Shown here: one piece after another, positions 1-54,441 of the stretch
Numbering within the stretch: position 1 is the first letter of the stretch
Layout of the letters: each line of letters opens with the position of its first letter
Assembly (NCBI GenBank): GCA_024640135.1
Contig: JAHEFO010000003.1
Span: 1 to 54,441, forward strand
DNA length: 54,441 bases
Direction of reading: 5' to 3'
Origin: Acidobacteriota bacterium
GTDB lineage: Bacteria; Acidobacteriota; Vicinamibacteria; Vicinamibacterales; SCN-69-37
The notes under the pieces: model-generated
The model's database searches: none
What the model was told of the DNA's origin: nothing
What the model saw: the letters and a program-made list of their open reading frames with translations, nothing else
Program-made: the position numbers and the translations under genes

Positions 1-388
1 CATTGCCCCGGCCCCCCCGCCCCCCCCGGGCCACGAGGACTCGCGCCCCGACCGTGGCCAGATCCCCGAGGGGAATAAGGTCGCCGTCTTCGCTCTTTTC
101 GTAGACAACGGTCCCCGGCGACACTTCCAGCGTCAGGTCGTTGCCATGAGCGCCGGTGCGGTTGGAGCCTTGGCCGTGTTCGCCGCGCTCACCGTTGAAT
201 TCAGGATGGAAACGATACTGAACAAGCGTGTTCTGGTGGAGGGTGGCCACCAGATAGACCGAACCTCCCAGACCGCCGTCCCCGCCACTGGGGCCGCCGC
301 GAGGAACGAATTTTTCCCGCCGGAAGGCCAGGCAGCCATTGCCGCCGTCGCCCGCCTTCACGCGAATGTCGACTTCGTCGACGAACAA
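1..388 (-). CDS. obg: GTPase Obg/CgtA, N-terminal part only (gene runs off the left edge)
   Basis: Reverse translation from TTG at 388-386 reads [48 protein letters not shown]...[15 protein letters not shown], the glycine-rich Obg fold. It is absent from the ORF track because no stop lies in the window. The TTG abuts the rpmA stop (389-391). Classic rplU-rpmA-obg order. Confidence 0.85.
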
Positions 389-706
389 CTACGCCTTGTC
401 CGCCTCGATCGGAGCGGTCTCGATAGCGATGCCGGGCGCGCTGTCAGACACGGCGCTTGGGATGATGCTGATGAAGCGTCCGCGCTGACCCCGATCGCTG
501 AATTTGACGGTGCCCGTGACCTTGGCAAATAACGTGTCGTCTTTTCCGAGGCCGACGAATGGACCCGGCTTGAACTTCCGGCCGCGCTGGCGTACGAGAA
601 TGGAGCCGCCGGACACGAGATTGCCGTCGTGCCTCTTGACGCCGAGGCGCTGCGCGTTACTGTCGCGACCGTTGCGTGAACTTCCCTGACCTTTTTTAGT
701 AGCCAT
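389..706 (-). CDS. rpmA: 50S ribosomal protein L27
   Basis: [52 protein letters not shown] is the canonical L27 N-terminus. It has a short acidic C-terminal tail. Confidence 0.95.
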
Positions 707-739
707 CGTGCCGTCCTGATATCGAGAGGCGCCTGACGA

Positions 740-1054
740 TCAGGCGTTGATTGCCATCACCTTCACGCGAGTCGATTGCGTGCGGTGGCCCATGGTCTTT
801 CGTTCCGTCTTGCGGCGCTTCATCTTGAAGACCCGGATCTTCTTGCCCTGAGTCTGCTCGGCGATGATGCCCGTCACCGTGGCGCCGGTCACGTACGGGG
901 CGCCAGCGACAATCTCGCCGTCCGCCGTCTCCAGGAGCAGCACCCGGTCAAATGTATATTCAGCACCCGGCTCGAGGTCCAACCGATCCACAACAACGAC
1001 TGCGCCTGGCGTGACCTTTTCCTGCCGGCCTCCGGCTTCGACAATGGCGAACAT
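740..1054 (-). CDS. rplU: 50S ribosomal protein L21
   Basis: MFAIVEAGGRQEKVTPG... is the typical L21 start. I trimmed the track ORF (740..1081) to the internal ATG at 1054, which has a GGGAG Shine-Dalgarno about 9 nt upstream. Confidence 0.9.
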   Translation of the reverse strand: MFAIVEAGGRQEKVTPGAVVVVDRLDLEPGAEYTFDRVLLLETADGEIVAGAPYVTGATVTGIIAEQTQGKKIRVFKMKRRKTERKTMGHRTQSTRVKVMAINA

Positions 1055-1195
1055 CTGACACACTCCCAAATCCACATCCATACCGCACGGGGGCCCAATC
1101 TGGACTCCACCGGAACCTCCAAGGCTACCACTTGTGGCCGCCCCATTTCAATGAGCCCCGAGCCGGCAGGGTCGCAGGGGGCACGTCGCCTCAAT

Positions 1196-1225
1196 GCTTC
1201 CCGGGGCTTCCCGGGGCTTCCCGGT
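1196..1225. repeat. Tandem 10-bp repeat GCTTCCCGGG x3 (third copy ends ...GGT)
   Basis: Read directly: gcttcccggg gcttcccggg gcttcccggt. It lies between the stop of the 1245..2024 gene and rplU. On the minus-strand RNA, CCGGG-aagc-CCCGG can form small GC hairpins. Confidence 0.8.
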
Positions 1226-1244
1226 CCGGTTCTGTGGCCCTCAG

Positions 1245-2024
1245 CTACCGCAACAGGGTGCGGGTGCCCTTGATCTTCTGCGTGCTCAGCGTGCTGAGGA
1301 ATCCCGGCAACAGGCGATCCACCAACTCGAAGTAGGACGAAAGCGGGGGCGTGTTGTTGGTCACGCTGTAGAGCGTCTCTTCGCGGAAGGACTCGCTGTA
1401 GAGCTGGACCCCGGTCCGACCATCAATAAAGATGAACTTCGGGACCAGCGCGTAGCCCTTCTGGTTCTGGAACGAGCGCGTGGGCGTGACAGACCGGCGG
1501 CCGTACTGGTCCAGGGTCTCCGTCGAACTCGCCACCATGCCGCTGCGCTGCAAGTCGGTAAAAAGGATCGAGCCCGTGATAATCAACGGGGCCTGGTACT
1601 CCTCGCCGATAGTTTTCCAATAGTCGACGTCAGCAAAGATGGCCTCGTACTCCTGCAGGTCGCTCTCGTTCTTGATCTTCGGCTCATCAGGGTCGACCGT
1701 CGCCGGGTCGGTGAGGGGCTCCTCGCCCGCCGCGCGACGACGCCGATCCACTTCGTCCACCAGTGAGAGGACATCCGAATCGATCACCCTCAGGTCAGAC
1801 TTCGTGCGGATCTGGCTGCGCAACAAGCGGACCGTCTCCGTATTCGGGTCGACATCTTTGGACCCGCCGGCGAGAAACCCCAGAATCAGCACGCGCTGAA
1901 AGGACGAAACATCAAGCTTGGCCTGTATCGGGGTCTCGATGACGATGTCATAGAAACGCAGGCAGCTTGAGGCGCCGACCGCCAGCGCCAGGCTAGCCAG
2001 TGCGGCGACGGTTTTGGCGCTCAT
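1245..2024 (-). CDS. Hypothetical exported protein / possible lipoprotein
   Basis: I trimmed the track ORF to MSAKTVAALASLALAVGASSC... (signal peptide followed by a Cys). The region upstream of that Met is Arg/Pro-rich junk that overlaps the TPR gene. I recognise no family. Confidence 0.55.
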   Translation of the reverse strand: MSAKTVAALASLALAVGASSCLRFYDIVIETPIQAKLDVSSFQRVLILGFLAGGSKDVDPNTETVRLLRSQIRTKSDLRVIDSDVLSLVDEVDRRRRAAGEEPLTDPATVDPDEPKIKNESDLQEYEAIFADVDYWKTIGEEYQAPLIITGSILFTDLQRSGMVASSTETLDQYGRRSVTPTRSFQNQKGYALVPKFIFIDGRTGVQLYSESFREETLYSVTNNTPPLSSYFELVDRLLPGFLSTLSTQKIKGTRTLLR

Positions 2025-2379
2025 AGATCTCCATGAACAAGTCATAGTTCTGCCTGATGTAGTTATTCTTCGGGTCCAGCGCCACGGCCTTGTCATAGGC
2101 CTTCTTGGCTTCGGCGAACTTGCCCTGCTGTTCATAGGCAATGCCGAGGTTGTTCCACGCGGCGCTGTACGTCGGATCCAACTCGGCGGCTTTCTCCCAC
2201 CGGAACTCTGCCTCTTTCCAAAGTTCCTTCTGGGCAAGTTCAATCCCAAAATCCACCTGGGCCCGGGCCTCCGACCTGCGGTCGGCAGACAAGGGGGCGG
2301 TGAAGCTCAGCGCCAGCACCAGCGCTACCGCTGGCGCGAACGCCACCTTCCGGACGAAGTTCGCTGGCGAATATCCCAT
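1993..2379 (-). CDS. Tetratricopeptide-repeat (TPR) exported protein
   Basis: Signal-like N-terminus (VAFAPAVALVLALSFTAPLSA), then TPR signatures: AAWNNLGIAYEQQGKFAEAKKAYDKAVALDPKN. Confidence 0.75.
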   Translation of the reverse strand: MGYSPANFVRKVAFAPAVALVLALSFTAPLSADRRSEARAQVDFGIELAQKELWKEAEFRWEKAAELDPTYSAAWNNLGIAYEQQGKFAEAKKAYDKAVALDPKNNYIRQNYDLFMEIYERQNRRRTG

Positions 2380-2523
2380 AGCTGTGTATTCCCACTATAC
2401 CCCCGTACTCGCTCCTGGGGATCCTGCGATCTTCCTGTCACATTTTGCAGGGGTCTTGCCGCAGCGCCATGGCAACAATTCCACTGTTCCTGACCAATTA
2501 CAGGTCCGGCCTGGGTCTTCCCG

Positions 2524-2539
2524 TGGCACCAAGGATGCA
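2524..2539 (+). promoter_or_regulatory. Sigma-54-like -24/-12 element TGGCACcaaggaTGCA
   Basis: GG (2525-2526) and GC (2537-2538) are separated by exactly 10 nt, with one mismatch to TGGCAC-N5-TTGCA. It sits only 15 nt upstream of the dprA ATG, leaving almost no leader, and this lowers confidence. Confidence 0.3.
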
Positions 2540-2553
2540 AGCCGAGAGACGGC

Positions 2554-3630
2554 ATGTTCTCTACGGCTGACATCCGCGCGGTGGCTCTTTCGCTGCTCAG
2601 GCCAGGCCCTGACACGCTGGCGTGCCGCCTGCTCAAGGAAGCGCCGATGGGCCTTCGAGAACTCGCGCTTCGGATCGGCCTGCCGGAGCGAGACAGGGCG
2701 GCCAGGGTGGCCGACGCGGCCCACAGGGCCGAGGCGGTCCTCCGGAATGCGTCGAGGCTGGGCCTTCAGCTGATCACCGCGAACTCCACTGTCTATCCTG
2801 CCCGTCTGAAGGAAATTGTCGATCCGCCGATCGTGCTCTGGGCCAAAGGAGCGGGCTCGCTTGAGGCCCGCAGCGTGGCGATTGTCGGAGCCAGAAGGGC
2901 GACGCCGTCCGGGCTGCTCATGGCCCGCCAACTCGGCCGGGATTTGGCCGCCGCCGGCTGGACGGTTGTGAGCGGAATGGCTGCAGGCGTGGACGGTGCC
3001 GCGCATGAGGCCGCCCTGGACGGCGGAGGCGAGACTCTGGCGGTTCTGGGCTGTGGGGCCGATATCGTGTATCCGAGTCAGCACCGGGGCCTCGCGCGAC
3101 GGATCGCGGAGCGAGGTCGTCTCCTGAGTGAATTCCCGCCGGGCACGGCGCCGCGACCCTGGCATTTTCCGCTCCGGAATCGCATTATCAGTGGTTTGGT
3201 CCAGGCGGTTGTCGTGGTGGAGGCGTCCGAGCGGAGTGGCTCGCTCATCACCGCACGGCTGGCCATGGAGCAGGGACGGGACGTCCTGGCGGTGCCAGGC
3301 AGCGCGGCGTCAGGACGCTACCGGGGGAGCCACGCGCTCATCAGGGACGGCGCCCGTCTGGTCGAAACCGTGGACGACATTCTTGACGAACTGGAAGGGG
3401 TTTCCCGCGGCACAAGCTCCGGCCGGCCGATCAGAACGGTCAACCTGAGCAACCTGGAACTCGAAATGGCGGTGGGTGAACCCTACTGCCTTGACGATTT
3501 GGTGGCCGCGACCGGCCGCCCGACGCCTGATCTGCTCGCCGAACTCGGCGCGTTGGAGGTCGAGGGCAGAATTCGACGAATCGGCGGCGGAAATTTCCTC
3601 CGGCTTGACGCTCCTGCTAGTGTTAAGTGA
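2554..3630 (+). CDS. dprA: DNA-processing protein DprA (Smf)
   Basis: Rossmann-like DprA core: IVGARRATPSGLLMARQLGRDLAAAGWTVVSGMAAGVDGAAHEAAL...FPLRNRIISGL...VVVEASERSGSLITA. An alternative start at 2647 has a better SD (AAGGAAG). Confidence 0.85.
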   Translation: MFSTADIRAVALSLLRPGPDTLACRLLKEAPMGLRELALRIGLPERDRAARVADAAHRAEAVLRNASRLGLQLITANSTVYPARLKEIVDPPIVLWAKGAGSLEARSVAIVGARRATPSGLLMARQLGRDLAAAGWTVVSGMAAGVDGAAHEAALDGGGETLAVLGCGADIVYPSQHRGLARRIAERGRLLSEFPPGTAPRPWHFPLRNRIISGLVQAVVVVEASERSGSLITARLAMEQGRDVLAVPGSAASGRYRGSHALIRDGARLVETVDDILDELEGVSRGTSSGRPIRTVNLSNLELEMAVGEPYCLDDLVAATGRPTPDLLAELGALEVEGRIRRIGGGNFLRLDAPASVK

Positions 3631-3644
3631 ATCGGCTCACATTT

Positions 3645-6086
3645 ATGGCAAAGACATTAGTAGTGGTCGAATCGCCGGCGAAGGCGAAAACGATCAATAA
3701 ATATTTGGGGAACAACTACGTTGTTCTCGCATCCATGGGGCACGTCCGCGATCTTCCCAAGAACAAGCTGGGCGTTGACGTCGACGAAGGGTTCAGACCC
3801 GACTACGTCGTCATTCCGGATCGAGCCAAGGTCATCAAGGAACTGAAGGCGGCTGCCAAGTCGGCTTCGGAGATCTTTGTCGCGACCGACCCTGACCGCG
3901 AGGGTGAAGCGATTGGCTGGCATCTGGCCGAGGAACTGGGCACCAAGAAGCGCAAGGTGCGGCGCCTGATGTTCAACGAAATCACCAAGAAGGCCGTTCT
4001 CGAGGCCGTGGCCAACCCCGGTGAGATCGACATGAACATGGTTGACGCCCAGCAGGCGCGGCGTGTCCTCGACCGGCTTGTGGGCTACAAGATCAGTCCC
4101 CTCCTGTGGGACAAGGTGCGACGCGGTCTCAGTGCCGGCCGGGTGCAATCGGTGGCGCTGAAGTTGATCTGTGACCGTGAACGCGAGATCGAAGCGTTCG
4201 TTGCCGAGGAGTACTGGCACGTCACGGCCCGGCTCGCAGCGGCGCTGCCTCCTGAATTCGATGCGCGTCTGGCGCGAAAGGGCAGTGCCGCGGTCAAGAT
4301 CACGAATGAGGCGGAGTCGAAGGCGGTACTCGCTGATTTGGCCAAGGCGCCGTTCGTCGTCTCGTCGGTGCAGACCAAGGAGCGCAAGAAGAACCCCGTT
4401 CCGCCGTTCATCACGAGCAAGCTGCAGCAGGCGTCACGCTTCCCGGTCAAGAAGACCATGATGGTGGCGCAGCAGCTGTACGAAGGAATCGAGTTGCCGG
4501 GTGAGGACGCGGCCATCGGCCTGATTACCTACATGCGAACCGACTCTGTCCGGGTGGCCGACCAGGCGCTGGTCGACGCGCGTGAGCATATCGGGAAGGT
4601 GTACGGCGCTGAGTACCTGCCGGCCAAGGCCAATCAGTATCGCGTGAAGCAGACGGCGCAGGACGCGCATGAAGCGATCCGGCCGACGTCGATGGCGTAT
4701 CCGCCCGAGGCGGTCCGCGCCCAGCTGACTCCTGATCAGTTCTCTCTCTATCGCCTGATCTGGAACCGGTTCATCGCGTCACAGATGGTGCCCGCGACCT
4801 TCGACGAGACGACGATCGAGATCTCTGCGGGTGACTATTTGTTCCGCGCCAAGGGATCGGTGCCGAAGTTTGCGGGATGGCTGGCCGTGTATGGATCGGC
4901 GAAAGAGGAAGCGGAGGAAAGTGAGCGCACAGAGCGTCCGGCGCCGAAACCAGGTATCCAGGCCGACGGCGATGACGAGGGAGGCAGCACCCTGCTGCCC
5001 GCGGTCAAGGAGGGGCAGACCCTGAAGGTGAAGGGGTTGACGCCGGAGCAGAAGTTCACGCAGCCGCCCGCGCGGTTCAATGAAGGCTCCCTCGTGAAAG
5101 CGCTGGAGGAAAACGGAATCGGGCGCCCGAGCACGTACGCGTCGATTATCAACGTGCTCCAGTCGCGCGAGTACGTGAACAAGACCGAAGGCCGATTCAA
5201 AGCCACGGTGCTGGGTCGCCGACTGGTCGACACGCTGCTGCACCCCGCGTTCGACGACATCCTCGACATCGAGTACACCGCGCGCATGGAGGATCAGCTC
5301 GACCAGATCGAGGAGGGCACAGGGCAATTCGCCAAGGTTCTTGCGACCTTCTACAAGAAGTTCGTCAAGGACCTCAAGCACGCCGAAAAGATCATGCCCA
5401 GCTTCAAGGAAGGGCTGCCCACCGAAGTGGTTTGCGAGAAGTGTGGCGCACCGATGGTGGAGAAGGCAGGCAAGTTCGGGATCTTCCTCGCCTGCAGCAC
5501 CTATCCGGCCTGTGACAGTACGAAGGAAATCGAAGCTCCCGATCCGGCCACTGAGGAAATGGAGGAGATCTGCGACAACTGCGGGAAGCCGATGATCCTC
5601 AAGAGGGGGCGGTTCGGCATGTTTCTGGCCTGCACGGGGTATCCCGAGTGCAAGACGACCCGTAAGGTCATCGCCACGAAGCTGGGTGTATCGGCGGCGA
5701 AGGCCGATCAGGTCCTCGACGAAGTGTGTCCGAATTGCGGCAAGAATCTGGTCGTGAAACATGGCCGTTTCGGCGAGTTCACGGCCTGCACCGGCTATCC
5801 CGAGTGCAAGTATGTCAAGCAGCAGTTGACAGGCCTCAAGTGCCCGAAAGACGGTGGTGACGTCGCCGAGCGGAAATCACGCCGGGGCAAGGTGTTCTAC
5901 GGGTGTGTGAACTATCCGAAATGCGACTTCACGTTGTGGAACAAACCGATCCTCGAGACGTGCCCCAGTTGTAAGCGGCCGTTCCTTGTTGAGAAGATCA
6001 CCAAGCGGCACGGACGCCAGTTGCTGTGCAGCAACGAAGAATGCGGCTACGCGCGAAGCGAGGCGCTTGACGAGGTGACGGCCTAG
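3645..6086 (+). CDS. topA: DNA topoisomerase I (type IA) with C-terminal zinc-ribbon array
   Basis: MAKTLVVVESPAKAKTINKYLG (TOPRIM), then ...GLITYMRTDS (active-site Tyr region), followed by five C4-type ribbon repeats. The start is trimmed from 3627 to the MAKTL Met. Confidence 0.95.
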   Translation: MAKTLVVVESPAKAKTINKYLGNNYVVLASMGHVRDLPKNKLGVDVDEGFRPDYVVIPDRAKVIKELKAAAKSASEIFVATDPDREGEAIGWHLAEELGTKKRKVRRLMFNEITKKAVLEAVANPGEIDMNMVDAQQARRVLDRLVGYKISPLLWDKVRRGLSAGRVQSVALKLICDREREIEAFVAEEYWHVTARLAAALPPEFDARLARKGSAAVKITNEAESKAVLADLAKAPFVVSSVQTKERKKNPVPPFITSKLQQASRFPVKKTMMVAQQLYEGIELPGEDAAIGLITYMRTDSVRVADQALVDAREHIGKVYGAEYLPAKANQYRVKQTAQDAHEAIRPTSMAYPPEAVRAQLTPDQFSLYRLIWNRFIASQMVPATFDETTIEISAGDYLFRAKGSVPKFAGWLAVYGSAKEEAEESERTERPAPKPGIQADGDDEGGSTLLPAVKEGQTLKVKGLTPEQKFTQPPARFNEGSLVKALEENGIGRPSTYASIINVLQSREYVNKTEGRFKATVLGRRLVDTLLHPAFDDILDIEYTARMEDQLDQIEEGTGQFAKVLATFYKKFVKDLKHAEKIMPSFKEGLPTEVVCEKCGAPMVEKAGKFGIFLACSTYPACDSTKEIEAPDPATEEMEEICDNCGKPMILKRGRFGMFLACTGYPECKTTRKVIATKLGVSAAKADQVLDEVCPNCGKNLVVKHGRFGEFTACTGYPECKYVKQQLTGLKCPKDGGDVAERKSRRGKVFYGCVNYPKCDFTLWNKPILETCPSCKRPFLVEKITKRHGRQLLCSNEECGYARSEALDEVTA

Positions 6087-6120
6087 TCCCCCGTCCCCCT
6101 GATACGGGACACTGAGTCAG

Positions 6121-7518
6121 ATGGTGCACATCATCGGCGGCGGACTGGCCGGTTGCGAGGCAGCCTGGCAGGCCGCCTCGATGGGGGTTGACGTTGCTCT
6201 GCACGAGATGCGTCCGGTTCGTCCCACGGCCGTTCACCAGACTGATCATCTGGCCGAACTGGTCTGCAGCAATTCGTTTCGGGGAGACAAACTCGACAAC
6301 GCGGTTGGTCTCCTGAAGGAGGAGATGCGCCGGCTGGATTCAGTCATCATCCGTATCGCCGATGAGGTCCGTGTGCCGGCGGGGGCGGCGCTGGCGGTCG
6401 ACCGGCACTTGTTTTCCGAACGCGTCACAGCCGCCATTACAGCCCATCCCCGCATTCGGGTTGATCGCTCCGAGGTCACCTGCTTGCCGCCGCCTGCCGA
6501 AATGTCGCCGCTCATCGTGGCGACAGGTCCACTCACGTCGGATGCATTGTCGGCTGAAATCGCGGCGTTTGTGGGGCGCAAACACCTGGCGTTCTACGAC
6601 GCGATCAGTCCGATCGTGTTGGCCGAGACCATTGATCGCTCGAAGGTCTTCCGCGCATCACGGTGGAACCGCAGCCTGCGGCCCGAGGACCGCAAGTCGG
6701 CCTCCGGCGGCGCGCCATCAGACAGTCAGGCGCCCGGGCCTGCCCATCTTCAGTCGGCTGATGCTGCTGACGGCGACTACCTGAACTGTCCCTTCACCAA
6801 GGATGAGTATCTGGCGTTTCACCAGGCTATCCTGGGAGCAGAGAAGGCAACGGTGCACGACTTCGACAACACGAAGTTCTTCGAGGGGTGTCTGCCGATT
6901 GAAGTCATGGCCCACCGTGGCACGGATACCCTGCGGTTTGGTCCCATGAAGCCCGCGGGCCTTGATGATCCCCGCACGGGACGGTGGCCGTATGCGGTCG
7001 TGCAGATGCGGCAGGACACGCTGGCCGGCGATCACTACAGTCTCGTGGGCTTCCAGACGCAGTTGAAGTGGCCCGAACAGCGGCGCGTGTTCACGATGAT
7101 TCCCGGGCTCGAGCAAGCGGAGTTCGTCCGCCTGGGGATGATCCACCGGAACACCTACATCAACGGGCCGACGGTGCTGACAGACACGTGGCAGACGCGG
7201 TCTCGTTCAGACATGTTCTTCGCAGGTCAGGTGTCAGGGGTGGAAGGGTACGTAGAGTCCGCGGCCTCCGGTCTCGTCGCCGGCCGGAACGCTGCGCGGC
7301 TTTCGCTCGGGAAGACTCCGCTGGCGCCGCCGCGGACCACTGCCATCGGTGCTCTGGGGCATTACGTCTCTCACGCGGACCCGGCCCATTACGCGCCGAC
7401 GAACATTACCTTCGGGATCCTGCCCGCGCTGGATTCGCCGCCGCGGAGCCGTCATGACCGCAACCTGGCGATCAGCGCACGGGCCCTCGAGGATCTCGAG
7501 CCCTGGAGGAAGGCATGA
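6121..7518 (+). CDS. trmFO: Methylenetetrahydrofolate--tRNA-(uracil-5-)-methyltransferase TrmFO (Gid)
   Basis: MVHIIGGGLAGCEAAWQAA FAD-binding start, ...LVCSNSFR..., YLNCP, GQVSGVEGYVESAASG. It occupies the conserved position after topA. Confidence 0.9.
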   Translation: MVHIIGGGLAGCEAAWQAASMGVDVALHEMRPVRPTAVHQTDHLAELVCSNSFRGDKLDNAVGLLKEEMRRLDSVIIRIADEVRVPAGAALAVDRHLFSERVTAAITAHPRIRVDRSEVTCLPPPAEMSPLIVATGPLTSDALSAEIAAFVGRKHLAFYDAISPIVLAETIDRSKVFRASRWNRSLRPEDRKSASGGAPSDSQAPGPAHLQSADAADGDYLNCPFTKDEYLAFHQAILGAEKATVHDFDNTKFFEGCLPIEVMAHRGTDTLRFGPMKPAGLDDPRTGRWPYAVVQMRQDTLAGDHYSLVGFQTQLKWPEQRRVFTMIPGLEQAEFVRLGMIHRNTYINGPTVLTDTWQTRSRSDMFFAGQVSGVEGYVESAASGLVAGRNAARLSLGKTPLAPPRTTAIGALGHYVSHADPAHYAPTNITFGILPALDSPPRSRHDRNLAISARALEDLEPWRKA

Positions 7519-8468
7519 TGCTGAAGGGCGCCAGCCGCGACTTCCTGCAGTTCCTGAAGCTCAATCGGAACGCCTCGCCACATACCGTGCGCGCCTACGA
7601 CAGCGACCTGACCCAGTTTGTGGAATACCTCGGCGTGCGCCACGGCGTGAAACCAAGCCGTGTCCCGATCACGGCCCTCGATGCCGAGGGGGTTCGCGGG
7701 TTTCTTGAATCACTCCACGATCGGGGAAACAGTCGCGCGTCAGCCGCTCGTCGCCTTGCGGCACTGCGGGCGTTCGCCCGGCACCTGGTGCGCGAGGGCC
7801 GATTGGCGGACGATCCGACCCAGATGGTCGGCGCCCCCCGCAAGGAGCAGACGCTGCCCCAGCATCTGGATCTTGCCCAGGTCGATCGAGTCATTGAGAC
7901 GCCAGACCCGAGTCGCCCCGCGGGGCGCCGAGACCGCGCCATTCTCGAGCTGTTCTATGCCTCGGGGGTTCGACTGAGTGAACTGGTCGGGCTGGACATC
8001 GAGGATGTCAACTTGTCAGGACGTGTCGTGCGGGTGCGCGGCAAAGGCGGAAAGGAACGGCTGGTGCCCTTCAATCACTCCACGGCGGAGGCACTAAAGG
8101 CGACGCTGCTCGATACTCGCGCGATGCCGCCAGCGGCGACCCGGCGCCGTGCGGCCGGGTCCGGTGCTCGGGCGCGGCCGCGCCATGCGCTGTTTCTGAA
8201 TCAGCGGGGCGGCCGACTGACGACGCGCAGCGTCGATCGCATCGTACGCCAGGCGGCGCGGACTGCCGCCGTGCCTGGCGGTCTGAGTCCGCACGGCTTG
8301 CGGCACACGTTCGCGACGCACTTGCTGCAGGCTGGCGCCGACCTCCGGGTGATTCAGGAACTGCTCGGCCATGCCCGGCTCAGCACGACCCAGCGGTATA
8401 CCCATCTCGACATCGGGCACCTGATGGAGGTCTACCGGGCCTCACACCCGAGAGCGCGCAAGTCCTGA
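7515..8468 (+). CDS. xerC: Tyrosine recombinase XerC/CodV-type
   Basis: Phage-integrase catalytic residues are visible: RDRAILELFYASGVRLSEL (Arg), HGLRHTFATHLL (H-x-x-R), LGHARLSTTQRYTH (His...Tyr). There is an ATGA overlap with trmFO. Synteny is with trmFO and hslVU. Confidence 0.88.
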   Translation: MMLKGASRDFLQFLKLNRNASPHTVRAYDSDLTQFVEYLGVRHGVKPSRVPITALDAEGVRGFLESLHDRGNSRASAARRLAALRAFARHLVREGRLADDPTQMVGAPRKEQTLPQHLDLAQVDRVIETPDPSRPAGRRDRAILELFYASGVRLSELVGLDIEDVNLSGRVVRVRGKGGKERLVPFNHSTAEALKATLLDTRAMPPAATRRRAAGSGARARPRHALFLNQRGGRLTTRSVDRIVRQAARTAAVPGGLSPHGLRHTFATHLLQAGADLRVIQELLGHARLSTTQRYTHLDIGHLMEVYRASHPRARKS

Positions 8469-9899
8469 CGTCCCGGCCCGGCTTCCACGGCGTCCCTCGT
8501 CAGACGCCATCGAGGCTGGCACGTGCCGCCGGGATCCCGGAATCTCGATGTTCAGGATCTTGATCTTGTAGTTCATCACCCGGGGACTGATACCCAGCAG
8601 GTTTGCGGCGTCCTTCTGAATCCAGTTGGACATCTTGAGGGCTTCCATCACGGCCTGCCGCTCGATTTCCTCCAGAGGAATGCCGGTCGGAGGGATCTTC
8701 ACCACAATCGAGCGTTGTCCCGACGCCGCCGACGCCTGATCGCCGATCTGCAAATCGTCCGTCGTGATGGCCTCGCCTTCCGTCAGCAGGACGGCGCGCT
8801 CGACGACATTCTCCAGCTCCCGGATGTTGCCCGGCCAATGATGCCGCATCAACACCTTCTGGGCCTCCGGATCGATGCAGTCGACCCGCTTCTTGAGTTC
8901 CGCCGAGAAGCGGTGCACAAAGAACTCGGCCAGCGCCGGGATGTCGTCCTTCCGGTCGCGCAGGGGCGGCATTTCCAGCGAGACGACGTTGAGACGGTAG
9001 AACAAGTCCTCGCGGAACAGCCCGTCCTGCACCATCTGGGACAGATTGCGGTTCGTCGCCGTGATGATTCGGACATCCACCCGCACCGTGCGAGTGCCGC
9101 CGAGCCGCTCGAATTCGTGTTCCTGCAGCACCCGCAGGATCTTCGCCTGCGTGCTCTGACTCATGTCCCCGACTTCGTCCAGGAACAAGCTGCCGCCATC
9201 GGCCTGTTCGAAGCGGCCAATCCGCTGTTTGTCCGCGCTTGTGAACGCGCCCTTCTCGTGCCCGAAGAGCTCCGACTCCAGAAGGTTTTCCTGCAGCGCC
9301 GCGCAGTTGACTTTGACGAACGCCTTGTTGGCCCGCATCGAATTGTGGTGGATCGCGCCGGCGATGAGTTCCTTGCCCGTACCCGTTTCGCCGCGAATCA
9401 GAATCGTCGAATTGCTGCGCGCCACCTTCGACACGACACCGAGCACCTGCTTGAGGGCCCCGCTGCCTCCCACAATGCGATCGACATCGTAGAGGTCCTC
9501 CTGGGCATGACGCAGGTAGTCCACCTGATTCTTGAGATGCCGGAGGTCGATGGCCTTCTCGATCTTGAGTTCCATCTCCTCAATCTCGAAAGGCTTCTGA
9601 ACGAAGTCGATGGCGCCCATCTTCATCGCCTCCACCGCGGTGTGGATCGATCCAAAGGCCGTCATCAGGATGACGGCCGCATCCGGCTGGACCGAACGCG
9701 CCGTGCGCAGGACGTCCATGCCGTCGGCGCCTCCCATGCGAAGGTCCGTCAAGACCACGTCAAACTGGCCGCCTTGCAGCCGCTCGATCGCACCAGTGCC
9801 GTTCGGGGCATCCTCGACATCGTGCCCGGCGTTTGAGAGCGCTTTGACCAGCCCCTTGCGCAGCGAATCGTGATCGTCAACTATGAGAATTCGACCCAT
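8442..9899 (-). CDS. Sigma-54-dependent response regulator (NtrC family bEBP)
   Basis: REC domain (ILIVDDHDSL...VVLTDLRMGG), AAA+ module (GETGTGKE, ESELFGHEKGAFTSA = GAFTGA-loop variant) and a C-terminal Fis-type HTH (AANLLGISPRVMNYKIK). The 3' end overlaps the xerC 3' end by 27 nt. Confidence 0.9.
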   Translation of the reverse strand: MGRILIVDDHDSLRKGLVKALSNAGHDVEDAPNGTGAIERLQGGQFDVVLTDLRMGGADGMDVLRTARSVQPDAAVILMTAFGSIHTAVEAMKMGAIDFVQKPFEIEEMELKIEKAIDLRHLKNQVDYLRHAQEDLYDVDRIVGGSGALKQVLGVVSKVARSNSTILIRGETGTGKELIAGAIHHNSMRANKAFVKVNCAALQENLLESELFGHEKGAFTSADKQRIGRFEQADGGSLFLDEVGDMSQSTQAKILRVLQEHEFERLGGTRTVRVDVRIITATNRNLSQMVQDGLFREDLFYRLNVVSLEMPPLRDRKDDIPALAEFFVHRFSAELKKRVDCIDPEAQKVLMRHHWPGNIRELENVVERAVLLTEGEAITTDDLQIGDQASAASGQRSIVVKIPPTGIPLEEIERQAVMEALKMSNWIQKDAANLLGISPRVMNYKIKILNIEIPGSRRHVPASMASDEGRRGSRAGTSGLARSRV

Positions 9900-11097
9900 A
9901 TCTACTCTTCCTGAGTTCAGAGGTGGCTGGTTTGACCGGCAGGGTCACCACAAACGTGGTGCCAAGCCCCGGCGCGGAACTGACCTCGATGATTCCATCG
10001 TGTGCGACCACCACTTTGCGCACGATCGACAAGCCGAGCCCCGTGCCTTTGGGCTTCGTGGTGAAGAACGGACTGAAAATACGCTCAAGATCGTCCTCAG
10101 AGATGCCGGGGCCGTCATCGCGGACCTCAATCGTCACCTGCGCCGGCAGCGGTTGTCCCGCGCTGGCCGGTTCCGAGTCTTCCGGAACGTGCGAGATCCT
10201 CACGTGCACCCCGCCACCCGGACTCATCGCCTCAATCGCGTTGGTCATCAGGTTCGTGAACATTTGACGCAACTGCTGAGCATCCGCCAGCAGTTCCGGC
10301 ACGTTGTCAGCCACCCTTACGGAGACCTGAGAGGCGCCGCGTTCGAGTCCCTCGATGGCATCCTGGACGACGTCCCTGACACTGAGGTGGTCGACTTGCA
10401 GCCGAATCGGACGGACGAACTCAAGGACCTCCACGACGATGGCGTTGGCAAGCTTGGATTCCTTGATGATCTCTCCGAGCGTCTCCATGGCATCCGGCTG
10501 GTCCCGCAACTGGCGCCGCAAGGTGCCGGCCATGATCTCGATGCTGGTGAGGGGATTCTTGACCTCGTGCGCAATGGCCGCCGCCATCTCGCCCAGCGTG
10601 GCAAGGCGGTCGCGCAGCCGTTCGCGCTCCTCAATCTGTTCCACCCGCGTCAGGTCCTTGAAGAAGAGCGTCAGCCCGACTTCCTCGTGGGCGTCATCGT
10701 GAATCTTCGACATCGTGTAGCCGATCGCCCGGCCGGTCTTTCGGAGGCGGAGTTCTGCGCGGTTGGCCAGGCGCGATGTCTCGAATGCTGACTGCAGCAC
10801 CCGCACCACTTCAGGGCAGTCCTGGAGAACCTCCTGGAACGGCCTTCCGAGATCACTCGGGTTCGGCTTCAGCCCGAGTACCCGATAGGCGATGCCATTC
10901 ATGGCCGCGATGCGCCCATCGCGTGTGATGGCCAGAACCCCGTTGCGGAGATTGAGAACGAGGTGACGGAAGAACCGATCAGGCAGCGTCCCGTAGGCTT
11001 TCGGGCTCCTGGGGGCACGAGTCGAAGCGGCTTTCCCCCCGGTCTTCGACCTTCTTCTCGGCGCTACTTGTGGCGTTGAGGATACTTGGGTACTCAT
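9877..11097 (-). CDS. Soluble PAS-domain sensor histidine kinase
   Basis: H-box MAAAIAHEVKNPLTSI, N-box LMTNAIEAM, G-boxes DDGPGI / GTGLGLSIV. A PAS-like segment precedes them. I see no hydrophobic TM segment. The N-tail is basic. It overlaps the regulator gene by 23 nt. Confidence 0.85.
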   Translation of the reverse strand: MSTQVSSTPQVAPRRRSKTGGKAASTRAPRSPKAYGTLPDRFFRHLVLNLRNGVLAITRDGRIAAMNGIAYRVLGLKPNPSDLGRPFQEVLQDCPEVVRVLQSAFETSRLANRAELRLRKTGRAIGYTMSKIHDDAHEEVGLTLFFKDLTRVEQIEERERLRDRLATLGEMAAAIAHEVKNPLTSIEIMAGTLRRQLRDQPDAMETLGEIIKESKLANAIVVEVLEFVRPIRLQVDHLSVRDVVQDAIEGLERGASQVSVRVADNVPELLADAQQLRQMFTNLMTNAIEAMSPGGGVHVRISHVPEDSEPASAGQPLPAQVTIEVRDDGPGISEDDLERIFSPFFTTKPKGTGLGLSIVRKVVVAHDGIIEVSSAPGLGTTFVVTLPVKPATSELRKSRYGSNSHS

Positions 11098-11193
11098 CTA
11101 ACAGTACCTCAGTGCAGGCAAGGGACGTACCGAGTCTGATGGCCAAAGAGGGCGGCATTATGGCGTTTTCGTCGAAAACCAGGCACCCCGAAT

Positions 11194-11222
11194 AATTACA
11201 AAATCAGCCGAGAATTACAAAA
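11194..11222. repeat. Direct repeat AATTACAAAA x2 (start-to-start 19 bp) in an AT-rich island
   Basis: Exact 10-mers at 11194-11203 and 11213-11222, inside the 145-bp spacer upstream of the kinase gene. Confidence 0.7.
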
Positions 11223-11242
11223 GTGTCAGGTTGGCCCCGGCT

Positions 11243-13195
11243 TTAGTCATCCGGAGCTTCTTGAAGCGCCTCCCAGCTGTTCATCAAGTCGCCAACCTCC
11301 CACATGAGCTGTTTGTGTCTTGCGATGGCGGTTTCGGCGGCGGCCCGGTCGTCATAGAATCCCGGGCCCGCCATTTCGGTCTCGATGGCCTTGACTGCCG
11401 CTTCGTGCGTGGCAATCCGCTGCTCGAGGTCGGCAATGCGATTGCGGCGGTCGTCAGTCGCCCGTTGGCGACGACGGGCCTCGGCATCCGCCCGTTTCTT
11501 CTTCTCGTAGGAGAGGTGCGGCCGGGCCGGCGGGGGCGACTTCCTGCCGGATGCGGCCGGAGAGACGTCCGGCGCGGCCAGCGCCTGCTCGCGCTGTTTC
11601 TTGCTCCAGAGGTATTCCTCGTAGGTGCCTGGATAGATCTCCACCTGGCCCTGACCGACGGTGACAATCTTCGTTGCCAGGCGGTCGACGAAGTACCGGT
11701 CGTGGGAGACAAAGATGAGGGTGCCGCCGAAATCTGCCAGCGCGGCAAGCAGCACATCTTTTGAATCAATGTCGAGATGATTCGTCGGTTCGTCGAGGAG
11801 GAGCGTATTGGCTGGTTTGAGGAGCATTCGCGCGACGGCCAATCGGGTACGTTCACCGCCCGAGAGGACGCCGGCCTTCTTGTAGATGTCGTCGCCGGCG
11901 AAGAGGAAGCCGCCGAGGAGGTTCCGAATCATCGGCACCATGGCGATTGGGGCGTCCGCTTCGAGCGTTTGATACACCGTCTTCTCCGGATCGAGCAGGG
12001 CAGCCTCGTCTTGCGCGAAGTACTGCATGACCACCTGATGACCGTGGCGGCAGGTTCCGGCATTGGGTGCTTCGGCTCCAGACAACATGCGCATCAGCGT
12101 GGACTTGCCGGCGCCGTTGGGTGCCACGAGGGCGATTCGATCACCCCGCTCCACATGCATGTTGAGGTGATCGAACACGACCAGGTCGCCGTAGGCTTTG
12201 CGCACCTCTTTCAGCTCGATCACGATTCGGCCGCTCTTCGGGCAGGCCGGAAACGTGAAGTGCACATGTTTCCGTTCAGGCGGCACCTCGATGAGTTCGA
12301 TCTTCTCGAGCATCTTGATGCGGCTTTGCACCTGAGCGGCTTTTGTCGCCTGATAGCGAAACCGGTCGATGAAGGCGCGCATCCGCCCGACCTCGTCGTC
12401 CTGCTCCAGCTTGGCCTTGCGCAAGCGTTCCATGCGCGCGTCGTACTCAATGAGGTAGGCAGAGTAGCTGCCGACATAGTCGGTGATGGTCCGCAGCGAC
12501 AAGTCCGCGATCTTCGTCACGACTGCGTCGAGGAAGTACCGATCGTGTGAGACCACGATGACCGGGTGGGGATACGCGATGAGGTAGGACTCCAGCCAGT
12601 TCCGGGCGTCGAGGTCCAGATGGTTGGTCGGTTCGTCGAGCAGCAACAGACCGGGGCGACCCAGGAGGAGCGTCGCCAGGGCGATGCGCATCTGCCAGCC
12701 CCCGGAGAAGGTCTCTACCGGCTTGTCGGCATCCGATCGTGCGAACCCAAGGCCGTCGAGCACCTGCGTGACCCGGAGGTTGATGCTGTGGCCTTCTTCG
12801 CGCCGGAACAACTCCGACAGGTCGTGGTAACGCACCAGCAGGCGCTCATGTTCGCCATCGGGAAGCGCTGGTTCGGCCAGGGTGTGTTCGATGCGTGAGA
12901 GTTCGTCGCGGGCGTCGAGCAACGGGCGAAAAGCCTGCGAAACCTCCTCGACGAGCGTGCGGCCGGAGTGCTCGAGCCCGTCCTGCGGCAGGTAGCCGAC
13001 CGTCAAGCCGCTGGGCCTGATGACGAGGCCGCTGTCGGGTTCGTCCAGTCCGGCCAGCATCCGTAGCAGCGTGGTCTTTCCGGCGCCGTTGGGCCCGCAG
13101 AGGCCGACACGGTCACCATCAGAAACCTGCCAGCTTACGCGGTCGAGGAGGACACGCTCGCCGAAACGTTTGGTGAGTCCTGAAAGCTGAATCAA
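11243..13195 (-). CDS. ABC-F family ATPase (Uup-like, two ABC domains plus C-terminal coiled coil)
   Basis: Two Walker A motifs (GPNGAGKTT, APNGAGKST), two signature motifs (FSGGWQMR, LSGGERTR), no TM domain, and a charged C-terminal helix (RRRQRATDDRRNRIADLEQRIATHEAAVKAIE). The start codon is TTG (caa on plus at 13193-13195). Confidence 0.9.
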   Translation of the reverse strand: MIQLSGLTKRFGERVLLDRVSWQVSDGDRVGLCGPNGAGKTTLLRMLAGLDEPDSGLVIRPSGLTVGYLPQDGLEHSGRTLVEEVSQAFRPLLDARDELSRIEHTLAEPALPDGEHERLLVRYHDLSELFRREEGHSINLRVTQVLDGLGFARSDADKPVETFSGGWQMRIALATLLLGRPGLLLLDEPTNHLDLDARNWLESYLIAYPHPVIVVSHDRYFLDAVVTKIADLSLRTITDYVGSYSAYLIEYDARMERLRKAKLEQDDEVGRMRAFIDRFRYQATKAAQVQSRIKMLEKIELIEVPPERKHVHFTFPACPKSGRIVIELKEVRKAYGDLVVFDHLNMHVERGDRIALVAPNGAGKSTLMRMLSGAEAPNAGTCRHGHQVVMQYFAQDEAALLDPEKTVYQTLEADAPIAMVPMIRNLLGGFLFAGDDIYKKAGVLSGGERTRLAVARMLLKPANTLLLDEPTNHLDIDSKDVLLAALADFGGTLIFVSHDRYFVDRLATKIVTVGQGQVEIYPGTYEEYLWSKKQREQALAAPDVSPAASGRKSPPPARPHLSYEKKKRADAEARRRQRATDDRRNRIADLEQRIATHEAAVKAIETEMAGPGFYDDRAAAETAIARHKQLMWEVGDLMNSWEALQEAPDD

Positions 13196-13592
13196 GCTTC
13201 GGCTGGGGGGGCTGCGAGAATCCGCGGCAGGTGGGCAGGTCCCGGTGGCACTGCGTGGCTGGCCCGTCGGAGGACCGACGAAGGGCCCATGATCGGCATT
13301 CTCAGGTGTACGATGAGCAAGTTGCGGTCTCTTTCGCGCCGAAAGTCTCTGATCGCTGCGCGTCGGCCCCGTAATTCACGGTGAGGGCACACTCGGATCG
13401 GCAGCGCTTTTCGGCCTCTTGGGACAAAGTCTAACACTGCGGCCGCCGGGCCCGAAGAGACCGCGACCACTATACTGATGTGGATCCTTCCGTCCGTACA
13501 GACTCTTCGAGCTGTCGGGTCGTCCAAACAGGCAAATGGGCCCGAAAGGCGGACAGGATGCCGGGGTTGGCTCTGTCCCCCGATGAGAATCG

Positions 13593-14198
13593 ATGACGTC
13601 AGACGAAGAACTGGTTGCTCGCGCGACCGCCGGAGATCAGGACGCTTTCAGCCAGCTCGTGGCGCGCTGGGAACGGCCGATCTATGCCTTGGCGTATCGG
13701 ACGCTCAGGCGCGAGGAGGAAGCGCGCGACGTCGTCCAGGATGCGTTCTTGCGGGCCTATCGCGGCCTCAAAGGGTTCAAGGGCGAGGCGAAGTTCTCCT
13801 CCTGGTTGTATCGCATTACGCTCAATCTGTGCCGGGACTGGATGCGCAAGCAACGCCGGGCGCCAGTGGTCCAGGTGTCAGAGGGGACGGACCCGTTGGA
13901 CCTGGCGGATCAGCAGGCCGCGCCAACTGAATCTGTCGAGGATTTGGTGGCCCGCAGGGAAATGTCGGCAGCGGTCCAGGTAGCGATGGCCGACCTGCCA
14001 GAGGAACAACGCATGGCCATCATGCTGAAGGAGTACCACGGGCTGACGTTTCAGGAAATTGCCGACATGTTGGACTGCCCCCTCAGTACCGTCAAGACGA
14101 GGCTCTATCAGGGACTCTCGGTCCTGCGACGGCGGCTGGAGCGGCAGCAGGCGGAGACGGCCCGCCTTCGGCGCGCGACTTGGGAAAGTACAACGTAG
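13593..14198 (+). CDS. ECF-type RNA polymerase sigma-70 factor
   Basis: Region 2 (DVVQDAFLRAYRGLKGFKGEAKFSSWLYRITLN) and region 4 HTH (GLTFQEIADMLDCPLSTVKTRLYQG). Confidence 0.9.
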   Translation: MTSDEELVARATAGDQDAFSQLVARWERPIYALAYRTLRREEEARDVVQDAFLRAYRGLKGFKGEAKFSSWLYRITLNLCRDWMRKQRRAPVVQVSEGTDPLDLADQQAAPTESVEDLVARREMSAAVQVAMADLPEEQRMAIMLKEYHGLTFQEIADMLDCPLSTVKTRLYQGLSVLRRRLERQQAETARLRRATWESTT

Positions 14199-14201
14199 TG
14201 A

Positions 14202-14933
14202 GTGGTGAGGACGGACCAGATGTGTGAACAGCGCGAACGTGTATTGGACTACCTCTACAATGAGGCGTCGGCGGCCAGCCGGAGTGAGCTCGAGGAGCAC
14301 TTCCTGGCGTGCGATGACTGCCGCGACGACATGCGGGCCTTTCGACGGGTACGAGAGGACCTGCTCGCGTGGGACGTGCCGGAGCCGGCGTCGGTATGGA
14401 CGCCATTTGCACCGGCGCCTGTCGTGCCGTGGTTCCGGCAGGTGCCGGCGTGGGCCATGGCCGCGGCCGCGGGTCTGATGTTCGTGGTGGGTGGCGCCGG
14501 AGCGTCAACCGCGCTGGCGATTGGCAGCGCACGGGGCGCTGAGCCGGCGGTCATGGCTGCGGTGCCGGTCGCGGTTCCCGCTGAGCCCGCACTGGATGCC
14601 CAGGCGATCGCATCGTTGGTGCGCCAGGAACTGTCGAGCGCCCGGGCCGAGACCACGGCACGGATGACGCCGGTGGCGACTGCTGTGCCCGCGGCGCTGA
14701 AGCTGGATGCGGCGACTGAGCGGCGGCTGCTGGCCCAGACCAATCAACTGGTTGGCGCGAGTGAGGAACGTCAGATGAGTCTCGTCAGAGGCTTCCTGTT
14801 TGAGGTGGCGCTGGAAGCCGAGCGGCAACGGCGGGATGATGGCCAGCGGCTGGGCGCACTCCAGGCCCAGGTGAACCAGTTGCAGGATTATGTCAACCAA
14901 TTGCTGGTTCTGCAGCAGACGAAGGTGCAGTGA
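14202..14933 (+). CDS. Anti-sigma factor, zf-HC2 type, single-pass membrane
   Basis: C-x...H-x3-C-x2-C pattern (MCEQRERVLDYLY...EEHFLACDDCRDD), a central TM helix (AWAMAAAAGLMFVVGGAGA) and a C-terminal coiled coil. It lies immediately after the ECF sigma gene. The start could be ATG 14220. Confidence 0.7.
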   Translation: MVRTDQMCEQRERVLDYLYNEASAASRSELEEHFLACDDCRDDMRAFRRVREDLLAWDVPEPASVWTPFAPAPVVPWFRQVPAWAMAAAAGLMFVVGGAGASTALAIGSARGAEPAVMAAVPVAVPAEPALDAQAIASLVRQELSSARAETTARMTPVATAVPAALKLDAATERRLLAQTNQLVGASEERQMSLVRGFLFEVALEAERQRRDDGQRLGALQAQVNQLQDYVNQLLVLQQTKVQ

Positions 14934-15652
14934 TGAAACGAATGAAGGTCGTCGTGGCAGGACTGGTGCTGGCCACCGGGGTAGTTTCTGGTCAGGAACC
15001 CCAGAGGCCGAATGTGCCGCTGGACGTGCAGATGCAGCAGCGCCGCTTCCAGTTCCAGTTGATGGAAAGCGTGCTGGAGAATGCCGTGCGGCAGGGCGCC
15101 CAGCAGGTTGCCAACCGCGCGCAGGGCGTGATGCCCATGGGGATGCTGTTTTTTGGCATGCCCAAGGCGCGGGGCTTTCCCCTCGAGCCGTTCGGTGTCG
15201 TCTTTGATGTGGAGATTCCACAGATTCGAGAGAGCGCCGTTCTGCTCAACCAGTTGCCCCGGCCCAGCCAGGCGCCACGGGCGCCGCAGACGGTGTCCAA
15301 TGGCGGGGCCGCCGGCACTGCCCGCGCCACGGGCGTGGTGCCGGACGACCCGATGGCTCGCTCCCCGGTGACTGGCGACCCGTTCCTGGCTGATCCGGAT
15401 CACTTCTACCGCGAGGTGATTACCGAGAAGCTGATTACCGCGATGCTGGACTACTCGAAATCGCTCGAGATCGCCGAGAATGAATGGCTGTCGGTGGTTG
15501 CGCGCGGCGAGGAGGAGCCGATTCAGACGAATCTCTACAACGATTCGCGGACGTTGATTCTCCGGGTCAAGGGGTCGGATCTTGCGCTGTTCTACAGTGG
15601 AAATATTTCACGTGACGAGATGAGGCAACGGGTCGTCCAATCGCAGTTTTGA
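14930..15652 (+). CDS. Hypothetical secreted protein
   Basis: Signal peptide MMKRMKVVVAGLVLATGVVSGQ. It overlaps the anti-sigma stop (GTGATG). I recognise no family. Confidence 0.6.
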   Translation: MMKRMKVVVAGLVLATGVVSGQEPQRPNVPLDVQMQQRRFQFQLMESVLENAVRQGAQQVANRAQGVMPMGMLFFGMPKARGFPLEPFGVVFDVEIPQIRESAVLLNQLPRPSQAPRAPQTVSNGGAAGTARATGVVPDDPMARSPVTGDPFLADPDHFYREVITEKLITAMLDYSKSLEIAENEWLSVVARGEEEPIQTNLYNDSRTLILRVKGSDLALFYSGNISRDEMRQRVVQSQF

Positions 15653-15660
15653 TCTACAAT

Positions 15661-15690
15661 CGGCGGGACATGTCCCGCCGATTTTTTTTC
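15661..15690 (+). terminator. Intrinsic (Rho-independent) terminator
   Basis: cGGCGGGA-CATG-TCCCGCCg forms an 8-bp GC-rich stem with a 4-nt loop (15661-15680), followed by A + T8 (15681-15689). It starts 9 nt after the stop at 15650-15652. It is the only hairpin followed by a long T-run that I noticed in the window. Confidence 0.7.
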
Positions 15691-16182
15691 GCTGGTGCGG
15701 TCCTCGTCCTGGCGCTGGTCACGTCCGCTGGTTGCGCGACGGTTGACCTGAAGACTGCGGTTGACATCACCGAAGTCTCGTCTGGGTACTTCGACGCTGG
15801 AATCACTGATTCGGGCCTGAACAAGCTCGTCCCAAGCATCACGTTCAATATCCACAACGCGGCCGACACCACGCTGTCATCCGTCGATATGGTCGTCCTG
15901 TTCTGGCAGGATGGCAGAGATGCTGAGATGGATGAGCTGGTTGTGACGGCCATCGGCGGATCCGGACTGGAGCCGGGAGCCAGCAGTGAACCGCTGGTGC
16001 TTCGGGCCTCGGTGGGTTACACGCTGGACCAGCCGCGCGCCGAACTGTTCGCGCACTCGCAGTTCGTCGACGTCACGGCGAAGCTGTTCGCCAAACGCGG
16101 CGGCCGCATCGTTCCGGTCGGCGAGTTCAAGATCGATCGGCGTATCCTGCTCGGCACGCCCACACATCCGGAATCCGAGTGA
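15670..16182 (+). CDS. Hypothetical lipoprotein
   Basis: MSRRFFFAGAVLVLALVTSAGCATVD: basic n-region, hydrophobic core and a lipobox-like SAGC. I trimmed the start from the TTG at 15649 to the ATG at 15670. There is a GTGA overlap with the permease gene. Confidence 0.6.
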   Translation: MSRRFFFAGAVLVLALVTSAGCATVDLKTAVDITEVSSGYFDAGITDSGLNKLVPSITFNIHNAADTTLSSVDMVVLFWQDGRDAEMDELVVTAIGGSGLEPGASSEPLVLRASVGYTLDQPRAELFAHSQFVDVTAKLFAKRGGRIVPVGEFKIDRRILLGTPTHPESE

Positions 16183-17576
16183 CGGCGACTACCGCGGCCC
16201 GTCCCGGGACCGACGGACCTTCTCTCGAACGTCGCCTCGGCCCCCTTGATGCGGCCGCGATCGTTCTGTCCAATGTCATTGGAGGCGGCATCTTCTTCGT
16301 GCCCGTGATTGTCGCCGGCCTGGTGCCGACGGCGTGGGGCATGCTCGGCGTCTGGTTGTTCGGCGGGGTACTCGCGTTCGCAGGCGCCATGGCCTATGCC
16401 GAGCTTGCGGCTCTCCGCCCGCGGGCCGGCGGCGAGTACGTCTATCTGCGCGAGGCTTTTGGCCCGCTTGCCGCGTTCCTCACCGGGTGGACGTCGTTTG
16501 TCGCAGGTTTTTCGGGCGCGATTGCGGCCAGCGCCGTTGCGCTCGCCGCGTACCTCGGCCGGTTCATCCCGGCTGCAGCCGACCAGACGCCCTTGCTGAC
16601 CGTTCCAGTGCCGGGACTGCCGCTGACGGTGACGCCGCAGGCGCTGGTCGCCCTGTCGGCCATCGCCGCGCTTTCATTCATCCACATGAGGGGGCTGGGG
16701 CCCGGTCGCCTGGTGCACAACGTGCTGGCAGGGCTGAAGGTCTCGGGCATCGTGGCGTTCATTGCGCTGGGGCTGACGCTTGGCACCGGATCGCTCAGTC
16801 ATCTGGCCAGCACGCATGAGGTGGCGGCACCGGCGACCGGCTGGCTGCTCGCCCTGATTCCAGTGATGTTCAGCTATTCGGGGTGGAATGCGGCGGCGTA
16901 CGTCGCTGAGGAAATTCGCAATCCCGGCAGAAATGTGCCGATTGCCCTGGGGCTGGGCACGGCAGCCGTCGTGATTCTCTACCTGCTGCTGAACTTCCTG
17001 TACTTCTACGCCATGCCACTCGCGGACATCTCCCTTGTCGAAAATGGGCGTCTGACCGACATCGTCGCCGAGCACCTCTTTGGGTTTGTCGCCGGCAATG
17101 TGCTTGCCCTGTTCACGATTATCAGCATCGCCGCAAGTATCAGTGCGATGGTGTTGGCCGGGCCTCGAGTCTATTTTGCGATGGCTCGCGATGGTGCCTT
17201 CCTGCCATCAGTGGCGCAGGTGCATCCCAGGTATCGGACCCCGGCTCGCGCGATTGTGGCGCAGGCGCTGTGGAGCACGGTGCTCGTCTTGTCGGGCACC
17301 CTGTCCGAGCTTGTGGCCTACACGGGGTTTGCCGTCGTCCTGTTCTCCGGCATCGCCGTGGTGTCGCTGTTCGTCCTCCGGCGACGGCATCCTGAAGTCG
17401 CGCGGCCTTTCAGTGCGTGGGGCTATCCGTACGCTCCCGCCCTGTTCGTCGTGGCGTCGGCGGTAATGGTGGGACACGACCTGTGGATGAACCCTCAGGC
17501 GTCATCGGTGGGCCTCGCCGTCATCGCCATCGGGATTCCGCTCTACTACCTCTTCGCCCGACGAGAACGGGGTTAG
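16179..17576 (+). CDS. Amino-acid/polyamine permease, APC superfamily
   Basis: About 12 hydrophobic segments. The N-terminal motif IVLSNVIGGGIFFVP and AYAELAALRPRAGGEYVYLREAFG are typical of APC transporters. Confidence 0.88.
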   Translation: MTATTAARPGTDGPSLERRLGPLDAAAIVLSNVIGGGIFFVPVIVAGLVPTAWGMLGVWLFGGVLAFAGAMAYAELAALRPRAGGEYVYLREAFGPLAAFLTGWTSFVAGFSGAIAASAVALAAYLGRFIPAAADQTPLLTVPVPGLPLTVTPQALVALSAIAALSFIHMRGLGPGRLVHNVLAGLKVSGIVAFIALGLTLGTGSLSHLASTHEVAAPATGWLLALIPVMFSYSGWNAAAYVAEEIRNPGRNVPIALGLGTAAVVILYLLLNFLYFYAMPLADISLVENGRLTDIVAEHLFGFVAGNVLALFTIISIAASISAMVLAGPRVYFAMARDGAFLPSVAQVHPRYRTPARAIVAQALWSTVLVLSGTLSELVAYTGFAVVLFSGIAVVSLFVLRRRHPEVARPFSAWGYPYAPALFVVASAVMVGHDLWMNPQASSVGLAVIAIGIPLYYLFARRERG

Positions 17577-17959
17577 CCAGATTCCCGATCCAATCTAAGG
17601 AGCACCAGTGTTGCCAAGGCGAGTGTTCCGTCCGTGGCGGCAAAGAGGAGATAGGACGTGGGGGAGTCCCCGAGGATGTAGTACCAGACGAACACTGCTG
17701 CGCCCGCCCCCTTGAGCAGGGGGCCGAAAATCCAGAGATAGGCGCGATGGTGCGCGGGATCGCGCATCGGCTGGCTGTAGCCCAGGCCGACACACACCAG
17801 GAAGAGGCCAGTGAGGGTCACGAACAGGCGCGGCTCAGGTACCGTCACGCCGAAGAGAGACGCGAACCAATCGGTCGCCGCGAGCAACGCCAGCCCGATC
17901 GCGAGATCGTAGACCAGTGAAAGACCCGCGATCACCGACAACTGGCGTCGGATGGTCAC
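17573..17959 (-). CDS. Small integral membrane protein (about 4 TM), unknown family
   Basis: Four hydrophobic stretches. The start lies 2 nt after the stop of the PEGA gene, so the two are probably co-transcribed. Its stop overlaps the permease stop (ttag). Confidence 0.55.
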   Translation of the reverse strand: MTIRRQLSVIAGLSLVYDLAIGLALLAATDWFASLFGVTVPEPRLFVTLTGLFLVCVGLGYSQPMRDPAHHRAYLWIFGPLLKGAGAAVFVWYYILGDSPTSYLLFAATDGTLALATLVLLRLDRESG

Positions 17960-17961
17960 GC

Positions 17962-18906
17962 CTACTTGGAGATCTTCTTCAGCGATCCGCGAACCGTGGA
18001 CGTCTTCCCCGCGCTGACGTCGAATTCCGGCACGAAGGTCTCGTAGCCGTCAGCCTTGATCTCCACGACGTGGACCCCCAGCGTGAGCTTCAGGTGATTG
18101 CTGAGCCCATTGAAGTCGTCCACGATGCCGACCAGCGCGCCATCCACGAAGACCTCTGCTTCAGCCGGTGATACCCGCAATCGCAACGAACCGGTCGCCT
18201 CCGATGACTCGGCCATGTTGCCACCGCCGCCGCCACCCATTGCGTAGGAATCGCACGGCCAGTAACCGCCGCCCCCGCAGTAGGGATCGTACGGGTTATA
18301 CCAGGAGCCATACCGCCACAGTGAGTAGCGTGAATTGCCATAGCGCCACGGGTCATACGAAACATACCCGTATCCATAACTCCCTCCGTACCAGGGATAC
18401 CAACGGCCCCATGGACTGAACAGCGAGTAGTAGTCGTCGCCGCCACCGTAGTACCTGCCGGCAGGACGGTCCTGGGCCTGGCCTGTGACTGGCTGCGAAC
18501 CTCGCGCGCGCGATCCGGAGGTTCGACCGATTCGGGAACCGACGTTACTTCCCGCAGCTCGGCTGCCGACTGATGTCGATGACCCACGCGACGAGGCCGA
18601 CGTGGCGCTCGTGGGGCCCGAGACCGGCGATGAACTTGACCCGCCGCGGGAAGCGGCAGACCCCGTCTTCCTGCCGGAAGACGTGGGTGTGCGCGAACCA
18701 GTCGGCACCTGGACGGTGGGCAGCGATTGACCTCCGCCGGCCGAGGAAGGCGGCGGATTACTCGAGCCAGTCGATCCAGACGAACCGGAGGACCCTGACG
18801 AACCCGAACCCGTGGTACGAGGGATCGCCTGCGCTGACGAGATGGCCGGCACTGCCAGGGCAAACGCCACGGCGACAACAACCAGCGAATAAGTGTTTTT
18901 GTCCAT
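17962..18906 (-). CDS. Secreted low-complexity protein with C-terminal PEGA domain
   Basis: Signal peptide (VVVAVAFALAVPAISSAQA), a Ser/Gly/Arg-rich stretch, a Tyr/Trp/Gly/Pro-rich stretch, then PEGA-like LRLRVSPAEAEVFVDGALVG...VEIKADGYETF. An AGGAG SD lies 8 nt upstream. Confidence 0.8.
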   Translation of the reverse strand: MDKNTYSLVVVAVAFALAVPAISSAQAIPRTTGSGSSGSSGSSGSTGSSNPPPSSAGGGQSLPTVQVPTGSRTPTSSGRKTGSAASRGGSSSSPVSGPTSATSASSRGSSTSVGSRAAGSNVGSRIGRTSGSRARGSQPVTGQAQDRPAGRYYGGGDDYYSLFSPWGRWYPWYGGSYGYGYVSYDPWRYGNSRYSLWRYGSWYNPYDPYCGGGGYWPCDSYAMGGGGGGNMAESSEATGSLRLRVSPAEAEVFVDGALVGIVDDFNGLSNHLKLTLGVHVVEIKADGYETFVPEFDVSAGKTSTVRGSLKKISK

Positions 18907-18964
18907 TTTCGCGCACTCCTAAAATCCGAGAGGAACCGACAGGGTGGCTCTGTGCAATTGACAG

Positions 18965-18980
18965 TGCAACAATACTGCCA
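18965..18980 (-). promoter_or_regulatory. Sigma-54 promoter (-24/-12) TGGCAGtattgTTGCA
   Basis: Minus-strand reading matches TGGCAC-N5-TTGCA at 15 of 16 positions, with GG-N10-GC spacing. It is about 60 nt upstream of the PEGA-gene ATG, leaving a plausible leader of about 45-50 nt. Confidence 0.65.
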
Positions 18981-19039
18981 TTAACCAACCACCAAAATCT
19001 CGCGTAATGCTGGGAAATCGGCCCACAATCGTCCTAATG

Positions 19040-19070
19040 GGTGGCCGGCTTGCCCTCTGCGGTGGACGGC
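19040..19070. repeat. Direct repeat GGTGGcCGGC / GGTGGaCGGC, 21-bp phasing
   Basis: Copies at 19040-19049 and 19061-19070 (9/10 identical). They lie about 85-115 nt upstream of the predicted sigma-54 transcription start, the usual enhancer-binding-protein distance. Confidence 0.5.
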
Positions 19071-19130
19071 CTTACGATGCCAGTTCAGGTTCTGGTACCA
19101 AGGATACGCTGGTTCGGGCCCGTTTTTCAT

Positions 19131-19664
19131 ATGACAGACACACACGCCACCACAGTGCTCGCCGTCCGCCATCAGGGAAAAGTGGTGATGGCGTCCGATG
19201 GGCAGGTCACCCTCGGCCAGGTTGTCGTCAAACATCAGGCGAAGAAGGTCCGCCGGATGTACGGCGATCGGGTCCTGGCGGGATTCGCGGGATCCGCCGC
19301 CGACGGGTTCGCGTTGTTTGCACGCTTCGAGAGCAAGCTCGATGCTCACCGGGGCAACCTGGAGCGTGCGGCCGTCGAATTGGCGAAGGAGTGGCGCACT
19401 GACCGTGTGCTGCGTCGTCTTGAGGCGATGCTGCTGGTTGCCGACCCGGGTGCGATGTACCTTCTTTCCGGCACGGGGGATCTGATCGAGCCTGACGACG
19501 GCATCATGGGAATCGGCTCCGGCGGCGCGTTTGCGATGGCGGCCGCGCGCGCCCTGGTCGCGCAGTCGCCGCTGCCGCCTCGTGACATAGTCGAGCATGC
19601 AATGGCGATCGCGGCCGACCTTTGCATCTATACCAACGCGCACCTCACGCTGGAAGAAATCTAG
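19131..19664 (+). CDS. hslV: ATP-dependent protease subunit HslV (ClpQ)
   Basis: MTDTHATTVLAVRHQGKVVMASDGQVTLGQVVVKHQAKKVRR...GSGG. I trimmed the start to the ATG at 19131. The catalytic TT is preceded by a 6-residue extension. Confidence 0.9.
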   Translation: MTDTHATTVLAVRHQGKVVMASDGQVTLGQVVVKHQAKKVRRMYGDRVLAGFAGSAADGFALFARFESKLDAHRGNLERAAVELAKEWRTDRVLRRLEAMLLVADPGAMYLLSGTGDLIEPDDGIMGIGSGGAFAMAAARALVAQSPLPPRDIVEHAMAIAADLCIYTNAHLTLEEI

Positions 19665-21059
19665 ATGTCTCCTATTGCCCTTCCCGCTTCGACACAGTCA
19701 GATGTCGGCATGACGCCCCGCGCCATCGTCGCCGAGCTCGACAAGCACGTCGTCGGACAGGCGAAGGCCAAGCGGGCGGTCGCGATTGCGCTGCGCAACC
19801 GGTTTCGACGCCAGCGACTGCCTGCCGAGATGGCCGAAGATGTGGCGCCGAAGAACATCCTGATGATTGGACCCACCGGCGTGGGCAAGACCGAAATTGC
19901 CCGGCGTCTGGCCAAGCTGGCGCATTCGCCGTTCCTGAAGATCGAAGCCTCGAAGTTCACCGAGGTCGGGTACGTCGGGCGCGACGTCGAGTCGATGGTG
20001 CGCGACCTGGTGGAGATTGGCGTGAAGGTGGTGCGGGAGGAGCGCGAGGCCGAAGTCCGGGAGCGCGCCGCGCAGGCGGCCGAAGAACGGCTGCTCGATC
20101 TGTTGTTGCCGCCGTCCCCGCCGTCGGGCCCGGGATTCGGCACGGGGTCTCGCGACGAGCAACTCGCGCAGGATCAGTCTTCCACCACGCGCGAGAAGCT
20201 TCGTGAGCAGCTGCGCGCGGGGAAACTGGATGCCAAGATGGTGGAGATCGAGGTTGCCCAGCGCGCCATGCCTTCGTTCGAGGTCATTGCCGGATCCTCG
20301 ATCGAGGAAATCGGCGTCAATTTGCGCGACATGATGCCCGGCATGTTCCAGGGCAAGGCCCGTCGCCGGCTGTTGCCCGTCTCCGAGGCGCGTGAACACC
20401 TGGCTCAGGAAGAGGCCTACAAACTGATTGACATGGATGGCGTCGCTCGCGCGGCAATAGACCGGGTGGAGAATTCCGGCATCATCTTTCTCGATGAGAT
20501 CGACAAGATCGCCGGTAAGGATGGCAGCCACGGCCCCGACATCAGTCGTGAGGGCGTCCAGCGCGATATCCTGCCGATCATCGAGGGCACGACCGTCAAC
20601 ACCAAACACGGCCTGGTGAAGACCGATCACATTCTGTTTATCGCGGCAGGCGCCTTTCACGTTTCCAAGCCGTCAGATCTGATCCCTGAGCTGCAAGGCC
20701 GTTTTCCGATTCGCGTGGAACTGGACGCCCTGGGCCGTGATGACTTCGTCCGGATTCTCACGGAGCCGCGGCACGCGCTCATCACACAGTACGTGGCGCT
20801 GATGGCGACCGAGGGGCTGCGGTTGGAGTTCACGCCCGAGGCCATCACGCGCCTCGCGGAGCTGGCGACCCTGGTCAACGACCGTACGGAGAACATCGGT
20901 GCGCGCCGCCTGCACACCATCCTGGAGCGACTGCTCGACGAAGTGTCCTTTCACGCACCCGAACTGGACGGCCAATCGGTTACGATTGACCCGTCCTACG
21001 TAGACCGCATGCTCGCTGATATTGCCAAGAGCGACGACCTGTCGCGCTACATTCTGTGA
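19665..21059 (+). CDS. hslU: ATP-dependent protease ATPase subunit HslU (ClpY)
   Basis: [33 protein letters not shown], Walker [26 protein letters not shown], and C-terminal DLSRYIL. It abuts the hslV stop. Confidence 0.95.
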
Positions 21060-22273
21060 CCCGTCCCCTTGCCATCGTCATCGGGTTGGTTCCGGTCGTG
21101 CTGGTCGCGGCCGGCTGCGGCATCAAGGCCCCGCCCTTGCCGCCGCTGCGGCCCGTGCCCGTTCCGCCGACCCAGGTGTTCGCAAGCCGCGTGGGTGACC
21201 GCGTGACCCTGCGCCTGATGGTGCCCGCCGAAAACACGGATCCCGCCACGGCCGTGTCGGTTGGAGGCGTGGAGATTTACGCTCGGACGCTCCCCTTTGG
21301 ATCGGTAGTCCCGACCATCGCCCAGCTTGTCCGGCAGGAGAACCTCGTGGGCACGATCGCGGTCCGTCCCGTACCCGAAGCCTCCGATGAGCCCGGGGTG
21401 CCTGCGGCCGAGGGCCCACCCGATCCGCGGCCAGGCCCCGGCGAGTTGGCGGTGTGGAGCGAGACGATCTCGGCCGCCGCGCCGCGCGAGTTGGACCTGA
21501 CGCGCGAGCAGCGGGCTCGCGTCGCGGCTCAGCGCCCACTCTGGATGCCCCTCCGGCCGACGGGACTGATTGTGCCTCTGACGCGCGTGACCCTGCCGAC
21601 CCGGTACTACGCGGCAGTCGGCGTGTCGGACCGGCGTCGACCGGGGAGGCCGTCGCCAGTCCTGGCTGTTCCGTTCGGTCCCGCGCCAGAGGCACCGGGC
21701 CCGCTGGAGATGACCTACACGGAATCCACGCTCAAGCTGGAGTGGACCACTCGCGAGCCGGGGGCCTCCGTGAGCGTCGTTGAAACGACGAGGAGCGGCG
21801 AGGAGCAGCCGGCTCCAGTCCAGGAGGCGCCCATTACGACCGGGTCGTGGTCAACGCCGGTCGCATTCGGCGTGGAGCGTTGTTTTGTCGTTCGTCAGGT
21901 CATCCGGCGCGGTGCCGTGTCCATCGAGAGCGCGACGGTGGGCCCGACGTGCGAGACGCCCGTGGACACGTTCGGGCCTCCTGCCCCGACCGGGCTCGAG
22001 GCGGTGTCCAGTCCCGATGGCGTCACCCTCCTGTGGGACGCGGTCACGGCGGCTGACCTCGCCGGCTACCTCGTGCTGCGGGCCGAGGGAGCCAGCGAGA
22101 CGCCGGTACTGCTCACGCCGAAGCCCATTACGTCGCTTCAGTGGCCAGACCCGACGGTACGTTCTGGCGTCCGGTACGTGTACTTTGTCGTCGCGGTCGA
22201 CACGGCCGGAAACGAGGGCGCGCGCTCTCAGGGGTTTACGATTGAACGCTTCACGCCGCAGGATAACGAATGA
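21056..22273 (+). CDS. Lipoprotein with fibronectin type III-like C-terminal domain(s)
   Basis: Lipobox LVAAGC after a signal peptide. The C-terminus reads [38 protein letters not shown]...[15 protein letters not shown] (FN3 pattern). The GTG start overlaps the hslU stop (GTGA). Confidence 0.7.
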
Positions 22274-23028
22274 TTCGTCTGTATTGTTTTGAACATGAGG
22301 GCGTGCCGAGGCACGCCGCGGAACGAGAGGGCACCTGGCGTCTTGTCGAGGGTGACATCTTCGGGGAGTGGTCCGAGGGGCCGGAGATTCCGTCAGAGGG
22401 CGCGCGGGTGCTCGCACCGGTGCAGCCTTCCAAGATCGTGTGTGTGGGCCTGAACTACAAGGACCACGCGCTCGAGCAGAAGAAGCCGTTGCCCGAGGAG
22501 CCGCTGCTGTTCATCAAGCCGTCCACCTCGGTCATCGGGCCCGGGGACCCGATCTGCGTGCCGTCCTGGGCAGGGCGGATCGATCACGAAGCTGAACTGG
22601 GCATCGTGATCGGCAAACGCGCGTACCGGGTGCCGCTGCAGGAGACGCAGGACTACGTTCTGGGCCTCATCGCCGTCAACGACGTGACCGCGCGAGATCT
22701 CCAGAACAAGGACGGGCAGTACACGCGATGCAAGGGGTTCGACACGTTTGCGCCGATAGGTCCGTGCGTGGCTGTGGGACTGGACGGGCGCGATTTGAGT
22801 GTGCGGGCTTACGTCAACGGCCAACTGCGTCAGGATTCGCGCTCGCGTGAACTGATCTTCACCATTCCCGAACTCATTACCTTTATCACCTCGGTCATGA
22901 CGCTGATGCCCGGCGACATCATTTCGACCGGAACGCCATCTGGCATCGGACCCATAACCCCGGGCGACTCCGTGACGGTGCATGTTGAGGGCGTCGGCGC
23001 GTTGACGAACAGAGTGGTGCTGCAATGA
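22270..23028 (+). CDS. Fumarylacetoacetate hydrolase (FAH) family protein
   Basis: KIVCVGLNYKDHA...EAELGIVIGK...KGFDTFAPIGP...MTLMPGDIISTGTPSGIG is the FAH-fold signature. ATGA overlaps on both sides. Confidence 0.85.
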   Translation: MIRLYCFEHEGVPRHAAEREGTWRLVEGDIFGEWSEGPEIPSEGARVLAPVQPSKIVCVGLNYKDHALEQKKPLPEEPLLFIKPSTSVIGPGDPICVPSWAGRIDHEAELGIVIGKRAYRVPLQETQDYVLGLIAVNDVTARDLQNKDGQYTRCKGFDTFAPIGPCVAVGLDGRDLSVRAYVNGQLRQDSRSRELIFTIPELITFITSVMTLMPGDIISTGTPSGIGPITPGDSVTVHVEGVGALTNRVVLQ

Positions 23029-23678
23029 AGATATTTCTCGACACAGGGAACGTGAAGGACATCGAGGCCATGATGCCTCTTGGCATCGTTGATGGCGTGA
23101 CGACCAACCCGTCGCTGATGGCCAAAGAAGGAGGCGATCCACGGGCCATCATCAAGCGCATTTGTGAGGTCGTGCAGGGGCCCGTCAGTGCCGAGGTCGT
23201 CGCCACGGCGTGGGAAGCGATGGTGGCTGAAGGACGCGATCTGGCCGCGATCGATGCCCATGTGGTCGTCAAGGTGCCGTTCACCCGTGATGGCGTGCGC
23301 GCCACCAAGTTGTTGGCGGGCGAAGGCATTCGCGTCAACGTCACGCTCATTTTTTCTGCCACGCAGGCCCTGATCGCAGCCAAGGTTGGAGCCGCGTACG
23401 TCAGTCCATTCGTCGGACGGCTCGATGACATCGCGTCCGACGGCATGGGCCTGGTCCGGCAAATCGTCGAGATCTTCGAGGCGCATCGCTTTGCCACCGA
23501 GGTGCTCGTCGCGAGCGTGCGCGGCCCGATGCACATTCTCGAGGCGGCCCGTATGGGCGCTGACGTATGCACGTGTCCTTCCGCCGTGGTCGAGGCGTGT
23601 TTCAAGCACCCGCTGACTGACATTGGCCTTGAGAAGTTCTTGAAGGATTGGGAGAAAGCTCAGGCGGCCCGATCGTGA
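23025..23678 (+). CDS. tal: Short-type transaldolase / fructose-6-phosphate aldolase
   Basis: [33 protein letters not shown] and VVKVPFT (Schiff-base Lys region). Length 217 aa. Confidence 0.9.
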
Positions 23679-25219
23679 TGACGCCACAGGAACGGCTCGC
23701 GGAACTCGAGCGCCGGGCGGAAGCCGGAGGCGGCGAGGCACGACAGCGCCGCCAACGGGACGGCGGGAAGTTGACCGCGCGTGAGCGCGTCGACCTGTTG
23801 TTCGACGCCGGCACGTTCGAGGAACTCGACAAACTGGTCACGCACCGGTGCCGTGACTTCGGCATGGAGAAGGAACTGGTGCCCGGCGATGGCGTCGTCG
23901 CGGGTCACGGGCGCGTCGATGGACGCCCCGTCTACGCATTTGCCCAGGACTTCACCGTGTTCGGCGGGTCGCTCTCGGAGACGAATGCCGCGAAGATCGT
24001 GAAGGTCATGGACCTGGCGATGAAGATGGGCGCGCCTGTCATCGGCCTCAACGACTCCGGCGGCGCCCGCATTCAGGAGGGTGTGGTGTCCCTGGGGGGG
24101 TATGCCGATATCTTCCTCCGCAACACCATGGCCTCCGGCGTGGTTCCGCAGATTTCGGCCATCATGGGCCCCTGCGCTGGGGGCGCGGTGTATTCACCGG
24201 CCATCACAGACTTCAACATCATGGTCGAGGGCACGAGCTACATGTTCGTGACCGGCCCAGATGTGATCAAGACCGTGACCCACGAAGACGTGACCAAGGA
24301 GGAGCTGGGAGGCGCGATGGCGCACAACGCCACCAGTGGCGTCGCGCACTTCGCGGTGCCCTCTGACCGCGAGTGCATCCTGCTCATTCGGGACCTGCTC
24401 GGCTATCTGCCATCAAACAACCTGGACGAGACGCCCAGGCTGGCCACAGCCGATCCCGTTGATCGCGAAGACGACGCCCTCGACACCCTTGTTCCCGAGC
24501 AGCCGAATCAGCCGTACGACATGCTCGACCTCATTCATGTGGTTGTGGATGACGGGGTGTTTCTTGAAGTGCATCAGTACTTCGCCCAGAACATCATTTG
24601 TGGTTTCGCCCGTCTCGGCGGGCGATCGGTTGGCGTCGTCGCCAACCAGCCGAAGGTCCTGGCCGGATGCCTGGATATTGATGCGTCGGTCAAGGCCGCG
24701 AGATTCGTGCGGTTCTGTGACGCCTTCAATATTCCGCTTGTGACCTTCGAGGATGTTCCCGGGTTCTTGCCGGGCGTGCGTCAGGAGCACGGCGGCATCA
24801 TCCGCGCCGGCGCCAAACTCCTGTACGCATTCGCCGAGGCCACGGTGCCCAAGATTACGGTGATTACCCGGAAGGCGTATGGCGGCGCGTATTGCGTGAT
24901 GTCGAGCAAGCACATTCGCACCGATTTCAATTTTGCCTACCCGATGGCTGAGATTGCCGTGATGGGCCCGGAGGGCGCGGTCAATATTCTCTACCGACGC
25001 GAACTGCAGGAGGCTGAGGACCCGGCGGCCATGCGGAACCAGCTGACCAGCGAATTCCGCGAGAAACTGGCGAACCCGTTCGTCGCGGCCTCGCGCGGCT
25101 ATGTCGATGAGGTGATCCCCCCGCGTCTGACGAGAGCCAAACTGATCGCCGCGCTGGCCAGTTGCGAGAACAAACGCGACAAGAATCCGCCCAAGAAACA
25201 CGGCAACATACCGTTGTGA
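23678..25219 (+). CDS. Acyl-CoA carboxylase carboxyltransferase subunit (propionyl-/methylmalonyl-CoA type)
   Basis: Carboxyl-transferase domain motifs: [48 protein letters not shown] trimmed the start to ATG 23678, which shares 1 nt with the tal stop. Substrate is not determinable by eye. Confidence 0.88.
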
Positions 25220-26739
25220 CACGACGCACGAAAGTCCTCATCGCCAACCGTGGTGAGATCGCCGTGCGCGTCATGCGCGCCTGCCGGGAGTTGGGTCTCG
25301 GCACGGTCGCCGTGTACTCGGAGTGTGACCGGACGGCGCTGCACGTGCGGCTGGCGGACGAGGCGCATGCGATCGGGCCAGGCCCGGCGGCAGACAGCTA
25401 TCTCCGCATCGACAAGATCGTCGATGTCGCCGTCCGGAGTGGCGCGTCGCTCGTCCATCCAGGCTACGGGTTTCTCGCCGAAAACGAGGACTTCGCTCAG
25501 GCTTGTGCTGACGCGGGTCTGACGTTCGTTGGGCCGTCACCCAGTGCCATCGCGCAAATGGGCAGCAAGACGGCAGCGCGCCGAGTGGCGACGGCGGCCG
25601 GCGTGCCTGTCGTGCCTGGAACCGAGGACCCATTCGCAGACGATGCGCCGGATGCCATGATCGCGGCGGAGGCCCGGCGTATCGGGTATCCCCTGCTCGT
25701 CAAGGCGGTTGCCGGTGGTGGCGGAAAGGGCATGCGCACCGTGCGATCCCCGGCAGACCTGTCTGCGGCAATTCAGACGGCCAGGTCTGAGGCGGGATCG
25801 GCGTTTGGTGACGCCGCCGTCTATCTTGAACGGCTCCTGCTGAAAGCCCGGCACATCGAGATTCAACTCCTGGCCGACACATTTGGCACGGTCGTGCCGT
25901 TTGTGGAGCGCGAGTGTTCGATTCAGCGCCGTCATCAGAAAGTGGTGGAGGAATCGCCGTCACTGGCACTGACAGAACCCACTCGCCGGGCGATGGCCGA
26001 GTGTGCGGCGGCGGTTGCGCGCACGGTCGGGTACACAAGTGCCGGCACCATCGAGTTCCTGCTGGATGAAGACGGGGACTTCTACTTCCTCGAGATGAAC
26101 ACGCGTCTCCAGGTGGAGCACCCGGTGACGGAAGTCGTGACCGGCATCGACTTGGTTCAGTGGCAATTGCGCATTGCCCTCGGCGAGCGGCTGACGATCG
26201 ATCCGGCGCGGGCCATCACGCCGCGGGGTCACGCGATCGAGTGCCGGCTCTACGCGGAGGATCCCGATCAAGGGTTCATGCCGTCGCCGGGACTCGTGCG
26301 CGCGCTGAGCGTGCCCGGAGGACCCGGCGTGCGAGACGACCGCGGGGTCGCCGCCGGTTTCGAGATTCCGCTGTTCTACGATTCCATGATCGCGAAGCTG
26401 ATCGTGTCCGGCGACTCCAGAGCCGAGGCAATCTCCAGGCTGTCACGGGTGCTCGATGAGTACCGGGTGATTGGTGTCCGGACAACACTGCCGTTCTTCC
26501 GGTGGCTTGCGGCGCGGCCTGAGTTCATCTCGGGACAGTTCGACACGACCTACCTTGACACGCTGCTGGCTGAGCGAAAGGGCCAGGCCTTTGTCGAGGC
26601 GACCAGCGATGACGCCGATGATGTCGCCATCGTTGCGGCGCTGGCCGCGTGGTTTCGTGCGCATCAGGCGTCGGCCGGGGTCGCCACGCCGGCGGCCGGC
26701 GGTTGGCGGCGTGCGGCGCGCACGGAGGCCCTCCGATGA
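25216..26739 (+). CDS. Biotin carboxylase subunit (no attached biotinyl domain)
   Basis: [25 protein letters not shown]-grasp [12 protein letters not shown], and [14 protein letters not shown]. The GTG start at 25216 overlaps the upstream stop (GTGA). Confidence 0.9.
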
Positions 26740-27242
26740 AGTTCGAAGTTGACGTGGCCGGCCGTCAGCGCACGGTCGGGGTCGATCGCGCGGCCGAGGG
26801 CGGGAAGTTCCGCGTGGTCGTTGACGGTCAGGTCCATGAGCTCGAAGCGCAACCGACCGCCCTGGGCTTGTCTGTCGTCTTCCAGGCTGGTGGCCGCTCG
26901 CTCGATGCCGCCGCGACCGAACGGTCCGGTGGCGAATGGCTGATCCAGCTGCCGCACCTCGACGTCGCCGTCGTCGTGGATGGCCAGCGCCATGCGCGGG
27001 GACGGCAGAACCGGGCCGGGGCAGACGGCGAGCAGCGGGTGACGGCGCCGATGCCCGGCCGTGTGCTGCGTGTGCTGGTCAAGCCCGGGGACAAAGTCGA
27101 GCATCGCCAGGGGCTTCTGGTGGTGGAAGCGATGAAGATGGAGAACGAACTCACGGCGCCCAAGGCCGGCACCGTCACTGAGGTGGCCGTCACCGAAGGG
27201 TCCTCGGTTGAGGCGGGCCGTCTGCTCGTGGTCATCGAGTAG
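26736..27242 (+). CDS. Biotin carboxyl carrier protein (biotinyl/lipoyl domain at C-terminus)
   Basis: EAMKMENEL biotinylation motif, preceded by APMPGRVLRVLVKPGDKV. I trimmed the start to ATG 26736 (ATGA overlap). Confidence 0.85.
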   Translation: MKFEVDVAGRQRTVGVDRAAEGGKFRVVVDGQVHELEAQPTALGLSVVFQAGGRSLDAAATERSGGEWLIQLPHLDVAVVVDGQRHARGRQNRAGADGEQRVTAPMPGRVLRVLVKPGDKVEHRQGLLVVEAMKMENELTAPKAGTVTEVAVTEGSSVEAGRLLVVIE

Positions 27243-27267
27243 TGTCGGGCTCGGGTAAGCTGAGAGG

Positions 27268-30200
27268 GTGACCGACGTCGAGACGCAGTCGACCGTGCCG
27301 CGGAATTCGCCGCGACGGCGATGGCATGCGCTGCGATGGTCGCGGCGAGCGATGCTGGTGCTGGCCGCCGTCAGTGCCGCGCTGCTCGTGTCCCTGTTCA
27401 CGATCGATCTTGGCCCCTACCTGAAGACCCGTGCTGAACAGATGGCGTCCGAGTATCTCGAACGGCCGATGCACATCGGCCGGCTGAGTGCGGCGTTGAG
27501 GCCTGGCCGGTTCGTGGTCGACGACGTGGTGATTGAAGGGCTCACGTCCGACGCCATCCCCTTCCTGAAGGCTGACCGCATCACCGTGTCCGTTCCCTGG
27601 TGGACGATGTTCCGGCGCGAACTGATTCTCGAAGTGGAGATGGACGGATGGGCGATCACGCTCGAAGGTTTTCCCGGCAACCGGAACAACCTGCCGCGGC
27701 TCAAGCCGGGCCCACAACCGCCAGGACCGAAGCGCTTCACGACCACCGTCAACTATGTCTGGGCGCGCGGCGGCAGGTTTCGGCTGATGGACCACGCGCA
27801 GCCGTGGGAAATCATCTTCGAAGACACGACGGTGAATTTCACACGGGCGCGCAACATCGACAGATACGTCGCCACCATCGACGTTCGGGGCGGCGTCAAC
27901 AACATTCTTCACTATGAGCCGATGCGCCTCGACTCGATGACCGCGCGACTGAGATTCGACGACGGCGGCATCATCGACGTGCAGGAACTCGAACTCGTGG
28001 CCGACGGTTCACGCAGCCGGATGCGCGGCCAGATCGAGGCCGACAAATGGCCCCAACAACGCCTGAGTTTCCAGACGACGTTCGATGTGGCCCGGATGAA
28101 GGAGATCTTCTTCTTCGGCCAGGATTTCACGGCCGTCGGCCGCGGGGAATTCAACGGGACGTTCAGCAAGTTTCAGAATGGTGACTACGATGTGAACGGC
28201 TCCTTCGCCACTCCGGCCCTCAACGTGAGTGGTCTGGAGTTTCCCGGACTCACCGGACGAGCGGTATGGGTCCCGAGCCGGCTCGAGGTCGTGGGCGCGA
28301 AGAGCGGTTTCTACGACGGAGACATGCGGCTGTCCTACGCCCTCGACAGCCGCGGCGACGCGCGCGGCACGGTTGCCGACCTGTCCCTCACTTATCAGGA
28401 TGTGGACCTGGCCGCGTTCGGAAGGGCCATGGCCTGGGAGGGTTTTGAATTCGGCAGCCGCGCCGACGGCTGGCAGACCCTGACATGGCCGAGCGGCCGA
28501 TTCGCCGACATGCGCGGCGACGGCGAAATCCGAGCCAGGCCGTCCGACGGCCGTGCGCTGGCTGAGGCCGCGCTGCCGGAGTCCGCGACGTTCGCGCCGA
28601 AGGAGGATCCGTTTGTCAAGGAACGGCCGCTGGGGCCTGCGCCCGTTGGCGGCCGCGTGACGTACAGCCTGACGCCGGACAGCATCGAACTGGCTGACAG
28701 TTGGCTCGCCACTCCGGAGACCCACCTGTCGTTTCAGGGTCTCACCGGATGGCACGACAACGCCAATATTCCGCTTCGCGTGGTCAGCACCGACTGGCAG
28801 GCGACCGATCGGCTGCTCGCCGCGGTCCTGACGGCGTTTGGGTCGCCGACAGGGGCCATCGAAATCGGCGGGCGAGGCGTGTTTGACGGCACGCTGACCC
28901 GCTGGTTCAGCCGTCCGCTGATTGTCGGCCACTTCGAAGGTGAGGGGCTGCGTGCGTGGGATGTGGTGTGGGGCCGGGGGCAAGCCGACGTGTCCGTCGA
29001 GAATAGTTACGTCACCGTGACGAACAGCCGCCTCGGTGAAGGCACGTCGCGGCTCGCTGCCGACGGCAAGTACTCGCTCGGATACCCCCGCGCCGATGGC
29101 GGCGAAGAAATTGACGCCAGGATTACCGCGGAAAGTTGGCCTCTGGTTGACTGGCGGCACTTCTTCGAACTGGACGATTGGCCGGTCGAGGGAACGATGT
29201 TCGCAGACATCCGGATCTATGGCCGATACCGTGGACCGGAGGGATTCGGCGTCCTGCGTGTCGAGCCTGGAACCGCATGGGAGGAGACCTTTGAGTCGTT
29301 TACCAGCCGCCTCTCGTTCGAGACGGAGGGGATGCGGGTTGATGGCGCTGAACTCATCAAGAGCACAGGGTTCGTGCGTGGCGCGGCGTATATCGGATGG
29401 CCGGAGACCAAAGGCGGGTGGGGGACCTACAGCTTCACCTTCGACGGCGAGAAGATTCCGGTGGAGTCGCTTGTCAGTTTCACCGTTCCGGATGCCGACC
29501 TGACCGGCGTCCTGAACTTCACCATGCTGGGCAGTGGCAGCACGGAGCATCCCCGATACGAGTGGGACGGGCGCGTCGCTGATTTGTTCTGGGCGGATGA
29601 AGGGATTGGCCAGGCCACCGCACACCTGATCATTCAGGAGGACGCTGTGACGATCGAGCGCCTCGATGTGGCGTCCGACCGTCTTGCGGTGTCGGGATCG
29701 GGCCAGGTGGCGATGAATGACACGTACGACGCGGAGGTCTCGCTGCGCTTCAACGAGACCTCGATTGATCCCTACCTGCGTTTTGTTGCGCCTCAGCTCT
29801 CGCCCTACACGCAGGCCGTCGTCAGTGGGGCGGTGCGCATCAGGGGCGAGCTGGCCAATCTGTCTCGGCTCGGTGTGGACCTGACACTCGATCGGGCTGA
29901 CTTGCGCCTGTTTGACTACACGTTGTCCAACCCCGTCGACCGCGATGACGTGCGCGTGCCCATCCGCATGTCCTTCCTCGAAGATGTGCTGACGATTTGT
30001 GGTGTCGTGCCCGGCTCGGTGACCGGGCCCTGCGCCGGGTCGGCCGGCGCGTTCACGCTGGCGGGGGAGGGGACGAGCCTGACTTTTGGCGGCCAGGTGA
30101 ATCGCGCCATGTCCACACTTGACGTGTCCATCGACGGGACGAGCAACCTGGCCATTCTGCAGGGTGTGGTGCAGGACGTGCGCAGTTCCGGTGATGCGAC

Positions 30201-31470
30201 AGTGGCCGCCCGTGTGACCGGCACGTTCGAGGCGCCCGTCTACGCAGGGCGGGCAACGATCGTGGATGGCCGGTTGCGGCATTTCTCGTTCCCCCACAGC
30301 CTCGACAACATTCACGGCGCGGTGCAGTTTGACGAATCCGGCGTGAGGGTTGACGGGCTGCGCGCGCACATGGGCACGGGCGGGCGGAGCGGCGGGGGCG
30401 AAATCATCTTCGGCGGTTCGATCGGCCTGGAGGGTTTTGTGCCCAGCGCCTTCAACGTGACGGCCAGAGGTGATGGTTTGGACCTCCGTTTCCCCGAGGG
30501 CTTTCGCTCGATTGTTGACGCCGATCTTTCGGTGACGGGCACGACGGCGGACACGGTCCTGGCCGGCCGGGTGACGGTGCGACAGGCCCGGTACACCCGC
30601 CGCTTGCAGAGTAATGCGGGATTGCTCGGGTTCGCGTCCGGGGGCGGGTCCGATCTGGCATCCGCTGCCGCGCCGGCGGTGCCGACCGAGTTGCCCATCA
30701 GTTTCGACGTCGAGTTGGTGGGGCAGCGCCTTCTGGTGATCGACGACAGTGACGCAACAATCATCGTTTCACCTGACCTGACGCTGACGGGCACTCTCGA
30801 CAATCCCGCGCTGTCAGGTCGTGTCGACATCGATCGCGGCGAAACGGAGTTTCTCGGAAACCGGTACACGATTGATGGCTCGGTCGAGTTCCTGAATCCG
30901 AATCAAATCGAGCCCTACTTCGTCATCGAAGCCCGGACGCAGATTCGGCAGCCCCTGCAGGAATATCGCCTGACGCTGACCTTCCAGGGCACATTGGATC
31001 AATTCACCTACAATCTGGACGCCGATCCGCCGCTGTCGGAGACAGATGTCATGTCGCTCATTCTCGGGCAGAATCCCAATCTTCAGCGCGCTGAATTGCG
31101 TGCTCTGGAGGCGCAGGAAGCTCAGAATCAGCTCATGTCCTCCATGGTGGCGCAGTTGGTCGCCAGTCCGATCTCCACGCAGGTCGGCCGCGTCGTGGAG
31201 CGCACCGGCCTTGTGGACACATTCAGTGTGACACCGCTGCTTGGCCCTGACGCTTCCTTGCAGACGCTTAACCCCGGGGCCCGTGTCACCGTCGGCAGGC
31301 GCATCTCACAACGCGTCTATCTGACCTACTCGCGCTCTCTCGACAACACGACCCTCGATCACGAAATTCTCCTGCTGGAGTACGCCCAGAACGAGCGCAT
31401 GTCCTGGGTGCTGTCGCGCAACGAAGACGGCACCTTCGCGCTCGATTTTCGAGTGCGGTACAGATTCTGA
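27268..31470 (+). CDS. tamB: TamB-like translocation and assembly module protein (AsmA-like, DUF490-type C-terminus)
   Basis: 1400 aa with a single N-terminal TM anchor (AMLVLAAVSAALLVSLFTI), a long beta-rich repetitive body, and a C-terminus ending ...FALDFRVRYRF. It lies immediately upstream of bamA. The start is GTG. Confidence 0.8.
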   Translation: MTDVETQSTVPRNSPRRRWHALRWSRRAMLVLAAVSAALLVSLFTIDLGPYLKTRAEQMASEYLERPMHIGRLSAALRPGRFVVDDVVIEGLTSDAIPFLKADRITVSVPWWTMFRRELILEVEMDGWAITLEGFPGNRNNLPRLKPGPQPPGPKRFTTTVNYVWARGGRFRLMDHAQPWEIIFEDTTVNFTRARNIDRYVATIDVRGGVNNILHYEPMRLDSMTARLRFDDGGIIDVQELELVADGSRSRMRGQIEADKWPQQRLSFQTTFDVARMKEIFFFGQDFTAVGRGEFNGTFSKFQNGDYDVNGSFATPALNVSGLEFPGLTGRAVWVPSRLEVVGAKSGFYDGDMRLSYALDSRGDARGTVADLSLTYQDVDLAAFGRAMAWEGFEFGSRADGWQTLTWPSGRFADMRGDGEIRARPSDGRALAEAALPESATFAPKEDPFVKERPLGPAPVGGRVTYSLTPDSIELADSWLATPETHLSFQGLTGWHDNANIPLRVVSTDWQATDRLLAAVLTAFGSPTGAIEIGGRGVFDGTLTRWFSRPLIVGHFEGEGLRAWDVVWGRGQADVSVENSYVTVTNSRLGEGTSRLAADGKYSLGYPRADGGEEIDARITAESWPLVDWRHFFELDDWPVEGTMFADIRIYGRYRGPEGFGVLRVEPGTAWEETFESFTSRLSFETEGMRVDGAELIKSTGFVRGAAYIGWPETKGGWGTYSFTFDGEKIPVESLVSFTVPDADLTGVLNFTMLGSGSTEHPRYEWDGRVADLFWADEGIGQATAHLIIQEDAVTIERLDVASDRLAVSGSGQVAMNDTYDAEVSLRFNETSIDPYLRFVAPQLSPYTQAVVSGAVRIRGELANLSRLGVDLTLDRADLRLFDYTLSNPVDRDDVRVPIRMSFLEDVLTICGVVPGSVTGPCAGSAGAFTLAGEGTSLTFGGQVNRAMSTLDVSIDGTSNLAILQGVVQDVRSSGDATVAARVTGTFEAPVYAGRATIVDGRLRHFSFPHSLDNIHGAVQFDESGVRVDGLRAHMGTGGRSGGGEIIFGGSIGLEGFVPSAFNVTARGDGLDLRFPEGFRSIVDADLSVTGTTADTVLAGRVTVRQARYTRRLQSNAGLLGFASGGGSDLASAAAPAVPTELPISFDVELVGQRLLVIDDSDATIIVSPDLTLTGTLDNPALSGRVDIDRGETEFLGNRYTIDGSVEFLNPNQIEPYFVIEARTQIRQPLQEYRLTLTFQGTLDQFTYNLDADPPLSETDVMSLILGQNPNLQRAELRALEAQEAQNQLMSSMVAQLVASPISTQVGRVVERTGLVDTFSVTPLLGPDASLQTLNPGARVTVGRRISQRVYLTYSRSLDNTTLDHEILLLEYAQNERMSWVLSRNEDGTFALDFRVRYRF

Positions 31471-31472
31471 CG

Positions 31473-34421
31473 ATGCGGCAGTTACAGGTGCGTGTTCTCC
31501 GGGCGGCGTTGGTGATCGCCACTTCGATCCTGCCGATGGCCGCGAGTGCCCAGCTGGTTCAATCCGTGCCGGATGTCAGTGCGTGGGTAGGACGGGTGAC
31601 GACCGCGGTGCGCATCGAAATCGAGGGGCAACCGGTCAACGAAACCGGGCTGGCTGCGTTGTTTGCCGTGCGTGTGGGCACGCCCCTCTCTGAGGGTGAC
31701 GTGCGCGAGACCCTCGCGCACATCGGCAGCCTCGGCCGCTTCGAAACGGTGACGGTATCGGCGATACCCGATGGCGACGGAGTCATCCTGGTGTTCTCGC
31801 TGAGTCCGCGGCATCCCATCGATCGAATCGAATTTCGCGGAACGCTCGGCCTGGATCGGCGATCGCTTGAGCGGGCCGTGCTGGAGCAGGCCGGCGGCCG
31901 CTTGTCGGGGATTGTCGTCAGCGCGGCCGCGACGGCCGTTGCGCGACTGCTCGCCGACGAAGGGTTCTTCCGGCCCAGGGTGACGCCGTCGCTCGAGTCA
32001 ACCCATGAGGCGCACCGGTCCTCGCTCGTCTTCGACGTGGAGGCCGGGCCGAGACAGCGGATTGGCGGCATTGCGGTGACCGGCGCTTCGCCGCTGTCAG
32101 CAGAGGAAGTCATTCGTGCGGTCCGGATCAGTACGGGAGCGCCGTACCGGCGCCGCGCGCTCGAAGACGGGCTACGGGCCGTCGCGGAAGGGCTGCGCGC
32201 CCGTCGCCATTATGAGGCGTCGGCCAGCCACTTCGCGATTGGCGACGGCGAGGTGGTCGATGTGACCCTGACGGTCGAGGCTGGGCCGATTGTCGACATC
32301 GTGGCTACCGGTGATCCGTTGCCCTCGGGGGGACTCGATCAATGGATTCCGATCCGCCGCGAGAACTCCGCCGACGACGATCTCCTCGAGGATTCGGCGT
32401 TCCGGATTCGCAGCGCCCTGCAGCGTGAGGGGTACTGGCGGGCGCGCGTCGACGTGCAGCGCCTGGAGCAGCCGGAGGCGGATCGTGTCCTGGTCACGGT
32501 GAACGTCCAGCGCGGCCGGCGATACCAACTGCGGGCCGTGTCAGTCAGCGGTGAGTCGTATTTCGACGAGGCTGACGTGCACGAGTTGCTCGCGCTGCGG
32601 CTGGGCGAACCCTACCGGGAGGACGAGGTGGACGCGCGCGTTCAGGCCCTTGTGGCGGCGTACGCGTTCGCCGGTTTCGCGGCCAGCGTGGATGTCATCC
32701 CGGAAGAGGTCCCGGCGACACGCGACGATCAGATCGGTGAAGTCAACGTGTATCTCACGATCGTTGAAGGCCCCGCGAGGTCCGTCGGGGAGGTGATCGT
32801 GACGGGGGTGAGCCAGATTCCCGAGGCCGACGTGCGCCGCGCCATCCGATCGCGGTCTGGACAGCCGCTGCGCGACAGTCAGGTCCGGCAGGATCGACTG
32901 GCGATTGAGACGCTCTACCGCAACGCCGGTTTCTTGTCCGCGTCCGTGCGTGCGAACCTGGCGGACGGCCCGGTGTTCACCGTGACATTCACGGTGGTCG
33001 AGGGCGCGCAGACCATCGTTGACCACGTCATCGTCGTCGGCAACTCGCGCGTGAACACCCGGACCATTCTGAATCAGGTCACCCTGAAGCCCGGCAGGCC
33101 CTTCGGCCTGGCCGAGCGCGCCGAGAGCCAACGGCAGCTCAACGAGCTGGCGATCTTCCGCAGGGTCAATATCAGCCCGGCGCCTGGCGCTGTTGATGAC
33201 AATCGCGTCGATGTGATTGTTCAGGTCGAGGAAGCGGCGGCCACAACCATCGGTTACGGCGGGGGGCTTGAGTTTGGCCGCCGGCTTCGCACGATCGACA
33301 CGGGCGTTGAAGATCGGTTCGAGTTCGCCCCGCGCGGATTCCTGGAACTGGGACGGCGAAATCTGTTTGGTGGAAATCGATCGGTGAACCTGTTTTCCCG
33401 CGTCAGCTTCCGTCCGAACAACGAGCCGGCCGATTCGTCGCGTGATGGGCGCGGTTTCGGCCTGAGCGAGTACCGGGTGACGGCCAGCTATCGCGAAGCG
33501 CGCGCCTGGCGGTCGAATACCGATGTGGTGGTGAGCGCGACCGCCGAACGCGCGATTCGCACGTCGTTTACGTTCGTGCGGCGCGCGGCGAATGCCGAGG
33601 CCCTGCGGCGTGTGTCCAGGAGAATGAGCATCTTCGGCCGGTATGCGCTGGATTCGACCCGCTTGTTTGACACGAGGATCTCCACAGAAGATCAGCCCCT
33701 CATCGACCGCCTGTTTCCGCAGATTCGTCTGTCTTCCGTCTCGAGCGGCATCGTGTGGGACAACCGGGATGACGTCCTGGATCCCACGAGTGGAGGCTGG
33801 GTGAGTGTGGATGCGGAGCTTGCCTCGAGGTCGCTGGGGTCCGAGGTGGGTTTCGTGAAGACGGTCTTCCAGGCGACCGGATTCCGGCGCGTCACGAGAG
33901 CCAATCGTGTCGTGCTGGCCGGCCGGGTGCAGGTGGGCCTGGCGCGAGGGTTTGCCAGGCAGGTGACCCGCCTCGGCGCTGACGGACAGCAACTGGCGGA
34001 CGCTGATGGGGAACGCATCACGGAGACCGTGGCCGACCTGCCGGCCGGGCGGCGCTTCTTCTCGGGCGGCAGCACCAGTGTCCGAGGCTATCAGCAGGAT
34101 CGACTCGGAGTGCCGGGTGTGCTCAATGCCGCAGGCCTGTCGAATGGCGGCAACGGGTTGGTGGTCCTCAATGGCGAGGTGCGCACACTGGTGTGGCCTA
34201 CGGTATCGCTGGTCGGCTTCATCGATGGCGGAAACGTCTTCGCGCGCGCGGGCGACATCAGGCCTGCCGACTTCAGGGGTTCTGTCGGACTGGGTGTCCG
34301 CTACCGGTCCCCGTTGGGGCCGCTCCGCCTGGATTTCGGATTCAAGCTCGACCGTCGATTTGTCAGCGGAAAACGCGAACGGGGCTGGGAGTTCCATCTG
34401 AGCATCGGCGAGGCATTCTGA
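31473..34421 (+). CDS. bamA: Outer-membrane protein assembly factor BamA (Omp85) with about 7 POTRA-like repeats
   Basis: Signal peptide. Repeated units each end in an (I/L/V)x(V)xEG(P/A)-like strand (FDVEAGPRQRI, LTVEAGPIVDI, VNVQRGRRYQL, LTIVEGPARSV, FTVVEGAQTIV, VQVEEAAATTI). The Omp85 barrel has the GGSTSVRGY motif and ends in a terminal Phe (GEAF). Confidence 0.9.
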   Translation: MRQLQVRVLRAALVIATSILPMAASAQLVQSVPDVSAWVGRVTTAVRIEIEGQPVNETGLAALFAVRVGTPLSEGDVRETLAHIGSLGRFETVTVSAIPDGDGVILVFSLSPRHPIDRIEFRGTLGLDRRSLERAVLEQAGGRLSGIVVSAAATAVARLLADEGFFRPRVTPSLESTHEAHRSSLVFDVEAGPRQRIGGIAVTGASPLSAEEVIRAVRISTGAPYRRRALEDGLRAVAEGLRARRHYEASASHFAIGDGEVVDVTLTVEAGPIVDIVATGDPLPSGGLDQWIPIRRENSADDDLLEDSAFRIRSALQREGYWRARVDVQRLEQPEADRVLVTVNVQRGRRYQLRAVSVSGESYFDEADVHELLALRLGEPYREDEVDARVQALVAAYAFAGFAASVDVIPEEVPATRDDQIGEVNVYLTIVEGPARSVGEVIVTGVSQIPEADVRRAIRSRSGQPLRDSQVRQDRLAIETLYRNAGFLSASVRANLADGPVFTVTFTVVEGAQTIVDHVIVVGNSRVNTRTILNQVTLKPGRPFGLAERAESQRQLNELAIFRRVNISPAPGAVDDNRVDVIVQVEEAAATTIGYGGGLEFGRRLRTIDTGVEDRFEFAPRGFLELGRRNLFGGNRSVNLFSRVSFRPNNEPADSSRDGRGFGLSEYRVTASYREARAWRSNTDVVVSATAERAIRTSFTFVRRAANAEALRRVSRRMSIFGRYALDSTRLFDTRISTEDQPLIDRLFPQIRLSSVSSGIVWDNRDDVLDPTSGGWVSVDAELASRSLGSEVGFVKTVFQATGFRRVTRANRVVLAGRVQVGLARGFARQVTRLGADGQQLADADGERITETVADLPAGRRFFSGGSTSVRGYQQDRLGVPGVLNAAGLSNGGNGLVVLNGEVRTLVWPTVSLVGFIDGGNVFARAGDIRPADFRGSVGLGVRYRSPLGPLRLDFGFKLDRRFVSGKRERGWEFHLSIGEAF

Positions 34422-34433
34422 TCCGACGGTGGG

Positions 34434-36425
34434 CTACCGGCGGTCGTCCACTTGAATGCGAACGAAGTCGACAGCCGCGGCCAGCCGCCTGCCGTCTTGC
34501 CCGCCGACGTCGGAAGGCCTGGTGGCGCGTGTGAATCGCAGCGAGACGCGATTGATGCCGGCCTGCCACCACCCGGCGCTGGTCGCCAATTCGACCCGCT
34601 GCCAGATCCCCTCGATTTCTGGACCCTCAATCACGTGACCGTTGATGTCGATCGAGATCCGCTGTGGCGGTGCGCCCTCGTAGTCGAATGACCGCAGCTG
34701 AAGCTGCACCAGGAGCGGCGCGGCGTGGTCGAGAGGCACCAGAACATCGGCCCTGTCCTCGGCCCAGCGAAAGGTGATGTCACCGTCGCGTTCGGGTCCG
34801 TACCATCCGGCCCCAACGTACACCTCGTCGCCGGCGCCCACATCCACCCGGCCGTAGGGACGGGTGGGATCGCCCAGGAAGCGATTCGGTCGCAGAAGGT
34901 CGAATCGTTCCGGGGCCACGCCATTGCGCCACGCGAAGCCGAGGTTCGCGGGCATGGACCACGGGTGACCGAACCACCCGTGGAGGGTCGTGGCCTGCGC
35001 TGCCCCGAGATCGGCGAATGACACAATCTGCCCGATTCGATAGGTTCCTCCGCGAGCGACAGCCATCAGGGACACGTTCCACACGACCAGCAATCCCAGC
35101 AGGATGGCGGCCATGGCGGCAGGTCGTCTTGCGATAGCGCGCTGGCTGACGACGATGGCGGCGGCAAGAGCGGGCACGAGAAACGGAATCAGGCTGTCAA
35201 AGCGACGGCCGCCATAGCTGGCCCCCGCCCACCAGTCCTCCACGGCGGCATTGGTCCAGGCCATCAATGCAAACGTCAGCAGGCCGGCCGCGGCCAGGGC
35301 ACGGTGGCGTTTCCAGAGCGGCAGCAGGCCGAGCGCCGCGAGGTAGAGCGCGGGTGACGTGGCAAACAGTCCGCTGCGTGAGGACCACAACACGTCGATT
35401 AACTGCGGATGCATCCAGAACATCCGCGGACTCACGGGTGGCTGGGTGATCCAGGCGCCGTAGAGCGCGTGCCACGTCAGCATCTGTGGCAGCGTGCCGG
35501 CGAAAACCCCCAGGCCAAACAGGGCGAAGCGCCTGGGCTGCCGCAGGAACAGTAGTGACGGCAGCACAAGGACGATCGCATTCTGCCACCGCATGATCAC
35601 CATTACGCCGCCTGCCAGACCAAGCAGGACGAGCGACCGCCAGTCGTCGCGGGACCGAATCCTGGTCCAGGTGAGCGTGAAGGCCGCGACCGCGGCCATC
35701 GACACGGAGTGGCTCATCGTGGGTTCGCGGACGAGATACCAGAGCACAAATGAGCCCAGGCCAACCGCCACCACGGCAAGGGTGGCGGCGCGGGCGTCGC
35801 ATGAGCGTCTGGCCAGCCGGTACGCCAACCAGAGTCCAAGCAGGCCGTAGAAGAGCCCGCCCAGACAGACCGCCTGCCGGTAGGGGAAGGAGGTTCCATC
35901 GGTCTTGATGTCACGGCCGCCTGCCGCGAGCGCCGTCGCTGCCAGGTGTCCTGCTCCGAAGAACGGTGCCCATGCGATCGCAGGTCCGATTGCCCACGCA
36001 CTCTGGGCATAGCCGGTCACCGTCGGTTCCAGAAGGAACTGATGCTGGGCGTCATCCAGCCCGAGCAGTGCGTAGTCGTTTGTGAGATCGACGTCGTGGT
36101 CGAACCAGAGGGATCGGGTGAAGGCGAAGTAGTAGAAGCCGTCGCTTTGCAGGCGCGCGCCCAGTTGCAGTTGCGCGGCGATGCCGGCGGCGAAACAGGC
36201 CGCCAGCACGGCGGCGGTGCGGGACGCACGGGCACGAGGCGCTGCGCTGGCGAGGAGGAGTCCCGCGCCGGCGACCACGGCCACGACGCTCAACATTGGT
36301 GTGCCGCCCGCGTCGGCGCCGGCCCACTGCGCCAGAGGAAGACGGGTGAGTTGACGAAGGATCAAATCAAGCAGTCCCCCGGCGACCAACCCGACGCCGG
36401 CGATCGGCAGCGCCCGCATCCTCAT
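34434..36425 (-). CDS. Polytopic membrane protein, GT-C-like putative glycosyltransferase, paralog A, with extra C-terminal soluble domain
   Basis: I trimmed the start to MRMRALPIAG (ATG 36425, ATGA overlap with paralog B). About 12 hydrophobic segments. The first-loop motif is RLQSDGFYYFAFTRSLWFDHD. The C-terminal ~150 aa are non-hydrophobic (GAGWYGPERDGDITFRW...AAAVDFVRIQ). Confidence 0.72.
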   Translation of the reverse strand: MRMRALPIAGVGLVAGGLLDLILRQLTRLPLAQWAGADAGGTPMLSVVAVVAGAGLLLASAAPRARASRTAAVLAACFAAGIAAQLQLGARLQSDGFYYFAFTRSLWFDHDVDLTNDYALLGLDDAQHQFLLEPTVTGYAQSAWAIGPAIAWAPFFGAGHLAATALAAGGRDIKTDGTSFPYRQAVCLGGLFYGLLGLWLAYRLARRSCDARAATLAVVAVGLGSFVLWYLVREPTMSHSVSMAAVAAFTLTWTRIRSRDDWRSLVLLGLAGGVMVIMRWQNAIVLVLPSLLFLRQPRRFALFGLGVFAGTLPQMLTWHALYGAWITQPPVSPRMFWMHPQLIDVLWSSRSGLFATSPALYLAALGLLPLWKRHRALAAAGLLTFALMAWTNAAVEDWWAGASYGGRRFDSLIPFLVPALAAAIVVSQRAIARRPAAMAAILLGLLVVWNVSLMAVARGGTYRIGQIVSFADLGAAQATTLHGWFGHPWSMPANLGFAWRNGVAPERFDLLRPNRFLGDPTRPYGRVDVGAGDEVYVGAGWYGPERDGDITFRWAEDRADVLVPLDHAAPLLVQLQLRSFDYEGAPPQRISIDINGHVIEGPEIEGIWQRVELATSAGWWQAGINRVSLRFTRATRPSDVGGQDGRRLAAAVDFVRIQVDDRR

Positions 36426-38452
36426 CGCTGGCTCACCCGCAGAAAGTCGACGGCTGCCGCCAGCGCTCTGGTGTCGCCGCCAGCGCCCACGTCGACGGGG
36501 CGGGTCGCTCGCGCGAAACGAAGGCGGACGTGGTTGACGCCCGCGCGCCATGCCGATGCCCCGGTGGCAATCGAGACGACCTGCCACTCTTCGCCCACGC
36601 TGAATGGGCCGAACGTTTCAAGACCCGTGTCCAGGGTGACGCGCTGGACGGGGGCGCCTCCGAAGGAGAATGCGCGCAGGCGCAGTTGCACGTCCAGAGC
36701 CGACGCGTGCGCCAGCGGGACACGCAGCTGCGCGTCGCCGAGAGCCCATCGGAACGTCGTCTCACCGTCACGTTCCGGCGCGCCCCATCCGTCACCCAGC
36801 AGGGGCTCGTCGGCGCCACCGAGATCGACGCGGCCGTACGGTTGCCTCGGGTCGCCCAGGAAGTATGACGGCCGCACCACGTCGTACGACGCCACCGACA
36901 TGTCGTTCCGCCAGGCGAACCACCAGTTGGCGGGCGCCGAAAACGGATACCCGATCCATGAGTGAAGCGTGCGCACCTGGTCACCGGCCACCGGACCAAA
37001 TGGAATCGCTTCGCCGAGCCGGACGACGCCACGGTGCGCCGCCGACATCAGCGTGAGATTCCAGAGAATCGCGCCCGCGAGACCGGCACCGATCAGGGTT
37101 CGAGGCCGCTTTGCCGCCAGGCTCCGCAGCCACTGCCACGAGACGATCAGCCCCAGGGTGAGAATGGGCACCACGCCATCAAACCGCCGGCCGCCGAAGC
37201 CGTCCGAGCCCCACCAGTCCTGAATCGACGCATTGAAGTAGACCATCACCGCGGTGGCGGCCAGCAGTGGCAGTCCCGCCGCCCGATGGCGCACGGTGAA
37301 TCCCACGAGGCCGACGGCCGCGACATACAGGAGCGGCGACATCGCGAGCAGGCCGTTGCGCGACGAGAACAAGGTGAGTTCCAGTTGCGGCATCGTCCAG
37401 CGAATGACGGGACCGATGGGAGAGACGGCGAAGTAGGTCCCGTAGATCGCATGCCAGGCCAGGAGTTGCGGCAGGCTGGCGATCGTTGCCCCTGCCGTGA
37501 ACGCCAGGCCGCCTGTGACGATCGACCGGATGGACTCGCGCCCGGGAGAACGCCGGGCATGCCAGAGTGCGACGGCGACATCGCACGCCGGCACGATGGC
37601 GAAGAGGGCGTTCTGCCAGCGAATGAGCGTCATCAACCCGGCGAGGAGTCCAAGCGTGGTCCACCAGACGAGCTGAGTGCGTGACGGAGCCTGTGGGGTC
37701 CGCCGCTGGCGGCTCGCCGCCCAGCACCAGAGGAATCCCGCCACGGACGCCATCGAAGGCGCGTGGGTCATCGTGGGCTCAACCACGGTGTACCAGAGCA
37801 TGAACGAGCCACCTGCCATCAGCGCCACGGCTGTTGCGGCCTCGCGCCTGGTGAACCACTGTTCGGCGAGACGCAGCGTGAACCACCAGCCCAGGAGCGC
37901 GTAGCAGAGACCCGCGATGACCACGGACTGGCGGTACGGATACGACGTGCCATCAGTGGCGACATCTCGTCCCGCGGCGGCCAGGCGTGTGGCTGCCACG
38001 TGTCCCGCCGCAAAGAACGGCGACCACACAATGGCCGGTCCGATGGTCCAGGCTGAGTGCGCGTAGCCCGTGCGTGTGGGGCCGAACAACTGCGGCTTGT
38101 CGCCCTGGCCGAGCATACGGTAGTCGTTGGCCAGGCTCACGTCGCCATCGAATGCGATCGATCGAAGATAGGCGTAGTAGTAGAACGCGTCGCTTTGGAG
38201 CCGTGCGCCGGTCTGAAGCTGCCACGCCAGGCCCGCCGCGAGCGCACCGGCGAGCACGATCGCCGTGGCACGTTGTCGCTGCGTCAGGACCAGCGCGGCG
38301 GTTGCGGCGCAGCCGAGGAGCATCAGCGCCTCAGGCGACTCCGGGAGCCAGGGCAGCGATCGGACCCGCGTGAGCTGTCGTCCGACGACTTCAACGATGA
38401 GGCTTGCGAGCAGGAACCATGCGGCGGTACCGATCACCAGGCGCACTCGCAT
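36422..38452 (-). CDS. GT-C-like putative glycosyltransferase, paralog B, with the same C-terminal domain
   Basis: Alignable with paralog A along its full length (RLQSDAFYYYAYLRSIAFDGD; GDGWGAPERDGETTFRW...AAAVDFLRV). I chose the start at ATG 38452 because MRVRLVIG...RQLTRV aligns with MRMRALPIAG...RQLTRL of paralog A. GTG 38494 is the alternative. Confidence 0.72.
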   Translation of the reverse strand: MRVRLVIGTAAWFLLASLIVEVVGRQLTRVRSLPWLPESPEALMLLGCAATAALVLTQRQRATAIVLAGALAAGLAWQLQTGARLQSDAFYYYAYLRSIAFDGDVSLANDYRMLGQGDKPQLFGPTRTGYAHSAWTIGPAIVWSPFFAAGHVAATRLAAAGRDVATDGTSYPYRQSVVIAGLCYALLGWWFTLRLAEQWFTRREAATAVALMAGGSFMLWYTVVEPTMTHAPSMASVAGFLWCWAASRQRRTPQAPSRTQLVWWTTLGLLAGLMTLIRWQNALFAIVPACDVAVALWHARRSPGRESIRSIVTGGLAFTAGATIASLPQLLAWHAIYGTYFAVSPIGPVIRWTMPQLELTLFSSRNGLLAMSPLLYVAAVGLVGFTVRHRAAGLPLLAATAVMVYFNASIQDWWGSDGFGGRRFDGVVPILTLGLIVSWQWLRSLAAKRPRTLIGAGLAGAILWNLTLMSAAHRGVVRLGEAIPFGPVAGDQVRTLHSWIGYPFSAPANWWFAWRNDMSVASYDVVRPSYFLGDPRQPYGRVDLGGADEPLLGDGWGAPERDGETTFRWALGDAQLRVPLAHASALDVQLRLRAFSFGGAPVQRVTLDTGLETFGPFSVGEEWQVVSIATGASAWRAGVNHVRLRFARATRPVDVGAGGDTRALAAAVDFLRVSQR

Positions 38453-38463
38453 GGCAGCTCGTG

Positions 38464-40032
38464 TCACGGCGTTGGAACGCGAAAGACGCGCCACTCCGCA
38501 CCAGGGTGGTCACGATCGGGCACAAACGTGACCAGCGGTTCGAGCCGCCCGAACAATTCGCGGTACTGCATCGCCGTTCCCGATTGTGGCGGGTCGGTGT
38601 AGATGGGTGCGCCGAATGACTGTGACGAGGCGACCAGGTACTCGAAACCGTCAGCTTGATAGCCGGCAAAGTCCTTGTAGATGAGTCGGACGAAGTTCTC
38701 GACCTCGAACTGATCAGGGTTCAGCAGAATGCCGCGCGTCTCGATACCAATCCTGGCCCTCGGCGGCACGTGGTCGAGGATCCACTGGTAGGTCTGTTCG
38801 GCCGTGCTGACTTTGCGGGCATCGAGCACTGTGGCGACGCTGTTCGCGGCCGGCGTCCAGCACACAGCGAGCAACAGCCCCGCTGCCAGGGCCGCGACTC
38901 GGGCCGGGCGCATCTGCCGGGCATGCAACATCTCCAACCCCGTTGCCAGCGCCCCACCGGCCAGCACGCTGAGGAAGGGCAGCAACGGGAGGAGATACCG
39001 ACCGTACGTGAGCCGTTGTCCTGAAATCATCCAGAAGTAGATCACGGCAAACGAAGCGGTCATCGCCCAGCACGACGTTGCAGTGGCACGTCGCCGGGAC
39101 CACAGTGCGCGAGCCGCCAGTCCCAGGCCGGCACCCGCGACAAGGAGGCCCGGCATCGAGAAATTCAGGCGCAGGTGCTTGAAATAGATCAACCACCCCG
39201 GCTCCGGAGGCGGCGAGCCGACGGCGTACATGTAGGAAAGGTTCGCGAAGGCATCCAGGAATTCCGGCAATGCCAGAACGGTGTACGGGGCCCCAGCCAG
39301 AAACGCGACGCCTGCGCCGATCACCACCGTTGCAAGCGCACGCAGCTTCCACGACCAGTCGCCGGCGCCGATGAGCAGGACCAGCATCGGCAGGAGAACT
39401 GCAACGCCGCCGTTGTACTTCGTCGCCGCGGCGAGACCTGCCGCGACGCCCGTCCAGAAGAACGCGCGCAGTGTGTGATGTTCCTGCGCCCGCAACGCGA
39501 GTACCCATGTGAGCGCAACAAAGAACGTCGTGGGAACATCGGTCAGGACGAAATGCGATTCGCGAACGTGCATCGACTGGACGGCAAAGATGGCCGCCGA
39601 CAGCAAACCGGCGAGTGGCGAGATGCGGCTGGCGCCGCGGTACACCAGAAGTACTGTGAGAGTGCCGAATGTGGCGGTGACCGCGCGACCCCACAGGTAG
39701 AAATCAGCCGTGCCGACCTCGTTGAGGCTTGCCCACGCGCCCCCGATGCCGCCCACGACGAACCGGAGGCAGGCGGTCAGGAACTGGATGTAGATGTAGA
39801 GTCCCGGATAGTCGAAGAAGTACGGATGGAAGTCACCCGTCTTCATCATCCGGACGGCCCGTTCCATGATCTCGGGCTCGTCCACGCCAACGGCGAACGG
39901 GATGCCCTCCCCGAGCGCCGTGAAGCGCAGGGCGGCACCCAGGGCGAGAATGCACAACAGGAGGAACAGGTGCACGTGTCGAGGAGCCGGAGAGGACGAT
40001 GACATCGACGGCTTGATTGTAAATGGCATCAT
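38464..40032 (-). CDS. Glycosyltransferase family 39 / ArnT-PMT-like membrane glycosyltransferase
   Basis: I trimmed the start to MMPFTIKP (ATGA overlap with the upstream GT4). The first loop GVDEPEIMERAVRMMKTGDFHPYFFDYPGLYIY is typical of PMT_2/ArnT-type GT-C enzymes. It is multi-TM with a soluble C-terminal domain. Confidence 0.8.
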   Translation of the reverse strand: MMPFTIKPSMSSSSPAPRHVHLFLLLCILALGAALRFTALGEGIPFAVGVDEPEIMERAVRMMKTGDFHPYFFDYPGLYIYIQFLTACLRFVVGGIGGAWASLNEVGTADFYLWGRAVTATFGTLTVLLVYRGASRISPLAGLLSAAIFAVQSMHVRESHFVLTDVPTTFFVALTWVLALRAQEHHTLRAFFWTGVAAGLAAATKYNGGVAVLLPMLVLLIGAGDWSWKLRALATVVIGAGVAFLAGAPYTVLALPEFLDAFANLSYMYAVGSPPPEPGWLIYFKHLRLNFSMPGLLVAGAGLGLAARALWSRRRATATSCWAMTASFAVIYFWMISGQRLTYGRYLLPLLPFLSVLAGGALATGLEMLHARQMRPARVAALAAGLLLAVCWTPAANSVATVLDARKVSTAEQTYQWILDHVPPRARIGIETRGILLNPDQFEVENFVRLIYKDFAGYQADGFEYLVASSQSFGAPIYTDPPQSGTAMQYRELFGRLEPLVTFVPDRDHPGAEWRVFRVPTP

Positions 40033-41288
40033 GTCCGTCCGAGCAGGTTGTTGTAGTCCGCGATTTGCCGTTCGGCCAGCACGGCCCAGGAGAACTCCTC
40101 TTCGACGATCCGTCGACTGGCGTCCCCCATCCCCGCGAGTGCCGATCGCGCGGCGACGACCTCCGCGATCGCCTGCGCGAGGCCGTCGGCGGAGTCGATG
40201 TCCACGAGCCAGCCATTCACGCCAGGACGGACCTTGTCCGGGAGGCCTCCTGCGCGGGTCGCGATCACGGCGCGCCGGTGGGCCATCGCCTCGAGCGTGA
40301 CGAGCGAACTGCCTTCGTATCGACTCGGATGCGCGAAGACGGTCGCGGCCTCGTACCACGCGTGCAGGTCTGCATTTGAGACGCGGCCCGCGAACAACAC
40401 GTGTCGTCCCAGGCCCCGGGCCTCGACGATCGCCTCGATTGCGGCGCGATAGGGACCGGTGCCGGCCAGGACCCAGCGCCATTCCTGCCCGTCGAGCGGC
40501 CCGCCTGGTTGCGCGGCTCTTCCAAGGGCCGCGGCCATGACATCGAATCCCTTGTTGTGCTCCAGGCGCCCGACGCTGAGCAGCACGATCGTCTCGGCAC
40601 TGATGCCGTGTTGCCGGCGGATTCGCCGGCCATCGGCGGGACCGGCCAGTGCGCTCGTGTCAACCAGGTCGATGCCGTTCGGAATCACGACCAATTGGCC
40701 CTGTCGCGGCCGAAGGTGTCGCTCGACCACAGGCACAAGGGCGTGATCGGTTGCGATGATGGCTGCCGCCCGTCGTGTCGTGGCGCGGACGGCGGCGCGG
40801 AGCGGCGCATAGGCCCACCGCTTCAGGCCCGGCGGCGTGCCTGAGGACGCGCCGAATTCCTCCAGTCCCTGCGGGTTCACGACCAACGGCGGATCACCAG
40901 GGCGCTGCCCCAGGGCGTATCCCAGGCCGCTGGCGCCGAACGCATGCACGACGTCTATCGATCCTGCCCGTGCGAGCGCGAGCGCGACGCGCCCGGCCCG
41001 CCAGCCGAACAGCGGATAGGCCGTGCTCCGATCCAGGATGGTGGTGCCCCGCCTGTTGGCGAATGGAAACGTCAGGTAAGGCACATGCCGCAAGGTCACG
41101 CGCGCCGGCGCAAACGGGCTGGCCGAATCCGTCTGCCCACTCGACGGAGGCGGGGTGATGAGTGTGACCTCCACCTGACGCGCGGCAAGGTGCCGTACCA
41201 GGTCGTACACCGACTGCTCCAACCCGCCCAGGCCATGCAACGGGCGGACCGCGCGCGCAAGCACCGCCACTCTCAGAGGCGCATTCAT
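40029..41288 (-). CDS. Glycosyltransferase family 4 (GT-B fold)
   Basis: The N-terminus LRVAVLARAVRPLHGLGGLEQSVYDLVRHLAARQVEV and the C-terminal EGSSLVTLEAMAHRRAVIATRAGGLPD (E-x7-E-like motif) are typical of GT4. Confidence 0.85.
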   Translation of the reverse strand: MNAPLRVAVLARAVRPLHGLGGLEQSVYDLVRHLAARQVEVTLITPPPSSGQTDSASPFAPARVTLRHVPYLTFPFANRRGTTILDRSTAYPLFGWRAGRVALALARAGSIDVVHAFGASGLGYALGQRPGDPPLVVNPQGLEEFGASSGTPPGLKRWAYAPLRAAVRATTRRAAAIIATDHALVPVVERHLRPRQGQLVVIPNGIDLVDTSALAGPADGRRIRRQHGISAETIVLLSVGRLEHNKGFDVMAAALGRAAQPGGPLDGQEWRWVLAGTGPYRAAIEAIVEARGLGRHVLFAGRVSNADLHAWYEAATVFAHPSRYEGSSLVTLEAMAHRRAVIATRAGGLPDKVRPGVNGWLVDIDSADGLAQAIAEVVAARSALAGMGDASRRIVEEEFSWAVLAERQIADYNNLLGRT

Positions 41289-42550
41289 CGGTCCCTCGAC
41301 CGTGCCGCGATGACGGACGCGTAGAGAGCCTCTACCCGCTCGCCGACGAGGGAGGCTTCGAAGTGGGCCCGGGCGTGTGCGGCACCGGCGGCGCCAAGGC
41401 GCGCGCGCAGGGTGGCGTCACCCGCCAACCGCTTTAGGTCGCGGGCGAAGTCATCCGGCGTGGCAGACAGCAAGCCCGTCTTTTCGTGCTGGATCACGTC
41501 GCCCGTGCCGCCGGTGTCCATGGCGGAGATGGGCAAGCCCAGGGCGGAGGCCTCGATGAGCACGCGGCTGAGGGACTCCGGCCCGTACGAGGGAAACGCC
41601 AGCAACGTGGCGGCCCGCATCGCGGCCAGGACCTCTGTTCGATCGCGCCATCCCAGCCATTGCACGGTGCGGCCACGCTGACGGGCTTCGTGTTCGAGGC
41701 TCGCGCGCAATGGGCCATCACCAATCACCACGAGCGGCCATCGGATTCCTGCGGCATCCAGCGCCGGCAGCAGGAACTGCACGCCCTTGTTCACGGCGAG
41801 TTTGCCGGCGTACAAGACATGGGGCGCCGCTGACGCCGCCACGGCGGGCTCCAACTCAGACATGTCGACGGGATTGGGGATGGTCTCGAGACGTGTGTTC
41901 CCAAGTTCCGGCGCGCGCCGACGGAGGTCCCGCGCAATCGTGGTGCTGACGGCAATCACCGCATCGGCATGCGCGAGCTCGCGGCGCTTCGTCGCGAGGT
42001 TCCGGCGCATGTAGGGAATCAGTGACCAGGCACCCTTCCCCAGCGCGCCCGCCCGCGGCGGAATGCACGCGCGCATGCCACTGACGCTGCAGGCCGGACA
42101 CAACGCCGTGGCCGACGGGCTCACGATGAGGTCGGACCAGTAACACACCGGCCAGTAGTCGCGGACAGTCGCCACCACCGGTACACCGGCGCGCCGGCCG
42201 GCGCGCACCGCCGGCACGGTCGTCATGACGTGTTGGGCATGAACGATATCGGCGGGCGCTGAGGCCAGCCGCGCAGTCAGATACCGGCTCAACGCGCTCC
42301 AGAGGCGTTCATTCTTCAGGACGTTCCTGACCACTGGCACGTTCGGCACCCGGCGGCAGAACTGGGTGACCGGAAGATCGTCGTAGGCCGTCTCACGCAC
42401 ATCGTCCTCGCCGCCCGGCTTGGCCTGCACCACGGCTACCGAGTGGCCACGCGCGCGGAGCTGGCGGGCCAGGGCGAACGTGCTCCAGCCCGACCCGCCC
42501 GCCTCAGGAGGAAATGAATCGGTGACCAACAACACACGAAGCGGCGTCAT
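41285..42550 (-). CDS. Glycosyltransferase family 4 (GT-B fold) with Cys-rich insert
   Basis: LRVLLVTDSFPPEAGGSGWSTFALARQLRARGHSV and ...SYGPESLSRVLIEASALGLPISAMDTGGTGD. There is an insert with C-x15-C-x2-C-x7-C. ATGA overlaps at both ends. Confidence 0.85.
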   Translation of the reverse strand: MTPLRVLLVTDSFPPEAGGSGWSTFALARQLRARGHSVAVVQAKPGGEDDVRETAYDDLPVTQFCRRVPNVPVVRNVLKNERLWSALSRYLTARLASAPADIVHAQHVMTTVPAVRAGRRAGVPVVATVRDYWPVCYWSDLIVSPSATALCPACSVSGMRACIPPRAGALGKGAWSLIPYMRRNLATKRRELAHADAVIAVSTTIARDLRRRAPELGNTRLETIPNPVDMSELEPAVAASAAPHVLYAGKLAVNKGVQFLLPALDAAGIRWPLVVIGDGPLRASLEHEARQRGRTVQWLGWRDRTEVLAAMRAATLLAFPSYGPESLSRVLIEASALGLPISAMDTGGTGDVIQHEKTGLLSATPDDFARDLKRLAGDATLRARLGAAGAAHARAHFEASLVGERVEALYASVIAARSRDR

Positions 42551-43716
42551 TGGTCAGATCCAGAGGATGCGGCCGCTGCGACCAGAGCGCTCAGCCTGAC
42601 CGCCAGCACGGCACAGTGGGCCCGCCAGCTGTAGTGATCGACCGCGCGGCTGCGCGCGGCCGCACCGAGCCGTTCACGCAGTGCGCGATCGAGGAGCTGC
42701 ACAAGCGCGGTGTCGAGCGTCCTGGGATCGGAAGGGTCGTAGAGCAGCCCTTCGTGGCCGTCCCTCACCAGTTCGGCAATCCGTGGCAGCCGCGGTGCGA
42801 CGACGGGAAGTCCGGCCGACATGTACTCGAATATCTTGAGTGGCGACCAGTAGAATCCAAGCGCCAGGGGTTTGTGTTTCGCCGGATCAAAAGGTGCCAC
42901 CCCGATATCGGCGGCGGCGAGGCACTCAGGCAGCCGATCGTGGGGGACCGCCCCGGTGAAAGTAATGCCGGGGATATCGCGCGCGGCGCGCTCAGCGGCC
43001 GCCCGTTCGGGGCCGTCACCGATGAAAACCGCGCCAAGGCGATGTTCGCCCTGGGCATGGAGGCGTGCGAGCGACGCCGACAGTTGAACGACTCCGTGCC
43101 ACGACCGGAACGCCCCGGCAAAGACGCATAACACCCGGTCGGGATCACGCTGGAACGGCAACGGCCCCGTCGCGTCAGGGCGAAAGAGATCGACGTCAGC
43201 GCCCCACTCGGCCTCGAGCACTCTCGTCGGGTCCACCCACGCGGGCAGAATTTGTGAATGGGGTGTGACAAACAAATCGGTGTGCCGGCACAACGCATCA
43301 CGCCAGCGGCGCATCGGTTCGATCAGCAGCGCGCGGTCGAGCCGCGACTTCGTTGATCCGGGGTAGTCGACGATCGGAGCGTTGACTTCGAGCACCGCCG
43401 GCACGCCGAGACGCCGCGCGGCCATGACCCCCTCGCCTCCGAAGTTGTAGTACCGCTCAATCACCACCTGCGCGCGGACCCGTCTGGCCAGCTCGGTAAT
43501 CGCCCCGGCGCGCATCCAGCGCAACGCGGGGCGGCCGAGCGGCGGGCCCATCGCGTGCCAGTGCACGGGTCCTTCGGGCCACGGCCCACCGGGCGACACG
43601 GCCACATGCATCTCATGACCGAGCGCCGCGAGGCCCCCCGCGACCGCCCGCACATGAACGGACCCGCCCAGGGTGCCTGGCACCTGCTGATCGATGGCCA
43701 CGTAGAGGATGCGCAC
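42547..43716 (-). CDS. Glycosyltransferase family 4 (GT-B fold)
   Basis: MRILYVAIDQQVPGTLGGSVHVRAVAGGLAALGHEMHV and ...SPLKIFEYMSAGLPVVAPRLPRIAE. The start is GTG (cac on plus at 43714-43716), 1 nt after the methyltransferase stop. Confidence 0.85.
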   Translation of the reverse strand: MRILYVAIDQQVPGTLGGSVHVRAVAGGLAALGHEMHVAVSPGGPWPEGPVHWHAMGPPLGRPALRWMRAGAITELARRVRAQVVIERYYNFGGEGVMAARRLGVPAVLEVNAPIVDYPGSTKSRLDRALLIEPMRRWRDALCRHTDLFVTPHSQILPAWVDPTRVLEAEWGADVDLFRPDATGPLPFQRDPDRVLCVFAGAFRSWHGVVQLSASLARLHAQGEHRLGAVFIGDGPERAAAERAARDIPGITFTGAVPHDRLPECLAAADIGVAPFDPAKHKPLALGFYWSPLKIFEYMSAGLPVVAPRLPRIAELVRDGHEGLLYDPSDPRTLDTALVQLLDRALRERLGAAARSRAVDHYSWRAHCAVLAVRLSALVAAAASSGSDQ

Positions 43717-43717
43717 G

Positions 43718-44746
43718 TCAGCGCTCCTGGCGCGGCCGCTTACGCAGTCGCGCGAAAAAGGGGCCGGACCGGACGCGACCCCAGAGCAGGACGTCGAGGT
43801 ACATCAGGCCCGTCATCGCCCGCGTCGCCCAATACAGCGGTCCGCGCCGGCGCAGCCGGGCCTTGGCGTGAGCCCTGGCCTCACGCACGGCGGCGCCCTG
43901 GTCGTTGCCGCGGCGCGCCATCAGTCGCTCGGCCATGCGCATCAGGATGTTCTCGGCGAATGCGCCGATGATCGGCGTGTAGTACGTGATGCGCTCGACA
44001 TCGAAACCGGCGGCGAAGGCCACACGAATGAGGTCGTCGTGGTCTGCAATGGGATTGAGATGATCCGACTTCCGCAGCCGTTCGGTTCTCAGGTCGATCA
44101 AGCCGAGGCGTTCCAGTCCGTGGGCCAGGCGATTGACGAGCCTGACACCCAGCGCGAGCGGGCCGTTCTTACGGACGTGCGTGTAGATGAACAGCGCACC
44201 GTCATCCGTCAGCACTCGACTGGCCTCGGACAGCATGTCGTGCAGGGCCTGCGGTGACAGATGCTCGAGCACGTCGAGCGACCACGCCTTGTTGAACGCT
44301 TCGTCCGCCAGGGGCAGGCGCCGGAGGTCGCCCAGGAGAAGATCGCATTCGTCCAGGGCCTCTTTGGCGAAGAAGGCGCTGATGTCGATACCGGTGAACG
44401 ACGCGCCCGTGTCGCGATTCCAGATCATCGCGCGGCCGCTGCCACATCCGAGGTCCACGACGCGATCGCCAGGCGCGAGGTCCAGGAACGCGCGCAGTTG
44501 GTCGTTCCGGATCTTCGATCCCAGCAGCGGAGGGCCGACGGTTTCGTGGCGCGCGTCGACGTGCAGCGCCTCATCGAGATACTTGGTCTGTTCCTGAAAC
44601 GCCTCCAGAGGACGCAGATCCAGGTAGCCACTCGCGTCAGTAAATGTCCGTTGGCATCTGGGACACACGGCGCCAGCCGGCTGAGGCGTGAGGGCCACGG
44701 CGCATTCGGGACACCGGGCGACCGTGAAGAGTGATGCCGAAATCAT
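43718..44746 (-). CDS. Class I SAM-dependent methyltransferase with N-terminal zinc ribbon
   Basis: I trimmed the start to MISASLF (ATGA overlap). CPECAVALTPQPAGAVCPRCQ forms a CxxC...CxxC ribbon. SAM motif I is VVDLGCGSG. DVLEHL is also present. A ~100-aa basic/hydrophobic C-terminal extension follows. Confidence 0.85.
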   Translation of the reverse strand: MISASLFTVARCPECAVALTPQPAGAVCPRCQRTFTDASGYLDLRPLEAFQEQTKYLDEALHVDARHETVGPPLLGSKIRNDQLRAFLDLAPGDRVVDLGCGSGRAMIWNRDTGASFTGIDISAFFAKEALDECDLLLGDLRRLPLADEAFNKAWSLDVLEHLSPQALHDMLSEASRVLTDDGALFIYTHVRKNGPLALGVRLVNRLAHGLERLGLIDLRTERLRKSDHLNPIADHDDLIRVAFAAGFDVERITYYTPIIGAFAENILMRMAERLMARRGNDQGAAVREARAHAKARLRRRGPLYWATRAMTGLMYLDVLLWGRVRSGPFFARLRKRPRQER

Positions 44747-45933
44747 GCTGACACCGCCGACGTGAAGGCCTCGTCGAGCCGCTCCGCCCGGCGGTCCCAG
44801 GTGTACTCCGCAGACAGGGCCCGCGCCGCCTGGCCCAGGCGGCGGCGGCGTGACGGATCCGACGCCAGGGTGGACAACGCCGCGGCCAGGGCCGTGGCAT
44901 CCCCGGGTGGGACCAGCCACGCCGTGACATCGTGCGTGACGATTTCGCGGATGGCCGGCAAGTTGGACGCGATGATCGCGCCGCCCTGCGCCAGGTACTC
45001 GAACAGCTTCAGTGGTGATGTGTAGCGTTCGGAGATGGCCGTGGCCGTGTTGGGGAGGACGAAAATGTCCGCCGTCCCGAGTGCCGCCGCCACGTCGGGC
45101 GGCGGCAGCAGCCCGGTGATCGTCAGTCGCGCGTTGAGTCCCAGCGACTGCGCCAGTGCCGTGACGCGCGCCAGGTCGGTTTCGCCAGGGTGGCCGCCGA
45201 CGATGACTCCGTCAACGTGTGGCGTGGCCGCGAGGGCCTGCAGGAATACATCCACGCCCTTCCACGGATACAGGTGACCGGCATAGGCGGCCCGCACGCG
45301 CGAGGCACGCGGGAGAGACGCGGCGCCGCTGGTTTCGAGATTCGCGCCGTCGGGCACCACAAACACGCGATCGCGGACGCCGTACCGAACGGCGAGGTCG
45401 TCGGCGAGAGTGCGGGTGATAGTCACGTAGGCGTCGGCGTGCTTCCACACGAGGGCTTCGCGGCGATCGAGTCTGGCGATCTTCCGCTGCGAGGGCACCG
45501 GCGCGGAGGCTCCGAGCAAGAGCGGCATCGAGGCACTGACGATGGGGGCGATGCCGTGCGATTCATAGACCAGTCGTGGCCTCCGGGTCGCGGGCAGGCG
45601 CGCGAGCAGGGCGGCCAGACCGAGGTCGCGCGTGTAGATCACGTCAACGTCGGTCCCGAGGGCGCGCCTGAGTGCGGTCCAGAGCATCTGAACGCGACGG
45701 CCCGTGGTGCCTCCCGATGCGGGCACCGTCTCGATGACCAGTGCCGGCGTCGCCGGCACGCCGTAGAACTGAAACGGATCACGGGCAGGTTCCACCGAAT
45801 CAGGCCGGACGAGCAGGGTGACCTGATGCCCGCGCGCCGCCAGCGCCCGGCACGTCGCCATTGTCTGCACACCGTTGGCGCGCTCGATCGGGAATCGGGT
45901 ATCGGCGAAGGACAGGAGTCGCAACGGCGTCAC
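44743..45933 (-). CDS. Glycosyltransferase family 4 (GT-B fold)
   Basis: LRLLSFADTRFPIERANGVQTMATCRALAARGHQVTLLV and ...SPLKLFEYLAQGGAIIASNLPAIRE. The start is uncertain: I chose GTG 45933 (TTG 45936 is adjacent). The track ORF extension to 46140 overlaps the upstream gene and is Arg/Pro-rich. Confidence 0.75.
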   Translation of the reverse strand: MTPLRLLSFADTRFPIERANGVQTMATCRALAARGHQVTLLVRPDSVEPARDPFQFYGVPATPALVIETVPASGGTTGRRVQMLWTALRRALGTDVDVIYTRDLGLAALLARLPATRRPRLVYESHGIAPIVSASMPLLLGASAPVPSQRKIARLDRREALVWKHADAYVTITRTLADDLAVRYGVRDRVFVVPDGANLETSGAASLPRASRVRAAYAGHLYPWKGVDVFLQALAATPHVDGVIVGGHPGETDLARVTALAQSLGLNARLTITGLLPPPDVAAALGTADIFVLPNTATAISERYTSPLKLFEYLAQGGAIIASNLPAIREIVTHDVTAWLVPPGDATALAAALSTLASDPSRRRRLGQAARALSAEYTWDRRAERLDEAFTSAVSA

Positions 45934-46039
45934 CAAAGGCTTCGCCGTATCTCGCGTGTCACCACCGCGCGGTGGCAGGCGAGGACCCGCGTCACAACGA
46001 CTGTGATCGTCTGGGCTCGGTGGGACAGGGAAAGAGATA

Positions 46040-47386
46040 TCACTGGCGTGGTTGACGGTAGAACGAGTCACGATCCACGAGGTACCGCCAGGCCAGCGAC
46101 GGCGCATCACGCGGCAACTCGACAAACGTCTGCCAAGCATTGTCTCTCAAAGTGAGTTGCTCGCGGTCCATTCGGTGAGTGCCGAATTGCAGGAGCAGCC
46201 CCAGGTTCCACCAGACACAGAGCCCGGTGAGGGTCCACATCAGGCGCCGCCAGCCGCGGCCCGACGGCATGGCCGCCGCCAGCCCCAGCACGAGGAGAGG
46301 GGTGAGCTCAACGAACCGCCGATGGCCGAAGGAGCCGGCGACCGTCCACGATTCCACGGCTCCGTTGATGTAGATTTGCAGCGCCACAATCGCCAGCGCG
46401 CAGCCCCCGAGCCACCGGCTGTCGTCGAGACGGGCTCGGACGCGTCCGGTGGCGAGTGCCAGCAGGCCGGCCAGGGACAGAATCGCGAGTGGCGTCCAGG
46501 CCAACCACCCGTGTCGAGGGTCCACGAGGACGCCGAACGCGTGAGGTGAGAGCCAGGACATCTTGTTCCCGATCGACTCGTGCGGGCCGAAGTGGCCGTT
46601 GACAGCGCGCGCCGCCAGCAACTGCGGTGTGTACGCCACGAGCGTCGCACACGTGCCCGCGATCGCCAGGCGACCGGCGCGACGCCAGTCCCGGCGGTCC
46701 AGCGCCCAGCGGCCGAAGTCCAGCGCCGGGCCAATCGCAAAGAGACCGGCCTGATCACGCATCGTCGCCATGAGTCCCACCGTGAGCCCGAGCACCACGA
46801 CGCCCCGAAGGGACCATGATTCGCGGACCCGGAGCCAGGTCCACAGGGAAAGCGCGACAGCGAACGTTGCGCAGGCATGTGAGAACGGCGGGGCCACGTA
46901 GATGTAGAAGAGCAACGGCGAGCCAGCGAGCACCGCCAGTGCGGCTCCCGTGCCGCGACCCAGCCAGCGATGCGCGATGGCCGCCGACAGGAGCACCGCG
47001 AGCCAGCCATAGAACGCCGACGCATAGGTGACGGCTGAGACATAGGGCTGGCTGTAGCCGTCCTGCGGCGCTCCCAGGATTCCTGCCGCCACGTGGCCGG
47101 CGCCGTAGAAGGGGGCCCAGAGCAGCGCGGGACCGATAGTGGCGAAGTTGAGACGACGGCCCGCGAGCGTATAGCGATCCCCCAGGAATGTCTCGTGGAA
47201 GCCGGGGCCGCCGGCGCCGGCCTCAAAGAAGTGCTGGTATTCGTTCTCGAAGCTGAGGTCGTGATCGAATGCCAGCGACCGCAGGAAGGCGAAGTACTCC
47301 ACCTCGTCGGACGCGTAGATGCGGGTCGTCACCGCCGGCAACGTGATGACGGCCAGGAGTCCGATTGCGAGGAGGCGCCTGGTCAT
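46040..47386 (-). CDS. GT-C-like putative glycosyltransferase, paralog C (no C-terminal domain)
   Basis: Same family as paralogs A and B: IYASDEVEYFAFLRSLAFDHD, IGPALLWAPFYGAGHVAAG. It has 448 aa, is multi-TM and ends soon after the last hydrophobic segment. Confidence 0.7.
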   Translation of the reverse strand: MTRRLLAIGLLAVITLPAVTTRIYASDEVEYFAFLRSLAFDHDLSFENEYQHFFEAGAGGPGFHETFLGDRYTLAGRRLNFATIGPALLWAPFYGAGHVAAGILGAPQDGYSQPYVSAVTYASAFYGWLAVLLSAAIAHRWLGRGTGAALAVLAGSPLLFYIYVAPPFSHACATFAVALSLWTWLRVRESWSLRGVVVLGLTVGLMATMRDQAGLFAIGPALDFGRWALDRRDWRRAGRLAIAGTCATLVAYTPQLLAARAVNGHFGPHESIGNKMSWLSPHAFGVLVDPRHGWLAWTPLAILSLAGLLALATGRVRARLDDSRWLGGCALAIVALQIYINGAVESWTVAGSFGHRRFVELTPLLVLGLAAAMPSGRGWRRLMWTLTGLCVWWNLGLLLQFGTHRMDREQLTLRDNAWQTFVELPRDAPSLAWRYLVDRDSFYRQPRQ

Positions 47387-48199
47387 TCACCGGCCCAGGC
47401 CGAGCGAGGCGGCCAGCGCCTGTTGGAGAACCTGTGCGGCGTTGAATCCGGCGTGGTTCGAGATGGACATCAGGATTGAGCCTCGGCGGATATACAGCGC
47501 GCCCCAGGCAAGACCGAGCAGGCCGATGGCCAGTGCAATGTCGCGGCCCTGGTCGAGGTGCAACAGGCCAAAGGCCAGTCCGAACACGAGGTTCCCGACC
47601 CACATTCCACCCAGGCTCTGACCAAAACGATGCAGGATGAATCCTCGCTGCAGTTCTTCGCGAACGCCTCCTGCCAGCACGACGACCACTGCGAAGATCG
47701 CGGTATCGAGCGGGTTGGTCATGAAGGCCGCCAGCGGATTCTCCCGGACGTTATTGAGTGAGGGCGCCAGGGCGCGCATGGCGAAGACCAGGCCCGTGAC
47801 CAGGACGAATGCGACTGGCACGAGCGCGAGTCCGCGCCCAATCTCTCCCAGGGGCCGTCGTCGTCCGAGAAACACGTCACGAGAATGTTCGCCACTGGCC
47901 ATCAGGAACACGCGAATAAGAAGGGCGATGAGCGCCGTGTCCAGGAAGCTGACGGTGGCGATAAACTCCAGCGACAATCCTCCGCTTGTCACCGGTGCCA
48001 TCCTTGCGCCCACGATCAGCGCAGTGGCGACAGCGATTTGAGTGGGAATGCCGCAGACGGCGATCGCCTGCAGCAGCGCGAAGTGCCAGGGCGGCGGATT
48101 TCCACGCGGACCGGCGGGTAGGACCAGGACGCCCGGTTCGTTCAGTTGTGCAGAATCGGCAGGGATCAGTGCCGGCTCTGCGTGCACGGAGTCGTCCAT
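47387..48199 (-). CDS. CPBP-family (CAAX/Abi-type) intramembrane glutamic endopeptidase
   Basis: Motifs GGVREELQRGFILHRF (EE...R), FGLLH (FxxxH) and SNHAGFN (HxxxN) sit in hydrophobic segments. The stop directly abuts the ATG of paralog C. Confidence 0.78.
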   Translation of the reverse strand: MDDSVHAEPALIPADSAQLNEPGVLVLPAGPRGNPPPWHFALLQAIAVCGIPTQIAVATALIVGARMAPVTSGGLSLEFIATVSFLDTALIALLIRVFLMASGEHSRDVFLGRRRPLGEIGRGLALVPVAFVLVTGLVFAMRALAPSLNNVRENPLAAFMTNPLDTAIFAVVVVLAGGVREELQRGFILHRFGQSLGGMWVGNLVFGLAFGLLHLDQGRDIALAIGLLGLAWGALYIRRGSILMSISNHAGFNAAQVLQQALAASLGLGR

Positions 48200-48244
48200 T
48201 CGGCATCACTGTATCAGTTCGATCTCGCAGTCCTTCGGCACTGG

Positions 48245-48282
48245 ACTTTCGTGATACTTTCGTTTTCTGGGATGCCGAAAGT
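48245..48282. repeat. Three copies of heptamer ACTTTCG (two direct with 11-bp phasing, one inverted)
   Basis: ACTTTCGT at 48245-48252 and 48256-48263. The inverted CGAAAGT is at 48276-48282. The flanks CCTTCGGCA / TGCCGAAAG are also near-complementary. The set lies 46-83 nt upstream of the CPBP start. Confidence 0.6.
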
Positions 48283-48354
48283 GAAGGGCCCAGGTTGGGA
48301 ACTGGGAGCCGAAAAATAGGGCAGGTGAAAGAAGGGCCCGTACTTGCGTGTGGA

Positions 48355-48402
48355 TCTCAAGATGTGGCGTCTTCAGGCCGGAACATCCCCCATATGTCGT
48401 GG
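48355..48402. promoter_or_regulatory. Candidate tandem NrdR boxes
   Basis: TCTCAAGATGTGGCGT (48355-48370) and CCCCCATATGTCGTGG (48387-48402) each keep the C.C.A.AT.T.G.G core of the 16-bp NrdR-box consensus acaCwAnATnTwGtgt. Centres are 32 bp apart, just upstream of a -35 element for nrdJ. Confidence 0.45.
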
Positions 48403-48410
48403 GTTCTGTC

Positions 48411-48439
48411 TTGACATCGCTACGAGTCGGGAGCATATT
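48411..48439 (+). promoter_or_regulatory. Sigma-70-type promoter candidate TTGACA-N17-CATATT
   Basis: A perfect -35 hexamer at 48411-48416, a 17-nt spacer, and a -10-like CATATT at 48434-48439. It would give nrdJ a leader of about 180 nt. Confidence 0.45.
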
Positions 48440-48628
48440 CGTGACCCGGCGTTGCAACAGCCGAATCGGTGCTTCCCAGCGTTCCGATCGTGACTTCTGC
48501 CTCCTCGTTGTTCACAGGAGGAGGGCTCCTGTTGCTGGCGTCGGTGAAGAGGCAGAGTCGTTGGTCGGGAAACACGACCGTATCCGGGGCGGATGCGGTG
48601 CTATGTACGAAAGATAAAGGTCAAAGAG

Positions 48629-51427
48629 ATGCAGACAGCCCAGAACACAGGAACCACAGTTGGAGGAGTCACCAGGACGTTTGGTCCGAGTGAGGCTGTG
48701 GAAGGACTCGAGTTTGAGCGGCACTTCAGTACGGACGGCGTGGATCCCTACGACGAAGTCGAGTGGGAACTTCGCGCGGCCGTGATCGCCAATGAGCGTG
48801 GCGAGCTGGTGTTCGAGCAACGAGACGTCGAGTTTCCGAAGTTCTGGTCGCAGCAGGCCACCAACATCGTGGTGTCGAAGTATTTCCGGGGTCAACTGGG
48901 GGCGCCGGATCGTGAGCGGTCCGTGAAGCAGTTGGTGGGCCGGGTGGTCGACACCATTACGCGGTGGGCACGCGAGCAGGGGTACTTCGCGTCGGAAGAC
49001 GATTTGCTGGCGTTCAGCGACGACCTGAAGCATCTGCTGGTGCATCAGAAGGGCGCGTTCAACAGCCCGGTGTGGTTCAACTGTGGGTTCGAGAAGGCGC
49101 CACAGTGCTCGGCGTGTTTCATCAACGCGGTGCAGGACACGATGGAGTCGATCCTCGGATTGGCGAAGACGGAGGGCATGCTCTTCAAGTTCGGGTCTGG
49201 CACGGGATCAAACCTGTCGGCGATCCGATCGTCGAAGGAAGTGCTGGCCGGTGGCGGCACGGCGTCCGGCCCGGTGTCGTTCATGAAGGGGTTTGACGCG
49301 TTTGCCGGGGTCATCAAGTCTGGCGGCAAGACGCGTCGCGCGGCGAAGATGGTGATTCTCAACGCCGAGCATCCCGACATTGAAGAATTCATCAACTGCA
49401 AGGTGGAGGAAGAGAAGAAGGCCTGGGCCCTGATTGACGCGGGGTACGACGGGTCGTTCACGGGTGTGGCGTATGGGTCGGTGTTCTTTCAGAACTCGAA
49501 CAACTCCGTGCGCGTGACCGACGAGTTCATGCGGGCGGTTCTGGATGACGGCGAATGGCAGACGCGCAGTGTGACCACCGGCGAGGTCGTTGCCACCTAC
49601 AGGGCCCGCGAACTGATGCGGCAGATTGCCGAAGGCACCTGGGTGTGCGGTGACCCCGGCATGCAGTTCGACACGACGGTCAATGACTGGCATACGTGTT
49701 CGAACACGGCCCGCATCAACGCGAGCAACCCGTGTTCCGAGTACATGTTCCTGGACGATTCGGCGTGCAATCTGGCGTCGATCAACCTGATGAAGTTTGT
49801 GGATGCGGATGGCGAGTTTGAGTCCGAGGCGTTCGAAGCCGCCTGCCGGACGTTCATTACCGCGCAGGAAATCCTGGTCGACAATTCCAGTTATCCGACT
49901 CCGGCGATCGGTCGGAACAGCCACGCGTATCGTCCGCTGGGTCTGGGGTATGCCAACCTGGGTGCGCTTCTGATGTCACGCGGCCTGCCCTACGACAGCG
50001 ATGCCGGCCGCGACTACGCGGCGGCCATCACGGCCGTGATGCACGGGGCGGCCTACGCGCAGAGCGCGCGCGTGGCGCGAGACCACGGGGGACCGTTCCC
50101 GGGCTACGAGAAGAACCGCGAGCCGATGCTGCGGGTCATGCGCAAGCACCGGTCGGCCATCAAGGACATCGACAAGACTCACGTGCCGCAGCGGCTGCTC
50201 GATCGTGCGCGGGAAATCTGGGACGAGTGCGTGGAATTGGGTGAAGCCCACGGCTACCGCAATGCTCAGGCCACCGTGCTGGCGCCGACTGGCACCATCG
50301 GTTTCATGATGGATTGTGACACCACGGGTGTGGAGCCGGACATCGCGCTGGTCAAGTACAAGAAGCTCGTCGGCGGCGGGATGATGAAGATCGTCAACGG
50401 CACGGTACCGATGGCGCTCACGAAGCTGGGGTATTCGCAGGCCCAAATCGCCGACATCCTTGCCTACATCGACGAAGAGGAGACGATCGAAGGCGCGCCG
50501 CATCTGAAGGACACTGACGTGGCGGTGTTCGATTGCGCTTTCAAGGCCATGAAGGGGACGCGCTCGATCCATTACATGGGCCACATCAAGATGATGGGCG
50601 CCGTACAGCCGTTCCTTTCCGGTGCCATCAGCAAGACGGTCAACGTGCCGAAGGCCGCGACGGTGGAGGACATCGAACAGGCGTACATCGACTCGTGGCG
50701 CATCGGGGCGAAGGCCGTGTCGATCTATCGCGATGGCAGCAAGCGCACCCAGCCGCTCAATACGTCGAAGGCCGCCGTGATGCGGGCCGGTGTGCTCGAA
50801 GAGGCGACCGAGGTCGCTCCGATGCCGGTGCGGCACAAGTTGCCCGACGAACGCCAGTCGATCACCCACAAGTTCGACATCGCGGGACACGAGGGGTACA
50901 TCACGGTCGGGCTCTATGAGGACGGATTGCCCGGTGAACTCTTTCTCACGATGGCGAAGGAAGGGTCGACGATTTCCGGCTTCGCCGATGCGTTTGCGCA
51001 GGCGATCAGCTACGCGCTTCAATACGGCGTGCCGTTGCAGGATCTGGTCGACAAGTTCAGCCATGTGCGCTTCGAGCCGGCCGGCATGACGAAGAATCCC
51101 GACGTGCGTTTCGCAAAGTCCATCGTTGATTACATCTTCCGGTGGATGGCCGCGAAATTCCTGTCGCCGGAAGCCCAGTACCGCGCAGGCGTCAACGTGC
51201 CCGAAGTCGTGACGACGCCCGAACAGTTGACCCTGGAGGTGGCCGCACTGGCGTCGCCGGCGGCCGCCGACACGGCGGCCGCGGCCGCGGCACCGGCCGG
51301 CGCAAAGTTCGCGGCGATACAGAACCAGGAAGACGCGCCGCCCTGCACCACCTGCGGCTCGATCATGGTGCGCTCGGGCGCGTGCTACAAGTGCGCGAAC
51401 TGCGGCACCACCTCGGGTTGCTCGTAG
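48629..51427 (+). CDS. nrdJ: Class II (adenosylcobalamin-dependent) ribonucleotide reductase
   Basis: Single long chain: FERHFSTDGVDPYDEVEWE, NSPVWFNCG, ACFI, NPCSEYMF (active-site Cys region), and a C-terminal Cys4 tail CTTCGSIMVRSGACYKCANCG. The start may be 48593 or 48629; I chose 48629. Confidence 0.9.
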   Translation: MQTAQNTGTTVGGVTRTFGPSEAVEGLEFERHFSTDGVDPYDEVEWELRAAVIANERGELVFEQRDVEFPKFWSQQATNIVVSKYFRGQLGAPDRERSVKQLVGRVVDTITRWAREQGYFASEDDLLAFSDDLKHLLVHQKGAFNSPVWFNCGFEKAPQCSACFINAVQDTMESILGLAKTEGMLFKFGSGTGSNLSAIRSSKEVLAGGGTASGPVSFMKGFDAFAGVIKSGGKTRRAAKMVILNAEHPDIEEFINCKVEEEKKAWALIDAGYDGSFTGVAYGSVFFQNSNNSVRVTDEFMRAVLDDGEWQTRSVTTGEVVATYRARELMRQIAEGTWVCGDPGMQFDTTVNDWHTCSNTARINASNPCSEYMFLDDSACNLASINLMKFVDADGEFESEAFEAACRTFITAQEILVDNSSYPTPAIGRNSHAYRPLGLGYANLGALLMSRGLPYDSDAGRDYAAAITAVMHGAAYAQSARVARDHGGPFPGYEKNREPMLRVMRKHRSAIKDIDKTHVPQRLLDRAREIWDECVELGEAHGYRNAQATVLAPTGTIGFMMDCDTTGVEPDIALVKYKKLVGGGMMKIVNGTVPMALTKLGYSQAQIADILAYIDEEETIEGAPHLKDTDVAVFDCAFKAMKGTRSIHYMGHIKMMGAVQPFLSGAISKTVNVPKAATVEDIEQAYIDSWRIGAKAVSIYRDGSKRTQPLNTSKAAVMRAGVLEEATEVAPMPVRHKLPDERQSITHKFDIAGHEGYITVGLYEDGLPGELFLTMAKEGSTISGFADAFAQAISYALQYGVPLQDLVDKFSHVRFEPAGMTKNPDVRFAKSIVDYIFRWMAAKFLSPEAQYRAGVNVPEVVTTPEQLTLEVAALASPAAADTAAAAAAPAGAKFAAIQNQEDAPPCTTCGSIMVRSGACYKCANCGTTSGCS

Positions 51428-51444
51428 GAGTACATCCCCGGTTC

Positions 51445-51470
51445 GGGGCGGGAGGCCATCCTCCCGCCCC
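51445..51470 (+). terminator. Perfect 11-bp GC hairpin downstream of nrdJ (no U-tract)
   Basis: GGGGCGGGAGG-ccat-CCTCCCGCCCC lies 18 nt after the nrdJ stop. It is followed by a C-rich tract rather than Ts, so it is not a canonical intrinsic terminator. Confidence 0.4.
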
Positions 51471-51475
51471 GGCCC

Positions 51476-51493
51476 GCCCCCGCCCCCGCCCCC
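51476..51493. repeat. Tandem hexamer (GCCCCC)x3 within a longer C-rich tract
   Basis: Read directly: gccccc gccccc gccccc, preceded by gcccc ggccc. The complementary strand carries at least 4 G-runs. Confidence 0.75.
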
Positions 51494-51645
51494 GGTCCTC
51501 TCCGCTCACTCCTGTCGTGCCGCCGCACGTCCTGACAATGCGGCACCGTCAAGCACCAGCGCCCGCACCAATATCCAGGTAATCGACTGAAGAAAGCCCG
51601 GTCGCGGCAACCTTCTTCTCCTCTCGACCGTCGAAGGGAGTAGCC

Positions 51646-51999
51646 ATGACCATTGGAAGTTCCAACAAGGACGCCACCTCCATTCTTCAGGGCACGCTCG
51701 ACATGCTCGTGCTCCGGGCCCTCCAGCTCCAGCCCATGCACGGATGGGGCATCACCGAACGCATCGAACAGTGGTCGGAAGAAGTCCTGTGTGTCGGACA
51801 GGGCACGCTGTACCCGGCGCTGTACCGCCTCGAGCGGCAGGGCCTGATCACCTCCACCTGGCAAACCACCGAGAACAACCGGCGCGCCCGGTACTATGCC
51901 CTCACTCCGGCAGGACGGAGGCATCTGGCCAGGGAAATCAAGGAATGGCACCGGATGTCACGAGCCATCAACCTGGTCCTCGACGTGGTCAAGATCTAG
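51646..51999 (+). CDS. PadR-family transcriptional regulator
   Basis: LQGTLDMLVLRALQLQPMHGWGITERIE...GTLYPALYRLERQGLITSTWQTTENNRRARYYALTPAGR is the winged-helix PadR signature. Confidence 0.9.
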   Translation: MTIGSSNKDATSILQGTLDMLVLRALQLQPMHGWGITERIEQWSEEVLCVGQGTLYPALYRLERQGLITSTWQTTENNRRARYYALTPAGRRHLAREIKEWHRMSRAINLVLDVVKI

Positions 52000-52008
52000 G
52001 AGTCTTCC

Positions 52009-54441
52009 ATGAGACGCGACGAGCGGATAGACGACGAGATTCAGTTTCATCTCGAAGAGCAGACGGCGAAGAACATTCGTGCGGGCATGACACCCGAACA
52101 GGCTCGCCGAGATGCGCGCTTGAAATTCGGTGGCGTGGGCGGCGTCCGTGAGGCCGCCCGTGACCAGCAACGAGGCGTGTGGGTCGCCGATTTGTTCCGA
52201 GACATGCGCATCGGCCTCCGCAGTCTGACCCGCGTGCCGACGTTTGCCGTCACGGCCATTGTGACCCTGGCGTTTGGCGTCGGCAGCGCCGCGGCGATGT
52301 TCAGTGTGTTCGACGGGGTTCTGCTGAGGGCACTTCCCTACCCGGACTCCGATCGGGTCGTTCGGCTGTACCAACTGGGCGCTACAGGTGCCCGGGGCAA
52401 CGTGTCCGAGCCCAACTTCAACGACTGGCGCGACGGCACCCAGAGTTTCTCCGCGATGGCGGAGATGGGAGCGTACGGTCGTCAGCCCATCGTGGGCGCC
52501 GGTGAGGCGCAACTGGCTCGTGTGACCATTGTGTCCAGAGAGTTCTTCGCCGTAATGGGCGTGCAACCCTCCCTGGGCCGGGGATTCCGGGCGGAAGAAC
52601 TGCGTCAGGGCGGACCGCCGGTGGTGATCGTCAGCGCAGCCTTCTGGAAGACCTGGCGCGGGGACGCGAGCCCACAGGGCGAAGTCATCCGCTGGGGAAC
52701 CACGTCATTCACGGTCGTGGGTGTGATGCCGGACGGATTCGACTATCCGACCCAGACGGCCATCTGGGCGCCTCGCGAGATGAATGCCCCGCAGGTGTCC
52801 CGGACGGCCCACAACTTCCAGGTCATTGCCCGATTGGCCGAAGGCGTGACAGTGGAACGGGCCACTGCCGACATCAGTGCGCTGTCCCGGCGCCTGAAGG
52901 AGCAGCACGGCGATGACACCTGGATGGTCGATGCGGAGGCTGTCCCCCTGCTGGAGGTCGTGACCTCCACGTCCAGGTCGACATTACAACTGCTCCTGGC
53001 GGCCTCACTGCTCCTGTTGGTCGTCGCCTGCACCAATGTGTCGAATCTGCTGGTGGTGCGGGCAGCGTCCAGACGGCCTGAGTTCGCCGTGCAACTCGCG
53101 ATGGGTGCCTCGACAGGTCGAATGGTCCGCCAGTTGATGGCAGAAACGCTCGTGGTTTGTCTGTTGGGCGCAGGAGTTGGCGTCTTCGTCGCGTCGGGCG
53201 CGGTCCGCGCATTCGTCGCGATGGCGCCCGACGACGTGCCGCGGCTGGCCGGCGTGGTCGTCAGTTGGCCCGCCGTGGCGTTTGCCGCCGCCGTCGCCCT
53301 GATCGCCGCCCTCGCGCTCAGTGTCGTCACCGCTGTTGGTGTCCGCTCGGTTCGTATTACCGATGCCTTGTCCGACAGCACCCGCTCGGGTACGGGCGGG
53401 CGCCGCCAACTGCGCGTCCGCGAGGGATTGATCGTCACGCAGGTGGCGCTTGCGCTGGTCCTGTTGTCCGGCGCCGCGTTGCTCGGTCGCAGCCTCTACT
53501 CCGTGCTGACGGTCGATCCGGGCTACTCGCTTGACGACGGGCTCATCGTTGGACTGACCGTGAGCGGCGACGGAAGTCCGGAAGCCCAGGCCAGGCAGGT
53601 GGCACTACAGGAGGCCGTGATCGAAGGCTTGAGGCGGCAGCCTGGTGTCATCGGCGTGGGATTGGTGAACAACTTTCCGCTTGCCGGCGGCAGTGGCGCC
53701 AGTGGGGCTTTCATCGAGATGACGCGGCCCGATGAGATCACCAACTTCAGCCAATTCGACCTCACTGACCCGAGGAAGAAGCTGATGTCTGGATCCGCCG
53801 CGTACCGTCAGGTGAGCGGCGACTATTTCACGACAATGGCGATTCCGTTACTCGAGGGACGTCTGATTGACGACAGGGATACGGTGACGTCTCCCCACGT
53901 GGCCGTGATCAGTCGATCACTCGCCGAAACCCGGTGGGCTGGCCGGAGCGCGCTCGGCCGATGGATCCAGTTCGGCAACATGGACGGCGATCTCCGCGGG
54001 CTTCAGGTGGTGGGCGTGGTCGGCGACGTAAGCGAGGTCACGCCTGAAGCGAAGCCTGAGCCGACGCTGTACGTGTCCTCACGCCAACGTCCCGGTCAAG
54101 CCGCACGCGCGTCGATCCTCGTGCGAGGGCCCGTGCCGGAGACCCTCGTTGGTGCCGCGAGGCGGATCGTCCGGGAGATCGATCCGGAACTGCCCGCAAC
54201 GGTCAGCACGGTGTCTGCCGCACTGGACACGGCTGTCGGCGGACGCCGGTTCACGCTGTGGCTCGTGGGGGCGTTTGGACTCGCCGCCTTGGTATTGGCG
54301 GTGCTCGGCGTGTACGGCCTGGTGGCATATACCGTGTCGCTGCGGACTCGCGAGATGGGGATTCGGATGGCTCTCGGCGCAGAGCCGCGGGCGCTGGTGT
54401 GGCTCGTCGCGAAGCGGGGAGCTCAACTGGCAGTTCTTGGA
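52009..54441 (+). CDS. Duplicated MacB-like/FtsX ABC-transporter permease (ADOP-type), 3' end beyond the window
   Basis: This ORF is not in the track because it has no stop. My hand translation from ATG 52009 is open for 811 codons to the window edge: MRRDERIDDEIQFHLEEQTAKNIRAGMTPEQARRDARLKFGGV (permease-prefix), LRSLTRVPTFAVTAIVTLAFGVG, two FtsX-type modules, and ...RTREMGIRMALGAEPRALVWLV. The ATG lies 9 nt after the padR stop. Confidence 0.85.
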   Translation, partial: MRRDERIDDEIQFHLEEQTAKNIRAGMTPEQARRDARLKFGGVGGVREAARDQQRGVWVADLFRDMRIGLRSLTRVPTFAVTAIVTLAFGVGSAAAMFSVFDGVLLRALPYPDSDRVVRLYQLGATGARGNVSEPNFNDWRDGTQSFSAMAEMGAYGRQPIVGAGEAQLARVTIVSREFFAVMGVQPSLGRGFRAEELRQGGPPVVIVSAAFWKTWRGDASPQGEVIRWGTTSFTVVGVMPDGFDYPTQTAIWAPREMNAPQVSRTAHNFQVIARLAEGVTVERATADISALSRRLKEQHGDDTWMVDAEAVPLLEVVTSTSRSTLQLLLAASLLLLVVACTNVSNLLVVRAASRRPEFAVQLAMGASTGRMVRQLMAETLVVCLLGAGVGVFVASGAVRAFVAMAPDDVPRLAGVVVSWPAVAFAAAVALIAALALSVVTAVGVRSVRITDALSDSTRSGTGGRRQLRVREGLIVTQVALALVLLSGAALLGRSLYSVLTVDPGYSLDDGLIVGLTVSGDGSPEAQARQVALQEAVIEGLRRQPGVIGVGLVNNFPLAGGSGASGAFIEMTRPDEITNFSQFDLTDPRKKLMSGSAAYRQVSGDYFTTMAIPLLEGRLIDDRDTVTSPHVAVISRSLAETRWAGRSALGRWIQFGNMDGDLRGLQVVGVVGDVSEVTPEAKPEPTLYVSSRQRPGQAARASILVRGPVPETLVGAARRIVREIDPELPATVSTVSAALDTAVGGRRFTLWLVGAFGLAALVLAVLGVYGLVAYTVSLRTREMGIRMALGAEPRALVWLVAKRGAQLAVLG

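What the first reader, a model, noticed from the sequence alone, without database searches (positions are those of the whole stretch)
34434..48199. Ten-gene translationally coupled envelope-glycosylation locus rich in GT-C membrane transferases: best candidate for an undescribed system
The minus-strand order is CPBP protease, GT-C-like paralog C, GT4, Zn-ribbon SAM methyltransferase, GT4, GT4, GT4, GT39/ArnT-like, GT-C-like paralog B, GT-C-like paralog A. Five junctions are ATGA overlaps (36422-25, 40029-32, 41285-88, 42547-50, 44743-46), two are 0-1 nt apart, and one is 11 nt apart (or a 31-nt overlap with the alternative GTG start of paralog B). Only one junction has a real gap. I see no Wzx/Wzy/ABC exporter, no polyprenyl-phosphate priming transferase, no GT2 polyprenyl-P-sugar synthase and no nucleotide-sugar genes. 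Four cytosolic GT-B enzymes combined with four periplasm-facing GT-C-type enzymes follows the logic of actinobacterial PIM/LM/LAM assembly or protein O-mannosylation. It does not follow the logic of a typical Gram-negative O-antigen or EPS locus. Yet the host is a diderm, with bamA and tamB immediately adjacent and convergent.
Basis: partly seen in the sequence, partly recalled or inferred. Interest (0 to 1): 0.78.

Follow-up and report, generated by a model that had tools for sequence, protein, structure and literature searches.

The report
Conserved Vicinamibacteria envelope-glycan assembly operon
This is a real ten-gene operon, conserved across one abundant class of soil Acidobacteria, that pairs four cytoplasmic sugar transferases and a methyltransferase with four membrane transferases facing the periplasm; it most likely builds a conserved lipid-anchored envelope glycan whose product has never been studied, but all its parts are known enzyme types.

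Summary
There are ten minus-strand genes at 34434-48199, with five ATGA overlaps, two 0-1 nt junctions, one 11-nt junction and one spacer of about 115 nt.

Domain calls are confirmed: a CPBP protease, four GT4 enzymes, a zinc-ribbon SAM methyltransferase, a PMT/GT39-like GT-C and three paralogous membrane proteins.

An AlphaFold model of paralog B (pLDDT 86.8) matches EmbC/EmbA/EmbB, STT3/AglB, ArnT and AftA. Its C-terminal 135 residues match CBM6/35 jelly rolls. The paralogs are therefore GT-C transferases, and two of them carry a carbohydrate-binding module.

The gene order is conserved. In 39 of 52 informative Vicinamibacteria species loci the GT4/methyltransferase block lies upstream of paralog B. 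Omp85 lies downstream in 36 of 38.

The 54-kb window holds no priming transferase, flippase, exporter, GT2 or nucleotide-sugar gene. I found no paper on the locus.

Best reading: a two-compartment assembly line, with cytoplasmic GT4 and methylation steps, an unlinked flip, and periplasmic GT-C extension, for a conserved lipid-anchored envelope glycan.

This logic is already known from PIM/LM/LAM, from Rhizobium LPS core with RgtA-D, and from O-antigen GT136 three-component systems. I therefore rate it a new variant of a known kind. Interest is moderate (0.42).

The parts
47387..48199 (-). CPBP (Rce1-like) intramembrane glutamic protease, 270 aa, first gene of the operon
   Evidence: PF02517, 57.9 bits. 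The EExxxR, FxxxH and HxxxN motifs are conserved in 24 orthologues. Six hydrophobic segments. 0-nt junction to the next gene.
46040..47386 (-). Paralog C: GT-C-type membrane glycosyltransferase without a C-terminal module, 448 aa
   Evidence: 35% identical to paralog B over 365 residues. One TM is followed by a 94-residue loop carrying a conserved S-D-E-x-(E/Q)-Y...FD.D motif. No Pfam hit.
45925..46039 (-). Only real intergenic spacer in the operon (about 115 nt)
   Evidence: Orthologue N-termini place the GT4a start at TTG 45924. L002 has a 4-nt overlap at this junction instead.
44743..45924 (-). GT4a: cytoplasmic GT-B (family 4) glycosyltransferase, about 393 aa
   Evidence: Glycos_transf_1 at 90 bits and Glyco_transf_4 at 66 bits. 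The best PDB sequence hits are generic GT4 enzymes: SPS, MshA, PimA, PimB'.
43718..44746 (-). Zinc-ribbon plus class I SAM methyltransferase, 342 aa
   Evidence: Methyltransf_11 at 56.9 bits. CxxC...CxxC and DLGCGSG are conserved in 47 orthologues. ATGA overlap with GT4a.
42547..43716 (-). GT4b: cytoplasmic GT-B glycosyltransferase, 389 aa
   Evidence: Glyco_trans_1_4 at 83.5 bits. 1-nt junction.
41285..42550 (-). GT4c: GT-B glycosyltransferase with a conserved four-Cys insertion, 421 aa
   Evidence: Glyco_transf_4 at 83.7 bits and Glycos_transf_1 at 84 bits. The best PDB hit is PimB', E 4.6e-12. The Cys insertion is conserved and an EX7E motif is present.
40029..41288 (-). GT4d: GT-B glycosyltransferase, 419 aa
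   Evidence: Glycos_transf_1 at 118.6 bits. EX7E motif present. PDB hits are SPS, MshA and PimB'.
38464..40032 (-). PMT/GT39-like GT-C glycosyltransferase with a roughly 120-aa C-terminal periplasmic alpha/beta domain, 522 aa
   Evidence: PF02366 at 50 bits and PF13231 at 40 bits. PDB sequence hits are only Pmt1, a Chaetomium PMT and Pmt4, with no ArnT. AF2 model pLDDT 90.6. Foldseek matches AglB/STT3, ALG9/12, ArnT (TM 0.57-0.59) and Pmt4. The VDEPE loop-1 motif is conserved.
36422..38452 (-). Paralog B: GT-C glycosyltransferase with a C-terminal CBM6/35-like jelly roll, 676 aa
   Evidence: AF2 pLDDT 86.8, pTM 0.84. Foldseek matches EmbC, EmbA and EmbB at E 4e-6 to 4e-5, plus STT3, AglB, ArnT and AftA; residues 541-676 match CBM6/35/4. 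hhalign to the PMT-like family gives E 8e-5 over 325 columns.
34434..36425 (-). Paralog A: tandem duplicate of paralog B (GT-C plus CBM-like module), 663 aa, last gene
   Evidence: 47% identical to B over 599 residues. PF13231 at 32.4 bits, above the cutoff. Present only in some lineages; 11 of 39 loci have it.
48200..48592 (.). Divergent intergenic region between the operon and the class II RNR gene; presumed promoter region
   Evidence: There is no ORF here. The only sigma-70-like match is on the + strand at 48411-48439. No Rfam match.
27268..34421 (+). Context, not part of the operon: TamB (27268-31470) and a six-POTRA Omp85 (31473-34421), convergent with the locus
   Evidence: Pfam TamB/DUF748 and Omp85/POTRA. 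Omp85 lies downstream in 36 of 38 related loci with enough flank.

Best explanation
The locus is a single operon, fixed across the class Vicinamibacteria, that assembles one conserved lipid-anchored envelope glycan in two compartments.

Steps, all inferred:
1. At the cytoplasmic face, the four retaining-type GT4 enzymes add sugars from nucleotide-sugar donors to a membrane-lipid acceptor. The acceptor could be lipid A-Kdo, a glycerophospholipid, or a polyprenyl-linked primer made elsewhere.
2. The zinc-ribbon SAM methyltransferase O-methylates one residue.
3. The intermediate is flipped by an unlinked housekeeping transporter.
4. Four GT-C enzymes then extend or branch the glycan using polyprenyl-phosphate-sugar donors made by an unlinked synthase. 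Their conserved acidic loop-1 motifs and other invariant motifs lie in loops predicted to be periplasmic.
5. The one or two CBM-bearing paralogs (B, and A where present) hold the growing glycan chain, as EmbC, AftD and GT136 ORF12 do.
6. The CPBP protease has an accessory role that is unresolved.

Shown: gene content, enzyme folds, motif conservation and synteny.
Inferred: the order of steps, the donors, the acceptor and the product.

My split for the anchor:
- LPS inner region or core-like: about 35%.
- PIM/LM-like glycerolipid lipoglycan: about 25%.
- Polyprenyl-linked intermediate ending on another acceptor: about 25%.
- Other: about 15%.
For: Operon structure:
- Ten same-strand genes with five 4-nt overlaps.
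- No excess of terminator-like sites: 10 found against 7.2 +/- 2.8 in shuffles.

Enzyme identity:
- Four GT4 enzymes and the MTase have no hydrophobic segments (MTase shown; Pfam).
- Four multi-pass proteins have a GT-C fold.

Topology:
- Hydropathy and K+R counts place the 95-residue loop 1 on the non-cytoplasmic side. The motifs E225/H230, RWQN, D412-W-W...RRFD and the C-terminal 204 residues fall on the same side (invariant columns).
- The C-terminal module matches carbohydrate-binding modules.
- CBMs on the GT-C enzymes EmbC, AftD and ORF12 bind the acceptor glycan (PMC11127046).

Conservation:
- In 39 of 52 informative loci the GT4/MTase block lies upstream of paralog B. Among these, PMT is present in 33 and paralog C in 32. 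Orthologue identities are 40-80%.
- This pattern fits a structural, non-variable glycan. It does not fit hypervariable O-antigen or EPS loci.

Missing functions:
- No priming, flippase, exporter or donor genes are in the window. This fits a pathway that relies on housekeeping machinery.
Against: - There is no biochemical or genetic evidence.
- Donors, acceptor, flippase and polyprenyl-P-sugar synthase are all unidentified and unlinked.
- Only the 54-kb window and 22-kb loci could be inspected, not whole genomes.
- The PMT-like gene's only PDB sequence relatives are protein O-mannosyltransferases, which hints at a protein acceptor.
- The CPBP protease has no place in known lipoglycan or LPS pathways.
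- No Kdo, heptose or lpx genes, and no acyltransferase or PI-synthase genes, are nearby to support either anchor.
- A sub-clade (L055-L060) lacks the PMT gene and has paralog B in a different position. Membership of the set is therefore not absolute.
Confidence: 0.55

Rival explanations
1. Protein O-glycosylation system. The PMT-like GT-C transfers the first sugar from a polyprenyl-P-sugar to Ser/Thr of exported envelope proteins. The three paralogs elongate the glycan in the periplasm. The CPBP protease processes the glycoprotein substrate. The GT4 enzymes and the MTase make a lipid-linked or soluble precursor.
For: - The PMT-like protein hits PF02366.
- With both the single sequence and the profile, it hits only Pmt1, Pmt4 and a Chaetomium PMT in the PDB, and not ArnT.
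- Its DE loop-1 motif is conserved.
- A catalytically intact protease is the first gene of the operon.
Against: - Four cytoplasmic GT4 enzymes and a methyltransferase have no role in known PMT pathways.
- PF02366 also covers the lipid A transferase family GT83 (own knowledge).
- The fold search does not separate PMT from ArnT or ALG.
- A sub-clade keeps the rest of the locus without the PMT gene.
- No candidate substrate gene is conserved in the locus.
Confidence: 0.15
2. An ordinary secreted or surface polysaccharide locus (O-antigen, capsule or EPS). Its priming transferase, flippase/polymerase or ABC exporter and sugar-nucleotide genes simply lie elsewhere. The GT-C enzymes perform post-polymerisation side-chain additions, as in three-component systems.
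For: - The weak best NCBIfam hits of the GT4 enzymes are to EPS and PEP-CTERM-associated GT4 families.
- The C. youngae O1 O-antigen cluster combines GT4 enzymes, a methyltransferase and a GT-C with a CBM (PMC11127046).
- One relative (L081) has a GT2 gene next to the locus.
Against: - No export, polymerase, priming, synthase or flippase gene is linked in the window or in any of the roughly 40 syntenic loci examined.
- All NCBIfam scores are far below cutoffs, for example 116 against 409 bits.
- Strict class-wide conservation of gene content and order is unlike strain-variable polysaccharide loci.
Confidence: 0.12
3. No single system. The genes are a syntenic block of independent glycosyltransferases that serve several pathways, kept together by descent within one class rather than by shared function.
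For: - All relatives come from one class, so synteny may partly reflect common ancestry.
- Extra copies of the CBM-bearing GT-C occur alone in unrelated contexts.
- A parB-parA-PMT trio exists without GT4 genes.
Against: - Translational coupling at seven of nine junctions.
- Similar overlaps in relatives.
- The order is kept down to about 40-50% protein identity, where a sub-clade shows rearrangement of one gene only.
Confidence: 0.08

Closest known systems
Mycobacterial PIM / lipomannan / lipoarabinomannan assembly (PimA, PimB', PimE, MptA/B, EmbC; reviews PMC3229680, PMC12041525)
   Same: Cytoplasmic GT4 enzymes act on a membrane-lipid acceptor. The intermediate is flipped by an unlinked or unknown transporter. 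Several periplasm-facing GT-C enzymes that use polyprenyl-P-sugars then act on it, and some carry C-terminal CBMs. EmbC, EmbA and EmbB are the best structural matches of paralog B. PimB' and PimA are among the best PDB hits of the GT4 enzymes.
   Different: The similarities are generic: 13% identity and TM-score 0.32-0.36 to Emb, and GT4 hits that cover mainly the C-terminal half. No acyltransferase, PI-synthase or Ppm1 gene is nearby. The host is a diderm Acidobacteriota. The locus also has a CPBP protease and a methyltransferase.
Citrobacter youngae O1 O-antigen cluster with the GT136 three-component side-chain system (PMC11127046)
   Same: It has GT4 mannosyltransferases and a SAM methyltransferase (WbdD). 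Its GT-C enzyme has 11 TM helices, a helical periplasmic domain after TM1 and a C-terminal CBM that binds the acceptor glycan. This is the same architecture as paralogs A and B. The catalytic D-x-x-E-Y after TM1 resembles S-D-E-V-E-Y of paralog C.
   Different: That cluster carries its own ABC exporter, sugar-nucleotide genes, polyprenyl-phosphoribose synthase and MATE flippase. None is linked here. Sequence homology to GT136 could not be tested, because no sequence could be obtained. There are four GT-C genes here rather than one.
Rhizobium-type LPS core assembly with periplasmic GT-C decoration (RgtA/RgtB on Kdo2-lipid A; ArnT, FlmK; PMC4402001)
   Same: Cytoplasmic Leloir transferases build on lipid A-Kdo. 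MsbA flips the product, and several ArnT-like GT-C enzymes then add sugars in the periplasm. No dedicated priming enzyme, flippase or exporter is needed in the locus. The function is conserved and structural.
   Different: No Kdo transferase, heptosyltransferase, lpx or WaaL genes are nearby. Rgt and ArnT enzymes lack CBMs. The PMT-like protein shows no sequence hit to ArnT.
Eukaryotic ALG dolichol pathway and Campylobacter pgl locus
   Same: GT4-type enzymes act at the cytoplasmic face (Alg2/Alg11; PglA/H/J). GT-C enzymes then act on the other side of the membrane. STT3, AglB, PglB, ALG9 and ALG12 are strong structural matches of the PMT-like protein.
   Different: There is no phosphoglycosyl priming transferase and no PglK/Rft1-type flippase. 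There is no WWDxG-type oligosaccharyltransferase C-terminal domain. Matches are at fold level only (10-15% identity).

Membership tests
GT-C superfamily (paralogs A, B, C) | Polytopic membrane protein with a long first extracytoplasmic loop carrying conserved acidic residue(s) | tested here: met
   There are 8-13 hydrophobic segments. The 94-95-residue loop after the TM has invariant S87-D88, D102 and D104. D102/D104 align with the DE motif of the PMT-like family in hhalign.
GT-C superfamily (paralogs A, B, C) | Structural similarity to solved GT-C enzymes | tested here: met
   The Foldseek top 14 hits are all GT-C: EmbC/A/B, STT3, AglB, ArnT and PglB, with E 4e-6 to 8e-4. TM-scores are only 0.3-0.4, so the match is at fold level. 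Only paralog B was modelled; A and C are assigned by homology.
GT-C superfamily (paralogs A, B, C) | Uses a polyprenyl-phosphate-linked sugar donor | not testable with these tools
   Needs enzymology. No donor synthase gene is linked.
GT39 protein O-mannosyltransferase (PMT-like gene 38464-40032) | PF02366 match above threshold and a loop-1 Asp-Glu motif | tested here: met
   PF02366 scores 50 bits against a cutoff of 22.7. VDEPE is conserved in 46 orthologues. The only PDB sequence hits are Pmt1, Pmt4 and a Chaetomium PMT.
GT39 protein O-mannosyltransferase (PMT-like gene 38464-40032) | Transfers mannose to Ser/Thr of proteins; eukaryotic members have a MIR domain in loop 5 | tested here: inconclusive
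   There is no MIR hit, but bacterial PMTs also lack it (own knowledge). The acceptor is not testable. PF02366 also covers GT83.
GT83 ArnT-type lipid A transferase | Sequence relationship to ArnT and linkage to arn-type donor genes (ArnA-D, ArnE/F) | tested here: not met
   No ArnT hit at E<=1 with the sequence or the profile. There is only fold similarity, TM 0.57-0.59. No arn-like genes are in the window.
PIM/LM/LAM pathway | PimA/PimB' orthologues, PatA acyltransferase, PimE/Mpt GT-C enzymes and Ppm1 synthase | tested here: not met
   GT4 hits to PimA and PimB' are generic (E 1e-8 to 1e-15, alongside SPS, MshA and PglA). No acyltransferase or GT2 is in the locus or window.
GT136 three-component pentofuranose system | GT-C with 11 TM, a periplasmic helical domain and a C-terminal CBM | tested here: met
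   The model and hydropathy of paralog B were compared with the published description.
GT136 three-component pentofuranose system | Adjacent polyprenyl-phosphoribose synthase (UbiA family) and MATE/SMR flippase; sequence homology to ORF12 | tested here: not met
   No such genes are in the window or the related loci. Homology could not be tested because no GT136 sequence could be fetched. Pfam gives PMT_2, not EpsG, for paralog A.
Wzx/Wzy- or ABC-transporter-dependent polysaccharide locus | Priming phosphoglycosyl transferase plus flippase/polymerase or ABC exporter in the locus | tested here: not met
   None was found among the scanned window ORFs or in the syntenic loci.
LPS core (waa-type) locus | Kdo transferase (GT30), heptosyltransferases (GT9) or O-antigen ligase alongside core GTs | tested here: not met
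   Only GT4 and GT-C families were found. Heptose-less cores built by GT4 enzymes exist (own knowledge), so the function is not excluded.
CPBP / Rce1-like intramembrane protease | PF02517 match and the EExxxR, FxxxH and HxxxN motifs | tested here: met
   57.9 bits against a cutoff of 22.4. All three motifs are conserved in 24 orthologues.

The most novel reading that the evidence does not exclude
Vicinamibacteria, a diderm lineage, make a mycobacterial-style lipoglycan. In this reading, GT4 enzymes build it on a membrane phospholipid, and Emb-like CBM-bearing GT-C enzymes polymerise it in the periplasm. It then reaches the outer membrane through the conserved neighbouring TamB/Omp85 machinery, and the CPBP protease controls the pathway. 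This would be a lipoglycan envelope component outside the Actinobacteria.
Probability: 0.1. Interest if true: 0.75.

Novelty: new variant of a known kind. Interest (0 to 1): 0.42.

Why it matters
Vicinamibacteria (Acidobacteria subdivision 6) are among the commonest soil bacteria, and their envelope chemistry is essentially unknown. A ten-gene operon fixed across the class points to a conserved surface or envelope glycoconjugate that nobody has isolated. The operon has four periplasm-facing GT-C enzymes, two of them with carbohydrate-binding modules.

The operon gives concrete targets for glycolipid, LPS and glycoprotein analysis: gene deletions in cultured members of the class, if they carry it, and the soluble CBM as a probe.

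It also adds a large GT-C subfamily with a CBM tail that has no characterised member among the sequences examined here. The profile finds about 1,900 50%-identity clusters at E<=1e-30.

The biochemical logic itself is not new.

Tried and rejected
- Anti-phage defence system: PADLOC gave only a partial generic methyltransferase hit. The PF20706 hit of GT4d (32.6 bits) is far below its generic GT4 score. Rejected.
- Structured RNAs or riboswitches: no Rfam match anywhere in the window.
- Internal promoters or terminators: consensus scans were at chance level.
- Sequence search of the paralog profile against the PDB: no hit at E<=10, so the fold had to be shown by modelling.
- Contexts of solitary paralog copies (L065-L073, L083, L046, L051, L056), searched for a recurrent donor synthase or flippase. 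Only xanthine-dehydrogenase-like, PEGA-domain and amino-acid permease genes were found.
- Contexts of distant homologues from other phyla (Hydrogenedentota and an unnamed metagenome): solitary genes in unrelated surroundings.
- Accessory genes in variant loci: one GT2 in L081 only.
- tblastn of paralog B against all PLSDB plasmids: one weak hit, uninformative.
- Attempts to fetch a GT136 sequence failed, because the records (BK026208, CP099034, CP032687) are not in the held collections. The paper's supplement holds the alignment only as an image.
- Literature searches for the locus, for Vicinamibacter glycosyltransferases and for polar lipids found nothing relevant.
- Assigning specific sugars or linkages to the GT4 enzymes: all NCBIfam equivalog scores are far below cutoffs and PDB hits are generic.

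Full report
**1. Observation**

The region 34434-48199 holds ten consecutive minus-strand ORFs. I read the junctions directly.

- Five are ATGA overlaps, at exactly the coordinates given.
- CPBP to paralog C is 0 nt, and MTase to GT4b is 1 nt.
- PMT-like to paralog B is 11 nt with ATG 38452, or a 31-nt overlap with GTG 38494.
- The only true spacer is paralog C to GT4a. Orthologue N-termini (V-x-I-L-S-F-A-D-T-R-F-P) place the GT4a start at TTG 45924. This leaves about 115 nt where the relative L002 has a 4-nt overlap.

Terminator-like and promoter-like matches inside the block are at shuffle level. The window has no Rfam match.

**2. What the genes are**

- The first gene is Rce1-like/CPBP.
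- Four genes carry Glyco_transf_4 plus Glycos_transf_1 and are GT4 enzymes.
- The methyltransferase matches Methyltransf_11/25/23.
- The gene at 38464-40032 matches PMT and PMT_2.
- Paralog A matches PMT_2 at 32 bits. Paralogs B and C have no hit.

NCBIfam gives only sub-threshold, generic matches.

Paralogs A and B are 47% identical over 599 residues. B and C are 35% identical over the membrane part, and C lacks the roughly 200-residue tail.

Conserved motifs in orthologues:
- The CPBP keeps EExxxR, FxxxH and HxxxN.
- The methyltransferase keeps CxxC...CxxC and DLGCGSG.
- GT4c has a conserved four-Cys insertion.
- The PMT-like protein keeps VDEPE in loop 1.
- Paralog C keeps S-D-E-x-(E/Q)-Y...F-D-x-D.

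**3. Fold of the paralogs**

A profile of 35 family members finds nothing in the PDB by sequence. An AlphaFold2 model of paralog B is confident (pLDDT 86.8, pTM 0.84).

Foldseek returns only GT-C enzymes at the top: EmbC, EmbA, EmbB, STT3, AglB, ArnT, PglB and AftA (E 4e-6 to 1e-3). A long series of CBM6/CBM35/CBM4 modules then aligns to residues about 541-676. TM-scores are 0.3-0.4, so this is a fold-level match and not family membership.

Profile-profile comparison links the paralog family to the PMT-like family (E 8e-5, 325 columns). It aligns D102/D104 with the PMT DE motif.

Hydropathy and positive-inside counts, read with the invariant columns, place several features on the periplasmic side. 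These are the 95-residue loop 1, the motifs E225/H230, R-W-Q-N, D412-W-W...R-R-F-D, and the C-terminal module.

The PMT-like protein also models well (pLDDT 90.6). It matches AglB/STT3, ALG9/ALG12, ArnT (TM 0.57-0.59) and Pmt4. By sequence it hits only protein O-mannosyltransferases in the PDB, not ArnT.

The GT4 enzymes hit sucrose-phosphate synthase, MshA, PimB', PimA, GlgM and PglA alike. No specificity can be read from that.

**4. Surroundings**

The locus is convergent with TamB (27268-31470) and a 982-aa Omp85 with six POTRA stretches (31473-34421). It is divergent from a class II ribonucleotide reductase.

The rest of the window holds housekeeping and regulatory genes. These include dprA, topA, trmFO and xerC, a two-component/sigma-54 pair, an ABC-F protein, an ECF sigma/anti-sigma pair, an amino-acid permease, carboxylase subunits, transaldolase and an FAA hydrolase.

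No priming transferase, Wzx/Wzy, polysaccharide ABC exporter, GT2, GtrA/MATE flippase or nucleotide-sugar gene was found among the ORFs of at least 180 aa that were scanned.

**5. Relatives**

The window is a 54,441-bp NCBI contig. Close homologues of paralog B number 636 clusters at 90% identity. Where they are named, they are Vicinamibacterales or Acidobacteriota MAGs.

- Three long contigs show the whole order, CPBP-parC-GT4-MT-GT4-GT4-GT4-PMT-parB(-parA), followed by convergent Omp85-TamB. Paralog B identity in these runs down to 52%.
- A scan of one genome per GTDB species gave 79 loci.
- Of the 52 loci with at least 8 kb upstream, 39 carry the GT4/methyltransferase block. Of those 39, 33 have PMT, 32 have paralog C and 24 have the CPBP. 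The CPBP count is limited by the 10-kb flank.
- Omp85 lies downstream in 36 of 38 of these loci.
- Paralog A is a tandem duplicate seen mainly in the clade closest to the window (11 of 39).
- A sub-clade (L055-L060) has paralog B between the methyltransferase and GT4b, and has no PMT gene.
- Thirteen loci hold solitary paralog copies in unrelated contexts.
- One 5.77-Mb genome has a parB-parA-PMT trio without GT4 genes.

The wider GT-C-plus-CBM family is large. The profile finds 1,880 clusters at 50% identity with E<=1e-30 and 10,202 with E<=1e-3. It reaches other phyla, including Hydrogenedentota and a Bacillota-labelled MAG. In the two distant examples inspected, the gene stands alone. The ten-gene arrangement is therefore specific to Vicinamibacteria.

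**6. Mechanism**

The shown facts are these:
- Four soluble GT-B enzymes and a soluble methyltransferase.
- Four GT-C enzymes with periplasm-facing conserved motifs.
- One or two of the GT-C enzymes with a CBM-like module.
- Tight translational coupling.
- Class-wide conservation.

The best-supported inference is a two-compartment assembly line.

1. GT4 enzymes and the methyltransferase build a short methylated oligosaccharide on a membrane-lipid acceptor at the cytoplasmic face.
2. An unlinked transporter flips it.
3. The GT-C enzymes extend or branch it with polyprenyl-P-sugar donors.
4. The CBM holds the acceptor chain, as shown for EmbC, AftD and GT136 ORF12 (PMC11127046).

Strict conservation of content and order argues for a structural, non-variable glycan and against an O-antigen or EPS. 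The anchor is unresolved.

- An LPS-core-type reading explains the missing priming, flippase and export genes, since MsbA and Lpt are unlinked (PMC4402001). It also fits the outer-membrane biogenesis neighbourhood. It lacks any Kdo, heptose or lpx linkage.
- A PIM/LM-like reading fits the Emb-like GT-C enzymes with CBMs. It lacks an acyltransferase, a PI synthase or precedent in diderms.
- A protein-acceptor reading fits the PMT-like sequence affinities and the protease. It leaves the GT4 enzymes unexplained.

**7. Comparison with known systems and novelty**

The closest known systems are mycobacterial PIM/LM/LAM, the C. youngae O1 O-antigen cluster with its GT136 GT-C-plus-CBM enzyme, Rhizobium-type LPS core with RgtA/B, and the ALG and pgl pathways. 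Each shares the two-face logic. None shares the gene set, and every membership test beyond superfamily level failed or was inconclusive (see the membership table).

I found no paper on this locus. It is not a defence system.

I rate it a new variant of a known kind. It is an uncharacterised, lineage-specific operon made of known enzyme families. Its interpretation is partly supported: the PIM/LM/LAM analogy is reasonable, but the claim that the logic is foreign to Gram-negative bacteria is too strong.

Interest is 0.42. It is a good experimental lead into the unknown envelope chemistry of a dominant soil lineage, but a glycobiologist would not find it surprising.

Noticed in passing
window 27268-34421 (+): TamB (1400 aa) is followed after 2 nt by a 982-aa Omp85 with six POTRA stretches. 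BamA usually has five and TamA three. The pair stays convergent with the glycan operon in 36 of 38 related loci, including the rearranged sub-clade. Functional linkage, for example export of the product, is untested.
   Followed up: partly
L065-L073, L083, L046, L051, L056 (match at about 10001-12000 in each): Extra solitary copies of the CBM-bearing GT-C occur elsewhere in Vicinamibacteria genomes. In L066-L073 they share a second syntenic context next to a PEGA-domain gene and xanthine-dehydrogenase-like genes. No glycosylation partner is nearby.
   Followed up: partly
L001 10001-15181: A 5.77-Mb contig carries a parB-like (682 aa), a shorter parA-like (510 aa) and a PMT-like gene together, without GT4, methyltransferase or CPBP genes. 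This suggests the GT-C enzymes can act as a separate module.
   Followed up: no
window 45925-46039 (-): A spacer of about 115 nt separates paralog C and GT4a, where relative L002 has a 4-nt overlap. It contains the 12-nt palindrome CACCGCGCGGTG. Possibly a lineage-specific insertion or an internal regulatory site.
   Followed up: no
window 41285-42550 (-), GT4c residues about 134-163: A conserved four-cysteine insertion (C...CPxC...C) lies within the N-terminal GT4 domain. It is kept in 44 orthologues and may be a zinc-binding element.
   Followed up: partly
window 46040-47386 (-), paralog C residues about 26-31: The motif S-D-E-V-E-Y directly after TM1 resembles the catalytic D31-x-x-E34-Y35 reported for the GT136 founder ORF12 (PMC11127046). 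Paralogs A and B have D-x-F-Y-Y instead. Homology to GT136 could not be tested.
   Followed up: partly
L055-L060: A Vicinamibacteria sub-clade has paralog B inserted between the methyltransferase and GT4b, and lacks the PMT-like gene. The PMT-like enzyme is therefore dispensable for the conserved core.
   Followed up: partly
L081 11917-12774 (-): In one relative, a 285-aa GT2 gene lies directly beside the locus, and the PMT-like gene follows paralog B. This is the only linked GT2 seen.
   Followed up: no
L085 10001-12442 (protein P0251): A distant homologue of the paralog family (813 aa) carries an ILEI/FAM3-type domain instead of the CBM6/35-like tail. This suggests modular swapping of the periplasmic glycan-binding domain.
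   Followed up: no
window 2554-8468 (+): A housekeeping block of dprA, topA, trmFO (GIDA family) and xerC-type recombinase. Further on there is a sigma-54 response regulator/histidine kinase pair (8442-11097, -) and an ECF sigma with a zf-HC2 anti-sigma (13593-14933, +).
   Followed up: no
window 35946-36965 (+), 45190-46155 (+), 38714-39694 (-): Long antisense or out-of-frame ORFs (320-340 aa) overlap the real genes. They are shadow ORFs typical of 65-69% G+C DNA, not genes.
   Followed up: no
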